Source of the DNA: a bacterium | Lineage (GTDB): Bacteria; UBA10199; 2-02-FULL-44-16; JAAZCA01 | Assembly: GCA_963674695.2 (NCBI GenBank) | Contig: CAXXGI010000003.1 | Span: 896,001 to 960,000, forward strand | DNA: 64,000 nt | Direction of reading: 5' to 3' | Shown here: piece after piece, positions 1-64,000 of the stretch | How the letters are laid out: each line of letters begins with the position of its first letter | Position numbering within the stretch: position 1 is the first letter of the stretch | Notes under the pieces: generated by a model | What the model was told of the DNA's origin: nothing | What the model saw: only the letters and a program-made list of their open reading frames with translations | The model's database searches: none | Program-made: the position numbers and the translations under genes

Positions 1-434
1 ATGAAGGCGAAGAACATCCCGATGAGCAGATAGGCACAGATACTCCCAACGATGCGATCGGCGACGGCACGGTCGGAGATGAGCACATCACGCATGATCG
101 AGTGAATGGCGATGAACACGAACGCGGCGTAGGCAAAGGCCGTGACGATGAGGCTCCCCTCGATGGTCTCGATCGGAATGCCGGGTATGGCCCAGAGAAA
201 GCCGCCGATCACCGCCGCCGCCCCACAGATGATCGCGAATACCTTCGGCCGCCGCCGTTTGCGAATGGCGTGGATGACCGAACCGAAGACGGCAAACATA
301 CAGATGACAAAGAGGATATAGAGAACCGGATTCTGCTCCATGAACGTGGCCAGAACGAGCAAGACCACCTGCGCGGCGAGGATACTCCAATACCGATAGC
401 GATGGGAACTCCGTTCGGACATATCAGGCATCAT
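1..434 (-). CDS. Membrane protein, probable potassium/ion channel family (5' part; runs off the window edge)
   Basis: Not in the ORF track because it is truncated. Hand translation from ATG 434 (alternatives 431, 422) is open to position 1: MMPDMSERSSHRYRYWSILAAQVVLLVLATFMEQNPVLYILFVICMFAVFGSVIHAI...ISDRAVADRIVGSICAYLLIGMFFAF. Several hydrophobic helices; D-x-I-x-G-x-I-C-x-Y-L-L-x-G-x-x-F is typical of the region before the pore in small ion-channel-family proteins. Overlaps the stop of the upstream receiver gene. Confidence 0.65.
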   Translation of the reverse strand, partial: MMPDMSERSSHRYRYWSILAAQVVLLVLATFMEQNPVLYILFVICMFAVFGSVIHAIRKRRRPKVFAIICGAAAVIGGFLWAIPGIPIETIEGSLIVTAFAYAAFVFIAIHSIMRDVLISDRAVADRIVGSICAYLLIGMFFAF

Positions 435-822
435 CCCGAAACTTGAGGTAATCGCCGCGCATGACCTTTTCGACCCCCTCGATGAGCTCGTCCTTGCCGA
501 AGGGCTTGTAGAGGTAGATCTCAATCCCGCCGGCGCTCAGAAAACGATTGAGCCGCTGCGCGGAGGGAGAGGCCGAGATCGCCACGATGCGCGCATGCGG
601 CTTTGCCTCCTTGATCTTCTCGCACGCCTCAGCGCCGTCCATCTGCGGCATGATCAGGTCCATGAGAATGACATCGTAGTCCTTTTCCGCAACGCGCGTG
701 ACGGCTTCCTCGCCGGAAGAGGCCGCCTCGACCTCATACCCCGCATCGGTGAGGACAAGCTTGACCCCATCACAGACGCTCGGCTCGTCATCGACAACTA
801 AAATGGTCTTTTTCTCCGCCAT
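424..822 (-). CDS. Single-domain response regulator (CheY-like receiver)
   Basis: VVDDE acidic pocket, LMDLIMP phospho-Asp, AISA, LYKPF; no output domain. Confidence 0.92.
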   Translation of the reverse strand: MAEKKTILVVDDEPSVCDGVKLVLTDAGYEVEAASSGEEAVTRVAEKDYDVILMDLIMPQMDGAEACEKIKEAKPHARIVAISASPSAQRLNRFLSAGGIEIYLYKPFGKDELIEGVEKVMRGDYLKFRDDA

Positions 823-917
823 CTGGCCTCCTGTTGAGAATCATACCACAAATACTGTCATCTCGATATCCCGTTTGCGCCCCTTTTGCAATCCCCATTA
901 TGCATGTGGATACATTT

Positions 918-1895
918 CTATCCCGCATACCGGGGCGACCGACCCTGCTCCTCCAAAAGCGCATTGATTTCTCGCTTGAGCTCGATGATGCGCATCTCTC
1001 GACCGATCGCCATATGGTTGACCATTTCGATATCCTTGGTCTTTTGTTCAAACGCCTCCTGCGCCTCATGTTCCCGGGTGATATCGATCACAATCCCCTG
1101 ATAATGCGTCACCACCCCGGACGGATCGCGCCGAATCCAGGTGCGATCATCGATCCAACGCAGCTGTCCGTCTTGTGTCAGAATCCGATAGACCTGGGAG
1201 AAGTCTCGATCACCGGAATCCGTATGTTTTCGCACATCATCGCCCACGTGTTCCCGATCATCCGGATGAATCACATCGACGTAGGAGATGCGTCCCGACA
1301 GAAAATCATCGGGTTCATACCCAAACTGCCGCACGTTCTCGGTGACATATTCAACAGGCCATCCCTCGGCCGCGCGCCAGAGAAATGCCACCGCGGGACT
1401 GTTCACGACAATGAACTCCAACTTCTCTCGCCGCTCGCTCTCGCGCTGTAATCGATCCTGGATCTGCTTGATCTCCGTCAGATCCACGATGATCCCCCGC
1501 AGACCGATGATCTTTCCATTGCGCTCAATCGGATTGGACGAGATCATGACGGGAAACGTTTCCCCGTCCTTGCGCTGGGCGAGATAGGAATCGGGTTTTC
1601 GCAGCTCTCCCGAGAAGACGCGTTTGATGTTTTCCTCCCCGCGCGCCCGCTCTGCGGGAGCGAGCATCTGAACGGCGTTCACCCCGCGAGCAAAATCGTC
1701 TTCACTATACCCAAAAACCGTGTAGGCGTTTCTGTTGACGAACGTCAGTCGCCCCGTCGCATCCATCTCGAAGACGACTTGCGGCAGAAGGTCGGCAAGA
1801 TCGTGAAAACGACGCTCGCTCTCGGCATGGACGCGACCTGCCTGCACCTCGTTCGACGACGCCCGTGATTTCGCTGAATGATCTTCACCCCTCAT
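918..1895 (-). CDS. Two-PAS sensor protein without kinase domain, C-terminal coiled-coil tail
   Basis: Two PAS/PAC repeats (RKDGETFPV...DLTE; IHPDDR...DITRE); ends NHMAIGREMRIIELKREINALLEEQGRSPRY. Confidence 0.88.
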   Translation of the reverse strand: MRGEDHSAKSRASSNEVQAGRVHAESERRFHDLADLLPQVVFEMDATGRLTFVNRNAYTVFGYSEDDFARGVNAVQMLAPAERARGEENIKRVFSGELRKPDSYLAQRKDGETFPVMISSNPIERNGKIIGLRGIIVDLTEIKQIQDRLQRESERREKLEFIVVNSPAVAFLWRAAEGWPVEYVTENVRQFGYEPDDFLSGRISYVDVIHPDDREHVGDDVRKHTDSGDRDFSQVYRILTQDGQLRWIDDRTWIRRDPSGVVTHYQGIVIDITREHEAQEAFEQKTKDIEMVNHMAIGREMRIIELKREINALLEEQGRSPRYAG

Positions 1896-4800
1896 CGCTC
1901 ACCTCCACGTCACGGCCGCCGACAAGCGGCAGGATGACCGTAAACGTGCTCCCTTGGCCTTGCTCGCTCTTCACCTCGATGCGTCCGCCGTAGCGCTCGG
2001 TGATATCGCGCGCGATGGGCAGGCCCAGCCCCACGCCGCGACGATCCAGGCGCGTGCTGTAGAACGGCTCGAAGAGGCGATCCATCACGTCAGGGGCGAT
2101 ACCCTCGCCCGTGTCGGTGATGGCCACTGCAATCTCCTCTCCGTTCATTCGTGCGACGATGGTCAGATCTCCCCCCTGCGGCATGGCATCGACGGCATTG
2201 TTGACGATGTTCAAAAAGATCTGGTCCAGCTCGCCGACAATAGCCTCCTTGACGATGGGCTCATTCGGCCGTTCAAAGAGAACCTTCACCTGCTGCTGAT
2301 CGCACTGAAAGACGATCGCCTTGGCGATCCGATCGAGCATACTGCCGAAATCGATCGATACCTGATGGAATTCGCCCCAACGGGAGATCCCGGCCAGCGA
2401 GAGCATCCCGTCGATGATGTCGCGCGTCGAAATGAGCGAGGCCTTGGCCCGTTGCAGCAGCGCGGTCGCCTTGGCGTCGGAGGTAATGCGCGCGTTGGCC
2501 GCCTCCACATGCAGGAGCGCGCCGCAGATGGGGCTGGAGAGCTGATGGGCCACGCCCGCGCCCAGACGCCCCATCGCCGCAAGTTTGGAGGAGGCGAAGA
2601 GATCGGCGCGCGCCTCATCGAGTTCCTTCGTGCGCGCCTCGACGAGTCCGGCCATCTCGTTTGCATAGCGTTGGAGCTGCTCCGCCCCCAGGACCTCCTC
2701 GGTCACATCGACCCACTGGCAGACGACGTTGGTGAGCACCCCCTCGGCGTTCACGATCGGAAACATCGACACATCGATATGCATATCACGTGCACCGGAA
2801 AAATCGGCATGCGCGATGCGAGTTCCCGCCCAGAACATCCGAAACCGAACCGGCTCATGTTTCTCCATCACGCGCTGCACGAGCGGCATCAGCCCCTGCT
2901 GAATCAGGTTCTCGTCCTTACAGACGTTGTACCGTCCGATGAGCTGCGCATCAGTCAGGCCCGCGCTCTCGCGCAGGGCGCGATTGGAACGGGTCATCGT
3001 CCCCTTCTCATCCGAGACCCACATGGCAAATGGACTCTCATCCATGATCCGTTTGAGAAAGGACTCCGATGCCTTCAGCATCTCCTCTGCCCGTTTGCGG
3101 TCGGTGATGTCACGTGCCACCGCCAACATATGCGGCTGACCCCGATATTCATACGCGGAGCCATACACCTCAATCGGAAAGTATTCGCCTCCCTTTCTCA
3201 CATCGATCGACTCCGACTTAAAGCTCTCGCCCTTCAGAATCGCCTCACGGAAACGCGCAAATACGCCCCGACAATCCGGATGAACGATATTCGTTCCGGA
3301 GAGACCGATCAATGCATCATAAGAATAGCCATACATGACACAAGCAGCCGGATTGGCCTCGCAAATCACCCCATCCATATCGAAGATCAAAACCGCATCG
3401 CGAGCGGATTCAAAGATGCCTCGATATTGTTTTTCGCTCTCGCGCAGGGACTGCTCTACCCGTTTGCGCCTGGTGATGTCTTCGACCACAGCAACAAAGT
3501 AGTCCGGTTCTCCCCGCCCATCGCGAATGAGAGAGACGGTCAGGTTGATCCAGACGATCGAGCCGTCTTTGCGGAAATAGCGTTTCTCCATCGCGTAGGT
3601 CTCGATCGTGCCGGCGATCATCTGCCGCACATACGCCAGATCGGTTTCCAAATCATCGGGATGGGTGATATCCTGAAACGTCTTCCCGATCAGCTCGTCC
3701 TGTGCATATCCGACAATATCGCAGATTTTCTGATTGACCTTCATCCAGCGACCGTCGAGCGCCACATGCGCAACCCCGACCGCCGCCTGCTCGAACGTCC
3801 CGCGGAAACGCGCCTCACTCTCGCGCACGCTTGACAAAAGGCGATCGCGCTCATCGATCATGCGCGCCTGGGAGATGTTGGCGAAGCTCAGCGAAGAGAG
3901 CATATGGGAGAGCTTCGCATAGAGGGCCATGATCCGTTCGACGCGTTCATGGCTCCATCGCGGCACGCGGTGAAGCGCCTCAAGATAGGCCTTCTCATCA
4001 AAGCCGTATTGCTGCGCCTGCCGGCGAAAGAGCGCCTCATCGAGCACTTCGTCATCGAAGAAGAATTGTCCCAGAAAGAGGTTTCCGAGATGTTTTCCAC
4101 CGACGACGATGGGAGTGACCATGTCCCACATGTTGTTCTTGCAGTGGTAGAGCTTGAACGTCCCCGGCTCGACCCCGTGGGAGAGCTCGGTGTCGCTCTC
4201 CAGGCAATGCCTTCTCGTCTCGGGATGAACCCGGTGAAACTGCGCACAGATATCCTGCCACCCGACGGAGACCAGGACCCTTCCCTCCATATCCAGGAGC
4301 GCCATGCCGGCACCCGTCACCCGATAGAAATCCTCCATCAGCTTCTGCACAACCACGACATCCATCACATCGCGGAGCGAGAGTTCCCCGATATCCCCCT
4401 CCGGGGCGAGGAGGGCGTCGAGTTTCCGCTGCACTCGCCCCTCGCTCTCGCGCAGGGACTGCTCCGCACGCTTGCGCTCAGTCACATCATCGTAGATGGC
4501 GACGATCTCGCCGGTAGGGAGTTTGTAGACAAAGTTCTCGCGCCAACCGATTTCGCGCGCGTCCTGATAGAGGTGCACCGGGAACTCTTCCGACACGCCC
4601 GTTCGCCAGACACGCTCGAAGACCTCGATGAGACCGAATGGAACCACTCCGGGGAAGACCTCGCGCACTTCACGCCCGATGACCTCCTTGCGCGCGATGC
4701 CGTCCACACGCTCGGCGGCCTCGTTGAACTCCCGGAAGACGAATCGCCTGCCCTCATCCTGCACCTCATAGACGGCCACGCACCCGCTCATGTGACGCAC

Positions 4801-5067
4801 CAACTCCCGATAGCGCTCCTCACTCTCGGTAAGGACGGCCTTGACACGACTGCGCTGTTCTATCGCCAGGACGATCAGGATGCTCGGCACCACATAGAGG
4901 ACGATCGCCAGGAGCCGAACGACCGCGCACGGAGCTGCTATCTGCAAGAAGAGGTAGTCGCTGAATTGACCGCTGAAGAAATGGGAACCGATAAACGCCT
5001 GAAGGAGCCAGAAGGCCGCCACCGGCGCGATCAGGATCAGGATGATTCTTTTGGTATCACGATGCAT
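1885..5067 (-). CDS. Membrane-bound PAS + PocR-domain sensor histidine kinase
   Basis: Two N-terminal TM helices, four PAS domains, PocR domain (GWQDICAQFHRVHPETRRHC...CKNNMWDMVTPIVVGGKHLGNLFLGQFF), H-box AHQLSSP, N-box NIVNNAVDA, DTGEG, FEPFYST, GVGLGL. Confidence 0.92.
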   Translation of the reverse strand: MHRDTKRIILILIAPVAAFWLLQAFIGSHFFSGQFSDYLFLQIAAPCAVVRLLAIVLYVVPSILIVLAIEQRSRVKAVLTESEERYRELVRHMSGCVAVYEVQDEGRRFVFREFNEAAERVDGIARKEVIGREVREVFPGVVPFGLIEVFERVWRTGVSEEFPVHLYQDAREIGWRENFVYKLPTGEIVAIYDDVTERKRAEQSLRESEGRVQRKLDALLAPEGDIGELSLRDVMDVVVVQKLMEDFYRVTGAGMALLDMEGRVLVSVGWQDICAQFHRVHPETRRHCLESDTELSHGVEPGTFKLYHCKNNMWDMVTPIVVGGKHLGNLFLGQFFFDDEVLDEALFRRQAQQYGFDEKAYLEALHRVPRWSHERVERIMALYAKLSHMLSSLSFANISQARMIDERDRLLSSVRESEARFRGTFEQAAVGVAHVALDGRWMKVNQKICDIVGYAQDELIGKTFQDITHPDDLETDLAYVRQMIAGTIETYAMEKRYFRKDGSIVWINLTVSLIRDGRGEPDYFVAVVEDITRRKRVEQSLRESEKQYRGIFESARDAVLIFDMDGVICEANPAACVMYGYSYDALIGLSGTNIVHPDCRGVFARFREAILKGESFKSESIDVRKGGEYFPIEVYGSAYEYRGQPHMLAVARDITDRKRAEEMLKASESFLKRIMDESPFAMWVSDEKGTMTRSNRALRESAGLTDAQLIGRYNVCKDENLIQQGLMPLVQRVMEKHEPVRFRMFWAGTRIAHADFSGARDMHIDVSMFPIVNAEGVLTNVVCQWVDVTEEVLGAEQLQRYANEMAGLVEARTKELDEARADLFASSKLAAMGRLGAGVAHQLSSPICGALLHVEAANARITSDAKATALLQRAKASLISTRDIIDGMLSLAGISRWGEFHQVSIDFGSMLDRIAKAIVFQCDQQQVKVLFERPNEPIVKEAIVGELDQIFLNIVNNAVDAMPQGGDLTIVARMNGEEIAVAITDTGEGIAPDVMDRLFEPFYSTRLDRRGVGLGLPIARDITERYGGRIEVKSEQGQGSTFTVILPLVGGRDVEVSDEG

Positions 5068-5086
5068 AATAAGATGCCCCCTGTCC

Positions 5087-6826
5087 TCACTTCACCGTCG
5101 GTTCCTCCAGTGGAAGACGAACGGTAAAAACGGTCCCCTTGCCCAGCTCGCTGGCCACCTCGATCGTACCCTGATAGCGATCGATGATCTGCCTGACGAG
5201 CGGCAAACCGATACCGACGCCATGTTCCTCCAAGCGTGTCGTGAAGAACGGTTCATAGAGCCGAGGCATATGCTCGGGCGCAATACCACAGCCGGTATCG
5301 GCGATGCGGATCAGAATGTGCTCGCCCTCGAGACGGCTCTCAACGAGCAGCAGGCCGCCGTCCTTCATCGCATCGATGGCGTTGTTGATGAGGTTCAAAA
5401 AGACCTGACCCAGCTCGCCGATGTTCGTCTCGATCAAGGGCAGCTCCGGGTCCAGATCGGTGCGAATCTCGATGCTGCGCTTGGTGCAATCGAGCTTGTT
5501 GAGGTCAAGGATGTGCTGCAGCCGTGCGTTGAGATCGGCGCGTCTTCTCCCCGGTTTTTCATGCCGATCGACCACCGCGAGTGAAAGCATGCAATCGAGG
5601 ACTTCGCGCATATCGCTGAGCGATTTCCGTACGCGCACGAGCATCCCATGCGCCTCGCCCCTGTCCTGGCAGTGATCGAGCAGGGTATCCATGTGCAGCA
5701 TCGCGCTCGTGAGCGGCGAACCCAGTTGATGGGCGATACCCGCGCCCATGCGCCCCATCGCCGCGAGTTTCGACTGCTGAAAGAGGTCAGCACGGGCACT
5801 ATCGCGTTCATTGGTGCGTTCGACCACCTCTGTCTCGAGGTTTTCAGCATATCCCCGGAGCTGTGCCTGCGCCTTTCTGCGTTCCGTCACGTCCACGGCG
5901 ATCTCGAAGCGCACATCGCGCCCGTCCGGCCATGTGATGATGCGATCGAAGATGTCGAAGTCGCGCTGCAGGTTCTCGTTGTGAAACTCCCAGCGATAAG
6001 GTTTGCCCTTCTCCTTGAGGATGATGTGGTTGGTGCAAAAGGAACAGGGAGCATCGAGATTCTGGAACTCGCGAAAACACTTCTTCCCGACCGGATCATG
6101 CCCCAAGAGCTCGCGGAAATATCGATTCACGAAGAGGACCTCGTTGTTCACCGGATCGGTCACATAGACGATCTCTTCAAACCCGTCGAAGATCGAGAGC
6201 AACTGCGCGCGCTCAAACGCCAACGCCTCCTGCGTCCGCATCGTTTCCGTGATATCGAGGGTCGTCTCAACGACATTCTGCACGCGTCCCTGCGCATCCT
6301 GAATCGGATACCCGCAGACGCGCCAGATGCGACCGTCGGGCGTGCGCATCTCCGCCTCATGAAACTGCCCGTCCGCGAAGGCTTTGACGACCGGGCACCC
6401 CTCGCAGGGCGTCTCCCGTCCATGCCACACGTCGAAGCAATGTCGCCCCTTCATCACCTCGGGGGAGAAACCCACCGATTCTGCTGCCGCCCGATTCGTC
6501 CAGATGATGTGCAAGCCGGGTTCGTGCAGGATGACCAGTTCATGGACGCTATCGAGGACCGTCCCCATGCGCCGTTCGCTCTCGGAGAGCCGTTCCTCGG
6601 CTTTTTGGCGGGAACCCATCAACGAAACCGTCATCATCCCGAAGAGCGTGAGGATCACCATCCCCATTGCCCGGTGATAAAGGACATGTGCCGGCGCATC
6701 GAGGATGAGGAGATCGAGAAAGGAGAACCGTTCAAAGAAAACCCCCTCAAAGAGGGCGTCGAAGACCCAATAGAGCAGCACCGCAACGAACGTGAGCAAC
6801 ATGATCCGCTTGCGATCCCATTTCAT
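5087..6826 (-). CDS. Membrane-bound PAS sensor histidine kinase with Cys-rich PAS domains
   Basis: Two TM helices; PAS motifs CFDVWHGRETPCEGC and CFREFQNLDAPCSFC; H-box AHQLGSP; NLINNAIDA, DTGCG, GVGIGL. Confidence 0.92.
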   Translation of the reverse strand: MKWDRKRIMLLTFVAVLLYWVFDALFEGVFFERFSFLDLLILDAPAHVLYHRAMGMVILTLFGMMTVSLMGSRQKAEERLSESERRMGTVLDSVHELVILHEPGLHIIWTNRAAAESVGFSPEVMKGRHCFDVWHGRETPCEGCPVVKAFADGQFHEAEMRTPDGRIWRVCGYPIQDAQGRVQNVVETTLDITETMRTQEALAFERAQLLSIFDGFEEIVYVTDPVNNEVLFVNRYFRELLGHDPVGKKCFREFQNLDAPCSFCTNHIILKEKGKPYRWEFHNENLQRDFDIFDRIITWPDGRDVRFEIAVDVTERRKAQAQLRGYAENLETEVVERTNERDSARADLFQQSKLAAMGRMGAGIAHQLGSPLTSAMLHMDTLLDHCQDRGEAHGMLVRVRKSLSDMREVLDCMLSLAVVDRHEKPGRRRADLNARLQHILDLNKLDCTKRSIEIRTDLDPELPLIETNIGELGQVFLNLINNAIDAMKDGGLLLVESRLEGEHILIRIADTGCGIAPEHMPRLYEPFFTTRLEEHGVGIGLPLVRQIIDRYQGTIEVASELGKGTVFTVRLPLEEPTVK

Positions 6827-8706
6827 GAAGGGTCTCCCTTCGCATCGAGGGGCAATGCGACCTCGAAGAGAGTGCCTCGTCCCACGTCGCTGTCGACCTG
6901 CATCTTTCCGTGATAACGCTCAACGATCTGCTGTGCGATATAGAGGCCCAAACCCAAACCCCGCCCATCCGAACGCGTCGTGAAGAAGGGCTCGAAGATC
7001 TTGTCCAGATCCTCCGGCAGAATGCCGCCGCCGGTATCCTGCACGCGCACCAGGATAGTGCCCCCCTTCAGACGCGACTCGACCCCCAGCGCACCCCCAG
7101 CGTCCATGACATCGATCGCATTATTGATGAGATTTAAGAAAACCTGATCCAGCTCCCCGCGCACCGCGGAAAGGGGCGGAAGGTTCTCATCCAACAGGAT
7201 GCGCACGGTAATATCGCGATTGTGGCACTCGAGGTTCGCCAAATCGACGATATGCGCCAACACATCGTTGATCTGCACGGGCTCGCGCTTGCGCTCATCG
7301 CGCGTCCCCGACATGGCCAACGACAGCATGCTCTGGATCACGTCGCGCATGTCGATGAACGTGCGCTGAATATCCATAAGCTGTTTGAGCGTCTTCGGCT
7401 GCTGCTGGAGCGCATCGGCCATGGTGTCGACGAGCAGGAGCCCGCCGCTGATGGGGCTAATGAGCTGATGCGCAATGCCGACGCTCATGCGCCCCATCGC
7501 CGCAATCTTTGAGGCGGAGAAGAGTTCCGCACGAATGCGGTCGAGCTCCTTCGTACGACTCTCGACCATGCGTTCGAGATCCTTCGAATAGGCTTCGAGC
7601 TGTCGCCTCGCTTCCATGCGCTCGGTGATATCGCGCACATAGACGAGCACTATCTTCTCATCGTCGATAGAGAGCAAACGCGTATTGACCTCAGTGGGAA
7701 AGACCGTTCCGTCCCGGCGCACCCCCTTGGCCTCGAGGAAGACGCGCCCCTGCCTGTTGTGCTCCTCGATGATTTCACTCAGATGCTCGGCGATCTCAGC
7801 CGGCACGAGATCGCCGACCGTCATCCGCTGGAGTTCCTCCTTGGAATATCCATAAAGATGCGTTGCGGCTCCGTTACAATCGAGCACCCTTCCGTCGAGC
7901 GTCTCGAGAAAGATGGCATCGCTCGAGGCTTCAAACAATGTGCGATAGCGCAGCTCGCTCTCACGCAGCGTCGCCTCCCCCTCTTTGCGACTGGTGATAT
8001 CGCGTGAGATTCCCATGACGGCGATAACGGCACCCCCATGCCGCAGCGGCACCAAACGGGTATCGAGGCAGATGGCCTTTCCCGGCATGTCGATCCAACC
8101 CTCATGCGAAACCGACAGACCACGCTCGAAAACCTCGCGGATATGGCGAGATTGTCGCTCGGCTGTTTTCTCGGAAAAGAGATTCGTCAATCCGTTCCCG
8201 ACTATGCCGGAGGAAGAAAGATGCATCGCCTCCATCCCCCGGTGGTTCACGTATTGAACACGCATATCACGGCCGATGATGAAGATAAAATCGGGAGAGG
8301 ACTCCGCCAACGTTCGATAGCGTTCCTCGCTCTCATGTTCGAGCGCACGCGCGTGCCCAATGTCATGAAAATAACGCCCGGCAAACAACACGCCCGCGAA
8401 GAGGATGAACGCGATCATGAGGGCAAGCGGCTCGGAGACCACAGGCGCCTGAAGAGAGACCGTCGCCACCGAAGCGATGAGACCAGCGAGCTCACGAACG
8501 GGAAGAAAGAGGATGACGAGCGCCACCAGCAACCACCAGATGCGCCGCTGGTCAAGACGCACCTGAACGACGGCAAACGCGGTAGCGATGGCCTGAAGCG
8601 CAACACTCAAATACATCATAGCAGGGGCATGCACGTTCCTTGCTCCATCTCTCCGCGCTCCCGCGAACCGTCCGTGCGCGGCATCAAGCCGTGTTCTGCC
8701 GTCCAT
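6823..8706 (-). CDS. Membrane-bound PAS sensor histidine kinase
   Basis: Three TM helices, two PAS domains, H-box AHQLISP, NLINNAID, DTGGG, FEPFFTT, GLGLGL. True start may be GTG 8634 or ATG 8619. Confidence 0.9.
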   Translation of the reverse strand: MDGRTRLDAAHGRFAGARRDGARNVHAPAMMYLSVALQAIATAFAVVQVRLDQRRIWWLLVALVILFLPVRELAGLIASVATVSLQAPVVSEPLALMIAFILFAGVLFAGRYFHDIGHARALEHESEERYRTLAESSPDFIFIIGRDMRVQYVNHRGMEAMHLSSSGIVGNGLTNLFSEKTAERQSRHIREVFERGLSVSHEGWIDMPGKAICLDTRLVPLRHGGAVIAVMGISRDITSRKEGEATLRESELRYRTLFEASSDAIFLETLDGRVLDCNGAATHLYGYSKEELQRMTVGDLVPAEIAEHLSEIIEEHNRQGRVFLEAKGVRRDGTVFPTEVNTRLLSIDDEKIVLVYVRDITERMEARRQLEAYSKDLERMVESRTKELDRIRAELFSASKIAAMGRMSVGIAHQLISPISGGLLLVDTMADALQQQPKTLKQLMDIQRTFIDMRDVIQSMLSLAMSGTRDERKREPVQINDVLAHIVDLANLECHNRDITVRILLDENLPPLSAVRGELDQVFLNLINNAIDVMDAGGALGVESRLKGGTILVRVQDTGGGILPEDLDKIFEPFFTTRSDGRGLGLGLYIAQQIVERYHGKMQVDSDVGRGTLFEVALPLDAKGDPS

Positions 8707-8755
8707 CGTCGGTGTGCGTCTTCATCATCGACATATTCGCCTCATTCCAAATCCA

Positions 8756-10465
8756 CTAGGTCATCGAGAGCTCATCCGGATCACGGGCGAGATCCCCCTC
8801 ATCGGAGGACTCTTCAGGCCCTTCTCGGGAGAGCGTAAAGGCAAAGATCGAACCCTTTCCCGGATCGCTCTCCACCCGAACCGTCCCGCCATGGCGCTCG
8901 ACAATCTCTTTGACGATCGCCAGCCCCAGACCAAGCCCCTGGGTCCCCGGAGCATATTTGCGTTCGACCTGCCGAAAGCGCTCGAAGATCACGCTCTGAT
9001 ACTCACGCGGAATACCGATGCCGGTATCGGAAACCCGAACCTCGATCGTCTGCACCGTATCGGAGAGTTCAAGAACAATACGCCCCCCCTCGCTCGAATA
9101 TTTGATGGCGTTGTCCAGAAGATTTCCGATTGCCTGATGGATCTTACGGGGGTCACAGCGAAGTTCCGGGTTCTTGAGCTCTCCGATCACTTCGAAGTGC
9201 CGATTGTATTCGGCCATCATCGGTTCGTAGAGCGTGCGCACACCATCGACGATATCCAGGATCGAACACGCCTCTGCCTCCAGGATAAAACGCGCCTTCC
9301 GCAAGCGCGAATACTCGAGCAATCCGTCGATGAGCGCTGCCAAACGATTGGACGCTGCATCTGCCCGCTGCAGACCACGAGTCATCCGCTCGCCGAATTC
9401 ACCCATACTGCCGATGATGGCATTCGAGAGAAAGAGCTTGATGAGCGCCAAGGGTGTTCGCAACTCATGGGAGACCGTCGTGATCAACTCATCCTTGGCG
9501 CGATCGAGTTCACGTTGACGAGTAACATCCGTCACGGTCATCAAGGCGATGGCCGCATGCCGTTCTCCGTCGAGCAAGGATGCCGACACCTGCAGAATGC
9601 GCAGCGGCGCCTTACGGGCAACGAACTCCGCCGTATAGGAATCGCCCGACTCAAACACAACACGCATAAACTCTTCCTGCGGAAACCAACTGCTGGCGCA
9701 CACATGCTCCCATCTCAGCGCCTCCCCTTCCGGTCCATCGAACATCATCTGCGCGGCCTCGTTGGAAAGCAGCACATCTCCCGTCTCATCGATAAGCACC
9801 AACCCCTCCGACATGGCGGCAATGGAGCTGGCGAGCTTTGCACGTTCTTCGTCGACGGCAATGCGAGACTGTTCCACATCGTCGAGCATGGAGAGCACAG
9901 CGCGGTTGCGATCATGGAGCGCACCGATCGCCACTTCGAGTTTTTCATTCGCCTCGCGATAGCCCTGTTCGGCCTGCAGGCGTGCGTTGACCTCCTCCTG
10001 CAAATGATGAATCGCCTCAGAGAGCTCGGTCGTGCGCCCTGCTATCTCCTGTTCCAATTCCATCTGCTGTCGTTCGATCTCCTGTTGTGCCAATCGACGC
10101 TCGGTCACATTCCAGAAGACACCCAGCACTCCGACAGCGGCACCCGTCTCGTCCTTCACCGGAAACTTCATCGTCTGCACCCAGGCTTCTTTACCGTCGA
10201 TGACATATTCCTCTTCGATCATCTTGATCATCCCCGAAGCCATCACCGCGCGGTCATCGGCGCGATATTTTTCGACCAGCTCGGGAGCAAATAAATCGGC
10301 ATCGGTCTTTCCAACGACCTCATCGGGACGCCGCTTGAGATCGCGCGCGAATGCATCATTGCAGCGCCGATAGACCAATTTGGCGTCCTTGAAAAACACC
10401 CGCTGCGGCAAAAAATTGTTCAACGCCGAACGCCAGACCTGCTCGACCTGTTCTTCCTTCATCAT
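8756..10465 (-). CDS. Cytoplasmic PAS sensor histidine kinase (canonical HisKA)
   Basis: PAS, coiled coil containing RNRAVLSMLDDVEQSR, second PAS, SHELRTPL, NLLDNAIKY, DTGIG, FERFRQV, GLGLGL. Confidence 0.93.
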   Translation of the reverse strand: MMKEEQVEQVWRSALNNFLPQRVFFKDAKLVYRRCNDAFARDLKRRPDEVVGKTDADLFAPELVEKYRADDRAVMASGMIKMIEEEYVIDGKEAWVQTMKFPVKDETGAAVGVLGVFWNVTERRLAQQEIERQQMELEQEIAGRTTELSEAIHHLQEEVNARLQAEQGYREANEKLEVAIGALHDRNRAVLSMLDDVEQSRIAVDEERAKLASSIAAMSEGLVLIDETGDVLLSNEAAQMMFDGPEGEALRWEHVCASSWFPQEEFMRVVFESGDSYTAEFVARKAPLRILQVSASLLDGERHAAIALMTVTDVTRQRELDRAKDELITTVSHELRTPLALIKLFLSNAIIGSMGEFGERMTRGLQRADAASNRLAALIDGLLEYSRLRKARFILEAEACSILDIVDGVRTLYEPMMAEYNRHFEVIGELKNPELRCDPRKIHQAIGNLLDNAIKYSSEGGRIVLELSDTVQTIEVRVSDTGIGIPREYQSVIFERFRQVERKYAPGTQGLGLGLAIVKEIVERHGGTVRVESDPGKGSIFAFTLSREGPEESSDEGDLARDPDELSMT

Positions 10466-12051
10466 CCCTCCACCTGCTTCTTCAATTCCTCGATCACACG
10501 CCTCTGCTCGTCCAATTCCTTTGAGAGCTGACCCACCCGCTCCTCGCTCTCGGCAAGGACGTGACGAAGGCGAACGCCTTCCGTCACGTCCGTATCCACC
10601 CCGCGATAGCCGAGCAACGTATCCGACCTCCCCAGGATCGGCACCCCATTCGTCTCGAGATAGACGATCGAGCCATCCCGATGAACGTTCCGGTTGAGAT
10701 ACCGATGAATCGGCTCGCGGCGCTCAAATGCCTCAAACGCCCCTCCCCGAAGGGAATCACGCGCATCCGCATCGAAGAATTCATAGAACGCGCGTTTGCC
10801 GACAAGTTCTTCCGGACGATATCCAAGGATGCGCTCGACGACCGCGTTGGAATAGGTATAGACCCCACGCGCATCGACCTCCCAGATCCACTCTTCGGCA
10901 CATTCAGCAACCTCTTCGAAACGCCGCTTACTCTCCCGCAGCGCTTCATCGATGCGGCGTTGATCGGTGATATCGCGCGCTATCGAGAGAACCGCAGGAA
11001 CCCCTTCATATTCGATGAGACTCACCGAGAGCTCAATTGGAATAACCTCGCCCCCCTTGGTGCGATGCTCCGCCTCAAAAACCGCCCATCCTTTTTTTCG
11101 CAGTTCCTCCACGCGGGCATCGTATAGCGCAGCGTCGGTCGATGTATCGAGCTGCGCCGAAGTCATATTCATCAACTCTTCATGAGAGTAACCCAACTGT
11201 TCACACGCTACGCGATTCACCTCGAGCATACGACCGTTCAACTCATTGATGAAAAAGGCATCGCTGGCATGATCGAATACTGCTCGGAATGTGCGCTCCG
11301 CCCCTTTGAGCTGGAGATCAGCGCGTTTACGGGAAAAGAGATCCGGAATCTCATACGCCTTCACGCGCGCAGCCAGCTCCGGCGCCCCATGCACATAGTC
11401 ACGAATGCGCGCTTCGATCCTATCGGACGACGCCATAATGAACCGACAACACTCATCTCCGCGGGCCCGGCACAGGATCTCGCTGGCCACAAGCGACATT
11501 CCAAAACTCTCTGAGGACCAACCGGAGGAGTAGCCCGCATTCATGATACAGATGGGATATTCCGCATGGCGACTCTGGCGCACCCACGCATCCGCCTCGA
11601 ACGAATAGGGATGATCGTAAATGATACAGAACTCTTCACCCGGCGTGAGGTTCGATTCGGGATGGATGTCGACCAGGGCCCAGCCGCAATAGGCGAAATG
11701 CACCGGCCCCGCCGAAAGACGCGAGACAGGATCGCGAAGATTCATCCGGTCGTGAAAGCGGCGGGCATCGGCCCGGCCGATCGCATGCGCCAGGTCAAAG
11801 AGCATGTTGCGCGCAAAGGCATCGGCCTGCGATTTCTGCGCCGTATCGAAGAGCGACTCGATCAGATCAAAGAACTCGACCGCAAGGGACGCCGCTCGCA
11901 CCAGAACGTAGCGCTCGCCAGCGATCTCGATCATTCCTTTTTCGGGATGTCGGGAAAAACCCTCAAAATAGGATGAGACGACTTCTTTGGCCTTGGCCGA
12001 TGCCGCCTCCATCCCAACGGGCACAAACACGGTCTTTGGCTGCATCCGCAT
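10462..12051 (-). CDS. XylR_N/V4R domain + two PAS domains, no output domain
   Basis: GMIEIAGERYVLVRA...SFEA...PICIMNAGYSSGWSSESFG...EILCRARGDECCRF (V4R Cys/Glu pattern), two PAS, short terminal coiled coil. Confidence 0.88.
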   Translation of the reverse strand: MRMQPKTVFVPVGMEAASAKAKEVVSSYFEGFSRHPEKGMIEIAGERYVLVRAASLAVEFFDLIESLFDTAQKSQADAFARNMLFDLAHAIGRADARRFHDRMNLRDPVSRLSAGPVHFAYCGWALVDIHPESNLTPGEEFCIIYDHPYSFEADAWVRQSRHAEYPICIMNAGYSSGWSSESFGMSLVASEILCRARGDECCRFIMASSDRIEARIRDYVHGAPELAARVKAYEIPDLFSRKRADLQLKGAERTFRAVFDHASDAFFINELNGRMLEVNRVACEQLGYSHEELMNMTSAQLDTSTDAALYDARVEELRKKGWAVFEAEHRTKGGEVIPIELSVSLIEYEGVPAVLSIARDITDQRRIDEALRESKRRFEEVAECAEEWIWEVDARGVYTYSNAVVERILGYRPEELVGKRAFYEFFDADARDSLRGGAFEAFERREPIHRYLNRNVHRDGSIVYLETNGVPILGRSDTLLGYRGVDTDVTEGVRLRHVLAESEERVGQLSKELDEQRRVIEELKKQVEG

Positions 12052-12063
12052 CCCCCTGTCACC

Positions 12064-14061
12064 TCATGCAATAGAAAATTCATCCGGAGAATCTTCCGAC
12101 GACTCAGTCGGCCCTTCACGCGGAAGCGTCACGACAAAGGCACTGCCCTGACCCGGCTCGCTCTCAAGACGGATCGTTCCATCGTGGCGATGGGCAATCT
12201 CTTTGCAGATGGCCAGGCCCAGACCCAACCCCTTTGCCCCCGGACCGTACTCGCGTCCAACCTGTTGAAACCGTTCAAAGACCGTCTCCTGATATTCGGC
12301 GGGAACGCCGATACCGTTATCGGCGACACGCAGTTCGACCCAATCCGGGCTATCGCTGACGGAGAGAATAACACTCCCCCCTTCCGCCGTAAATTTTATC
12401 GCGTTATCCAGGAGATTGACCAGCAGCTGATGCAGACGACGCGGATCGGCGCGGAAATGAGCATCGCTGATCTCTTGACGCACCTGAAACGACCTATTGT
12501 TCTGTCGCATGATGGGACGATAGACCTCGCTGATCGCCGACACCAGGTCCATGAGCGAGGTCTGTTCGAGACGGAGCTGAAAACCACCGCGGCTCAACCG
12601 GGAATATTCCAGGAGTTCTTCGATCAAGATCTCCAATCGTTTCACGCTCTTGTTAGCACGAATCATGCCATGCTGCAGACGATCGCCCAATTTCCCCATC
12701 ACCCCCGCATCGGCATTGGAGAAAAAAAGTTTGATCAGCGCCAACGGCGTGCGCAGCTCGTGCGAAACCGTCGAGATGAGGTCGTCCTTGGCGCGATCGA
12801 GCTCGCGCACATGCGTCACATCGATGAGCGTGATCAGGGCACCACCGATGCGCTCGTCATTGACGATCGGAATGACGCTCAGGCGCAGGATCATGAGCGG
12901 CGCGCGCTCGATGACCAGATCGGTTGCCAGTGGCTCGACACGCTCAAACGCTGATTCGAGAACCACTTCGTTTGGAAACCAGTCGCAGTCATCCAAAACG
13001 GCTCGTGTAATCGCCACCTCACCCTTGAGCCCCAACATGCGCACCGCCGCCGGGTTTGACAACACCACCTCGCCGTGCCTGTCGAGCAGGACGATCCCCT
13101 CCATCATCACGGAGGCGGCCGTCTGAAACCGCTGCCGTTCCGCCTCGATCTCACGACGGGTTTCCTCCACATCCTCGAGCATGGACAGCACCGCCCGACT
13201 GCGCTCGTCGAGTGCACTCACCGACTTTTCGATCTCCTGCGCTGCGTGTTTGGCCGCGTACTCCGCCTGCTTCCGCGCGGTGACATCCACTCCCATTCCA
13301 ATGAGATAGGGCGCGCCATCCATCATCGTTCGCTTTCCGGTAAGGAGATAGGTCCGTCGTTCACCGGAGAATAGACGCACATCGGCCTCGACGGAGGCTT
13401 CCCCCTTTTCAAACACTTCTCCTATTCGTTCGCGAATGAGTTCGCGATCTTCCTCAACAACGATGGAGAGCGGCCCAACGGAAAAAAGCTCCTCTCGGGA
13501 CAAGCCCGTCACCGATTCCATGGTGTGATTGAAACGAACAAAGGCACCCTGCTCATCGATGACGTAGGTCATGCCCGGCATATGCTCGAAGATCGATTGC
13601 GCAAATGATTGTTCGCGCAGCATCGCCCGTTGCACCTCGCACTGCCGAATAAAGCGCGCCAGGTGCAAAGCGACGGCATCGATCAGGTGGCGCTCTTCCT
13701 CTAAGAAGGGACCTTCGAAAAACTGCGGGCGCGCTTCGGTATAGAAGACCTCGACGCGACCGACCTCCTCGCCGGAAACGCGCACAGGTGCTCCCATGCT
13801 CCAGGACCCCTCACAAAACCCCGGCGACTCATAAACGGCGTCTCCAATCCGGATGCGCGCCGTCGCCACCTCCGGATACTGCCACGCCGGGGGAAGAAGC
13901 TCGACGACGCGCTGACATATCGACGAGGCATCGCCCTCAGCCACATTGATGATTGTGGAGATCTCATACAGACATTGCAGCCCCTTGAGACGCTCCTCGG
14001 TCGGGTCGCGCGGAACTCCAACCCCCTTCTGTCTGTGCCCCTTATCGTTCGACATCATCAC
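12064..14061 (-). CDS. GAF-like + PAS sensor histidine kinase (canonical HisKA)
   Basis: LQCLYEIS...LPPAWQYPE...GPFLEEE GAF-like module, PAS, RSRAVLSMLEDVEETR linker, PAS, SHELRTPL, NLLDNAIKF, DNGIG, GLGLGL. Confidence 0.93.
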   Translation of the reverse strand: MMMSNDKGHRQKGVGVPRDPTEERLKGLQCLYEISTIINVAEGDASSICQRVVELLPPAWQYPEVATARIRIGDAVYESPGFCEGSWSMGAPVRVSGEEVGRVEVFYTEARPQFFEGPFLEEERHLIDAVALHLARFIRQCEVQRAMLREQSFAQSIFEHMPGMTYVIDEQGAFVRFNHTMESVTGLSREELFSVGPLSIVVEEDRELIRERIGEVFEKGEASVEADVRLFSGERRTYLLTGKRTMMDGAPYLIGMGVDVTARKQAEYAAKHAAQEIEKSVSALDERSRAVLSMLEDVEETRREIEAERQRFQTAASVMMEGIVLLDRHGEVVLSNPAAVRMLGLKGEVAITRAVLDDCDWFPNEVVLESAFERVEPLATDLVIERAPLMILRLSVIPIVNDERIGGALITLIDVTHVRELDRAKDDLISTVSHELRTPLALIKLFFSNADAGVMGKLGDRLQHGMIRANKSVKRLEILIEELLEYSRLSRGGFQLRLEQTSLMDLVSAISEVYRPIMRQNNRSFQVRQEISDAHFRADPRRLHQLLVNLLDNAIKFTAEGGSVILSVSDSPDWVELRVADNGIGVPAEYQETVFERFQQVGREYGPGAKGLGLGLAICKEIAHRHDGTIRLESEPGQGSAFVVTLPREGPTESSEDSPDEFSIA

Positions 14062-14429
14062 CCCCGAGCAGAACGGATCATCTCCAACAGCTCATCCATC
14101 TCGAAGGGTTTGCGAATGAAAGGCGCATCGCCGATAAAATCGCGTTCCTCCTTGGAGAGCAGCCTACCGAAGGCGGTCACGATGATGACGGGGAGTTTTT
14201 TCAGCGCCTCGTCCGCCTGCATCTCTTCATAGACGCGAAAGCCGTCCTTGCCCGGCATCATGATATCGAGCAGAACGCCGTCGAGCTGCTGTTCGCGCAT
14301 GATGGCCAACCCGGCATCCCCATCGTTGGCCTCGATCACCTCGTACCCCTCGAACTCGAGGCGGGTGCGCAGACTGTCGACAAAATCGCGTTCATCATCG
14401 ATGACCAGCAGCTTCTTCATATCCGGCAT
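14058..14429 (-). CDS. Single-domain response regulator
   Basis: VIDDE, LLDIMMPGKDG, IVTA, IRKPF. Confidence 0.93.
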   Translation of the reverse strand: MPDMKKLLVIDDERDFVDSLRTRLEFEGYEVIEANDGDAGLAIMREQQLDGVLLDIMMPGKDGFRVYEEMQADEALKKLPVIIVTAFGRLLSKEERDFIGDAPFIRKPFEMDELLEMIRSARG

Positions 14430-14466
14430 GGGATCCTCCTGCGAAAAAGGGTTATGGCAATAGGCA

Positions 14467-16854
14467 TCACACGGTAAAACGCCTGGGTTTGCCCTGGTCT
14501 TCCAACAGCCGATTGATCTCGTCCTTGAGCTGGATGATGCGCTGCTCGCGGCCGACCATGAACTGGTTGAGGCGCTCGATGTAGGTCATCTTGTTCTTGA
14601 GCTCCTCTTCGGCGCGATGCTCTTTGGTCACGTCGCGCCCGATCGCCGAAACGCCGACGATGGCGCCGCGTTCGTCCCGGATGGCCGAGAAGGTCAGCGA
14701 TACGGTGATGACCACCCCATCCTTGCGCCGACGCTCGGTGATGAAGTGATCGATCGCACGCCCCTGACGCAGCTTTCCCAACAGCCCCTGGAGTTCGTCT
14801 TCGCGCCCCTCCGGAAGGAGGATCGAGATGGAACGGCCGAGGACCTCCTCGGCGCTGTAGCCGTAGATGCGCTCGGCTCCCTTGTTCCAACTGGTGATCG
14901 TGCCGTCGAGCGTCTTGCCGATGATGGCGTCGCTGGAGCTGGCGACGATCGCGGAGAGCCGTCGCATCTCCAGCTCCCACCGCTTGCGTTCGGTGATGTC
15001 GGTGATCGCGCCGATGATCCCGGCGATGTGCCCCTGGGCATCGGCGAAGGTCGATTTGTGAAAGAGGACATCGCGGACCGATCCGCCGTCGCCGACGACC
15101 CGGAACTCGTACTCCTGCACGCCGGGGTCGGCGAAGAGCGCCTCGTCCATGACGTGGTAACGGTCGGCCTCCTCTTTGGGGGCAATATCATAGACCGTCT
15201 TGCCGACGATCTCGTCGCGTGAACGACCGAAGAACTCCTCGAACTTTCGGTTGCACCCGACATAGCGATACTCGGTATCCTTGTAGAAGACCGGCAGGGG
15301 AACGGCATCGAGCATCGTCCGTATGAACAGGAGCTGATCGGCCAGGAAATCCTCGATCTGTTTCTGATCGGTGATATCCTGAATCGCCCCCCACACGCGC
15401 ACGGTGCGACCGTCGCGGCGGTCGGCCTGGCCCATCGCGCGCACCCAGCGATGGTTTCCCGCCGCAGTCACGAAGGGCAGCTTCAGATCGTAGGGCAACC
15501 CCTCGTCGATGGCCGCGGTCAGGGCCGCCTCGATCAACGGACGCGCCTCCTCGGGAAAGAAAGAGAGCCCGTCGTCGACGGTGGGATTGAAATCAGGACC
15601 CACCTCGTGAAGGCGATAGGTCTCATCGGTCCAGACCTGCTCTCGGGTATCCACGTCGAAGGCCCAACCGCCGATATGCGCCATCCGCCCGGTCTGGGCC
15701 AGAAGCGCCTGGCTCTGCGCCAGCTCCGCACGGGCCGATTCCTGCACGCTGACGTCGCGCACCGAGGCGATGATGAGCGCTCCCGCTGCGGTCTGAAAGG
15801 AAGAGAGAATGATCTCGACGGGAAAGATCGTGCCATCCTTGCGCCGATGTACGGTCTCGATCATATGGCGTTGTCCATCCTCGCGCGACGACGATGTGAT
15901 GACGCGATCGAACTCCGCTTCGAGCTCTTCGCGTGTCAGGAGCGGCTTGATGTCCTGCGGTCCCATCCGCAGCAGCTCATCGTGGCTGTAGCCCGTGCTC
16001 ACGCAAGCCGTTGCGTTCATATCGACAAACCGCATCGTCTTGCGGTCGATAAGGAAGAGGCTGTCGGCCGATCCATCGAGGGCGGCGCGAAAACGCTTCA
16101 GATCATCCTCTAACCTCCGCGCCTCGGTGCTGTCCTCCTTGATGGCGATGAAGTGCTCGATGCGCCCGGATTGACCCTTGACCGGCGAGATAAGCGCACT
16201 CTCCCAGTAGAGCGTGCCGTCCTTGCGCTTATTATGAAATTCGCCCCGCCACTCGCGCCCCGCGTTGATCGTCTCCCAGAGGAGATGGTATTCCTCGGGC
16301 GGAAGCTCACCAGATTTGAGGATCCGCGGATTCTGTCCGACGGCCTCCTCTGCCGTATACCCTGTGACTTCAACAAATTTGCGATTGACGTATTCGATGG
16401 TGCCGGTGGGATCGGTGACGACGACGATGGCCGGCCCCTGCTCGATGGCGTGCGCCAACAGCTGCAGGCGCCCCTCGACCACACGGCGCGTACCGCGCTC
16501 GCCCTGATATTTCTCGACGAGCGACCAGAGCACGCGCGCCATATTACCGGCGATGAGGTCGCACGCCTCGGGTTTTTCGCGCTGCAACTGCGCATGCACC
16601 CCCTCAACGCCCGTCACGTCGATGATGATATCGATGGGAATGGTGCCAAAGAAGGGAGCCCAACTCGCCTCGGTGCGAATGCCCTTGTCGCGGGCAAATG
16701 CGAGCGCCGGCGCATCCGGGCGGGTGTCAACGATGCCGGCGATGTGCACATCGGCGGTGCGGGAAAAGATGTCGAGCATGGCTCGGCCGCCCTGGCCGCC
16801 GCCGACGATGAGAAGATGGATGCGATCCCCCATGGTCCCCCCTTGTCGCATCAA
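14467..16854 (-). CDS. Rossmann-fold N-terminal domain + five PAS domains, no kinase domain, coiled-coil tail
   Basis: N-terminal LLIVGGGQGG (GxGxxG)...IDIIIDVTG; five PAS/PAC units; ends ERLNQFMVGREQRIIQLKDEINRLLEDQGKPRRF. Start may be MGDRI, a few codons in. Confidence 0.88.
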   Translation of the reverse strand: MMRQGGTMGDRIHLLIVGGGQGGRAMLDIFSRTADVHIAGIVDTRPDAPALAFARDKGIRTEASWAPFFGTIPIDIIIDVTGVEGVHAQLQREKPEACDLIAGNMARVLWSLVEKYQGERGTRRVVEGRLQLLAHAIEQGPAIVVVTDPTGTIEYVNRKFVEVTGYTAEEAVGQNPRILKSGELPPEEYHLLWETINAGREWRGEFHNKRKDGTLYWESALISPVKGQSGRIEHFIAIKEDSTEARRLEDDLKRFRAALDGSADSLFLIDRKTMRFVDMNATACVSTGYSHDELLRMGPQDIKPLLTREELEAEFDRVITSSSREDGQRHMIETVHRRKDGTIFPVEIILSSFQTAAGALIIASVRDVSVQESARAELAQSQALLAQTGRMAHIGGWAFDVDTREQVWTDETYRLHEVGPDFNPTVDDGLSFFPEEARPLIEAALTAAIDEGLPYDLKLPFVTAAGNHRWVRAMGQADRRDGRTVRVWGAIQDITDQKQIEDFLADQLLFIRTMLDAVPLPVFYKDTEYRYVGCNRKFEEFFGRSRDEIVGKTVYDIAPKEEADRYHVMDEALFADPGVQEYEFRVVGDGGSVRDVLFHKSTFADAQGHIAGIIGAITDITERKRWELEMRRLSAIVASSSDAIIGKTLDGTITSWNKGAERIYGYSAEEVLGRSISILLPEGREDELQGLLGKLRQGRAIDHFITERRRKDGVVITVSLTFSAIRDERGAIVGVSAIGRDVTKEHRAEEELKNKMTYIERLNQFMVGREQRIIQLKDEINRLLEDQGKPRRFTV

Positions 16855-17095
16855 AGACAGAATTGAAATTTACCATGAAGTGGGCGGCGAGTCACGCACG
16901 AGACACAAAAAAACGGGGGAAAACAGCGGGTTTCACACCAAAGAGACGCGCCTTTGTAATATATTTCTATTAGAACTAATATATCATTATCTACTGTCTA
17001 TTAGAACAGTATTCGAGCGCCAAATAGTTTCTCGGCGCGTCGGAATCTTGTCCCCTCCCGGCATTTATGCCAGTATGCGCCACAGGAGGAACACC

Positions 17096-17497
17096 ATGCA
17101 GCCAGCAACGGACGGTCATCACCTTCCCATCGGATACCTCTACTGGATCTTCGGGTTCATGGGGGCACACCGCTTCTACTATGGGCGCCCCGTCACCGGG
17201 ACGATCTGGTTCTTCACGCTCGGGCTCTTCTTCATCGGATGGATCGTCGATCTCTTCCTCATCCCCTCCATGGACCGCGAGGCCGAGCAGCGCTTCACGC
17301 CGGGCCCGATCGACTATACGATCGCCTGGGTGCTGCTCACCTTTCTGGGAGTCTTGGGGATTCACCGCTTCTACATGGGCAAGTGGGTGACCGGGCTCAT
17401 CTGGCTCTGCACCGGCGGGGGTTTTCTCATCGGCGTCCTCTACGACTATTGGACGCTCAACGACCAGATCGATGAACTCAACGCCGGGAAGGCGTGA
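17096..17497 (+). CDS. TM2-domain membrane protein (two TM2 repeats)
   Basis: SD AGGAGG then ATG 17096; GFMGAHRFYYG and GVLGIHRFYMGK motifs. The track ORF from 16553 is over-extended. Confidence 0.88.
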   Translation: MQPATDGHHLPIGYLYWIFGFMGAHRFYYGRPVTGTIWFFTLGLFFIGWIVDLFLIPSMDREAEQRFTPGPIDYTIAWVLLTFLGVLGIHRFYMGKWVTGLIWLCTGGGFLIGVLYDYWTLNDQIDELNAGKA

Positions 17498-17660
17498 GGG
17501 TGATGACACCCCCTGTTGCTGTCATCCCCGCCCCCGATTCAATCATTCGGGGGCAGGCTCCAGCGGGGATCTCGATGTACACTGACAATCGAGATTCCCG
17601 CCTTCGCGGGAATGACACCCCCTGTTGATGACAAAACCGATAGGCTGTCATCACGCTCAC
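17494..17660. repeat. REP-like palindromic element/MITE copy A, with 15-bp terminal inverted repeat
   Basis: Ends GTGAGGGTGATGACA / TGTCATCACGCTCAC (14/15). Internal GTCATCCCCGC...GCGGGGATCTC and GAGATTCCCGCCTTCGCGGGAATGAC. Fills the gap between two convergent stop codons. Confidence 0.75.
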
Positions 17661-18466
17661 TACTTCCGTTTCTTTTTTCTCTTCTTTGCGCGCTTGGACT
17701 TGCGGGGTTTCTTCGGCTCCGGTTTTTGCTCTGGAATCTTCTCGAGTGCCTTGAGTGCCGCCTCGCTATAATCGAGGCGTTCAGAATGCGCGAGTTTTTC
17801 CAGCGCCGGACGCGCGCGAACGGCCTCTGGCCCAAAAGCGCCGAGCGTACGAATGGCCTGGACGACCTCGACCTGGTCCTGTGCTTTGAGCATCTTCATG
17901 AGGGCGGATACCGAAAGGGCTATGTGTCCCTGTGGGAGCTCCCCCCGCTGGGCCAGCGTCATCAGGATATTGGCCGTTGAAATTCGCAGATCAAGCGTCT
18001 CTCCCCGACGAAGCTCGCGAACCGCCGTCCCCATCAAGGCATCGCGATCGGGATGATTCAGCAAAAGACCCATCGCTTCGCGCCGCTCGAGGATCGAACC
18101 GCTTCGAATTTTTTTAAAAAGCGCGCGCGGCGTTGGAAAATCGTTTTTCGTCCGCTGGGCATCGCCCCCCCTTTCCGATGGACTCGAAACCGAACGTGGA
18201 TTCCTCTGTCGAAAAGCAGCGGCGTATCTGTCGCTCGAGGCATAATCAAACGTCTTGTTCACACAGAGCGAAAACTGCACATAGCGCGTATCCTTTCCAT
18301 CGGGCGATGTGACCTGGTAGACGGGTTTGTCCTCACCTTCGGCCTTGTCCCGTTTCTCATAACACGTGGTAAGACTCTGTTCACAGTACGCCTGCCGCCC
18401 GAGGCCATCGGTCATCGTGGCATAGAGTTGGCAGCGCGCCTTGATCTCGGTTGCATAATCGCTCAT
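17660..18466 (-). CDS. Hypothetical protein with C-terminal HEAT repeats and basic tail
   Basis: SD GGGAGGG before MSDYATE; ALMKML...VQAIRTLGAFGPEAVRARPALEKLA is HEAT-like. Confidence 0.7.
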   Translation of the reverse strand: MSDYATEIKARCQLYATMTDGLGRQAYCEQSLTTCYEKRDKAEGEDKPVYQVTSPDGKDTRYVQFSLCVNKTFDYASSDRYAAAFRQRNPRSVSSPSERGGDAQRTKNDFPTPRALFKKIRSGSILERREAMGLLLNHPDRDALMGTAVRELRRGETLDLRISTANILMTLAQRGELPQGHIALSVSALMKMLKAQDQVEVVQAIRTLGAFGPEAVRARPALEKLAHSERLDYSEAALKALEKIPEQKPEPKKPRKSKRAKKRKKKRK

Positions 18467-18652
18467 GAATTCCCTCCCGAAATGGATGTACCGGTTCCTT
18501 ATCGCTCGCCGGAGGAAATTGTTTCGCGTTATTTTACAAGAGGTTGCAACAATATTGATTTGTCCGGCGATCGTAGAATGACGCTTCCAATAGCCCTCCA
18601 GAAGAACGCATGCCAACTTGCATCCTCACCGCATGCCATCTATGAACGGGGC

Positions 18653-19138
18653 ATGTCTCCATCTGCCGCAATCGAACGCCATGTCGTTCTCGTGCATCCT
18701 GAGGTGCACTGGAACACCGGCAACGCCGGACGCACCTGCCTCGGCTTCGGCGCACACCTGCACCTGATCGAACCGCTCGGATTTTCCCTGGAGGAGAAAC
18801 AGGTGCGGCGCGCGGGGCTCGACTATTGGGAACTCGTTTCGCTCTCGGTCTGGAAGGATGTTGATGCTTTTTGTTCAGCACTCTCGCCGCAGAAGGACGA
18901 GGTGGCCCTGATCACAAAATATGGAAGCCAGTCGCTGTGGGAAATGCCGCGATCGCCCCGGCAGTTCTTTCTCTTCGGCTCCGAAACGAAAGGCCTACCC
19001 GATTCGATTCGTACCGCGTATCCGGACAACACCTATCGCATCCCGATCACGGATGAAATTCGCTCGCTCAACCTCTCGACCACCGTGGGGATCGTGTTGT
19101 ATGAGCACCTTCGGATGGAGCGGAAACAACTGAAATGA
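18653..19138 (+). CDS. trmL: tRNA (cytidine/uridine(34)-2'-O)-methyltransferase, SPOUT family
   Basis: VVLVHPEVHWNTGNAGRTC, LHLIEPLGF, RRAGLDYW, FGSETKGLP, RSLNLS. Confidence 0.92.
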   Translation: MSPSAAIERHVVLVHPEVHWNTGNAGRTCLGFGAHLHLIEPLGFSLEEKQVRRAGLDYWELVSLSVWKDVDAFCSALSPQKDEVALITKYGSQSLWEMPRSPRQFFLFGSETKGLPDSIRTAYPDNTYRIPITDEIRSLNLSTTVGIVLYEHLRMERKQLK

Positions 19139-19162
19139 GCACAACACTTCAAGGAAACCGAT

Positions 19163-19675
19163 ATGCATAACACGTCCACAAACATTCGAACCTGCCCCAT
19201 TTCCGAACGAACTCGGGCAGAAGAGATCGTGCTTCAGTCCTATGAAGAATATCGCGAGCTGTGCACAAAACCGCTCTGGAAAGATTTCGTGGAAAGCATA
19301 CACGAAGCCCTCTTCTCAGAACAGACCGTGATCTTTCTTGCGCAATACGGCGATACAATTGCGGGGGTCGTCACCCTCGTCATCGGTGACACACCGGGAA
19401 CGCTTGGCGCCCCTCATGAGAGCACCGCTGAAATGCGAATGCTGACCGTTTTACCTCAGTACAGAAAACAGGGGATCGGAAGATCACTCGTGCACAGATG
19501 CCTCGACCATGCACGACAATCTCACATGAAGACGCTTCATCTCTACACAACATCGTACATGAAAGCGGCGATCCGCATGTACGAGGATATGGGCTTTTAT
19601 CGCGACCCCGCTGCCGACTTCACTCCCTTTCCCAACGGCGGCGAAGCGCTCGCATATCGAATGGATGTGGCGTAA
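19163..19675 (+). CDS. GNAT family N-acetyltransferase
   Basis: MLTVLPQYRKQGIGRSL motif A; AIRMYEDMGF. Confidence 0.88.
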   Translation: MHNTSTNIRTCPISERTRAEEIVLQSYEEYRELCTKPLWKDFVESIHEALFSEQTVIFLAQYGDTIAGVVTLVIGDTPGTLGAPHESTAEMRMLTVLPQYRKQGIGRSLVHRCLDHARQSHMKTLHLYTTSYMKAAIRMYEDMGFYRDPAADFTPFPNGGEALAYRMDVA

Positions 19676-19682
19676 ATACAAA

Positions 19683-19712
19683 AAAGCCCCGCGGGCGAAC
19701 CCATGGGGCTTT
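19683..19712. terminator. Bidirectional intrinsic terminator
   Basis: AAAGCCCCGCGGG-CGAA-CCCATGGGGCTTT hairpin between convergent genes. Confidence 0.7.
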
Positions 19713-19735
19713 CTCTCACTAGGGATCAAATCGAA

Positions 19736-20230
19736 TCAGCACGAACAGTTGCCCGGAACGCAATCATCACCACTCTCGATGATGGAACAATTGAGGCTCT
19801 GGCTCGCACAGGTGCCCGTGATGGTGCCGCTACAACTGCCCGGGGTCAACACCACGTTCGTCGCCGTGACATTCGTGCAGCCGTCAAACTCCGTCATATT
19901 CGCCGAAACGAGGGTGCTGAAATCCGCAGAAGAGGTCATCGTGCCGCTGTAGACTTCGTTCGTGGCGGAGGTGCAATCGACAAAGGTCAGCGTTGTAGTC
20001 GCGGCATCCGCTGTCACAGAACCCCCGTTTGGGCAGTCGCAGCGGGCAACGGAAAATTCCAAACAATCCTGCATATCGTCGTTTTCCAAAATGGTGGCGA
20101 AATCCGCGAACGCAGCTTCGGCCGCGCTCTCACCCGCCGTACAGTCCGTGCTGCTTCCGCTTCCGCTGCTGCCACAGCCTGCAAGGACCACCACGGAAAT
20201 CATGCACACAACGATCGCAAATTTCTTCAT
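19736..20230 (-). CDS. Cys-rich lipoprotein, hypothetical
   Basis: MKK + hydrophobic stretch + lipobox LAGC; many Cys; SD AGGAGG. Confidence 0.8.
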   Translation of the reverse strand: MKKFAIVVCMISVVVLAGCGSSGSGSSTDCTAGESAAEAAFADFATILENDDMQDCLEFSVARCDCPNGGSVTADAATTTLTFVDCTSATNEVYSGTMTSSADFSTLVSANMTEFDGCTNVTATNVVLTPGSCSGTITGTCASQSLNCSIIESGDDCVPGNCSC

Positions 20231-20291
20231 CTCTCCCCTCCTTTTTTTGTGAGCTTTACTTATGGTGAATCAAGGCGAAGAAGTCAAATCG

Positions 20292-20372
20292 CCCTCCCCC
20301 CCCCTCACTTGACAATAATGTAAAGAAGGAAAGGAGCCGGAAAGGTCATTATTTTGGCTTTAAAGACAATTT
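20292..20372. repeat. Imperfect direct repeat, copy 1 (copy 2 at ~22979-23059)
   Basis: C-run, then CTCACTTGACAATAAT(G/A)TAAA...GAAAGG(A)GCCGGAAAGG...TTAT in both copies. Confidence 0.8.
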
Positions 20373-20398
20373 CTGGCGATGCCATCGCCTCGTCCGGC

Positions 20399-20450
20399 AG
20401 AGAACGGAGAGAGGATTCTGAGAACGGTGAACGGAAAACGGAGAGCGGAG
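20399..20450 (+). repeat. Degenerate heptamer array (GAACGGA/GAACGGT); inverted partner at 23844-23900
   Basis: GAGAACGGAGAGAGGATTCTGAGAACGGTGAACGGAAAACGGAGAGCGGAG. Confidence 0.7.
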
Positions 20451-20530
20451 ATGAGGATAAAACGATGGGACGGCGACGATACGGCGCTGCCTGCCTGCCG
20501 GCAGGATGAGGCGCCGGTAAGGCGATTGGC

Positions 20531-21040
20531 CTAGACGAAGCGTTGGAAGACGGGATGGTGGCGGGCCAGGCCCTTCTTGTCGGCGAGCCAGCCGGGTTCG
20601 AGTTCCAGGGCCATGAAGGCGTCGCCGGCCTCGGGATACTCGCAGGTGAGGCCAAACTCCCTGGCGGGGAGGAAGCCGAAAGCGGGATAGTACTCGGGAT
20701 GGCCGAACACGATCACCGCGGGGATGCCAATCTCCTTGAGTTGCTTGAGCCCCTCCTCGGTGAGCCTCTTTCCGATCCCCTTCTTCTGGTGCGAGGGCAA
20801 CACGGCCAGGGGGGCCAGGGCCACCACCTCGTGTTTCTCGCCCTCCCCCTCGATCGTCACGGGCGAGAAGAGGAGATGACCCACGATCTCCTCACCCTCC
20901 ACCGCCACGAGCGAGAGGATCACGGCCCCCTCCTCCCGCAGGGCGTCGACCAGTTGCCCTTCGACCTCACGCCCGAAGGCCAGGTCGTTGACCTTGCGGA
21001 TTGCGGGACAATCGGATGCCTTTTCTTTTCGTATTATCAT
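20531..21040 (-). CDS. GNAT family N-acetyltransferase (YhbS-like)
   Basis: LSLVAVEGEEIVGHLLFSP, LAPLAVLPSHQKKGIG, FGHPEYYPAFGF. Confidence 0.9.
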   Translation of the reverse strand: MIIRKEKASDCPAIRKVNDLAFGREVEGQLVDALREEGAVILSLVAVEGEEIVGHLLFSPVTIEGEGEKHEVVALAPLAVLPSHQKKGIGKRLTEEGLKQLKEIGIPAVIVFGHPEYYPAFGFLPAREFGLTCEYPEAGDAFMALELEPGWLADKKGLARHHPVFQRFV

Positions 21041-21095
21041 CGCAGTATCATCGCTTGATCATCGCAGTATCGTCGCTGGATCGTCGCCGTGATCC
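21036..21095 (-). repeat. 11-bp tandem repeat array (ATCATCGCAGT-like, about 5 units)
   Basis: atcatcgcagt atcatcgcttg atcatcgcagt atcgtcgctgg atcgtcgccgt; related arrays at 20460-20527, 21289-21360, 23910-23970. Confidence 0.8.
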
Positions 21096-21120
21096 GTAAT
21101 GAAGTGTCGTGTCCCCCGAA

Positions 21121-21258
21121 TTATTCCGTCACCTTTTTGCAGCTGTCGAAGATATTGTGATGCGTGGTTGTCTCGGCGGCATGGGTGAAGGTGGTGGAGA
21201 GCAGGAGGATGGTGAGAAGGACAGCTGCTCCGGAGAGGTGCTTGAGAATATTTTTCAT
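21121..21258 (-). pseudogene. 45-aa ORF, mostly signal peptide; probable truncated gene remnant
   Basis: Hand translation MKNILKHLSGAAVLLTILLLSTTFTHAAETTTHHNIFDSCKKVTE*, with SD AAGGA upstream. Confidence 0.55.
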
Positions 21259-21288
21259 AGCTCAGCATCCTTTCTTTGTTTGCTTATG

Positions 21289-21360
21289 ATCGCCCATTTT
21301 ATCGCCTTATCGTCGCAGCCTTCATCGTAGGATCATCGCGGGATCATTGCCTTACCATCA
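21289..21360 (-). repeat. Degenerate 11-bp tandem repeat array (ATC(A/G)TCGC core)
   Basis: atcgccttatcgtcgcagccttcatcgtaggatcatcgcgggatcattgccttaccatca. Confidence 0.65.
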
Positions 21361-21371
21361 CGTGTGTCTCA

Positions 21372-22502
21372 TTATTGTGATTCAACATACTTGAACGCAG
21401 CTTGTATATCATCTGTCTCGTGGCAACGTTGATATTGGCCAGCTTGATCCTTCGCCTTTTTCACAATATGTTTTAAGCCTGATTTCGACTTCTTTTGATA
21501 TATCCTCCAATGCCGGCCTTTCCATTCTGCTGCTTCATAGTATTCGCCCAAATCTTTCCAATCAGGCGTTGATGTACTTGTTAGCTTCATGAGAAATTGA
21601 AATGCCGTACTATATCTTTTGCTCGGATCTGCCTTTGTTACTTTTCCGATCATTCGTCGTATTGATGGAGAATAATACGGTTTCGGAGATACACCGTGCT
21701 TAAGAAGCTTCTCCTTTAACGTAAGTTCGGCGAGGCTTTCGCGAATAGCTACTGTCTGTTCATATTGACTCAGAGTTCGATATTCCCTTCCATTATTTCG
21801 AAGTTTTCTTAGGACTGATTTAGTTAAGTAATGTTCATCACTAGTAGGCATCGGACCATTTACAAGCTGATATAATATGAGACCTACCTGATAAAGGTCA
21901 GAGGAAATAGTGTAATGTTGAGAGTGCCACGCTTCAGAAGGGACATAGAGGTCAGAGTGCTTGGATGCATGAACATATTCAGCATCATCAGGCATCCTAC
22001 AAATGGAACCAAAGTCGGCAATTTTTGGTACGTCTCCATCCAGAAGGATATTATCTGGTTTTAGATCTCGATGAAGAAGCTTTTCTCGATGTAAATGTTC
22101 GACTCCATGTAATATATTTATCGCAATCCGAACGGCCTCCTGCTGGCCAACCATATCTTTTTCGATAACTTCCTGTAAGCTATCACCAGCTATCAATTCC
22201 ATCTGCAACAACACGTAGTCATCACCGTTTACCTTTATAGTCTCCACGTCATAAAGCTTAACAATATTTTGTGATACGGGCTCAGCTTCTATAGCTTGTC
22301 TCAACGCCCTTGGTTCTCTAAATATCAACTCATCATCTTCCTTAGGCAGATAAATAGCCTTTAAAAATCTAGGCTGCTGCAGATGAATATGCTGGGCTTT
22401 GTAAGAATATGAATTAGATCCACATGGCACATCATCAAGAGAGTCATACTTCCCAAGACGTTCAACTGCATCTTTTATTGCTTTTTTCGTCTCAACACTC
22501 AT
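21372..22502 (-). CDS. Serine/threonine protein kinase (Hanks-type), low GC
   Basis: FLKAI (Lys), REP (alphaC Glu), HRDLKPDN, DFG, SDLYQVG. Start MSVET overlaps the upstream stop as ATGA. Confidence 0.9.
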   Translation of the reverse strand: MSVETKKAIKDAVERLGKYDSLDDVPCGSNSYSYKAQHIHLQQPRFLKAIYLPKEDDELIFREPRALRQAIEAEPVSQNIVKLYDVETIKVNGDDYVLLQMELIAGDSLQEVIEKDMVGQQEAVRIAINILHGVEHLHREKLLHRDLKPDNILLDGDVPKIADFGSICRMPDDAEYVHASKHSDLYVPSEAWHSQHYTISSDLYQVGLILYQLVNGPMPTSDEHYLTKSVLRKLRNNGREYRTLSQYEQTVAIRESLAELTLKEKLLKHGVSPKPYYSPSIRRMIGKVTKADPSKRYSTAFQFLMKLTSTSTPDWKDLGEYYEAAEWKGRHWRIYQKKSKSGLKHIVKKAKDQAGQYQRCHETDDIQAAFKYVESQ

Positions 22503-22948
22503 GACAGAGTGCACCATGCGCAAATTGCCGCTTTATACAAATATGCCGGCTCGATAGCTACATCATTGTTAAATGCCTTCTCAAAAGAACTGCCAGTCTC
22601 AGCGCTGATTTTTCGTTTTATAGCTGCAGCAATTGTTTGCGGCGATATGAGTTTGCATGCTATATTCAGTTCATGACAAGCCAACTCAGTGACTAATTCA
22701 CACTTTACCCTGAGTGGCTTACAAGCCTGAGTTGATTTAATGATGCCGACAACGTCGATCTGTTGAGAAGATAGTATTTCCTTAATTAGTTTTTGTAATT
22801 GTATCAAATTACCAACATCAGATTGTTCGGACTTGGGGAAGGTTATCTTTTTATCTGATAAGAAAAAAGTTCGCCCTTTTGATCTCTCCCCTTCAAGGCC
22901 GATCAATTGAAGATTATTTGAAACAATTTCTATGCCGAGTGTTCTCAT
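22499..22948 (-). CDS. DUF3010-like small RNase H-fold protein, low GC
   Basis: MRTLGIEI N-terminal strand, IDVVGI, VKCE, LISPQTIAAAIKR resemble DUF3010 (RuvC/YqgF-like); SD GGAGG. Confidence 0.6.
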   Translation of the reverse strand: MRTLGIEIVSNNLQLIGLEGERSKGRTFFLSDKKITFPKSEQSDVGNLIQLQKLIKEILSSQQIDVVGIIKSTQACKPLRVKCELVTELACHELNIACKLISPQTIAAAIKRKISAETGSSFEKAFNNDVAIEPAYLYKAAICAWCTLS

Positions 22949-22978
22949 GATCTCCTCCCATAGATGAAGCTCACCCTA

Positions 22979-23059
22979 CCCCCTCCCCCCTCACTTGACA
23001 ATAATATAAATAGGGGAAAGGGCCGGAAAGGGCGTTATATTCGATTTGAGGGCCATTTT
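22979..23059. repeat. Imperfect direct repeat, copy 2 (copy 1 at ~20292-20372)
   Basis: ccctcccccctcacttgacaataatataaataggggaaagggccggaaagggcgttat. Confidence 0.8.
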
Positions 23060-23064
23060 GGCCC

Positions 23065-23400
23065 TCATTTCATGAGGGCCCATAGCATTTTGCTGATGGC
23101 TTCGAGCTGCGATTTGCGCGCCTGCGTCTGCGCATGCCCCGGCAAACCGAAGGCCTTCCAGAGATCAAGACAGGCTGCGACTTCAGCCGCGGATGCTCTC
23201 GCGATTCGGAAGAACCGGCGACGTTCTGCAGGAGAAGCCTTTGCATTCCCCTCGGCGATATTCAGAACAATGGATGCCATCGCCCGTTTGAGCTGATCGG
23301 TGAGATAGCCGTAGCCCCTCGGCCACTTGGCAACTTCTTTGCTGAGGTCCTCTGCCATCTTTACCGACCGCCCGTAACATTCCAGCTTTTCGTGAAGCAT
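23065..23400 (-). CDS. Four-helix-bundle protein (23S rRNA IVS protein/bAvd-like family)
   Basis: MLHEKLEC...LTDQLKRAMASIVLNIAEGNAK...RRFFRIARASAAEVAACLDL; SD GGAGG. The track ORF from 23592 is over-extended. Confidence 0.9.
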   Translation of the reverse strand: MLHEKLECYGRSVKMAEDLSKEVAKWPRGYGYLTDQLKRAMASIVLNIAEGNAKASPAERRRFFRIARASAAEVAACLDLWKAFGLPGHAQTQARKSQLEAISKMLWALMK

Positions 23401-23406
23401 TTGAAA

Positions 23407-23480
23407 CCTCCTCTGAATTGGTTTTTGTGTCGTCCTCCTACCCGGGCGAGAGGACGACACAAAAACCAATTCAAAGGAGG
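23407..23480. repeat. Near-perfect palindrome (31-bp arms, 12-nt centre) carrying both Shine-Dalgarno sites
   Basis: CCTCCTCTGAATTGGTTTTTGTGTCGTCCTC-CTACCCGGGCGA-GAGGACGACACAAAAACCAATTCAAAGGAGG; arms 30/31 complementary. Confidence 0.95.
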
Positions 23481-23484
23481 AGAT

Positions 23485-23820
23485 ATGAATCACGAAAAGC
23501 TGGAATGTTGCAAGCAGTTGATGAGCGTCGCAGAGGACCTTGCAAAGAAGGTCGCCAAGTGGCCGAAGGGCAATGGTTTCCTGGCAGACCAACTCAAACG
23601 GGCGATGACCTCATCCATTCTCAACCTCGCCGAGGGCAATGGCAAGCGCGCCTCCAGCGCCGAGCGCCGGCGGTTCTTCGAAATCGCGCGGGGCTCTATC
23701 GCTGAGGTCATGGCCTGTCTGGATCTGGGGAAAGCTTTCGGGCTGCTCGAACAGAGCGAGCAGGAGCGATTCAAATCACTGCTCAAGGCGGCTTATGTCA
23801 AAATCGGGGCTCTGCCGTAG
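23485..23820 (+). CDS. Four-helix-bundle protein (23S rRNA IVS protein/bAvd-like family)
   Basis: MNHEKLEC...LADQLKRAMTSSILNLAEGNGK...RRFFEIARGSIAEVMACLDL; SD AGGAGG. Confidence 0.9.
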   Translation: MNHEKLECCKQLMSVAEDLAKKVAKWPKGNGFLADQLKRAMTSSILNLAEGNGKRASSAERRRFFEIARGSIAEVMACLDLGKAFGLLEQSEQERFKSLLKAAYVKIGALP

Positions 23821-23843
23821 AGTCCCGCTCTCTTCGTTCCCAG

Positions 23844-23900
23844 CTCCGTTCACCGTTTACTGTTCACCGTTCTCGGGCTCTGTGCTCTGTTCTCCCTTCT
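23844..23900 (-). repeat. Degenerate heptamer array (CCGTTCA/CCGTTCT), inverted relative to 20399-20450
   Basis: ctccgttcaccgtttactgttcaccgttctcgggctctgtgctctgttctc. Confidence 0.7.
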
Positions 23901-23909
23901 CTCGGGAAC

Positions 23910-23970
23910 TGCGATGGTAAGGCGATGGTGAAGCGATGACAGAGCGATGATACATCGATGATACAGCGAT
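23910..23970 (+). repeat. 11-bp tandem repeat array (GCGATGRTAxx, about 6 units)
   Basis: gcgatggtaag gcgatggtgaa gcgatgacaga gcgatgataca tcgatgataca gcgat. Confidence 0.8.
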
Positions 23971-23972
23971 TC

Positions 23973-24012
23973 AAAACAAGGAAACCCCCATGGATTTCTC
24001 CATGGGGGTTTC
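23973..24012 (-). terminator. rRNA operon terminator
   Basis: GAAACCCCCATGGA-tttc-TCCATGGGGGTTTC hairpin just 3' of 5S, followed by CTTGTTTT on the minus strand. Confidence 0.85.
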
Positions 24013-24020
24013 AAATTAAA

Positions 24021-24137
<117 letters not shown>

Positions 24138-24417
24138 AATCGTAATCTCCGTTGAACGAAGATAATAATAACAAAGAGTTTTCAAGTATTCATTTCGCGA
24201 TTCGACATCGAATGAGGCCTCCCTACATGCCTGCTCTCCGCCTTGCATATGACGGATCCTTCCACTGCCCGCCCCCGAAGGGACGGACAGAAAAATTATT
24301 GATCAAGCCGAACGGTCGATTAGTACGGGTAAGCTTCACACATTGCTGTGCTTCCACACCCCGCCTATCAATCTCGTAGTCTTCGAGTGACCTTCAGGGA
24401 GATCTTATCTTAGGGGC

Positions 24418-24450
<33 letters not shown>

Positions 24451-24508
24451 GTTCCACACATAGCTATCCGGCTGTGCCACTGGCGTGACAACCGGTGCAC
24501 TAGAGGTG

Positions 24509-24540
<32 letters not shown>

Positions 24541-24558
24541 CTCCCTTCAAATCTCCTA

Positions 24559-24653
<95 letters not shown>

Positions 24654-24656
24654 ATA

Positions 24657-24697
<41 letters not shown>

Positions 24698-24728
24698 GCA
24701 TCGTCGATGTGAACTCTTGGATGCGATA

Positions 24729-24759
<31 letters not shown>

Positions 24760-25215
24760 ATGAGCGACGGCCCGTCCACGTGGAACCGCCGGATCACTAT
24801 GACCTGCTTTCGCACCTGCTCGACTTGTAAGTCTCGCAGTCAAGCTCCCTTTTGCCATTACACTCGACGGCTGGTTTCCAATCAGCCTGAGGGAACCTTC
24901 GCGCGCCTCCGGTACTTTTTGGGAGGCAACCGCCCCAGTCAAACTACCCACCAGACAGTGTCCTTCTCCCGGATTACGGGAGGAAGTTAGAATTCCAGAA
25001 TGATCAGGGTGGTATTTCAAGGATGGCTCCACCGAAGCTAGCGCCCCAGTTTCAAAGCCTCCCACCTATCCTACACAAACCAACCCGAAATCCACTGCCA
25101 AGCTATAGTAAAGGTGCACAGGGTCTTTCCGTCCTGCCGCGGGTAGACAGTATCTGCACTGTCAATACAATTTCGCTGAGTCTCTTGTTGAGACAGTGTG
25201 GCAATCGTTACGCCA

Positions 25216-25299
<84 letters not shown>

Positions 25300-26005
25300 G
25301 TTCACTGCTTCGCATCCGAAGATGCTAACAACTTGCCTTAACCTTCCGGCACCGGGCAGGCGTCAGCCCCTATACGTCGTCTTGCGACTTTGCAGAGGCC
25401 TGTGTTTTTGATAAACAGTCGTCGCCACCTGGTATCTGCGACCCTCGGCCGCTCCACCCGTAAAGGGTTTCACCGCTAAGGGCATGCCTTCTCCCGAAGT
25501 TACGGCATCAACTTGCAGAGTTCCTTAACAAGAGTTCTCTCAAGCGCCTTGGGCTTCTCGCCCCGCCTACGTGTGTCCGTTTGCGGTACGGGCACCCCTG
25601 ACATCACGTCGAAGCTTTTCTTGGAAGCAGGAATCAGCCACTTTATGGGCAAATGCCCTCGTCATCACGCCTTAGGATTGACAACCGGATTTTCCTGGCT
25701 GCCTCCCTATACGTTTAAACCACCATCCAATAGGTGGATGACCTGCCCCGCTCCGTCCCTCCGACGCATAACATGCCAGAAGTGGTACAGGAATATTAAC
25801 CTGTTGACCATCGCCTACTCCCTTGGGACTCGGCTTAGGTCCCGACTAACCCTGGGCGGATTAACCTTCCCCAGGAAACCTTAGGCTTACGGCGAGCACG
25901 TTTCTCACGTGCTTTATCGCTACTTATGTCAGCATAAGCTCTTCCGATACCTCCAGCCGTCCTCGCAGTCGACCTTCACAGGCGTACGGAATGCTCCCCT
26001 ACCGC

Positions 26006-26168
26006 TCGTGCTCCGCACGAAAAAATCCTAAATTCTAAATCCAAATATCGAAACAAATCCTAAACTCCAATGACGAATGCCCAAAAACATTGGACATTGA
26101 ATATTCGTCATGAGGATTTGTTTTGGATTTCGGATTGAGTCATTAGAATTTATTCGTGCGAAGCACGA
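26006..26168 (-). other. Intervening sequence in 23S helix 45
   Basis: ~163-nt AT-rich hairpin between conserved GCTCCCCTACC and CCGCAGCTTCGG, where a ~20-nt helix normally lies; closing stem TCGTGCTCCGCACGAA/TTCGTGCGAAGCACGA. Confidence 0.88.
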
Positions 26169-26218
26169 ACCCGCAGCTTCGGCAGATAACTTGAGCCCCG
26201 TTGAATTTTCGGCGCAGA

Positions 26219-26283
<65 letters not shown>

Positions 26284-26409
26284 TTGTCTGTGCGCTTCCA
26301 CATCCTTTCCCACTTAGTTATCATTTGGGGGCCTTAGCTGGCGGTCTGGGCTGTTTCCCTCTCGACTACGGACTTTAGCACCCGCAGTCTGCCTCCCGAG
26401 CATTACTTC

Positions 26410-26447
<38 letters not shown>

Positions 26448-26448
26448 A

Positions 26449-26480
<32 letters not shown>

Positions 26481-27094
26481 GAGTATTCACTCGAGGCTAT
26501 ACCTCAATATATTTCGGGGAGAACCAGCTATCTCCAGGTTTGATTGGCCTTTCACCCCTATCCACAGTTCATCCGAGGATTTTTCAACATCCACCGGTTC
26601 GGACCTTCACGCAGTTTTACCTGCGCTTCATCCTGACCATGGATAGATCACACTGGTTTCGGGTCTACTCCCGGCAACTCAATCGCCCTATTCAGACTCG
26701 CTTTCGCTACGGCTACACCTTAACGGCTTAACCTTGCTGCCGAAAGTAACTCGCTGACTCATAATGCAAAAGGCACGCGGTCAGGCATTCCAGACCGAAG
26801 TCTGGCATAGCCCTCCCACTGCTTGTAGGCATGCGGTTTCAGGTTCTATTTCACTCCCCACCAGGGGTGCTTTTCACCTTTCCCTCACGGTACTAGTTCG
26901 CTATCGGTCGTTCGGTAGTATTTAGCCTTGGATGGTGGTCCACCCGGATTCCCACAGGATTTCTCGTGTCCCGTGGTACTTGGGATACTGCTAGAGTGTT
27001 CTTCGGTTTCGGTTACGCGGCTATCACGCCCTATGGCCGACCTTTCCAGATCGTTCACCTACCGTCGAACATCCCATGTTGCAGTCCCGCAACC

Positions 27095-27201
27095 CCCTGA
27101 CTACAGTTCAAAGTTTAAAGTTGAAAGTTGAAAGGAAGATCGTGATCATCAACGAAATTCCTTTAAACTTTTTTCCTTTTAACCTTCAACTGTAGTCAGG
27201 G
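27095..27201 (-). other. Hairpin insertion (IVS-like) in the 23S domain I variable region, ~275 nt from the 5' end
   Basis: Stem CCCTGACTACAGTT/AACTGTAGTCAGGG enclosing GTTCAAA GTTTAAA GTTGAAA GTTGAAA heptamers and their complements. Confidence 0.8.
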
Positions 27202-27590
27202 TTTAGGCTGTTCCCCGTTCGCTCGCCGCTACTAGGGGAATCTCATTTTGATGTCTTTTCCTGCAGGTACTAAGATGGTTCAGTTCCCTGCGTTTGCCCC
27301 ATACGCCTATGTATTCAGCGCACAGTACCTGCCTATGAAAGCAGGTGGGTTGCCCCATTCGGAAATTCCCGGATCACAGTTTCCTTAGCAACTCCCCGAG
27401 ACTTATCGCAGCTAGGCACGTCCTTCATCGCCTCCGAACGCCAAGGCATCCGCCACACGCCCTTAATAACTTGACCAAAAGCCTAACCGATGATCGAAAT
27501 CATCGGAACCTGGCATTGTTTGAGAGACCTCATTCGAAATTGAATCGCGAATACTTTTCTCTTCTTTATGAAATTGTCAATGAGCTGACT

Positions 27591-27681
27591 TCAGTTAAAT
27601 GTTCAAAGCTAGAAGTTCAAAGGCTCTCGTACACGTGCTGTCACATTCCCTTTCAACTTCTAACGTTCAACATTTTACTGA
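27591..27681. repeat. Heptamer-repeat hairpin in the ITS (tRNA-Ala to 23S)
   Basis: tcagttaaatgttcaaagctagaagttcaaagg ... cctttcaacttctaacgttcaacattttactga. Confidence 0.8.
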
Positions 27682-27688
27682 CTTCAAG

Positions 27689-27761
27689 TGGAGCCAGCCG
27701 GGATCGAACCGGCGACATCCAGCTTGCAAAGCTGGCGCTCTCCCAGCTGAGCTATGGCCCC
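27689..27761 (-). tRNA. tRNA-Ala(TGC)
   Basis: GGGGCCATAGCTCAGCTGGGAGAGCGCCAGCTTTGCAAGCTGGATGTCGCCGGTTCGATCCCGGCTGGCTCCA; CCA tail not fully encoded. Confidence 0.97.
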
Positions 27762-27878
27762 TTTTCTGAAAAAGAACAAAAATTCTTCCCGAAGAACGAA
27801 CCGCGAAAAACGAATAACGAAATTTGGCGGCCATCGTCCTTCGTTCTTCGGGAAAATTTGGCTGCCGCCAAATTTTTG

Positions 27879-27952
<74 letters not shown>

Positions 27953-27957
27953 GACAA

Positions 27958-28071
27958 GCAGTTTAAAGTTAAAAGCCTAAAGTTGAAAGGAACACCTAGC
28001 TTTATGTCTCTTAACTTTAAACGGGCCGACCTGGTTTCCCTTTTCACTTTCCACTTTCAACTTTCAACTGC
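27958..28071. repeat. Heptamer-repeat hairpin in the ITS (16S to tRNA-Ile)
   Basis: gcagtttaaagttaaaagcctaaagttgaaagg ... ccttttcactttccactttcaactttcaactgc. Confidence 0.8.
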
Positions 28072-28161
28072 CATTCCTGCTCCCTCAAAACTGAATAGCG
28101 GATTACATCATGAACTTGATTTGACCGGGTTGTGTTCGCCTACCCGAAGGCAAGCAAGACA

Positions 28162-29727
<1,566 letters not shown>

Positions 29728-29846
29728 ATCTGGATGTGCCGTCAGATCCCGAAGGATCCATCGACACGGAATTTTAGTTTCACACCACTTTCCGAAGAAA
29801 GCGGTGAGCCCATTCAAGCTTTGATGCATTTCTATCCGCTATTCAG

Positions 29847-29859
29847 TTTTCAAAGAGCA
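29847..29859 (-). promoter_or_regulatory. rrn leader boxA antiterminator
   Basis: TGCTCTTTGAAAA on the minus strand, upstream of 16S. Confidence 0.75.
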
Positions 29860-29980
29860 GCTTTCAGACACAAAGACCACCTGCCGCCCCTACAAACACC
29901 CCTTCAGGGACATCGCAAGTGATCGAGATGACAGGAGATTTTGTCCTGCCGGGGGTATCCCCCCTCAAAGCGTGAGGGGG

Positions 29981-30009
29981 GTTCTACAGAAGTCCCCTGC
30001 TGGTGTCAA
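29981..30009 (-). promoter_or_regulatory. sigma70 promoter of the rRNA operon
   Basis: TTGACA-17 bp-TAGAAC followed by a C-rich discriminator. Confidence 0.7.
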
Positions 30010-30178
30010 CATGCATTTCCCTCAAAAAACACTTTTTTTTCGAGGCCCCCACATTCCCATCTCAATGCAATTCTTCCCTCTTTTTCAAAGCGTTACCGCC
30101 TATACTTCATACATCCTCTTTCAGGATGTGCCCTTCTCATATGCGTTTTATTTTCGACAAGTCAAGGTCGAGGGGCAT

Positions 30179-31390
30179 TTACCCCCCGGAAAAGGCCACT
30201 TGTGCGAACCGCCGCTTGCCCACCTGAACGAGCACCACCCCGCTCGTCGCAATCGTCGCATCTCGATCGGCGATTTTGACCTCATCTACTTTCACCGCCC
30301 CTTGCGTGAGCATGCGCCGCGCATCCGACTTGCTCTCGCACAATCCTGTTTCGACGAGAACATCGACCAATGCGATGCGTGCATCCTTCGCAACGATCGT
30401 CTTCGTTTCGATTTCGTTTGGTTTTCCTTTTCGTGCAAACATACATTCGAATTCATCGCGCGCACCGATGGCCGCTTCTTCCGAATGAAATCGTGCAACG
30501 ATCTCCATCGCAAGATTTTCTTTTGCGAGTTTTGGATGCAGTTTTCCTACGACGAGTTCTTCCTTGAGCTCTTCGATTTCTTCGAGAGAAAGATCGGAGA
30601 GAAGCTCGTAATAATTCCACATCAACTCATCGGAGATCGACATAAGCTTTCCGAAAATCTCACGGGGCGATTCGGTGATGCCAACGTAATTGCCATAGCT
30701 CTTGCTCATCTTTTGCACGCCATCCAAACCCACCAAGAGCGGCATCGTCAGCACCGCCTGCGGCTCCTGATCGTACGCACGCTGAAGATCACGGCCGACG
30801 AGGAGATTGAAAATCTGATCCGAACCACCGAGTTCCACGTCTGCTTCAAGCGCAACCGAATCGTACCCCTGCAACAAGGGATACATGAATTCATGAATAC
30901 CGAGCGTTTCTCCGGATTGAATGCGGCTCCGAAAATCTTCGCGTTCCATCATGCGCGCGACGTTGTATTGCGCCGACAGCTTCAACACGTCAGCCAAGTT
31001 CATCGTGCTCAACCACTCCGAGTTATAACGGAGCTCTACGTTTTCAACGTCGAGAATTTTAGCAGCCTGCTCGATGTATGTTTTGAGATTGGTTGCAATC
31101 TCCGCTGCCGACAGCGGCGGCCGCACTTTATTTCTCCCCGAGGGATCGCCGATCTGCGCCGTACAATCGCCGATCAGGAAGATGACCTGATGGCCGAGAT
31201 CCTGAAACTGCTTCAGTTTCTGCATGACGACCGTATGACCGAGATGCAAATCTGGAGCGGTCGGATCAAAGCCCGCCTTGATTCGCAGCGGTTTCCCACG
31301 CTTGAGTTTCGCAACGAGTTCTTCCTCGTTGACGAAATCAACGGTGCCGCGTCTGATGACCTCCAGCTGTTTTTCTATTGGAATCGCCAT
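30179..31390 (-). CDS. tyrS: Tyrosine--tRNA ligase
   Basis: GFDPTAPDLHLGH (HIGH), YPLLQGYD, KMSKS, C-terminal S4 domain; SD AAGGAGG. Confidence 0.97.
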   Translation of the reverse strand: MAIPIEKQLEVIRRGTVDFVNEEELVAKLKRGKPLRIKAGFDPTAPDLHLGHTVVMQKLKQFQDLGHQVIFLIGDCTAQIGDPSGRNKVRPPLSAAEIATNLKTYIEQAAKILDVENVELRYNSEWLSTMNLADVLKLSAQYNVARMMEREDFRSRIQSGETLGIHEFMYPLLQGYDSVALEADVELGGSDQIFNLLVGRDLQRAYDQEPQAVLTMPLLVGLDGVQKMSKSYGNYVGITESPREIFGKLMSISDELMWNYYELLSDLSLEEIEELKEELVVGKLHPKLAKENLAMEIVARFHSEEAAIGARDEFECMFARKGKPNEIETKTIVAKDARIALVDVLVETGLCESKSDARRMLTQGAVKVDEVKIADRDATIATSGVVLVQVGKRRFAQVAFSGG

Positions 31391-31404
31391 CGTCACAACC
31401 TCCT

Positions 31405-32211
31405 TCATAAATCGTTCTCACTCGCACATCGTTCCCGTATGCGCACGATGGAACGCGCACGCTTCGCCTTCACATCGATGTCGACGAGAATACCTTCGAT
31501 GCGCACATCCCCCTCGGCAACCTTGAATCGCTTCTTCTCCCCCGCGAGGAAACGGTGGAGGGCCACATCCTTGTCCAACCCGATGACGGAGGCATGTGGC
31601 CCGCTCATACCGACGTCGGAGATATAGGCCATGCCCTTCGGCATGATCTCCTCATCAGAGGTTTGAACATGCGTATGCGTTCCAAACAGGAGTTGCACCC
31701 GCCCGTCCAGATACCAGGCCAGCGCACGCTTCTCGCTGGTGGCTTCGGCGTGAAAATCGACGATGACGATATCGGCCCGAGCCTTAAACTCGGCCAGCAG
31801 CACATCCATCGCCCGAAAGGGATCTGAAGCAGTCTTGCCCTTCTCATCCATAAAGATGCGGCCTTGGAGCGAGACGACCCCAACGCGGGTGCCCTCATTC
31901 GCCATAAAGATGCCGGATCCGTGCCCCGGCAAGGAGACGTCTACATTATATGGTCGCAGAATTGGATGCGTTTCGAAATAGGGGCGAAGGGTGTCGTGCT
32001 CCCATATATGATTGCCCGCGGTGAGCACGTGGACGGGACTTTCCAGGATTTCTTCCGCCACCTTCGGCGTCACTCCCCGCCCGCCGGCCGCATTCTCCGC
32101 GTTGGCGACGACAAAGTCCACGCGGTGCTTGCGAACGAGCACAGGCAAGGCCTCCCGGAAGGCGCGCCTTCCAGGACGACCAAAGATATCACCGATAGCA
32201 AGGAGTTTCAT
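31405..32211 (-). CDS. ymdB: YmdB-like metallophosphoesterase (TIGR00282)
   Basis: GDIFGRPG, NAENAAGG, GNH, DFHAEATSEK, GTHTHVQT. The upstream PDWPDW extension comes from a repeat. Confidence 0.92.
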   Translation of the reverse strand: MKLLAIGDIFGRPGRRAFREALPVLVRKHRVDFVVANAENAAGGRGVTPKVAEEILESPVHVLTAGNHIWEHDTLRPYFETHPILRPYNVDVSLPGHGSGIFMANEGTRVGVVSLQGRIFMDEKGKTASDPFRAMDVLLAEFKARADIVIVDFHAEATSEKRALAWYLDGRVQLLFGTHTHVQTSDEEIMPKGMAYISDVGMSGPHASVIGLDKDVALHRFLAGEKKRFKVAEGDVRIEGILVDIDVKAKRARSIVRIRERCASENDL

Positions 32212-32219
32212 GCAGCCCT

Positions 32220-32309
32220 GCGAGTCAAGCCAGTCAGGCCAGTCAGGCCAGTCAGGCAAACCACGTGTTCAACCTGTCTCGCTTGACTGGCATTTCTCGC
32301 CTGACTCGC
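32220..32309. repeat. 9-bp tandem repeat hairpin element (GCCAGTCAG family)
   Basis: gcgagtcaa gccagtcag x3, then inverted arm ctgtctcgc ttgactggc atttctcgc ctgactcgc. Confidence 0.85.
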
Positions 32310-32312
32310 GCT

Positions 32313-33881
32313 TTATTTGGCATATTCCGTTGCCCGTGTTTCTCGAATGACCGTCACCTTGATCTGGCCGGGATAGGTCATCTCTGCCTCGATCTTCTTG
32401 GCGATGTCCTTGGACAGCACCGTCGCATCGGCATCGTTGACCTCGTTGTTGGCGACCATGACCCGGATCTCGCGTCCAGCCTGGATCGCATAGGCCTTAT
32501 CCACCCCCTTGAATGACGTGGAAATCCGCTCGAGATCCTCGAGTCGCTTGACGTAGGCCTCGAGCACCTCGCGCCGGGCACCGGGACGCGCGCCGGAGAG
32601 CGCATCCGCCGCATCAACGACCATATCGAGGGGACTCGTCTGCGCCAGATCCTCGTGGTGAGCGCCAACGGCGTGCACCACATCCGGATCCTCGCGATAC
32701 TTCTTGCAGTACTCCATGCCGATCAGGGCGTGGCTTCCCTCCACCTCGTGACTGACCGCCTTACCGATGTCGTGCAACAGCCCTGCACGCCGCGCCTTGG
32801 CCTCATCCACCCCCAGCTCAGAGGCCATCATCCCCGCGAGATAGGCGACCTCCTTGGTGTGCTGCAGGACGTTCTGCGCGAAGCTGTAGCGATATTTGAG
32901 CGCGCCCAGGAGCTTGATCAGCTCGGGATGCACGTTGGCCACATTCAGTTCGAGGCAGAGCTGTTCCCCCGCCTCCTTGATGGAACCCTCGACCTCTTTG
33001 GTCACCTTGGCGACCATCTCTTCGATGCGCGTCGGGTGAATGCGCCCATCAGCGATGAGCTGTTCGAGCGTAAGACGCGCCACTTCGCGTCGAACCGGGT
33101 TAAACCCCGAGAGGATCACTGCTTCAGGCGTATCGTCGATGACAAAGTCAATGCCGGTTGCGGCCTCGAGCGCACGGATATTGCGTCCCTCGCGCCCAAT
33201 GATGCGACCCTTCATCTCATCGCCGGGGAGCGCCACCACGGAGATCGCGCGCTCGGCGGTATACTCGGAGGCAAGCCGCTCCATCGCGGTGGAGATGATC
33301 ATCTTCGACTTCTTCCCCGCCTCCTCTTTGGCCCGCTCCTCGATTTCGAGGACAGAGCGTGCGGCATCCTGTTTCGCCTCATCGATGACCTGTTCGCGCA
33401 GCTGCCGCTTGGCCTCCTCTGAGGAGATGCCCGCGACCTGCTCGAGCTGGTGGCGCACGTCGCTCACCAACTCCATGTAGCGCTTCTCCAGCCCCTCGAC
33501 ATGCTGTTTCCGATCCTGAATCGACTGCTCGGTGCGATGGAGTTCATCCTCCTTCGCTTCGACCAGATTGAACTTTTTTTCCAGGTTATCTTCCTTGACC
33601 TGCAAGCGTTTCTCCATGCTCTGCAGCTCACGCGTCTTCTCCTGGGATTCTTTTTCAAAATCGGTCTTGGCCTTCAGCTTGATATCCTTCGCCTCGAGCT
33701 CAGCATCCTTGCGGATGCCGCGACCGTCTTGCTCGGCCTCGCGAATGATCGCGACGGCGCGCTCCTCCGCCTCATGGATCTTCTTTCCGCTGATCTGCTT
33801 GCGAACGACGATTCCAACAGCGAGGCCTGTCAACAGCCCCGAAACGACGAAGAGAATGGCATGCCAGAGTTCGAATTGCAC
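32313..33881 (-). CDS. rny: Ribonuclease Y
   Basis: N-terminal TM, coiled coil, KH ([14 protein letters not shown]), HD (LLHDIGK), [11 protein letters not shown]. Confidence 0.97.
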
Positions 33882-33992
33882 CGGAACCTCCTATGAAAAA
33901 GCGATCATACCGCCCGTCTCACCTGCACGCCGCATCCACCGCCGTGCGAATGCTTTCAGGACAGACTTCGACCGCTGTGTTGGCCTCACCCA

Positions 33993-34565
33993 TCAGGAAC
34001 ACCGGATCATACGCGTATCCGTGATGATCCAATCGACCCGTTTCCCGCGCACCCCCATCGGCAGCTGCCCAACGATCTGAAACTCATAGGCGAGCGCCAC
34101 ACGCGTGCCGCGAAAATTCTCCAGACAGGCATCATAAAATCCCCTGCCCCAACCCATGCGACATCCTTGGAGATCAAACGCCACCCCGGGAACGATGAGA
34201 ACATCCAGGTCATCCATATCGCGCAGACGACTCTGCCGACCGGATGGCTCACTCGAGCCGTCCTCACACCGCTCCAGGTCATCGAGCGTAATCACGCGAT
34301 AGTAGTCCAGAGCTTCACCCTCGGAGACCGCCTTCGGATAGTAGATCTCCTTGCGATAGCGATCCCCTTCCGTGAAGAGAAGATCCGTACGCACCTCGTT
34401 GCGATGGGCCAGATAGAGCCCAACACGGCGAGCGGTGCGAAACTCTTCCATCAGAAGGACGCGGCGCTGAATCGACTCGCTGGCGTCGGCAATCTCAATT
34501 TCTTTGAGTTCATCGCGCGTGGAAACCACGCGATTAAAGATGGCCGTCTTCGTTTCCGTCGACAT
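33993..34565 (-). CDS. ygfA: 5-formyltetrahydrofolate cyclo-ligase
   Basis: NEVRT, YYPK, DVLIVPGVAFD, RMGWGRGFYD, AYEFQ; conserved synteny with zapA and 6S. Confidence 0.9.
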   Translation of the reverse strand: MSTETKTAIFNRVVSTRDELKEIEIADASESIQRRVLLMEEFRTARRVGLYLAHRNEVRTDLLFTEGDRYRKEIYYPKAVSEGEALDYYRVITLDDLERCEDGSSEPSGRQSRLRDMDDLDVLIVPGVAFDLQGCRMGWGRGFYDACLENFRGTRVALAYEFQIVGQLPMGVRGKRVDWIITDTRMIRCS

Positions 34566-34990
34566 GGAAAAATCCCTCCCGGATCAGGAGGAAGGAGAGC
34601 GAAGGGATACGACAGATGGAGCATAATAAGGCAAAGCGCAGCGGTGGCCGATCCATTATGCGATACGATGGGCCTGGCCCTTTCAAATGGTAACCGCCTC
34701 CGAAACGAACGGCATTGCGCTCGATGATGGTCTCTATGCTGCAGCCGACAAAAACCGTTGCCGACCCGCCATGAAAGCTCCCGCCGATATCAACCGAAGG
34801 GGCTCCCCCTCAACTCCGTAAACCCGCGTTCATCTTCCTCTTTCGACTAACGGCTATAACTGAACCCCCAGGAGAATTCAATAGGATTCACCAACCCGGG
34901 AAATCAACATAACCAACTGATATCATTAATGATGAACAAGCACCTTCCTTCAAAACTGCCCCTGTGCCCACCGACGAGCAGATAAAAAAA

Positions 34991-35215
34991 TCCCCCCGCG
35001 TTGAGCCGTGTGGCGTATGCATTTCGAACCCTGACAATGTCAGGTGGGTGGTCGTATTGCTGCTTTAGGCTTCCCGCACCCTCGATAAACCGACGACCAT
35101 GAGGACATCCGTTTATCGAAGGCGCGGTCATGCACACCACAGCAGGGAACAACCCCCGAATGCTAGCTGTCGGTTCCAAAATGGCGACCGCCAAACACGC
35201 ACCCCGCAGGGGGAA
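34991..35215 (-). ncRNA. ssrS: 6S RNA
   Basis: Lies between zapA and ygfA; closing stem TCCCCCTGCG/CGCGGGGGGA; motifs GAACCGAC...GGAAGCC...CACCCACCT...GGTTC. Confidence 0.85.
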
Positions 35216-35243
35216 ATCCTAAAACAAATTAAAAAAGAACAGG

Positions 35244-35522
35244 TTACATCTGCAAATCAATCAACTCGATGAGATTCTGAACCTTCTTCTTCGCCGTGTC
35301 GAATCGATCATCCCGGTCGCGCAACAACTTGAAGTGCTCATCGGCAATGTTCATCGCCGCCAGGATCACGACGTTGAGCGAGGCCACCGACTGCGTATTC
35401 TGCATGACCTCGTTGATCTTCCTATCCACATGCGCCGCAACCCGCTGAATATAGTCTTCGCTCGAATCGCTCTTGATCATGAACTTCTGGCCCATGATCG
35501 ACACTTCGGTGGTTCGCTTCAC
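35244..35522 (-). CDS. zapA: Cell division protein ZapA
   Basis: EVSIMGQKFMIK...YIQRVAAHVD...VILAAMNIADE. Confidence 0.92.
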   Translation of the reverse strand: MKRTTEVSIMGQKFMIKSDSSEDYIQRVAAHVDRKINEVMQNTQSVASLNVVILAAMNIADEHFKLLRDRDDRFDTAKKKVQNLIELIDLQM

Positions 35523-35548
35523 GTGTGGTCCCCTCTCTTGACCCCCCT

Positions 35549-35578
35549 ATCATACGTGTTTTCCGTGGGGTCCGTCAA
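35549..35578 (-). promoter_or_regulatory. Candidate sigma70 promoter for zapA-6S
   Basis: TTGACG-18 bp-TATGAT. Confidence 0.5.
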
Positions 35579-35755
35579 GTTCATGAAGCCCTTGAAACCT
35601 CTGGCTTCCACTGCCTGATGCGACAACGCTTTTTCAACAAGAAACATGCCAGCACACCATCGAGCCAGTAAATACCGATATCAAAAAAAGAACCTACTAT
35701 CAAGCCTCTAGAGCAAAACCCCTCGAATCGATGCGAGCATACCGCAGGCAACGCA

Positions 35756-37819
35756 TTAGACAAGCAGAAAAAGAATTTCACGGTTCGGCATATCGACCTC
35801 TTCGACTTCGATGCGAACCGACTCCCCCACGCGATAGCGACGCTTGCTCCGACGTCCGACAAGCTCCAGCCCGTTATCCGACAACTGATACTGGTCGTCA
35901 TCGAGCGAGCTGATATGAACGAGCCCCTCCACAAAATAATCGATGAGCTCCACGAAGAAACCGAATTTGGTCACATGCGAGATGATGCCATCGAACTCAT
36001 CGCCGATGTGCCCCTGGATGAATTTCGCGGCGTAGAGCTTGGCCATCTCGCGCTCGGCCTCCACCGCAATCCGTTCACGGCGTGAACAGTGGATGGCCAT
36101 CTCTTCTAATTCTCGTGGTCTCGTGGTCTCGTGGTCTCGTGGTCTCGTATGCTTTCGCCCCTTTTGCGCCAATCGCTGAATCAGGAGACGATGGACGATC
36201 AGATCCGGATAGCGGCGAATGGGCGAGGTGAAGTGGCAATAGCAGGTCGAGGCCAAGCCGTAATGCCCCCCGTTCTCAGCGCTGTAAACCGCCTGCGACA
36301 TCGACCGCAGCAACATGTGGTTGATGAGCCGCTCCTCCGGACGCCCGTGCGCCCGGCGCACCACATCGGCCAGATCCCCCGGCGGCAGATCCGCACGCGG
36401 TCGAAAGCGAATCCCCACGTTGTGCACCAGCGTCGCAAACGCACTGATCTTCTCCTCGGAGGGGCTATCGTGCACGCGATAGAGACATCCCGCGCCCGAC
36501 TTCGTCAGAAATCGAGCGACCGCCTCATTGGCCGCAATCATGAACTCTTCGATCATCATGTGGCCGATGTGTCGTTCGGCGCGAACGATGTCCTCGATCT
36601 CGCCCTGCATATCGATCACGATCTCCGGTTCGGGCAGGTCAAAGTCGATCGAGCCGCGCTTGAGACGAGAGCGACGCAAACGCTCAAAGCAGTCCTGCAT
36701 CAACTCGAAATCGTCGAGACGATCGGCGTACGCCCGGCGCTGGGCCGCATCCTTCTCCACGAGGATGCGTTTCATCGCCGTATAGGTCATACGCGCATGA
36801 CTTCGAATGATGCTGCGATAAAACCGACTGCGCCGGACCTCGCCATCCGGCGCGATGTCGAGTTCAGCGGTGAGGGTGAGGCGATCCTCATCCGGCTTCA
36901 AGCTACAGACGCCGTTGGAGAGCACCTCGGGCAACATGGGCAGGCAATCGCCGGGAAAATAGACCGACGTGGCGCGTGCGTATGCCTCGGCATCGAGCAC
37001 GGTTTGCGGCCGCACGAAGGCGGAGACATCCGCGATGGAGACCCGAAGACGGATATGATCGTTCTGGATCCGCTCGACCGCAACGGCATCGTCGAAATCC
37101 TTGGCCGTCTCGCCGTCGATGGTCACGAAGGGAATGTGCGTGAGATCCTCTCGACCCTTGCGCATGTCGTCCATGTGTTCGGACACCTCACGGGCCTCGT
37201 GCTCCACGCGCTTTGGAAATGCGCGCTCGAGCTGATGGCGCGCGATGACGGCGGCCTTTTCGGTGGCCTCCTCGCCGCGTCGGCCGAGAACGGTGACCAC
37301 CTCGCCGATCATAGGATTGTCTTCCTGCGGATATTCCCGAATGCGCACGATGACGTTGTCGTTGTGGTGCGCCCCGCCCAGGGCATCATCCGGAATGGTG
37401 ATCCGATGCCGCACACGACGATCATCGGCGACGACCTGACAGACGCGCCCGAGGCGCTCGAACCGGCCCATGAGCGTGAGGACGCGTCGTTCGACGATGC
37501 GCAGGATGCGCCCCTCGAACTTCTCGCCCCGGCTCGGGATGATGCTCGCCTCTACGACGTCCGTATGCAGGGCATCGCCGACATAACGCGCGGGAATGAA
37601 GACATCGGCCTGGTCGGGCTGCCCGGATGTAACGAACCCGTATCCGTCCCGATGCAGGCGCAGCTCGCCGATCATCGTCGGCGTCTTCTTCGATTTTGCC
37701 GGCGCGGCTTCCTGCTTCTGCTGTCGGGCCTGTTTTCCCGGACGACGCTTTTGCGGGCTGCGCCCCAGCCCCCGCGCTCCGGAACCCCGGCGTGAACTCT
37801 TTTTCGATTGTTTCGTCAT
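35756..37819 (-). CDS. rnr: Ribonuclease R
   Basis: HRDGYGFV cold-shock domain, TIDGETAKDFDDA, IEEFMIAAN, HFTSPIRRYPDL, S1 domain. Confidence 0.96.
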   Translation of the reverse strand: MTKQSKKSSRRGSGARGLGRSPQKRRPGKQARQQKQEAAPAKSKKTPTMIGELRLHRDGYGFVTSGQPDQADVFIPARYVGDALHTDVVEASIIPSRGEKFEGRILRIVERRVLTLMGRFERLGRVCQVVADDRRVRHRITIPDDALGGAHHNDNVIVRIREYPQEDNPMIGEVVTVLGRRGEEATEKAAVIARHQLERAFPKRVEHEAREVSEHMDDMRKGREDLTHIPFVTIDGETAKDFDDAVAVERIQNDHIRLRVSIADVSAFVRPQTVLDAEAYARATSVYFPGDCLPMLPEVLSNGVCSLKPDEDRLTLTAELDIAPDGEVRRSRFYRSIIRSHARMTYTAMKRILVEKDAAQRRAYADRLDDFELMQDCFERLRRSRLKRGSIDFDLPEPEIVIDMQGEIEDIVRAERHIGHMMIEEFMIAANEAVARFLTKSGAGCLYRVHDSPSEEKISAFATLVHNVGIRFRPRADLPPGDLADVVRRAHGRPEERLINHMLLRSMSQAVYSAENGGHYGLASTCYCHFTSPIRRYPDLIVHRLLIQRLAQKGRKHTRPRDHETTRPRELEEMAIHCSRRERIAVEAEREMAKLYAAKFIQGHIGDEFDGIISHVTKFGFFVELIDYFVEGLVHISSLDDDQYQLSDNGLELVGRRSKRRYRVGESVRIEVEEVDMPNREILFLLV
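36111..36148. repeat. Perfect 8-bp tandem repeat inside rnr
   Basis: (TCTCGTGG)4 + TCTCGT; encodes TRPRDHETTRPRE. Confidence 0.9.
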
Positions 37820-37882
37820 AGGCGTGCAAGGATACGCGATTAAGCGAGCCGGGGCAATCGAGGAATGGATGGGGAGACGAGC

Positions 37883-39259
37883 CTACATCATCCCCAGCTC
37901 TTTCATCTTGGCATAGAGCGTGGTGCGTCCGATCTCGAGACGCTTGGCCGCCTTGGACTTATCGCCCGAGACGACGTGCAGCGTCTGCTCGATGACGTGC
38001 CGTTCGGCGCGCGCCACATACGCTTTGAGGGTGGCAACCGTGGCATGTTGTTGCGGCAACGGGACGTGATCGCCGTCGCATGCGGGCGAACCACAGCCGT
38101 TGAGCGCCCAGGAGGGAAAGATCGATTCCTCGATCACCTCTCCCGGCGCCAGGATCGTGAGCGACTGCACCACATTGGCGAGTTCACGGACGTTCCCCGG
38201 CCAGTGGTAGGCCATGAGCCGTCCCATCGCCCCGGCCGACATGCGTTTGACCACATCATGCACCACGAACTGCGAGAGAAAGTGATCGACGAGCGCGGGA
38301 ATATCCTCGATGCGCTCGCGCAGCGGCGGCATCGCCAGCTGGATGACGCGCAGGCGGTGATAGAGATCCATGCGAAATTCACCGCGGCTGACCCGCTCTT
38401 CGAGCAGATCGTTGGTCGCCGAGATGACGCGAAAGTCGGCCCGGATCGTCTCGTTTCCACCGACGCGGCAGAACTCGCCCTCCTGCAACACGCGCAGGAT
38501 CTTGGCCTGCAGATCGAGTTTGAGCGCACCGATCTCGTCGAGAAAGATGTCGCCGCCATCGGCGAGCTCGAAGCGACCGATGCGCCTCTTCACCGATCCG
38601 GTATAGGCGCCCGGCTCCGAACCGAAGAGCTCCGCTTCGAGCAAGTTCTCTGGAATGGCCGCGCAGTTGACCGCGATGAAGGGACGCGCCGAATCCCCCT
38701 CACGCCGATGGATATAGCGGGCGAGCAGATCCTTTCCCGTTCCGGTCTCGCCGACGATGAGGACATTGGCCTGATGGCCTTTGAGCTGATCGGCCTGGGC
38801 CAGCACCTGATGAATCACATCGCCCGTATAGATGATATGCTTGCGGTGATCGTCGCAATTCTGCGTCTCCACGAGCGCGGCATAGCGTTCACGCACGCGG
38901 CGCGTCTGTTCCTGACGCGTGATGATCGCCTCGAGTTCGTCCCGATCGATCGGCTTGGTCAGGTAGTCGACCGCACCGGCGCGCAGGGCCCCGACCACCG
39001 TCTTCGGATCGCGCCGACCGGAGAGCATCGCGATATTGGCCGAGGGGTGGGCATGACAGATGCGCCGGATTCCCTCGATGCCATCCTCGTCGCCCAGCCC
39101 CACGTCGAGCAGGACGAGATCGACCGCGTCCCGACGGAGGGCGATGATCCCTTCCTCGATGCTGCCCGCAGTGGAGACCGCATAGGTCTCGCGCAGCTGC
39201 ATGCGCACGCTGATCAGGAAATCGGTATCGTCGTCAATGCACAGTATTTTCAGTTTCAT
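37883..39259 (-). CDS. sigma54-dependent response regulator (NtrC-type REC-AAA+-HTH)
   Basis: Receiver, GETGTGKD, AELFG..GAYTGS, FLDEIG, WPGNVREL, Fis-type HTH; SD AGGAGG before MKLKIL. Confidence 0.95.
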   Translation of the reverse strand: MKLKILCIDDDTDFLISVRMQLRETYAVSTAGSIEEGIIALRRDAVDLVLLDVGLGDEDGIEGIRRICHAHPSANIAMLSGRRDPKTVVGALRAGAVDYLTKPIDRDELEAIITRQEQTRRVRERYAALVETQNCDDHRKHIIYTGDVIHQVLAQADQLKGHQANVLIVGETGTGKDLLARYIHRREGDSARPFIAVNCAAIPENLLEAELFGSEPGAYTGSVKRRIGRFELADGGDIFLDEIGALKLDLQAKILRVLQEGEFCRVGGNETIRADFRVISATNDLLEERVSRGEFRMDLYHRLRVIQLAMPPLRERIEDIPALVDHFLSQFVVHDVVKRMSAGAMGRLMAYHWPGNVRELANVVQSLTILAPGEVIEESIFPSWALNGCGSPACDGDHVPLPQQHATVATLKAYVARAERHVIEQTLHVVSGDKSKAAKRLEIGRTTLYAKMKELGMM

Positions 39260-39298
39260 GCCATCCCTCCTGAATCGACTCATTTGGTCCTCCGAATA

Positions 39299-39314
39299 AG
39301 CAATATTTGTGCCA
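39299..39314 (-). promoter_or_regulatory. sigma54 (-24/-12) promoter
   Basis: TGGCAC-AAATA-TTGCT, a consensus match, 40 bp upstream of the activator start. Confidence 0.85.
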
Positions 39315-39611
39315 TGCCCCGCGATAGAAATGAACACCTTGAAATAAAAGCGTATTTACTCAAGTGCCTAGTGCGCTGTGCCCTTCAATTCAAGGAAATT
39401 CCTAAAATCCGAACACATTGTGCGTTCGAAATCCGGGATTCCGTACTCATTCCGGGACATTCGGAATCTGAAAAAATATGAAGGGAGCAGTCAGAGATTC
39501 CCCTTCCAACCGAGAATTCGTTGACATATTTTACATTGCAATGCTAGGGATGAATTTGCTTTTTCAGATTGTCTGGTATAGAGAAGGACTAACTACTGGG
39601 AGGCCACCGCT

Positions 39612-40733
39612 ATGAAGAAAACGAAGACCGCAAAGCGCGCCAAATCAGCATCACGGAAACAGACCACCAGCAAACCGAAGAAGAAAGCAGCAAAGAAGAA
39701 GGTGGTCAGGAGAAAAACGGTAAAAAAGAAGGTCTCCCGAAAGAAGGTTCAGAAGAAGGTGAAGAAAAAACGCACGACGGTAGCCAAGAAGAAGACGGTC
39801 AAAAAGAAAAAGGTGGTGAAGAAAAAAGTCGTGAACAAGAAGAAGAAGAAGGTCGTGAAGAAAAAGAAGAAGGCCGTCCTCAAGAAGAAGCCAGCCGCAC
39901 GCGCGAAATCATCTTCGAAGAAAAAAATATCCCCTGCAAAAAAGAAGAAATCGCGAAAAACAACCGCTTCCTCCAACATCGTCACCGCCAGCCTCGGCTT
40001 CGAAGAGATTTTCGCCGGCATCCCCGAAGATGGCCATGGGCGGGTTTCGACGATCGAGACCAAGACCGATCCGTTCGTCACCTCGGCGTTGCGCATGAAT
40101 CGTTCGACAAAGACCGCCACTCCGAAGAAAGATCCCAACAACGCGACGCTGCTCGCCATCGCCCCGCACTTCGTCTTCGCCTACTGGGAGGTCAGCGCCG
40201 AAGCCATGATCGAAGCCGCCGACCGCGTCGGGTCCGATGCCCAACTGGTGCTCCGGCTCTACGACGTCACCCACCCCACCGACCTTGAGACCTGCCCACG
40301 CTGGGATGTGGAGATCTTTGACCGGATGGGCAATTGGTATCTCAAGGTGAGCGACCCCAACCAGCGCTTCATGCTCGACATCGGCATGAGCAATGCAGTG
40401 GGCGGCTTTGAAAAGCTGACCCAGGCCGAGGTCATGCGCATGCCGGCCGAGATGATCTCACAATCCGGACCGCTGAAGTGGCTTACCACCAAGCAGGTAC
40501 AACAGCCCGCAAAGCGCGGAACGTTCGGCCAAACGGTGATCCTGGAAGAGGAATATACCGACGCCAGCCCGGACCGGCTGAAGAAAATCCTGGGCCCCTA
40601 CTTCTATGACCTGCTCATGCGCGGTCGCATGGAATCCATCGCGGGCACGAGCACGGAAGCGATTTTTCAGGATATCAGCACGCTTTCCGGCAATGAGACG
40701 ACCTCGCCGGACAACACCTGGTCCTCAACCTGA
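39612..40733 (+). CDS. DUF4912-domain protein with Lys-rich histone-like N-terminus
   Basis: About 115 aa of K/V/A repeats, then LLAIAPHFVFAYWEV...LVLRLYDVT...GNWY. Confidence 0.85.
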   Translation: MKKTKTAKRAKSASRKQTTSKPKKKAAKKKVVRRKTVKKKVSRKKVQKKVKKKRTTVAKKKTVKKKKVVKKKVVNKKKKKVVKKKKKAVLKKKPAARAKSSSKKKISPAKKKKSRKTTASSNIVTASLGFEEIFAGIPEDGHGRVSTIETKTDPFVTSALRMNRSTKTATPKKDPNNATLLAIAPHFVFAYWEVSAEAMIEAADRVGSDAQLVLRLYDVTHPTDLETCPRWDVEIFDRMGNWYLKVSDPNQRFMLDIGMSNAVGGFEKLTQAEVMRMPAEMISQSGPLKWLTTKQVQQPAKRGTFGQTVILEEEYTDASPDRLKKILGPYFYDLLMRGRMESIAGTSTEAIFQDISTLSGNETTSPDNTWSST

Positions 40734-40754
40734 TCCGCGCACACCCGTCATTCG

Positions 40755-40782
40755 AAACGGGCCCCGTTCGGGCCCGTTTTTT
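40755..40782 (+). terminator. Intrinsic terminator
   Basis: AAACGGGCCC-CGTTC-GGGCCCGTTTTTT. Confidence 0.85.
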
Positions 40783-40877
40783 ATTCACGCCTGCCCCACG
40801 GCGGAACCACCGAAAGCATTTACAATAATTGAGCTTTTTCTTTTCCGATCGTCCGGAATGCGCTATATTTAACGTCT

Positions 40878-43800
40878 ATGCCCCAGACCGATCTCTTCAC
40901 GGATGGGCTCAAAGCGGACACCATCGTCGGTGGAAAGTACCGCCTCGCTTCAAAAATATCTGAGGGCGGCGGCGGTGTCGTTTGGGAAGCCGTCGATCCG
41001 GATGGCGAATCGGTCGCCCTGAAGTTCCTCAAGTGGTCGCCGCTCAAGTCGCGCACGGTCGCTGCAGAACGCTTTAAGAACGAGTTTGCCATCCTGAAAT
41101 CGCTGGCCCATCCACACATCTCGCAGATCTACGACTTTGGCATCGACCCGGATTCCGACCTCTATTTTTTCACCTCGGAGCTCTTGCGCCAAGGAGATCT
41201 CAAGACGATCGTCGGCGACCCGATCCCCGAATTGGAAACATTGTTACTGGAGGCACTGCGCGCACTGGAATACCTGCGCGGGCACAAGCTGCTGCACCTC
41301 GACATCAAACCCCAGAATCTTCTCCTGCGCTTGCAGGATGGAAAGCGTTCGCTCGCGCTCATCGACTTCGGACTGGCCACCTTCCGGCCGCCTGATCGCC
41401 CGGGCGGAACGCCGAACTATATTCCGCCGGAACTGGTCGCGATGCGCCATCGCGAAGAGTACGCCTTCGAACACTATCCCAAACCCGACCACCGCAGCGA
41501 TCTCTACTCGCTGGGCGTCACCTTCTACTACTGCCTGACCGGCGTGCAACCCTTTGCGGTCAAGGCCGCCGATGGCAAGCGCATCGATGCCGCGGCAACC
41601 CTTCGGCGACACTGTGAATTCACCCCGCCGCCGCCATCGACCTATCGCCCGGAGATTCCCGCCTATCTCGATCGCATCATCATGAAACTGATGGCGCGCC
41701 ACCCGGACGATCGCTATCCTTCGGCGCTGATCGCCGCACAGGCGCTGCAATACAGTTCTCCCCATCAGCATGCGCCCGAGAGCCGACAGACGCTGCTGGC
41801 CTACCTGCCCAAAGAGGGAAAGTTGATCGGGCGCCATGACGAACGCCGAGCGATCGAGCGCGGCTTGAACGCCATCGCTGAGGGCTCACCACAGGCGATG
41901 CCGATCTTCTGTATTGCCGGCGGTCGGGGCTGCGGCCGCTCGCGGCTATTGGAAGCGATCAAGCCGGTCGCACAGCAGCTCGAACTCAGCGTCTCGCTCT
42001 TGCGCAACGGCGATGCCGATGATGTCGCCACACTCGAATCCATCCTCGAGGAACGCACGAAGAACGCCCGTCCGCATGTGATTATCGTCGACGACCTCGA
42101 CACGATCCTTGATGAGGAAAATAGCGGCAGTGGAGAAATGCTCGCAGCGATCCATGCCCTGATCAGGCGTCTGCGCCTGCAGCACCGCCTCTCCCACGCA
42201 CCCGGCGCGCGCATCCTCTTCCTGTTCGGCCTCAACACCGATCGCGTTGCCCTGGGCGAAGCGCTCACGAGCCTCGATCTCGATGAAGCGATCTGCCGCA
42301 CGGTCCCGCTCAAGAACTTCACCCTCACGGAGGTCAGCGAATACCTGACGGCACTCCTCGGCGAAACACCGGATCCATCGGTGGCCCATCAGTTGCTGGC
42401 CTGCTCCGATGGCAGTCCGCTCTTCATCACCGAGCAACTCGAAGCGATGATCGCCAAGGGGCAACTCTTCTCGCTCGCGGGACGACCCGATGCGCGCACG
42501 CTCAAGACGATCGGCATCGATTTTTCCCACGCGCCGCCATCGCAGACGCTTGCCGAATCGGTGCACAAGCGCATCGCCCTTCTTCCGACAGAAGCGCAGC
42601 ATCTTGCGTTGATGCTGGCCTGCTGGGGTCGTCCGGTCGGCGCCGAAGAACTGCGCGCGACGGCCCGAAGCGCCACGACAAGCCACGAGCTGTTATTGCT
42701 CGTCAGCGCAGGACTCGTTCGCCGCGACGAACGCGACGGGCGATTTGCGTTTGCCAATGCATTGACCTCCCGCATCATCCATGATGGCGCCGATGAGACC
42801 GAGCGCGCCCAGTGCCACGATGCCATCGCCCATCATCTCGACAACCAGCGTTCGAAGAAACGCATCGAGCTGGACCGCCATATCGGATATGGAACGCCCT
42901 CATCCCAACAGCCCGCTGCCCTCGAACATCTGGCCGACCATGCCCTGCGCCATCACGACCCGCTCGAGGCGATCATTCACCTCAAGAAGCTGCTTGAGAT
43001 CACCCCTCTGAACGAACCTCACAGGCGCGCTGATGTTCTCATCAAGTTGGGACGCGCCTATGAGCGCGCGAACCGTCCGGAGGAGGCACAGGCTGCTTTT
43101 CGGCGTCTGCATCACCTGAAGGGGCCAGGAAATCTCGCCCTGCAGTTCCGCATTCGTGCCGCGGAGCAGCTGGGTCTGGCCGCGATGCGCCGGCGTCATC
43201 TCCGTCAAGCCCGTCGTTCCTTCGCCGAAGCGCTGAGCCTGCTCGAAGACGTTCCCGGCGCGCTCGTCTGGCGACTCCAGATCGAAAACTCGATCGCTGG
43301 CTGCGACCTGCGCGAAGGACACATCGAAGCAGCGCTCGAACGCTTCGAGCGAACGGCAAAAGTTTCCGAGATGAAACTTCCAGAGAACGAGCAACGCCGC
43401 ATCACCAACAATGAACGCGGTGAGACGCTCCTGCGCGCGGGGGAGATCCAACGGGCACTGGCAATCCTCAACGAAGAATTAGCGCTGGCCGAGATGGCGG
43501 GCGATGCCGAGCGCACGGCCAACCGCCACTACCTCATCGGCAATGCCCTGCGCCGTGATTCACAACAGCGATTCGAGGAAGCGCTGCAACACTATCGCCA
43601 AGGGCTGGCGATCGCCCGACGCCACCATCTGATCCGACTGCAGGTGCGATTGCACAACGGCATGGGCAACCTCTCGCTCAAGCTCGACCGCCCCGATATG
43701 GCGCTGGATCACTATCGCGAGGGATTGGCGCTGGCTCAACAGATCGAGGGAGAGACCACCAGCGTCGAACTCATGATCGGCATGGGGCTGGCCGCTCAGC

Positions 43801-44174
43801 AGATGGCCGAGCCGGATGACACGATCGAATACTTCGAGGCCGCGCTCGATTTCTCCAACACGCCGCAGGGGGCAACCGCCGGCCTCATCCGCCGCTATCG
43901 GCCGACCATCTTTGTGTCGCTCGCGGACGCCTATTATCAGAAGCATGAGCTGGAACGCTCCGAGGACTACATCCGGCAAGGGCTTGCCCTCGACCACGAA
44001 GAGCACTTCAGCCCCGACCTGCGCTACAGCCTCTATGGAACGTTTGTGGAGATTCAGCTCGATCGTGGGGCGTACGACGAGGCCAAGAAATACCTCCCCA
44101 CGCTCGAAGTAATCGCCAAGACCTTCCCCCCCGCGGAAAAACATCTCGCCAAGATCCGCCAAGCCCTGGCGTAG
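40878..44174 (+). CDS. Ser/Thr kinase - P-loop NTPase - TPR multidomain protein
   Basis: EGGGGVVW, VALK, HLDIKPQN, DFG, GTPNY, SDLYSLG; LIGR..E, GGRGCGRS, IIVDD, GSPLF; TPR-like helices. Confidence 0.9.
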   Translation: MPQTDLFTDGLKADTIVGGKYRLASKISEGGGGVVWEAVDPDGESVALKFLKWSPLKSRTVAAERFKNEFAILKSLAHPHISQIYDFGIDPDSDLYFFTSELLRQGDLKTIVGDPIPELETLLLEALRALEYLRGHKLLHLDIKPQNLLLRLQDGKRSLALIDFGLATFRPPDRPGGTPNYIPPELVAMRHREEYAFEHYPKPDHRSDLYSLGVTFYYCLTGVQPFAVKAADGKRIDAAATLRRHCEFTPPPPSTYRPEIPAYLDRIIMKLMARHPDDRYPSALIAAQALQYSSPHQHAPESRQTLLAYLPKEGKLIGRHDERRAIERGLNAIAEGSPQAMPIFCIAGGRGCGRSRLLEAIKPVAQQLELSVSLLRNGDADDVATLESILEERTKNARPHVIIVDDLDTILDEENSGSGEMLAAIHALIRRLRLQHRLSHAPGARILFLFGLNTDRVALGEALTSLDLDEAICRTVPLKNFTLTEVSEYLTALLGETPDPSVAHQLLACSDGSPLFITEQLEAMIAKGQLFSLAGRPDARTLKTIGIDFSHAPPSQTLAESVHKRIALLPTEAQHLALMLACWGRPVGAEELRATARSATTSHELLLLVSAGLVRRDERDGRFAFANALTSRIIHDGADETERAQCHDAIAHHLDNQRSKKRIELDRHIGYGTPSSQQPAALEHLADHALRHHDPLEAIIHLKKLLEITPLNEPHRRADVLIKLGRAYERANRPEEAQAAFRRLHHLKGPGNLALQFRIRAAEQLGLAAMRRRHLRQARRSFAEALSLLEDVPGALVWRLQIENSIAGCDLREGHIEAALERFERTAKVSEMKLPENEQRRITNNERGETLLRAGEIQRALAILNEELALAEMAGDAERTANRHYLIGNALRRDSQQRFEEALQHYRQGLAIARRHHLIRLQVRLHNGMGNLSLKLDRPDMALDHYREGLALAQQIEGETTSVELMIGMGLAAQQMAEPDDTIEYFEAALDFSNTPQGATAGLIRRYRPTIFVSLADAYYQKHELERSEDYIRQGLALDHEEHFSPDLRYSLYGTFVEIQLDRGAYDEAKKYLPTLEVIAKTFPPAEKHLAKIRQALA

Positions 44175-44182
44175 CGACGCGT

Positions 44183-44199
44183 CTGGCACAACATGTGCG
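44183..44199 (+). promoter_or_regulatory. Candidate sigma54 promoter
   Basis: CTGGCAC-AACAT-GTGC (GG-N10-GC), ~50 bp upstream of 44250. Confidence 0.6.
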
Positions 44200-44249
44200 T
44201 ATTTTTCGGCTTCGTAACGACCCGTTAACTTCACACTTGGAGGTGTCCC

Positions 44250-44885
44250 ATGAAAAAGACCGCCGTCCTCATCCTCATCGCCCTCTTCGTCTGCGTGCCC
44301 ATCCTGGCCCAGGCGCAAGCGAGCGGCTCCAAGAAGGCGAGTCCTTCGTTCATCAAGCGCGTCGAGCAGTTTTTCAATCGCTCATCGCGCGATTCGGAGA
44401 GCGATCAAGACATCCCAGCCGATGAAAGCAATCCGCCGGACGGAGATGTGCCGATAGATCCCGGGGACGACGATAATGATGATCCCATGCGCGTGTCAGA
44501 GATGATCGTGGGAATCTCCATCCAGAGCGTCACCGCTTCAAACAGACCTCGCAACGGCTGTCGCGCCTTTGGAAGACAGGATTCCAACGAACGATTGATA
44601 CGGATCGATGTCAGCCCGGAGGAGATCCGTGATGTCGACGCCTCCATCCTCTGTCAGATGCTCCTCACCGCCTTGAGCACCGGGCGTTCCGTCAACGTCG
44701 GTGGAATGCCCATCTCCGATGAGCCCTTCCCGCCGGATCTCGAAGGCATCGATGCAAACTACATCCGCCTCCCGGGTAGTTCCATGTCAGATGCGATTCC
44801 CGTGGAGGAACCGAATCCCTCGGAAGAGCCCGAAAGCTTGAGGCCGGCCAACACCGAGCCGCAACAGATGAAACCACGCCGTTAG
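44250..44885 (+). CDS. Secreted hypothetical protein
   Basis: SD GGAGGT; signal peptide MKKTAVLILIALFVCVPILAQAQA; acidic linkers around a small Cys-containing domain. Confidence 0.75.
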   Translation: MKKTAVLILIALFVCVPILAQAQASGSKKASPSFIKRVEQFFNRSSRDSESDQDIPADESNPPDGDVPIDPGDDDNDDPMRVSEMIVGISIQSVTASNRPRNGCRAFGRQDSNERLIRIDVSPEEIRDVDASILCQMLLTALSTGRSVNVGGMPISDEPFPPDLEGIDANYIRLPGSSMSDAIPVEEPNPSEEPESLRPANTEPQQMKPRR

Positions 44886-44938
44886 CTCAGACCTCGCACA
44901 CACATAAAACGGCCTGCACCCGACGAGGGGCAGGCCGT

Positions 44939-45084
44939 AAGGTTGATGACAATCCTGTGTTTTTGTCATCCCCGCGAAGGCGGGGATCTCGATGTAGCGT
45001 AAAAAGCGAGATTCCCGCTTTCGCGGGAATGACAAACTTCGATTTTCGATAATGATAACATGAAATAATTTTTTCAGCAGTTTG
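44939..45084. mobile_element. MITE-like element copy B, flanked by a 30-bp duplicated terminator
   Basis: Perfect direct repeat ACGGCCTGCACCCGACGAGGGGCAGGCCGT at 44909-44938 and 45085-45114; ends AAGGTTGATGAC / TTCAGCAGTTTG; internal GTCATCCCCGCGAAGGCGGGGATCTC...GAGATTCCCGCTTTCGCGGGAATGAC. Confidence 0.78.
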
Positions 45085-45119
45085 ACGGCCTGCACCCGAC
45101 GAGGGGCAGGCCGTTTTTT
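45085..45119. terminator. Bidirectional intrinsic terminator (duplicated at 44906-44938)
   Basis: ACGGCCTGC...GCAGGCCGT stem; T-run on one copy, A-run on the other. Confidence 0.75.
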
Positions 45120-45135
45120 GTGCTTCAACGAAACA

Positions 45136-47721
<2,586 letters not shown>

Positions 47722-47756
47722 GTACTTCTCCCTTCAGAATGATTGCCTTCTCCTCA

Positions 47757-47784
47757 ATATGGCGTTTTTTTCGAAAAAGACAAG
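47757..47784 (-). promoter_or_regulatory. Candidate RpoH (sigma32)-like promoter of clpB
   Basis: CTTGTC-14 bp-CGCCATAT. Confidence 0.4.
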
Positions 47785-47797
47785 GCAGCAGAAAAGC

Positions 47798-47818
47798 AAA
47801 AAGGGGCCGAGGCCCCTT
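47798..47818 (-). terminator. Intrinsic terminator
   Basis: AAGGGGCC-TC-GGCCCCTTTTT on the minus strand. Confidence 0.6.
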
Positions 47819-47941
47819 CAGACTGCTGACAACATTTTTTTCATGCCGTCATTCCCGCGAAAGCGGGAATCTCGCTTATAATAGCCAATCGAGATCCCCG
47901 CTTTCGCGGGGATGACAACAACGAAGGCTTACCATCAACCT
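47819..47941. mobile_element. MITE-like element copy C (inverted relative to copy B)
   Basis: Ends CAGACTGCTGACAA / CCATCAACCT; same internal REP pair; abuts a terminator hairpin whose 3' half recurs (cgaagcccct) on the other side. Confidence 0.72.
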
Positions 47942-47976
47942 CGAAGCCCCTATGCTCACTCGACATCTATCCACCT

Positions 47977-48579
47977 CTACTGACAGATGCCGTTCGAGCA
48001 ATAATCCTCGAGGCTGCGGCAGCACCAGTAGTATTGATTGGCATTGTATCCATCATTCGGCGCATAGCTCGTGCTACGACATTGCTTCATCTGTTTGCCC
48101 GGCTTGCACCCGCACTCGACCTCGCCCTCTTCGGTCTCGTAGCAGAGGTTGTGATCGGTACTGTTATCGCATTCTTCAGGACATTCGGGATCCTCGGCGC
48201 AGCCGGAGAAGAGGAGCGCGGGAAAGAGGACGATCGCCAGGAGGATTTTCCCGCCCGCCAGAAAGACCGAATCCTCCGATACCGGCTTCTCTGCCTGCGC
48301 CAGTTGCGCGCGCGCCAATCCCTGGATACGCCGATGCACCTGATCGGTCTGTTTGATGTCGGCCGCCAGCGGATGATCGACGGTCAGATTGATCCCGTCG
48401 CGCACCTGTGCGGCAAAAAAACCACCGTCGCGCTTGCCGTCCAACGCGATATCGCAAGTTTCCAGATAGGAGGCCAACTGGGAACGATCGGCGATCGCGT
48501 TGGATTGTTCGAGAATGTTCTGCGTCGTGATGAAGGTCATGAGTCCTCTCCTTGTGATACGTGGTATCGTGTTCTTCAA
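47977..48579 (-). CDS. Hypothetical protein with internal TM/lipobox and Cys-rich C-terminus
   Basis: KILLAIVLFPALLFSGC followed by 10 further Cys; start probably MTFITT (48540; SD GAGAGGA). Confidence 0.7.
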   Translation of the reverse strand: MKNTIPRITRRGLMTFITTQNILEQSNAIADRSQLASYLETCDIALDGKRDGGFFAAQVRDGINLTVDHPLAADIKQTDQVHRRIQGLARAQLAQAEKPVSEDSVFLAGGKILLAIVLFPALLFSGCAEDPECPEECDNSTDHNLCYETEEGEVECGCKPGKQMKQCRSTSYAPNDGYNANQYYWCCRSLEDYCSNGICQ

Positions 48580-48614
48580 TCCGCTATAGGCATTTCTGTC
48601 TTATAACGCAACGA

Positions 48615-49076
48615 TCAGAAGCGAAACAGCAGTTCCGGTCCGGCACTCATGCCGAATGGCAACAGGGGTCCGCGGCCCATTCCAAGGGATTCGGGCCCCG
48701 ACCACAGAAATTGGCGAAAGGGGGCGTTGGCATCCTGGATTCTTGCCCCCAACGTGAGATCGACGCCCTTGAGACTCCAGGTCTTGAACGGGAGAAAACC
48801 GCTCCCATTGTATGTCGCATAATTACCACTTTTCATCGTCATACTCGATTCGGTCGTAAAGAATGAAGTCCCTCCCCCCATTCCATCCCACCGATCCCAC
48901 GATCTGTTTGGCGAAATGCTCAGATCATACGTCGACTTTCCGAACATCTGTTCAGAACGTTGAACACCTTCGTCACTGATCAAACCCTGGATCTCCTTGA
49001 TCAACGCGAAGTCCAGCTTGAGCTTGCCCAGGCCAAAATCGAATCCTGCCGCTTCCCTTCCCTCGATCGCATCCAT
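48615..49076 (-). CDS. Hypothetical protein
   Basis: SD GGAGGGG before MDAIEGRE; Gly/aromatic-rich; ends LLFRF. Confidence 0.6.
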   Translation of the reverse strand: MDAIEGREAAGFDFGLGKLKLDFALIKEIQGLISDEGVQRSEQMFGKSTYDLSISPNRSWDRWDGMGGGTSFFTTESSMTMKSGNYATYNGSGFLPFKTWSLKGVDLTLGARIQDANAPFRQFLWSGPESLGMGRGPLLPFGMSAGPELLFRF

Positions 49077-49136
49077 GTCTCCCCTCCCTCTGTTGTGTGA
49101 ACGTGAACGCTCACCTCCCGAATGACTCGGAACTAA

Positions 49137-49153
49137 TGCAGGGGGCGTGCCAA
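49137..49153 (-). promoter_or_regulatory. Candidate sigma54 promoter
   Basis: TTGGCAC-GCCCC-CTGCA (GG-N10-GC), ~60 bp upstream of 49076. Confidence 0.65.
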
Positions 49154-49378
49154 GAAGAGAACCGTGCAGAAGAAAATTAAAACAGACTGAAAACAAACGC
49201 GTTTCATTCTTTCCTCGATTCCTACGATCGCATTTCATTATCTCCGCGCTGTGTCATCTGTGTGGAATCGGTGTGTCATAGGCAGCTTGCAAGAGTTTTA
49301 TCCGACGCAAAAGTGCGACGATCTTGCATTTCCCCATCGAGCGATTATTGATGTCCTTCATCATAAGGAGATCATGCC

Positions 49379-49792
49379 ATGAAGACCCACACCGATTATC
49401 TCTGGTTCGAGACGAAGAAACGCCACGAGTTCATCAACATCACCGACAAGGTGCAGGCGATCATCGATGCGAGCGCGGTCGATGACGGCATGGCGCTCGT
49501 CTCGGCGATGCACATCACCGCTGCAGTCTACGTGAACGATGCGGAGAGCGGGCTGATCCATGATATTGAAACGTGGCTCAAGGAGATCGCGCCAACGAAT
49601 CGCGACTATCGCCATCACCAGACCGGCGAAGACAACGGCTACGCGCATCTCTGGAATCTCACCATCGGCCATCAGGTGATGGTCCCGATCACGAAGGGAC
49701 AGCTCGACTTCGGGCCGTGGGAGCAGATCTACTACGCCGAGTTCGACGGAAGACGGCGCAAACGCGTGATCGTGAAGGTCATGGGCGTGTAA
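49379..49792 (+). CDS. yjbQ: YjbQ/UPF0047 family protein
   Basis: [36 protein letters not shown]. Confidence 0.92.
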
Positions 49793-49825
49793 GCCCGAAG
49801 GGCGAAGGGCGACCGATTATTGTTT

Positions 49826-49902
49826 TGTCATCCCCGAATGGGGTAATCGGGGATCCCGATGGAAACAATCGAGATTCCCGATACAATCACTCGGGAATGA
49901 CA
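49826..49902. repeat. REP-like palindrome pair (copy D)
   Basis: TGTCATCCCCGA...TCGGGGATC and GATTCCCGA...TCGGGAATGACA. Confidence 0.75.
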
Positions 49903-49916
49903 TCAAAGGAAATACC

Positions 49917-51524
49917 ATGACCATTCTCATCATCCTCCTCGGCTCGATCCTGCTCTTTTCACTGGCCTATCGCTTCTATAGCCCGCGCGTGGCGCGGATG
50001 TTGGGCGTGGAACCCGACCGGCCCACCCCCTCGCACACGATGGCCGATGGCGTCGACTACTGCCCGGCAAAGGCTCCGATCCTGTTCGGCCATCACTTCG
50101 CCTCGATCGCGGGTGCGGCCCCGATCGTCGGTCCGATCGTCGCGGCGGCCTGGGGCTGGGGACCGGTACTCATCTGGATCATCCTCGGCGGCATCTTCCT
50201 GGGCTCAGTGCACGACTTCTCCGCACTCGTCGCATCGATCCGCCACGGCGGCCACTCGATGGGTGAGGTCATCGGTGAAAACGCCAGCCGCATGGCGCGC
50301 CAACTCTTTCTCTTCTTCCTCTGGGCCACACTGGTGCTCCTCATCGCGGTCTTTCTGGTCGTGGTGGCCAAGACCTTCGTCTCGGTCCCATCGGCGGCGA
50401 CCGCATCGATGCTCTTCATCGGGCTGGCCGTCCTCTTTGGACTGGCGATCTATCGCTTGAAGCTCCCGCTCGGCTGGGCCTCGCTTGTCGGGGTGGCGAT
50501 CCTCGCGGTCTGCATGATCGTGGGCTGGCACTACCCCCTTGCGTTTTCAAACGACACCTGGATCCTCGTCCTGCTCGTCTATATCTTCGTGGCCTCGGTC
50601 ACCCCGGTCTGGTGCCTGCTGCAGCCGCGCGACTATCTCAATTCCTTTCTGCTCTATGCGCTTCTCATCGCCGCGCTCGTCGGAATCGTCGTCACGCGCC
50701 CGGCCATCGAACTGCCCGCCTTCATCGCGTGGGATGTGCCCAAGCTCGGCACGCTCTTTCCGATCCTGTTTGTCACCGTCGCCTGCGGCGCCATCTCCGG
50801 GTTCCACTCGGTCGTCGCTTCAGGCACGACGGCCAAACAGCTCGACCGCGAGGCGCACGCCCGTCCGATCGGCTATGGCGGCATGCTCGTCGAATGCCTG
50901 CTCGCGGTGATCGCGCTCATCACCGTGATGATTCTGACCAAGGCCAACTACACGCACATGCTCCCGCATGGAGGCCCGGTGGCGCTCTTCTCCAACGGGA
51001 TCGGCGCGATGATCGAGGCGCTCGGCATCAGCAAGATGCACGGCACGAACTTCGCCGCGCTTGCGGTGAGTGCGTTCGTGCTCACCACACTCGACACCGC
51101 CACGAGGCTGTGCCGCTTCGCCTGGCAGGAGTTCTTCGCGCCGACAAAGGCAAACGAGAAACCCTCCTTCGTCTGCAACCGCTTCGTGGGGACGCTCTTC
51201 ACGGTGGCGGCGGCAGCGGCGCTCGCCTACTCCGGACAGTGGAAAGCGATCTGGCCGCTCTTCGGCTCGGCCAACCAGCTGCTCGCCGCACTGGCGCTCA
51301 TGGCGGTGACGTTGTGGTTGAAGAAAAAAGGAAAGAAGACAACGATGCTCAAATGGCCGATGCGCATCATGTTCCTCATCACGCTCTCGGCACTCGGGGT
51401 GCTCGTCTGGACCAACCTCAATAAGGGAACCTACATCATCGCGGCAATTGCCGCCGCACTCTTCGCGCTCGCCATCGTCGTCGTCGTCGAGGCGGTCAGG
51501 CAGTTTCGGAGGGGAGCGGGGTAA
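49917..51524 (+). CDS. cstA: Carbon starvation protein A family transporter
   Basis: DGVDY, GHHFASIAGAAPIVGP, LLQPRDY, ACGAISGFH, TTLDTATR, WPLFGSANQLLA. Confidence 0.95.
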   Translation: MTILIILLGSILLFSLAYRFYSPRVARMLGVEPDRPTPSHTMADGVDYCPAKAPILFGHHFASIAGAAPIVGPIVAAAWGWGPVLIWIILGGIFLGSVHDFSALVASIRHGGHSMGEVIGENASRMARQLFLFFLWATLVLLIAVFLVVVAKTFVSVPSAATASMLFIGLAVLFGLAIYRLKLPLGWASLVGVAILAVCMIVGWHYPLAFSNDTWILVLLVYIFVASVTPVWCLLQPRDYLNSFLLYALLIAALVGIVVTRPAIELPAFIAWDVPKLGTLFPILFVTVACGAISGFHSVVASGTTAKQLDREAHARPIGYGGMLVECLLAVIALITVMILTKANYTHMLPHGGPVALFSNGIGAMIEALGISKMHGTNFAALAVSAFVLTTLDTATRLCRFAWQEFFAPTKANEKPSFVCNRFVGTLFTVAAAAALAYSGQWKAIWPLFGSANQLLAALALMAVTLWLKKKGKKTTMLKWPMRIMFLITLSALGVLVWTNLNKGTYIIAAIAAALFALAIVVVVEAVRQFRRGAG

Positions 51525-51536
51525 ACAGATTTCGGC

Positions 51537-52565
51537 TTATCGCTTCTTCAACAGATAGTGAACGGAACGCCCCTTGCCGATCCTTTCCACAACCCCCAGT
51601 TCTTCCAGGGACGCAAGATCCGCGAGCGCCGTAAAATTCGAAACCTTGTTGAGCTCTCGATATTCCCGGTTCGTCATCCGACCATTGCGCTTGAGGAATC
51701 TGAGCGCCTTCTCCTGTCTGCGGTTGAGAAAGACCGAACGCTCTTGCACCTCGACTTGCTCCAGAAACTGACCGATCGTCTGTTCGACGCCAAAGACGAA
51801 GAAGGTGATCCACTCCTGCAAGTCCCATCTGTTGTTTCGGTCGTAGAAATTGTCCCCCTGAGCCGCATGGAGGATATGGTAATACTGATTCCGGTGGTGA
51901 TAGAAGTATTCATCCCAGGCCATATAGCGCACAAAGTGAAACCCGGCCTGCATGAGTATGAGGGTGGACAGCGCTCGTGCTGTTCGTCCATTACCGTCCA
52001 TGAAGGGATGAATCGTGACGAAACCAAAGTGGGCAACCGCCGCCCGGATCAGCTCATGTTTCCAGTCGGAGCTGCCCAAACAACTGAGCAACACATCCAT
52101 CAGCGATGAGATATCCTTGGCTTCAGGCGGCATATAGACCATGCGATTGGTCGCCGTGTCGAATACCGCATTCTGTGCTTCCCGGTAATGACCGAGCAAC
52201 TTGCCCCGTACGATATTCTTCTCCACGTATCGGTGGATGTCGCAGATCGTTTGCGGTGTAATCTTCGCATCGCCCTTCGACTGATCGATCAGAAAATCGA
52301 AGAGTTCGAAGAGGTTTTTGACTTCCTGAATATCCCTCTTCGGCGCCTGAACCGTCTTTTCTTTCCAGACGTCCTCGGTCTGCTTGAGCGTGAGACAGTT
52401 GCCTTCGATCTTGTTGGAAAAGTGGGAGGTCCGCACCTTGGCCTGCTGGGAGAGCGACGTCCTGAGGGCGGGAGACAAGGAGAGGCCTGCCAGGCGTTCT
52501 TCAAGAGCGGCAATAGCCACCAGCGACCGGAGCAGCTCCTTGGTGATGGCGTAGGTGAATTCCAT
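51537..52565 (-). CDS. Fic family protein with C-terminal winged HTH
   Basis: SNKIEGN inhibitory helix, HPFMDGNGRTAR, MTNREY...GKGRSVHY. Confidence 0.93.
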   Translation of the reverse strand: MEFTYAITKELLRSLVAIAALEERLAGLSLSPALRTSLSQQAKVRTSHFSNKIEGNCLTLKQTEDVWKEKTVQAPKRDIQEVKNLFELFDFLIDQSKGDAKITPQTICDIHRYVEKNIVRGKLLGHYREAQNAVFDTATNRMVYMPPEAKDISSLMDVLLSCLGSSDWKHELIRAAVAHFGFVTIHPFMDGNGRTARALSTLILMQAGFHFVRYMAWDEYFYHHRNQYYHILHAAQGDNFYDRNNRWDLQEWITFFVFGVEQTIGQFLEQVEVQERSVFLNRRQEKALRFLKRNGRMTNREYRELNKVSNFTALADLASLEELGVVERIGKGRSVHYLLKKR

Positions 52566-52686
52566 ATACCGAGCATACAGAATAATCGTGAGATATTCAA
52601 TAGGTAATCGCTAGATATTCATGAGGCATTCGTGAGTCCCTGAGCCAATACCCGCTCCAGGGAGGGCAGGCGAGGAACGAGAGGCC

Positions 52687-53577
52687 CTATTTGCCTTTCG
52701 CAATGGGTTTCCCGAGCATATCTTCGAGCACCGGACGAAGCGTCACGAGATGACCCTGCCCACAGACCACCATCACCCGATCATGGGCATTCAGAGCAGC
52801 TGCAATTGTATCCGCGATGTGTCGATCCCGAATGCGACCGATGGTGCGCGACATCGCATGCAGAAAGCCCGAGGAATGCGACGGGCTGATGTCGTTGTGA
52901 TCGAACGTATCGACGACCAATTTCCGGCCTGTTCGCTTTAGATACCACCGACGGAATGCGTCGAGGTCGAAGGCGATATCCATCTTGAGACGCTCTTGTC
53001 GGACCTTCACATGATGAAGGAAAGCCTTCTCATCCTTGTAGACAACCGTCTCCCCCGACCGGCGATAGTACGGTATTTCTCTCAATACATAGAATCCGAT
53101 AATATCGGTTTCTGAAAAACCGGAAGCCAGAAGCGCCTTCTTCACTTCGACATCGGAGACCTCGATCCCCGCATAGGGAATATCGCTGAGAAGAGCGACG
53201 GAGACAGCAAACATGTCTTCGCCACACCGCTGAAAACAATCCTTGCGACAATCGATTATCCGATCGATCAATTGAAAGTTCTGTGCATCCGTTTCAGCGA
53301 TCCCCTCCACAAGAATGATTTGAGGACGGAAAGTCGAAACCTGTCGTTGTATCAATCGAAACGTATCAGACGACAAACCGACCTCATGTTCCGTTGCGAT
53401 AAACAGGAGTTGTTTTCCGCCATTTTGAAAACGCGAAAAATAGGGCTGGCGAAACGGCTCCCGACTATAGCGTTCCTGCGACCCGTCGTTGATCAACGAC
53501 GGCTTGACCCGAAACGCCTTCGATGCTGCACACGACATCAGAAGGATGACGCCAATAATGATACAACACGCCCTCAT
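52687..53577 (-). CDS. Hypothetical lipoprotein
   Basis: Lipobox LMSC; TEH, ILVEG and VCGQGH motifs are reminiscent of the TraB/TIKI/EreA-like fold (weak). Confidence 0.65.
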   Translation of the reverse strand: MRACCIIIGVILLMSCAASKAFRVKPSLINDGSQERYSREPFRQPYFSRFQNGGKQLLFIATEHEVGLSSDTFRLIQRQVSTFRPQIILVEGIAETDAQNFQLIDRIIDCRKDCFQRCGEDMFAVSVALLSDIPYAGIEVSDVEVKKALLASGFSETDIIGFYVLREIPYYRRSGETVVYKDEKAFLHHVKVRQERLKMDIAFDLDAFRRWYLKRTGRKLVVDTFDHNDISPSHSSGFLHAMSRTIGRIRDRHIADTIAAALNAHDRVMVVCGQGHLVTLRPVLEDMLGKPIAKGK

Positions 53578-53593
53578 ATCGCCTCATCGAACA

Positions 53594-54649
53594 TCACTTT
53601 TTCTCGATCGTTTGCTTCTTTCTCCCCTCCAACTGCCTTTCAATCTGAACCAGCTCCTCGTCGTCGGTCAGGGCCTCCGCCTCGGCTTCGCGCTGAAGCC
53701 GTGCGGCATGAAAGGATTCATACTGCTCGACGGCCAGGCGATCAGCGACTGCTTTTGAAACCGTGCCTGCGTCCTGCAACAGATCGCGCTCGTTGAACTG
53801 CAGAAAGGCATCGAGCTTCTCGCGCCAGTCGTGCATGAAGATCTGTCGATGCCGCATGGCCTGATCCTCGGCGAAATCGAGGTACATGACGACGATGCGG
53901 TTGAGCTGTTCGATCTCCTCGACATTGAGATAGTTCTTCGCAACGGTGACGTCTTGACGCCGGACCTTCGCTCCTTTCCAGGCGGTCAACCCCATATTCG
54001 GTTTGGTCGCATCGGCGCGCTCGGCGATCAGCTCAGCGGCGGTCTTTCCGGAAATGGCGAAGTGAAGTTTGTTCTGCACGATCTTGAAAAACTCGATCGT
54101 CTCCTCAGCGCGGGGATCATAATCGACGGCGAGCTTGTAGATATCCCGAACCTTCTGATAGAAGCGCTTATCGCTGGCCCGGATGTCGCGGATGCGTTCG
54201 AGGAGTTCATCGAAATAATCCGACCCGAGATTGGTCCCCTCCTTGAGCCGCTCGTCGTCCATCGTGAAGCCTTTGACGAGGTACTCGTGTAAGCGCTCCG
54301 TCGCCCAACGACGAAATTCAACGCCGCGCCGCGAACGAACCCGGTAGCCTACAGCCAAGATGGCGGGAAGATTGTAGAATTTTACGTTTCGCTCAACCTG
54401 GCGCGATCCTTCTCGGCGAACTATTAAGAAATCCTTAATAGTTGCCTCCTTCGACAACTCTCCATCCGAAAATATGCCTTTAAGATGCGCGTTTATGTTC
54501 GGAACCGTCGTCTGATATAATTCGGCCATGCCGGCTTGGGTCAGCAAGACCGTTTCCTCTTCCAGCCGCACTTCTATCCGATTCCTGCCATCCTCCGTGC
54601 GATAGAAGATGATCTCGCCGCCGGGCTCATTGGTGACCAGATGATTCAT
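53594..54649 (-). CDS. rhuM: Virulence RhuM family protein
   Basis: LTQAGMAELY, YNLPAILAVGYRVRS, FRRWA, KGFTMDDERLK, IRDIRASDKRFYQK, VAKNYL. Confidence 0.92.
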   Translation of the reverse strand: MNHLVTNEPGGEIIFYRTEDGRNRIEVRLEEETVLLTQAGMAELYQTTVPNINAHLKGIFSDGELSKEATIKDFLIVRREGSRQVERNVKFYNLPAILAVGYRVRSRRGVEFRRWATERLHEYLVKGFTMDDERLKEGTNLGSDYFDELLERIRDIRASDKRFYQKVRDIYKLAVDYDPRAEETIEFFKIVQNKLHFAISGKTAAELIAERADATKPNMGLTAWKGAKVRRQDVTVAKNYLNVEEIEQLNRIVVMYLDFAEDQAMRHRQIFMHDWREKLDAFLQFNERDLLQDAGTVSKAVADRLAVEQYESFHAARLQREAEAEALTDDEELVQIERQLEGRKKQTIEKK

Positions 54650-54749
54650 GCCATCACCTCTTTCCAACCAGGGTATGAACGTGCGTCATCTTTCCCCGCT
54701 GCCCGTTCACATATCAAGGCAAATATGGAAGGAAGACACATATACAGAT

Positions 54750-54780
54750 GGATCCCCGATAGGACCGTTCGGGGATGACA
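54750..54780. repeat. Single REP-like palindrome (copy E)
   Basis: GGATCCCCGATAGGACCGTTCGGGGATGACA. Confidence 0.6.
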
Positions 54781-54797
54781 AGCGTGCAGGGTGGCGT

Positions 54798-57992
<3,195 letters not shown>

Positions 57993-58000
57993 AATAATGC

Positions 58001-58166
58001 GCCAGTCAGGCTAGTCAGGCTAGTCAGGCTAGTCAGGCTAGTCAGGCTAGTCAGGCTAGTCAGGCTAGTCAGGCTAGTCAGGCTAGTCAGGCTAGTCAGG
58101 CAAAAACGATCTTGATTCATGCTGTCAACCTTTCTCGCCTGACTGGCTTGACTGGCCTTTCTCGCC
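58001..58166. repeat. 9-bp VNTR (11 units) plus inverted arm
   Basis: GCCAGTCAG + (GCTAGTCAG)10 at 58001-58099; inverted units ctttctcgc ctgactggc ttgactggc ctttctcgc at ~58130-58166. Confidence 0.92.
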
Positions 58167-58168
58167 TT

Positions 58169-59257
58169 TCACAGCGTTGCCACAAACTCATCGAACAGCC
58201 AGCCGGTATCCACCGGACCCGGCATCGCCTCGGGGTGAAACTGCACGCTCATAATCGGCCGGGACGCGTGCCGCATGCCTTCATTGGTACCGTCATTGAG
58301 ATTGGTAAACCAGGCCTCGTATCCATCGGGGAGCGAGGCGACATCGACCGCAAACCCATGGTTCTGCGAGGTGATGTAACAGCGATTTTTCCCCTCCACG
58401 CGGGCCGGCTGATTCTGCCCGCGATGACCATAGGGAAGTTTGAAGGTCTTGGCCCCCGCCGCGAGCGCGAGCATCTGGTGCCCGAGGCAGATGCCAAAGG
58501 CGGGCAGCCCCGCCGCGATCACCTTGCGCGCGGTCTCGATGGTGGCGCCGCAATCGGTCGGGTCGCCCGGGCCGTTGGAGAAGAGCACGCCGTCGACATC
58601 GATCGTGGTGACATCGAAGTCCCACGGGACACGCACGACCGAGAGCCCGCGTTTGAGGAGACTGGCGATGATCGTGTTCTTGCAACCACAATCGATGACC
58701 GCCACGCGCTTGCCGCCCCCCTCATACGTGTGCGCCTCCGGCGTGGAGACCTCGGCCACGACGTGCCTTGCGGGGAGCGCATCGACGCTCGCCTCGGGAT
58801 CATCCGTGATGATCCCGGCCATCGTCCCCTGCTCGCGCAAGCGCTTGGTGATCGCGCGCGTATCCACGCCCTGAATCCCCGGAACGCCCTGCTCCTGCAA
58901 GAGGTCGGAGAGCCCGCGCGCCGCGGTCCAATGCGAGTGAAATTCGGAGTATTCAGAGACGACGAGCCCCGCCAGGTGCACCTTTCCCGATTCGTAGAAG
59001 CTGGAGAGCTCTTGGCCAAAATCGGCGGGAACGCCGTAGTTGCCGATGAGCGGATAGGTGAGCGCCAGGATCTGGGCACGGTAGGAGGGATCGGTGAACG
59101 ACTCCGGGTACCCCACCATGCCCGTGTTGAAGACGACCTCGCCATGAGCGAGGCCTTCAGCCCCAAAAGAAAAACCGCCAAACCGGCTGCCATCCTCAAG
59201 AATGAGGGTAACAGATTTTCGGTCCGACGATTTGGTCAAGGGCCGCTGATGTGTCAT
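58169..59257 (-). CDS. carA: Carbamoyl-phosphate synthase small subunit
   Basis: GEVVFNTGMVGY, SNGPGDP, GICLGHQ, SQNHG, VQFHPE. Confidence 0.98.
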   Translation of the reverse strand: MTHQRPLTKSSDRKSVTLILEDGSRFGGFSFGAEGLAHGEVVFNTGMVGYPESFTDPSYRAQILALTYPLIGNYGVPADFGQELSSFYESGKVHLAGLVVSEYSEFHSHWTAARGLSDLLQEQGVPGIQGVDTRAITKRLREQGTMAGIITDDPEASVDALPARHVVAEVSTPEAHTYEGGGKRVAVIDCGCKNTIIASLLKRGLSVVRVPWDFDVTTIDVDGVLFSNGPGDPTDCGATIETARKVIAAGLPAFGICLGHQMLALAAGAKTFKLPYGHRGQNQPARVEGKNRCYITSQNHGFAVDVASLPDGYEAWFTNLNDGTNEGMRHASRPIMSVQFHPEAMPGPVDTGWLFDEFVATL

Positions 59258-59372
59258 CGATTGCGGGGGTGACTATTGTGTTTTGATGCCGACGTCAACT
59301 GGAAATGCGCCAAAGACGCCCCCATGCTTTTTCCTTGATCTCTCCCCTTCAGAGGTATTGATTGCGATCCCC

Positions 59373-61013
59373 ATGAACGATGCCCTCCATCAGATTCTCC
59401 TGCTCTTCGGCATGGCCATGTTCTTCGGCCTGACCGGAGGAAAGCTCTTCCGCTATTTTCGGATCCCTCAGGTCGTCGGATACATCACCATCGGCATCGT
59501 CCTGGGCGTGTCCGGCATCGGCATCTTCGACCGGGATACCATCGCCATGCTGGGCCCCTTCACCGACTTCGCCCTGGGACTCATCGGCTTCATGATCGGG
59601 GGGGAGATCAAGGTCTCCACCTTCCGGAAGTACGGCAAGAAGATCATCACGATCCTCCTCTTCGAGGGACTGCTCACCTATCTGCTCGTCGGCGCCGCGA
59701 TCTATCTCTTCACGAGGAACGTGCCGCTGGCCATCCTGCTGGCAGCGCTCGCCTCGGCGACCGCACCGGCCGCGACCGTCGACGTCATCTGGGAATGCCG
59801 GGCCAAGGGAATTCTGGCCACCTCCATCATCGCCATCGTGGCCCTCGACGACGGGCTCTCGCTGATCCTCTATGCGCTGTCGAAGGTCTTCGCCGAGAGC
59901 GCCATCACCGGCAGGGAATTCTCGGTCCTGGGTTCGCTGGCCCATCCGCTGCTCGAGCTGGGCGGTTCGTTGGCCATCGGCGTCGGGATGGGTTTTCTCA
60001 TCATCCTCCTGCTCAAGCGCATCCATGAGATCCGCGAGAAGGAGAGCTTCATCGTCATCGCACTCGGTGCCATCCTCGTCACCAGCGGCATCGCCTCGAT
60101 CTTCAACTTCGACCTCATCCTCTGCAACATGGTGCTCGGAACCACACTCATCAACGCGAGTCCGAAACGGAGCCAATTCCTCTTCTCTATCACGAAACAG
60201 ATCTCCGCACCGGTCTACGTCATCTTCTTCGTCCTCATCGGGGCACGGCTCCAGGTCGCCACGCTCGCCAGCATGGGGGCGGTCGGCGTCATCTACCTCA
60301 TCTTTCGGACAGCGGGAAAGATGGGCGGGGCTTATCTGGGCGCAAAGGTCTCCCATGCCGATGCGAATGTGCGTCGCTACCTCGGCTCCTCGCTCTTCTC
60401 ACAGGCCGGCGTCGCCATCGGGCTTGCCATCGCCATCTACCAGAGCATGAGCACCATGGGCCCGGAAGCCGAAGCGCTCGGGCTCTTCATCCTCAACGTG
60501 ATCACGGCTACCACGTTCATCGTCCAGATCATCGGCCCTCCCTCGGTGCGGTGGTCGCTGAAAAAAGCCGGCGAAATGGGCCGCGCGATGAGTGAGGAAG
60601 AGGTCCTCGACGCGCACACCGTTTCGGAGATCATGACGACGGAGCCGACGATCATCCGCGAAGCCGACAGCTACGCCACGGTGATGGAGTGCCTGAAACA
60701 CAACGAATACGTCTATTTCCCGGTCGTGGATGATGCGGATCACTTCAAAGGCGCGATCCAGCTCGACAACATCCGCTCCATCCTCTTCGAGGAGGAACTC
60801 ATCCCCTTCATCAGAGCCGCCGATATGACGATCAGCGACATCACCACCGTCACGCCGGAGATGAAATTGAGCAAAGCGAACGAGCTCTTCGAATTCGAGG
60901 AATACGACTACCTGCCCGTCCTCGATGGAGAACAGAAACTCCAGGGCGTCCTGCCTCGCCGCAGCCTCAACAAATTCATCAAACGCATGCTGTGGAAGTC
61001 GGAACTGGAGTAG
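59373..61013 (+). CDS. Cation:proton antiporter with C-terminal CBS pair
   Basis: About 12 TM helices, ATAPAAT, VALDD, FFVLIG, QAGVAIG; two CBS domains. Confidence 0.9.
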   Translation: MNDALHQILLLFGMAMFFGLTGGKLFRYFRIPQVVGYITIGIVLGVSGIGIFDRDTIAMLGPFTDFALGLIGFMIGGEIKVSTFRKYGKKIITILLFEGLLTYLLVGAAIYLFTRNVPLAILLAALASATAPAATVDVIWECRAKGILATSIIAIVALDDGLSLILYALSKVFAESAITGREFSVLGSLAHPLLELGGSLAIGVGMGFLIILLLKRIHEIREKESFIVIALGAILVTSGIASIFNFDLILCNMVLGTTLINASPKRSQFLFSITKQISAPVYVIFFVLIGARLQVATLASMGAVGVIYLIFRTAGKMGGAYLGAKVSHADANVRRYLGSSLFSQAGVAIGLAIAIYQSMSTMGPEAEALGLFILNVITATTFIVQIIGPPSVRWSLKKAGEMGRAMSEEEVLDAHTVSEIMTTEPTIIREADSYATVMECLKHNEYVYFPVVDDADHFKGAIQLDNIRSILFEEELIPFIRAADMTISDITTVTPEMKLSKANELFEFEEYDYLPVLDGEQKLQGVLPRRSLNKFIKRMLWKSELE

Positions 61014-61204
61014 AAGCCCGCAAGAGCAATTCGATAAACCCCCTGCAATTCAAGCTGCTGGGACATAAGCGTACACACTCCTTGAGAAATCTGGTGTAAC
61101 CCTATTGTAGCAAAGGGCTTTTCGTGGTATCTATATATCCACGAAAGAGGCGGTTGTACGCGCAATTCAGTATTTCACCATCATTTCGAAAGGTTAGGGC
61201 ATCC

Positions 61205-62986
61205 ATGGACATCCTCCCCCGTTTCCTCCGTCTGAGCGGCATGCTTCTCATCCTGGCGGGGCTCCTCTTCACGACCTCCTGCGGGCATTCGACGAGTGGC
61301 CAGTTGATGGACCCAGATTTTCTGCCGGAGCCGATCGCACCGGCCATCTCGCCCCCGGCCGATTCCGACGGCGATGGCGTGATCGACCCGATGGACAACT
61401 GCCCGGCGGTGGAAAACCCCGGCCAGGAGGACTTCGATTCCGACGGTGATGGCAACGCCTGCGACGATGACATGGACGGCGACGAGATCGCCGACGACCT
61501 CGACAACTGCCCCACCGTCGCCAACAACGCCCAGACCGATTCCGACGGCGACGGCACGGGCGATGCCTGCGACGATCTCTTCGATGACGCCGATGCCGAC
61601 GGCGTGGGCGACGGGGCGGACAACTGCGTGGATGATGTCAATGCCGCCCAGACCGACACCGACGGCGATGGCATCGGCGATATCTGTGATGACGATCTCG
61701 ACGGCGACGGCGTGGACAACGGGGCGGACAACTGCGCTGATCAGGCCAATGCGGGGCAGACCGACACCGACGGCGATGGCGCGGGCGATGCCTGTGATGA
61801 TGATGACGACGATGACGGCGTCTTCGATGCGGATGACAACTGTCGGCTCGTGGTCAACCCGGGACAGGCCGACACCGACGGCGATGGCGTCGGCGATGAC
61901 TGCGATGGCGACGACGATGGCGACGGCGTCCTCGATGGAGCCGATAACTGCCCGATAACGGCCAACAACGACCAGGTCGACACCGATGGCGATGGCTTTG
62001 GAAACGCCTGCGATGAGGATGATGACGGCGATGGCGTGCTCGATGCCGCACCGGACAACTGCCTGCTCGTGGTCAATCCCGCTCAGGGCGACCATGACGG
62101 CGACGGTATCGGCGATGCCTGCGACGGCGACGACGATGGCGATGGCGTGCTCGACGGCGTCGACAACTGCCCGATGGACGCCAATGCCGATCAGTCCGAC
62201 ATCGATGGCGACGGCCTCGGGGATGTCTGTGACAACGACATCGACGGCGACGGCGTGGACAACGGCGGCGACAACTGTCCGGTCGATGTGAACGCCGGCC
62301 AGGAGGACTTGGACGCCGACGGCGCAGGCGACGTCTGCGACGACGACGATGACGATGACGGCGTGCTCGACGTGGCGGACAACTGCCCGGTCGTTGTCAA
62401 CGCCGGCCAGGAGGACAACGACGCCGACGGCGCAGGCGATGTCTGCGACGATGACGACGATAACGACACCGTTCTCGACGTGGCGGATAACTGCCCGTGG
62501 ACGGCCAACACCGACCAGGTCAACGCCGATGGCGATGTCTATGATCCGGCGAACCCCTCCACCGGAGGCGATGTCTGCGACGACGACGACGACAACGACG
62601 GCATCCTCGACGATGGCGACGGCTCCGGTATCGTGGGCGATACCCCCTGCGCGGGCGTCGGTTCGGCTGCGGGTGGAACGGCCGCCGGATGCGACGACAA
62701 CTGCCGCATCGCCTTCAACGCCGACCAGATCGATATCGACAGCGATGGCATCGGCAACACCTGCGACGACGATCGGGATAACGACAACATCCTCAACGCG
62801 GATGACAACTGCCCGTTCATGTGGAATCCGAATCAGGGCAACTTCGACCTAGGATTTGCGGAGATGATCGGCCCCAACGGTGCCGCTTCAGGCGACGCCT
62901 ACGGCGATGTCTGCGATCCGGACGATGATGCCGATAGCGTCCTCGATTTTCAGGATGAATGTCCCTACAGCCGGGACTGCAACTGA
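61205..62986 (+). CDS. Thrombospondin type 3 repeat lipoprotein (Ca-binding)
   Basis: Lipobox FTTSC; repeated DxDxDGxxDxxDNCPxxxNxxQxDxDxDGxGDxCD units over the whole mature protein. Confidence 0.92.
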   Translation: MDILPRFLRLSGMLLILAGLLFTTSCGHSTSGQLMDPDFLPEPIAPAISPPADSDGDGVIDPMDNCPAVENPGQEDFDSDGDGNACDDDMDGDEIADDLDNCPTVANNAQTDSDGDGTGDACDDLFDDADADGVGDGADNCVDDVNAAQTDTDGDGIGDICDDDLDGDGVDNGADNCADQANAGQTDTDGDGAGDACDDDDDDDGVFDADDNCRLVVNPGQADTDGDGVGDDCDGDDDGDGVLDGADNCPITANNDQVDTDGDGFGNACDEDDDGDGVLDAAPDNCLLVVNPAQGDHDGDGIGDACDGDDDGDGVLDGVDNCPMDANADQSDIDGDGLGDVCDNDIDGDGVDNGGDNCPVDVNAGQEDLDADGAGDVCDDDDDDDGVLDVADNCPVVVNAGQEDNDADGAGDVCDDDDDNDTVLDVADNCPWTANTDQVNADGDVYDPANPSTGGDVCDDDDDNDGILDDGDGSGIVGDTPCAGVGSAAGGTAAGCDDNCRIAFNADQIDIDSDGIGNTCDDDRDNDNILNADDNCPFMWNPNQGNFDLGFAEMIGPNGAASGDAYGDVCDPDDDADSVLDFQDECPYSRDCN

Positions 62987-63021
62987 TGTCGTAACAACGG
63001 GAAAACCTTGTGTTTTACCCC

Positions 63022-63050
63022 ACGCCGGGCCTTCGGGCTCGGCGTTTTTT
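63022..63050 (+). terminator. Intrinsic terminator
   Basis: ACGCCGGGCC-TTCG-GGCTCGGCGTTTTTT. Confidence 0.85.
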
Positions 63051-63107
63051 GTCCACAATATGATATTGTCTCTTCAAAAAATGCGCCGATCGTACTAGGG
63101 TTTGAGC

Positions 63108-64000
63108 ATGTCCGACCTCTCCATCACCACGGCCGGTCCGGCGCTACCGCAACCCCTCTCCTCCCAAGCGGAGGATGACCTCATCCTTGAGCTCCCTCCG
63201 GATGACCAGATCGTTCGGATGTCGGAAGCGGAATACGGCGCCCTCATCGGGAAGGGAGCGATCACCCACTTGGAGGAGGTCGGCCAGATTCCGACCGAGA
63301 CCGATATCGTCAAGGTCGTGCGCAACACCGAGACGGGTGAGGTCACCTATATCTCCCACCGCATGGGATTGAATACCTTTCACCTCGCCTTCAACGGCAC
63401 GCACCACTCCTTCACCAAGGCCCTCACGCTTGAAGGAGAAATAGGACTCGATCTCGCCTTCGCCGACCACTGGCGCTGGGTCACTCTGATAAAAGGAAAA
63501 TACGATCGGCTGGCCAAACAGGAACGCATCGAAGGCATGAGTGAAATCGATTACGCCTTCGACCGCTCGTGGGATCTCGGCATCAACGGCAGCTATCTGC
63601 ACTATCCAACCGAAGGGTACGATCATTCGGTACAGGTCCTGGGCGGCCCTCGCTATACGGCGCCGATCTTCCCCGGGAAACTCGGCAACCTCGACCGGAA
63701 AAACGAATTCTACATCAGCCAATACTTCGGCTACGACTATACTGACCCCTGGTTTGTCTATTCACCGGGACTCGAGCCGGGAGTCAAACAGGGCCACCTG
63801 GCCATCTCATCGAGCCGCATCAAATATCAGCAGGACTTTGGTTTTGGGCGGATCAAGGCCATCGCACAGTTCACCCAGGACCTCATGCGCGATCCGACGC
63901 TGCATATCTTTAACTCCGAGGCGCTCTTCTTTCTGGAGGGAGCGCTCACGCTGACGCAAGTGGATGGATTCAAACTGGAAGCGGTCATCGCCGACGCGCT
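63108..64000 (+). CDS. Hypothetical protein, beta-strand rich (barrel-like); partial, runs off the window
   Basis: Not in the ORF track. Hand translation open from ATG 63108 to the end: MSDLSITTAGPALPQ...EIDYAFDRSWDLGINGSYLH...QVLGGPRY...SRIKYQQDF. Confidence 0.7.
   Translation, partial: MSDLSITTAGPALPQPLSSQAEDDLILELPPDDQIVRMSEAEYGALIGKGAITHLEEVGQIPTETDIVKVVRNTETGEVTYISHRMGLNTFHLAFNGTHHSFTKALTLEGEIGLDLAFADHWRWVTLIKGKYDRLAKQERIEGMSEIDYAFDRSWDLGINGSYLHYPTEGYDHSVQVLGGPRYTAPIFPGKLGNLDRKNEFYISQYFGYDYTDPWFVYSPGLEPGVKQGHLAISSSRIKYQQDFGFGRIKAIAQFTQDLMRDPTLHIFNSEALFFLEGALTLTQVDGFKLEAVIADA

What the first reader, a model, noticed from the sequence alone, without database searches (positions are those of the whole stretch)
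918..16854. Candidate split sensor-kinase network: orphan PAS sensors with a GRExRIIxLKxEIN tail and kinases with a RAVLSML(E/D)DVE linker
Seen: two large PAS proteins with no catalytic output end in nearly the same ~35-aa tail (918-1030 NHMAIGREMRIIELKREINALLEEQGRSPRY; 14467-14590 NQFMVGREQRIIQLKDEINRLLEDQGKPRRF), although their sensor arrays are unrelated. The only two kinases with a canonical SHELRTP box share a separate motif just before their last PAS domain (~9880-9910 RNRAVLSMLDDVEQSR; ~13170-13200 RSRAVLSMLEDVEETR). From memory, these two motif types also occur within single proteins in other bacteria, and I know of no characterised function. Inference: they are complementary halves of a heteromeric helical bundle, so interchangeable sensor modules could dock onto and control kinases in trans.
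Basis: partly seen in the sequence, partly recalled or inferred. Interest (0 to 1): 0.82.

Follow-up and report, generated by a model that had tools for sequence, protein, structure and literature searches.

The report
Conserved sensor-to-kinase docking helices
Sensor proteins with no enzyme part end in a conserved helix, and the partner enzymes encoded next to them carry a matching helix, which suggests that bacteria assemble signalling kinases from separate sensor and enzyme proteins.

Summary
Both motifs are real and neither is a chance or local feature.

**The tail.** It is an unannotated output helix of about 45 residues (N-x4-G-R-E-x-R-[IM]-[IL]-E-L-K-x-E-[VI]-N-x-L-L...G-x-P-x-[KR]-[YF]). 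It gives 11,421 representative clusters at E<=1e-3 and is almost always at the extreme C-terminus of sensor-only proteins (PAS, GAF, MEDS, REC, HAMP, CheB/CheR). This genome has seven such proteins.

**The kinase linker.** RAVLSML(E/D)DVE is the local form of a second conserved helix, R-x-A-A-L-[SN]-L-x-E-D-A, here called the ED helix.

**Evidence that they are coupled:**
- In tail loci from more than 15 phyla, 57 of 71 loci with enough sequence carry an ED helix just downstream on the same strand.
- Of 63 ED motifs found in those loci, 59 lie in that position.
- Rare fused proteins have tail, disordered linker, then ED helix.
- Tail and ED subtypes covary perfectly (11/11 and 19/19).
- Some ED proteins are kinases with no sensor domain at all.

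**What is not shown.** Physical contact is untested.

**Best reading (confidence 0.6).** The tail docks on the ED helix of the kinase stalk and passes sensor state to the kinase in trans.

The parts
14467..16854 (-). Sensor-only protein tail795. It has an N-terminal region of about 120 aa without a Pfam match, then PAS domains (Pfam reports four to five matched stretches), then the C-terminal tail. The true start is probably 16833 (788 aa).
   Evidence: P0001.
14470..14634 (-). Tail helix of tail795. These are the last 55 residues and the first row of profiles A1 and A4.
   Evidence: (E 3.5e-30).
14058..14429 (-). Single-domain response regulator (123 aa) lying between tail795 and the ED kinase. 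Its stop overlaps the start of HK665 by 4 nt.
12064..14061 (-). Histidine kinase HK665. Its order is an N-terminal region, PAS, ED helix, PAS, HisKA (SHELRTP), HATPase_c.
13108..13263 (-). ED helix of HK665. The core RSRAVLSMLEDVEETR lies at 13156-13203.
   Evidence: (E 9.3e-13).
10462..12051 (-). Sensor-only protein p529 (XylR_N/V4R plus two PAS domains) with no output domain. It ends in a coiled coil that is NOT a tail by profile. Its stop overlaps the start of HK569.
8756..10465 (-). Histidine kinase HK569. Its order is PAS, a coiled coil of about 85 aa carrying the ED helix, PAS, HisKA (SHELRTP), HATPase_c. It is a paralogue of HK665.
9815..9970 (-). ED helix of HK569. The core RNRAVLSMLDDVEQSR lies at 9863-9910.
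   Evidence: (E 1.3e-12).
1885..8706 (-). Three further kinases of the same gene string: HK627 (6823-8706), HK579 (5087-6826) and HK1060 (1885-5067). HK1060 holds the only PocR domain in the genome. All three have the H-box G[VI]AHQLxSP and none has an ED helix.
918..1895 (-). Sensor-only protein tail325 (two PAS domains plus the tail). Its start overlaps the stop of HK1060 by 11 nt.
   Evidence: P0006.
921..1085 (-). Tail helix of tail325. AlphaFold2 predicts one continuous helix over protein residues 273-316, followed by a 9-residue non-helical end.
   Evidence: (E 7.1e-29).
424..822 (-). Single-domain response regulator (132 aa) lying 95 nt downstream of tail325.

Best explanation
**The two parts.**
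- The tail is a self-contained C-terminal output helix, here called the 'plug'. It is about 44 residues long and is followed by G-x-P-x-[KR]-[YF]. Sensor-only proteins of many input types carry it.
- The kinase 'linker' is the local version of a second conserved helix, R-x-A-A-L-[SN]-L-x-E-D-A, here called the ED helix or 'socket'. It heads the coiled-coil stalk that runs into a PAS or GAF domain. In other cases it runs straight into the phospho-acceptor (DHp) helices of a histidine kinase or into a GGDEF cyclase.

**Proposed mechanism.** The two tail helices of a sensor dimer pack antiparallel against the two ED helices of a transmitter dimer. The result is a 2+2 helical bundle. Through it, the sensor's conformational state reaches the stalk and switches the output enzyme in trans.

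**In this window.** The string tail795, then response regulator, then HK665 is the most likely cognate set. HK569 is a second socket. Tail325 and five tail proteins elsewhere in the genome would be further plugs competing for, or converging on, the two sockets.

**Shown:** motif conservation, C-terminal position, gene order, fusions, subtype covariation, helicity.

**Inferred:** physical contact, bundle geometry, the effect on kinase activity, and many-to-few wiring.
For: 1. **The tail is widespread and terminal.**
   - It gives 11,421 clusters at E<=1e-3 and 2,077 at E<=1e-10.
   - Of the 150 best hits, 130 match a strict tail regex. In 114 of those the motif ends within 30 residues of the C-terminus.
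   - Only 7 of the 150 have their best match more than 100 residues from the end.
   - In 71 of 80 genomic loci the tail is at most 38 residues from the stop.
2. **It replaces an output domain.** Among the 120 hits listed it follows PAS, GAF, MEDS, HAMP, dCache, CheB-CheR-PAS_10 or REC alone. Only 3 of the 112 database hits checked for tail position carry HisKA/HATPase or GGDEF (P0208, P0242, P0216). In all three the tail is internal, followed by a disordered stretch of 40-60 aa rich in acidic residues and proline. In the two kinases an ED helix follows (RRAALNLLEDA, RRATLNLLEDA). In P0216 only a weak ED-like helix follows (ALNLALEA, domain E 0.014).
3. **Gene order.** The test covered all ORFs of at least 100 aa, in six frames, across the 80 loci (1.18 Mb).
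   - The ED regex hits 63 times.
   - 59 hits lie on the same strand within 4.5 kb downstream of the tail, 1 lies further downstream, 2 lie upstream of the last tail, and 1 is on the opposite strand.
   - 57 of the 71 loci with at least 1.5 kb of downstream sequence have such a hit.
   - Binomial p is 8e-30 against a null share of 0.26.
   - An independent HMM gives 30 of 31 hits downstream on the same strand and 0 upstream.
4. **Downstream proteins are diverse output enzymes.** They include HisKA, HisKA_2, HisKA_3 and HWE kinases and a GGDEF protein. Several have no sensor domain: L039, L065 and L092 are just ED helix, coiled coil and kinase.
5. **Covariation in 30 adjacent or fused pairs.** Tails of the type RW..ATLGRE.RILELK go with ALLS..EDQ in 11 of 11 pairs. 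Tails of the type RFN..GRE go with AA[LM][NS]..[ED][DE]A in 19 of 19 pairs. Fisher p is 1.8e-8, but related genomes are not independent.
6. **One-to-one genomes.** A Bradyrhizobium genome (7.5 Mb) and a Methylocystis genome (3.4 Mb) each have exactly one tail hit and one ED hit. In both, the two lie in neighbouring genes.
7. **Phylum of the window (93 genomes).** Both 13, tail only 10, ED only 3, neither 67. Fisher p is 1.7e-7. In 12 of the 13 genomes with both, an ED hit lies within 1.7 kb of a tail hit on the same strand.
8. **Structure predictions.** AlphaFold2 predicts the tail as one 44-residue helix leaving the PAS domain (pLDDT 94). A natural fusion fragment (L091) folds as helix, low-confidence loop, helix with pTM 0.60. 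Its nearest PDB shapes are antiparallel hairpins such as the LSD1 tower, but none is significant.
Against: - No physical or confident computed interface exists.
- The hairpin model rests on an alignment of two sequences. AlphaFold2 readily packs any two amphipathic helices, so it is weak evidence.
- Ten of 23 tail-bearing genomes in the phylum show no ED hit. The profile search is demonstrably undersensitive, however. It missed ED helices that are visible in L017, L020 and L023.
- Three genomes have ED hits without a tail (G019, G075, G080).
- ED helices also occur deep inside long multi-PAS kinases (L011, L026, L042, L072).
- Fourteen of the 71 loci have no regex ED motif downstream, although at least three of these (L047, L059, L085) carry near-miss or HMM-detected ED helices.
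- In this genome five of the seven tail genes are not next to any kinase.
- In the window a response-regulator gene separates tail795 from HK665.
- Co-inheritance of gene pairs could by itself produce the subtype covariation.
- The 80 loci were retrieved with one tail pattern, GRE[MQT]R[IM][IL][EQ][LM]K. The ED regex was written after seeing the data.
Confidence: 0.6

Rival explanations
1. **Fission scar without tail-to-ED contact.** Long multi-sensor kinases tend to break at a disordered linker. On this reading the tail is only the homodimerising coiled coil that ends the upstream piece. The ED helix is only the N-terminal cap of the downstream stalk. The two are inherited together. Any communication between the proteins uses other surfaces, or the pieces act independently.
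For: - The tail is always followed by a stop or by a disordered linker.
- Most tail genes overlap or abut the next gene.
- ED helices also occur without tails (G019, G075, G080) and inside single-chain kinases.
- Five of the seven tail genes in this genome are orphans.
- Co-inheritance alone would explain the covariation.
Against: - The tail has six invariant residues, five of them polar (R, E, R, K, N) plus a glycine, across 56 sequences from many phyla. That is far more than a dimerising zipper needs.
- It is attached to unrelated inputs, including bare REC and HAMP domains. This argues for an autonomous module rather than a remnant of one ancestral kinase.
- The downstream partners belong to five different output families. 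The ED helix is the only element they share.
- Sensor-less kinases (L039, L065, L092) need an input from somewhere.
Confidence: 0.22
2. **The tail binds some other partner.** Candidates are the single-domain response regulator encoded next to both window tail genes, or a general cellular factor. On this reading the ED helix is incidental.
For: - In the window both tail genes are followed by a receiver-only gene (14058-14429 and 424-822).
- Five tail genes in this genome sit in unrelated contexts, including a transporter, corrinoid methyltransferase genes and FIST.
Against: - Across the 80 loci from other phyla the next gene is usually the ED protein itself.
- Where a gene does intervene, it is not a receiver domain. 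L063 and L074 have ORFs without a Pfam match, and L032 has a phosphonate-binding protein.
- Fused proteins join the tail to ED-bearing modules, not to REC domains.
Confidence: 0.08
3. **Local coincidence.** The two tails and the two linkers resemble each other only because of recent duplication within this gene cluster.
For: HK569 and HK665 are paralogues that align from the linker to the C-terminus.
Against: - The sensor arrays of the two tail proteins are unrelated.
- Five more tails occur elsewhere in the genome on different sensors.
- Both motifs recur across phyla.
Confidence: 0.02

Closest known systems
Signalling helix (S-helix) of Anantharaman, Balaji and Aravind 2006 (PMC1592074; passages read)
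   Same: - It is a conserved coiled-coil helix of about 40 residues specific to signalling proteins.
- It has an unusual Arg at a core 'd' position and conserved polar residues at flanking positions.
- It is proposed to act as a switch between sensor and output.
- By my heptad reading of the sequence, the Arg of the tail's G-R-E also falls on a 'd' position.
   Different: - The S-helix is defined by an E-R-T signature and lies embedded between two globular domains of one polypeptide.
- The tail has G-R-E instead. It is terminal, or followed by a disordered linker.
- The ED helix has no E-R-T signature.
- The S-helix paper, in the passages I read, does not describe pairing of two different helices across two proteins.
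Partner-induced coiled-coil linker activation, RsbT-RsbU (PMC12143880; abstract and outline read)
   Same: - A separately encoded partner protein acts on the helical linker of a dimeric output enzyme to switch it on.
- The authors propose that such linkers form an exchangeable toolkit shared by phosphatases, cyclases and kinases.
   Different: - RsbT is a globular kinase-like protein that binds the N-terminal domain and linker of RsbU.
- Here the proposed partner surface is a single conserved helix at the end of a sensor protein. The target is a distinct sequence motif.
Split histidine kinases (PMC3591291 and PMC7656254; search listing only; definition recalled)
   Same: A two-component sensor kinase is made from two polypeptides.
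   Different: - As I recall it, those are split between the phospho-acceptor part and the ATP-binding part.
- Here DHp and HATPase_c stay together, and the break lies between sensor and transmitter.
Stand-alone sensor proteins that control a neighbouring kinase, such as H-NOX with its kinase (recalled, not searched)
   Same: A sensor and a kinase are encoded by adjacent genes and act in trans.
   Different: As far as I recall, those pairs use the globular sensor surface and are specific to one sensor family. Here one short helix is shared by many sensor families.

Membership tests
S-helix (signalling helix) | A single helix of about 40 residues with a coiled-coil heptad pattern, found in signalling proteins | tested here: met
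   AlphaFold2 gives one 44-residue helix after the PAS domain, with pLDDT 95-97 over that stretch. The sequence shows an a/d hydrophobic pattern.
S-helix (signalling helix) | E-R-T signature at positions c, d and e of the central heptad (PMC1592074) | tested here: not met
   The tail has an invariant G-R-E. The ED helix has neither E-R-T nor an equivalent.
S-helix (signalling helix) | Embedded between two globular signalling domains of one protein | tested here: not met
   For the tail: 114 of 130 regex matches lie within 30 residues of the C-terminus. Internal copies are followed by disordered linkers. For the ED helix this feature is met.
S-helix (signalling helix) | Match to an S-helix sequence profile | not testable with these tools
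   I found no S-helix model in the libraries on hand. Pfam and NCBIfam scans of the tail and ED segments gave only coiled-coil noise.
HisKA / DHp (truncated remnant) | H-box with the phospho-acceptor His, and a match to the HisKA family profiles | tested here: not met
   The tail consensus has no conserved His. There is no HisKA-family hit at E<=10 for any of five tails.
HAMP | A helix-loop-helix of about 50 residues that matches PF00672 | tested here: not met
   There is no HAMP hit at E<=10 on the tails. In P0229 a true HAMP domain precedes the tail.
Split histidine kinase (DHp and CA on separate proteins) | The phospho-acceptor and ATP-binding domains lie on different polypeptides (definition recalled) | tested here: not met
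   HK569, HK665 and the downstream ED kinases carry both HisKA-type and HATPase_c domains in one chain.

The most novel reading that the evidence does not exclude
The tail and the ED helix are a universal, modular plug-and-socket junction. Any sensor (PAS, GAF, MEDS, Cache, or a phosphorylated REC domain) that ends in the tail can dock non-covalently onto any transmitter that begins its stalk with an ED helix, whether a histidine kinase of four families or a GGDEF cyclase. At least two orthogonal specificity classes exist (RW/EDQ and RFN/EDA), and the window's LN/EDV pair may be a third. Bacteria would thus wire sensor networks combinatorially, here seven plugs onto two sockets, without gene fusion.
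Probability: 0.45. Interest if true: 0.9.

Novelty: new variant of a known kind. Interest (0 to 1): 0.78.

Why it matters
- Sensor-only PAS, GAF and REC proteins are among the commonest uninterpretable signalling genes in genomes. A recognisable output helix with a recognisable target would assign thousands of them (11,421 representative clusters) to specific kinases or cyclases.
- It would explain how kinases with no sensor domain receive their input.
- It would give a natural, possibly orthogonal, docking pair for building synthetic sensor kinases from parts.
- It would extend the idea of coiled-coil linkers as a shared signalling toolkit from single chains to non-covalent assemblies.

Tried and rejected
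- **Complex prediction.** Two copies of the HK665 ED-linker plus PAS fragment (alignment A5) were folded with two copies of the tail (alignment A4). The verdict was 'no answer' (score 0.02 against a mark of 0.32; controls not run).
- **Family and structure look-ups on the tail and ED segments.** All returned only coiled-coil noise.
  - Pfam at E<=10.
  - NCBIfam at E<=1.
  - PDB sequences at E<=10. The best match was a 20-residue stretch of 1x4t at E 0.05, probably chance.
  - ESM Atlas, with all scores below 0.9.
- **Tail binds PocR.** I considered this because internal tails are so often followed by PocR (9 of 12 proteins). I set it aside for two reasons.
  - The PocR units themselves end in another tail.
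  - Every PocR unit is followed by an ED helix, which is the more general common element. HK1060, the only PocR protein here, has no ED helix.
- **p529 as a degenerate tail.** I considered whether its C-terminus (...EQRRVIEELKKQVEG), directly upstream of HK569, qualifies. The profile score is negative, so it was not counted.
- **First co-occurrence table.** Profile A3 understated ED presence. A wider profile, A7, raised the number of ED-positive genomes from 9 to 13 (union 16). Even so, the search misses visible ED helices.
- **Literature searches.** Searches for the motif strings, for trans-acting PAS sensors and for split kinases found nothing on either motif.
Full report
**What is in the window.**

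Bases 424-16854 hold ten genes in a row on the minus strand. In order of transcription they are:

1. A PAS-only protein ending in the tail (tail795, 14467-16854).
2. A receiver-only protein (14058-14429).
3. Kinase HK665 (12064-14061).
4. A V4R/XylR_N plus PAS protein without an output domain (10462-12051).
5. Kinase HK569 (8756-10465).
6. Three kinases with a different H-box: HK627, HK579, and HK1060, which carries a PocR domain.
7. A two-PAS protein ending in the tail (tail325, 918-1895).
8. A second receiver-only protein (424-822).

HK569 and HK665 are paralogues (43% identity overall, much higher from the linker to the end). Their shared linker therefore says little on its own.

**The tail is a real module.**

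- A profile of five tails (A1) finds seven proteins in this 3.03-Mb genome at E<=4.5e-19. Two weaker matches (E 0.04 and 0.5) are unrelated.
- All seven tails end 1-15 residues before the stop.
- They sit on unrelated sensors:
  - PAS arrays.
  - A membrane sensor plus PAS.
  - A single PAS.
  - MEDS plus PAS.
  - DUF1638 plus a further region with no Pfam match.
  - A Cys-rich PAS.
- Against 1.84 billion representative proteins the profile gives 11,421 hits at E<=1e-3 and 2,077 at E<=1e-10.
- Of the best 150, 130 match a strict tail regex. In 114 of those the motif ends within 30 residues of the C-terminus.
- Only seven of the 150 have their best match more than 100 residues from the end.
- A second search gave 198 hits at E<=1e-5 and listed 120. 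It shows the tail behind PAS, GAF, MEDS, HAMP, dCache and CheB-CheR-PAS_10. It also shows the tail behind a bare receiver domain in proteins of about 185 aa.
- No Pfam or NCBIfam model covers the tail, and no PDB sequence matches it.
- In an alignment of 56 tails from many phyla, G, R, E, R, K and N are invariant.
- AlphaFold2 models the last PAS of tail325 plus the tail at pLDDT 94. The tail is one 44-residue helix followed by nine non-helical residues.

**Internal tails point to the partner.**

- Where the tail is not terminal, a stretch of 25-60 residues rich in acidic residues and proline follows it, and then another module.
- Twelve such proteins were scanned. The next module is PocR in nine and a membrane CHASE unit in two.
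- The only tail proteins with kinase or GGDEF domains are P0208, P0242 and P0216. All three have an internal tail. In the two kinases a helix of the kind RRAALNLLEDA follows further on. In P0216 only a weak variant (ALNLALEA) follows.
- A profile of that helix shows it directly after every PocR unit in these proteins.
- The window's RAVLSML(E/D)DVE is the local form of this 'ED helix'. In this genome the ED profile and a loose regex find it only in HK569 and HK665. That is 2 of 18 kinases (17 H-box regex matches plus HK627, which the regex misses) and 2 of the 5 with SHELRTP.

**Gene order across phyla.**

- A scan of one genome per species found 154 confirmed tail loci. Eighty were kept, from more than 15 phyla.
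- I translated all six frames of these loci (1.18 Mb) and searched for the ED helix.
- With an HMM at E<=1e-2, 31 loci have a hit. Thirty hits lie downstream of the tail on the same strand: 7 in the same ORF, 20 within 3 kb, and 3 further away. None lies upstream and one is on the other strand.
- Many visible ED helices were missed by the HMM, so I wrote a nine-residue regex. It hits 63 times:
  - 59 downstream on the same strand within 4.5 kb, in 59 different loci.
  - 1 further downstream.
  - 2 upstream of the last tail. Both are downstream of an earlier tail gene.
  - 1 on the opposite strand.
- Of the 71 loci with at least 1.5 kb of downstream sequence, 57 have such a hit. Against the 26% of sequence that lies in that position, p is 8e-30.
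- The regex was written after seeing the data. Its background within the same loci is the control.
- The downstream proteins are HisKA, HisKA_2, HisKA_3 and HWE kinases and a GGDEF cyclase.
- Several have no sensor at all. L039 and L065 are coiled coil, ED helix, HisKA, HATPase and REC. L092 starts with two ED motifs and runs straight into the kinase.

**Covariation.**

In 30 adjacent or fused pairs, tails reading RW..ATLGRE.RILELK always go with ALLS..EDQ (11 of 11). Tails reading RFN..GRE always go with AA[LM][NS]..[ED][DE]A (19 of 19). Fisher p is 1.8e-8. Several pairs are close kin, so the true number of independent events is smaller. I estimate about 8 and 12 lineages. The window pair (LN tails, EDV helices) fits neither class exactly.

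**Co-occurrence.**

- Among the 93 genomes of the window's phylum, 23 have a tail and 16 have an ED hit with either of two profiles.
- The cross-table is: both 13, tail only 10, ED only 3, neither 67. Fisher p is 1.7e-7, without correction for relatedness.
- In 12 of the 13 genomes with both, an ED hit lies within 1.7 kb of a tail hit on the same strand. The exception is a 490-contig assembly.
- A Bradyrhizobium genome and a Methylocystis genome each have exactly one tail and one ED hit, in neighbouring genes.
- Three other genomes gave no ED hit by profile. Yet the gene after their tail gene visibly carries ...AALNLMEDA.... The 'tail only' class is therefore inflated by low sensitivity.

**What argues against.**

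- No interface has been measured or confidently predicted.
- Five of the seven tail genes in this genome are nowhere near a kinase.
- In the window a receiver gene sits between tail795 and HK665, and another follows tail325.
- ED helices exist without tails and deep inside long kinases.
- Co-inheritance alone could produce the covariation.
- The monomer model of a natural fusion (L091) folds as helix, low-confidence loop, helix with pTM 0.60. It resembles antiparallel hairpins such as the LSD1 tower. The alignment had two rows and no PDB match was significant. It is only consistent with the idea.

**Reading.**

The simplest account of all this is that the tail and the ED helix are the two sides of a junction between a sensor protein and a transmitter protein.

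- By my reading of the heptads, the tail's conserved E/K and R/E pairs sit at the e and g positions. They are self-complementary only in an antiparallel arrangement.
- Its invariant Arg sits at a core position, as in the S-helix (PMC1592074).
- The acidic E-D pair and the conserved Arg of the ED helix could answer these residues.
- I therefore favour a 2+2 antiparallel bundle (confidence 0.6).
- The main rival is a fission scar with no direct tail-ED contact (0.22).

**Comparison with what is known.**

- The S-helix is the closest described element. It has an E-R-T signature and is embedded in one chain, and the tail fails both tests.
- The RsbT-RsbU mechanism (PMC12143880, abstract) is the closest functional parallel.
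- Published 'split histidine kinases' (search listing only) are, as I recall, split elsewhere.
- Searches for the motif strings and for trans-acting PAS sensors found no description of either motif.
- These searches cover only open-access papers and bioRxiv, so an account in a subscription journal cannot be excluded.

Noticed in passing
window 16480-16854 (N-terminus of tail795): The first 120 or so residues (…LLIVGGGQGGRAML…IAGIVD…) look like a dinucleotide-binding Rossmann start, but they have no Pfam match at E<=0.01. This may be an unrecognised redox or nucleotide input domain.
   Followed up: no
window 1885-5067: HK1060 carries the only PocR domain in the genome, and its stop overlaps the start of tail325. 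In other organisms PocR units sit between a tail and an ED helix. This PocR, however, is not followed by an ED helix.
   Followed up: partly
window 10462-12051: p529 (XylR_N/V4R plus two PAS domains) has no output domain. It ends in a coiled coil (…EQRRVIEELKKQVEG) whose stop overlaps the start of the ED kinase HK569. It is not a tail by profile, but it may be another kind of trans-acting sensor.
   Followed up: partly
window 1885-8706: Three consecutive kinases share an unusual H-box, G[VI]AHQLxSP, in place of SHELRTP.
   Followed up: no
L004:8795-11783 (G000 C2): A DUF1638 protein ending in the tail lies directly after a B12-binding protein gene and a URO-D-like methyltransferase gene. It may be a sensor tied to corrinoid methyl transfer.
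   Followed up: no
L005:7672-9506 (G000 C3): A FIST_N/FIST_C protein gene overlaps by 4 nt the start of a Cys-rich PAS-tail protein gene.
   Followed up: no
P0169, P0174, P0189, P0247, P0253: These proteins of about 185 residues consist only of a receiver domain plus the tail (sequence of P0169). They could be response regulators whose output is the tail. If so, they would link phosphorelays to ED-helix enzymes.
   Followed up: no
P0159, P0197, P0199, P0201, P0202, P0260: CheB-CheR fusion proteins with PAS_10 end in the tail.
   Followed up: no
L018:9467-12434: A tail, linker and PocR reading frame breaks inside PocR and continues in another frame, followed by an ED helix. This is either a frameshifted fused gene or an assembly error.
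   Followed up: no
L092:2103-3008 (G077): A sensor-less kinase begins with two tandem ED motifs (…RAILNILEDF… and …RATLNILEDI…) directly after a PAS-tail gene.
   Followed up: no
loci L006, L007, L009, L013, L027, L047, L051, L055, L056, L060, L062, L077: Twelve of the 80 loci carry two tail genes, usually in tandem ahead of one ED protein. This is commonest in Kiritimatiellota and Verrucomicrobiota. In the Pontiella-type loci the two tails differ: GRERRTLELK in the first and GREQRILELK in the second.
   Followed up: no
window 20001-28000: G+C drops to 0.50-0.52, against 0.57-0.62 elsewhere in the window.
   Followed up: no
PDB 1x4t chain A: A 20-residue stretch (EFRIRDLNDEINKLLREKGH) of a human protein matches the tail core at E 0.05. 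This is probably chance.
   Followed up: no
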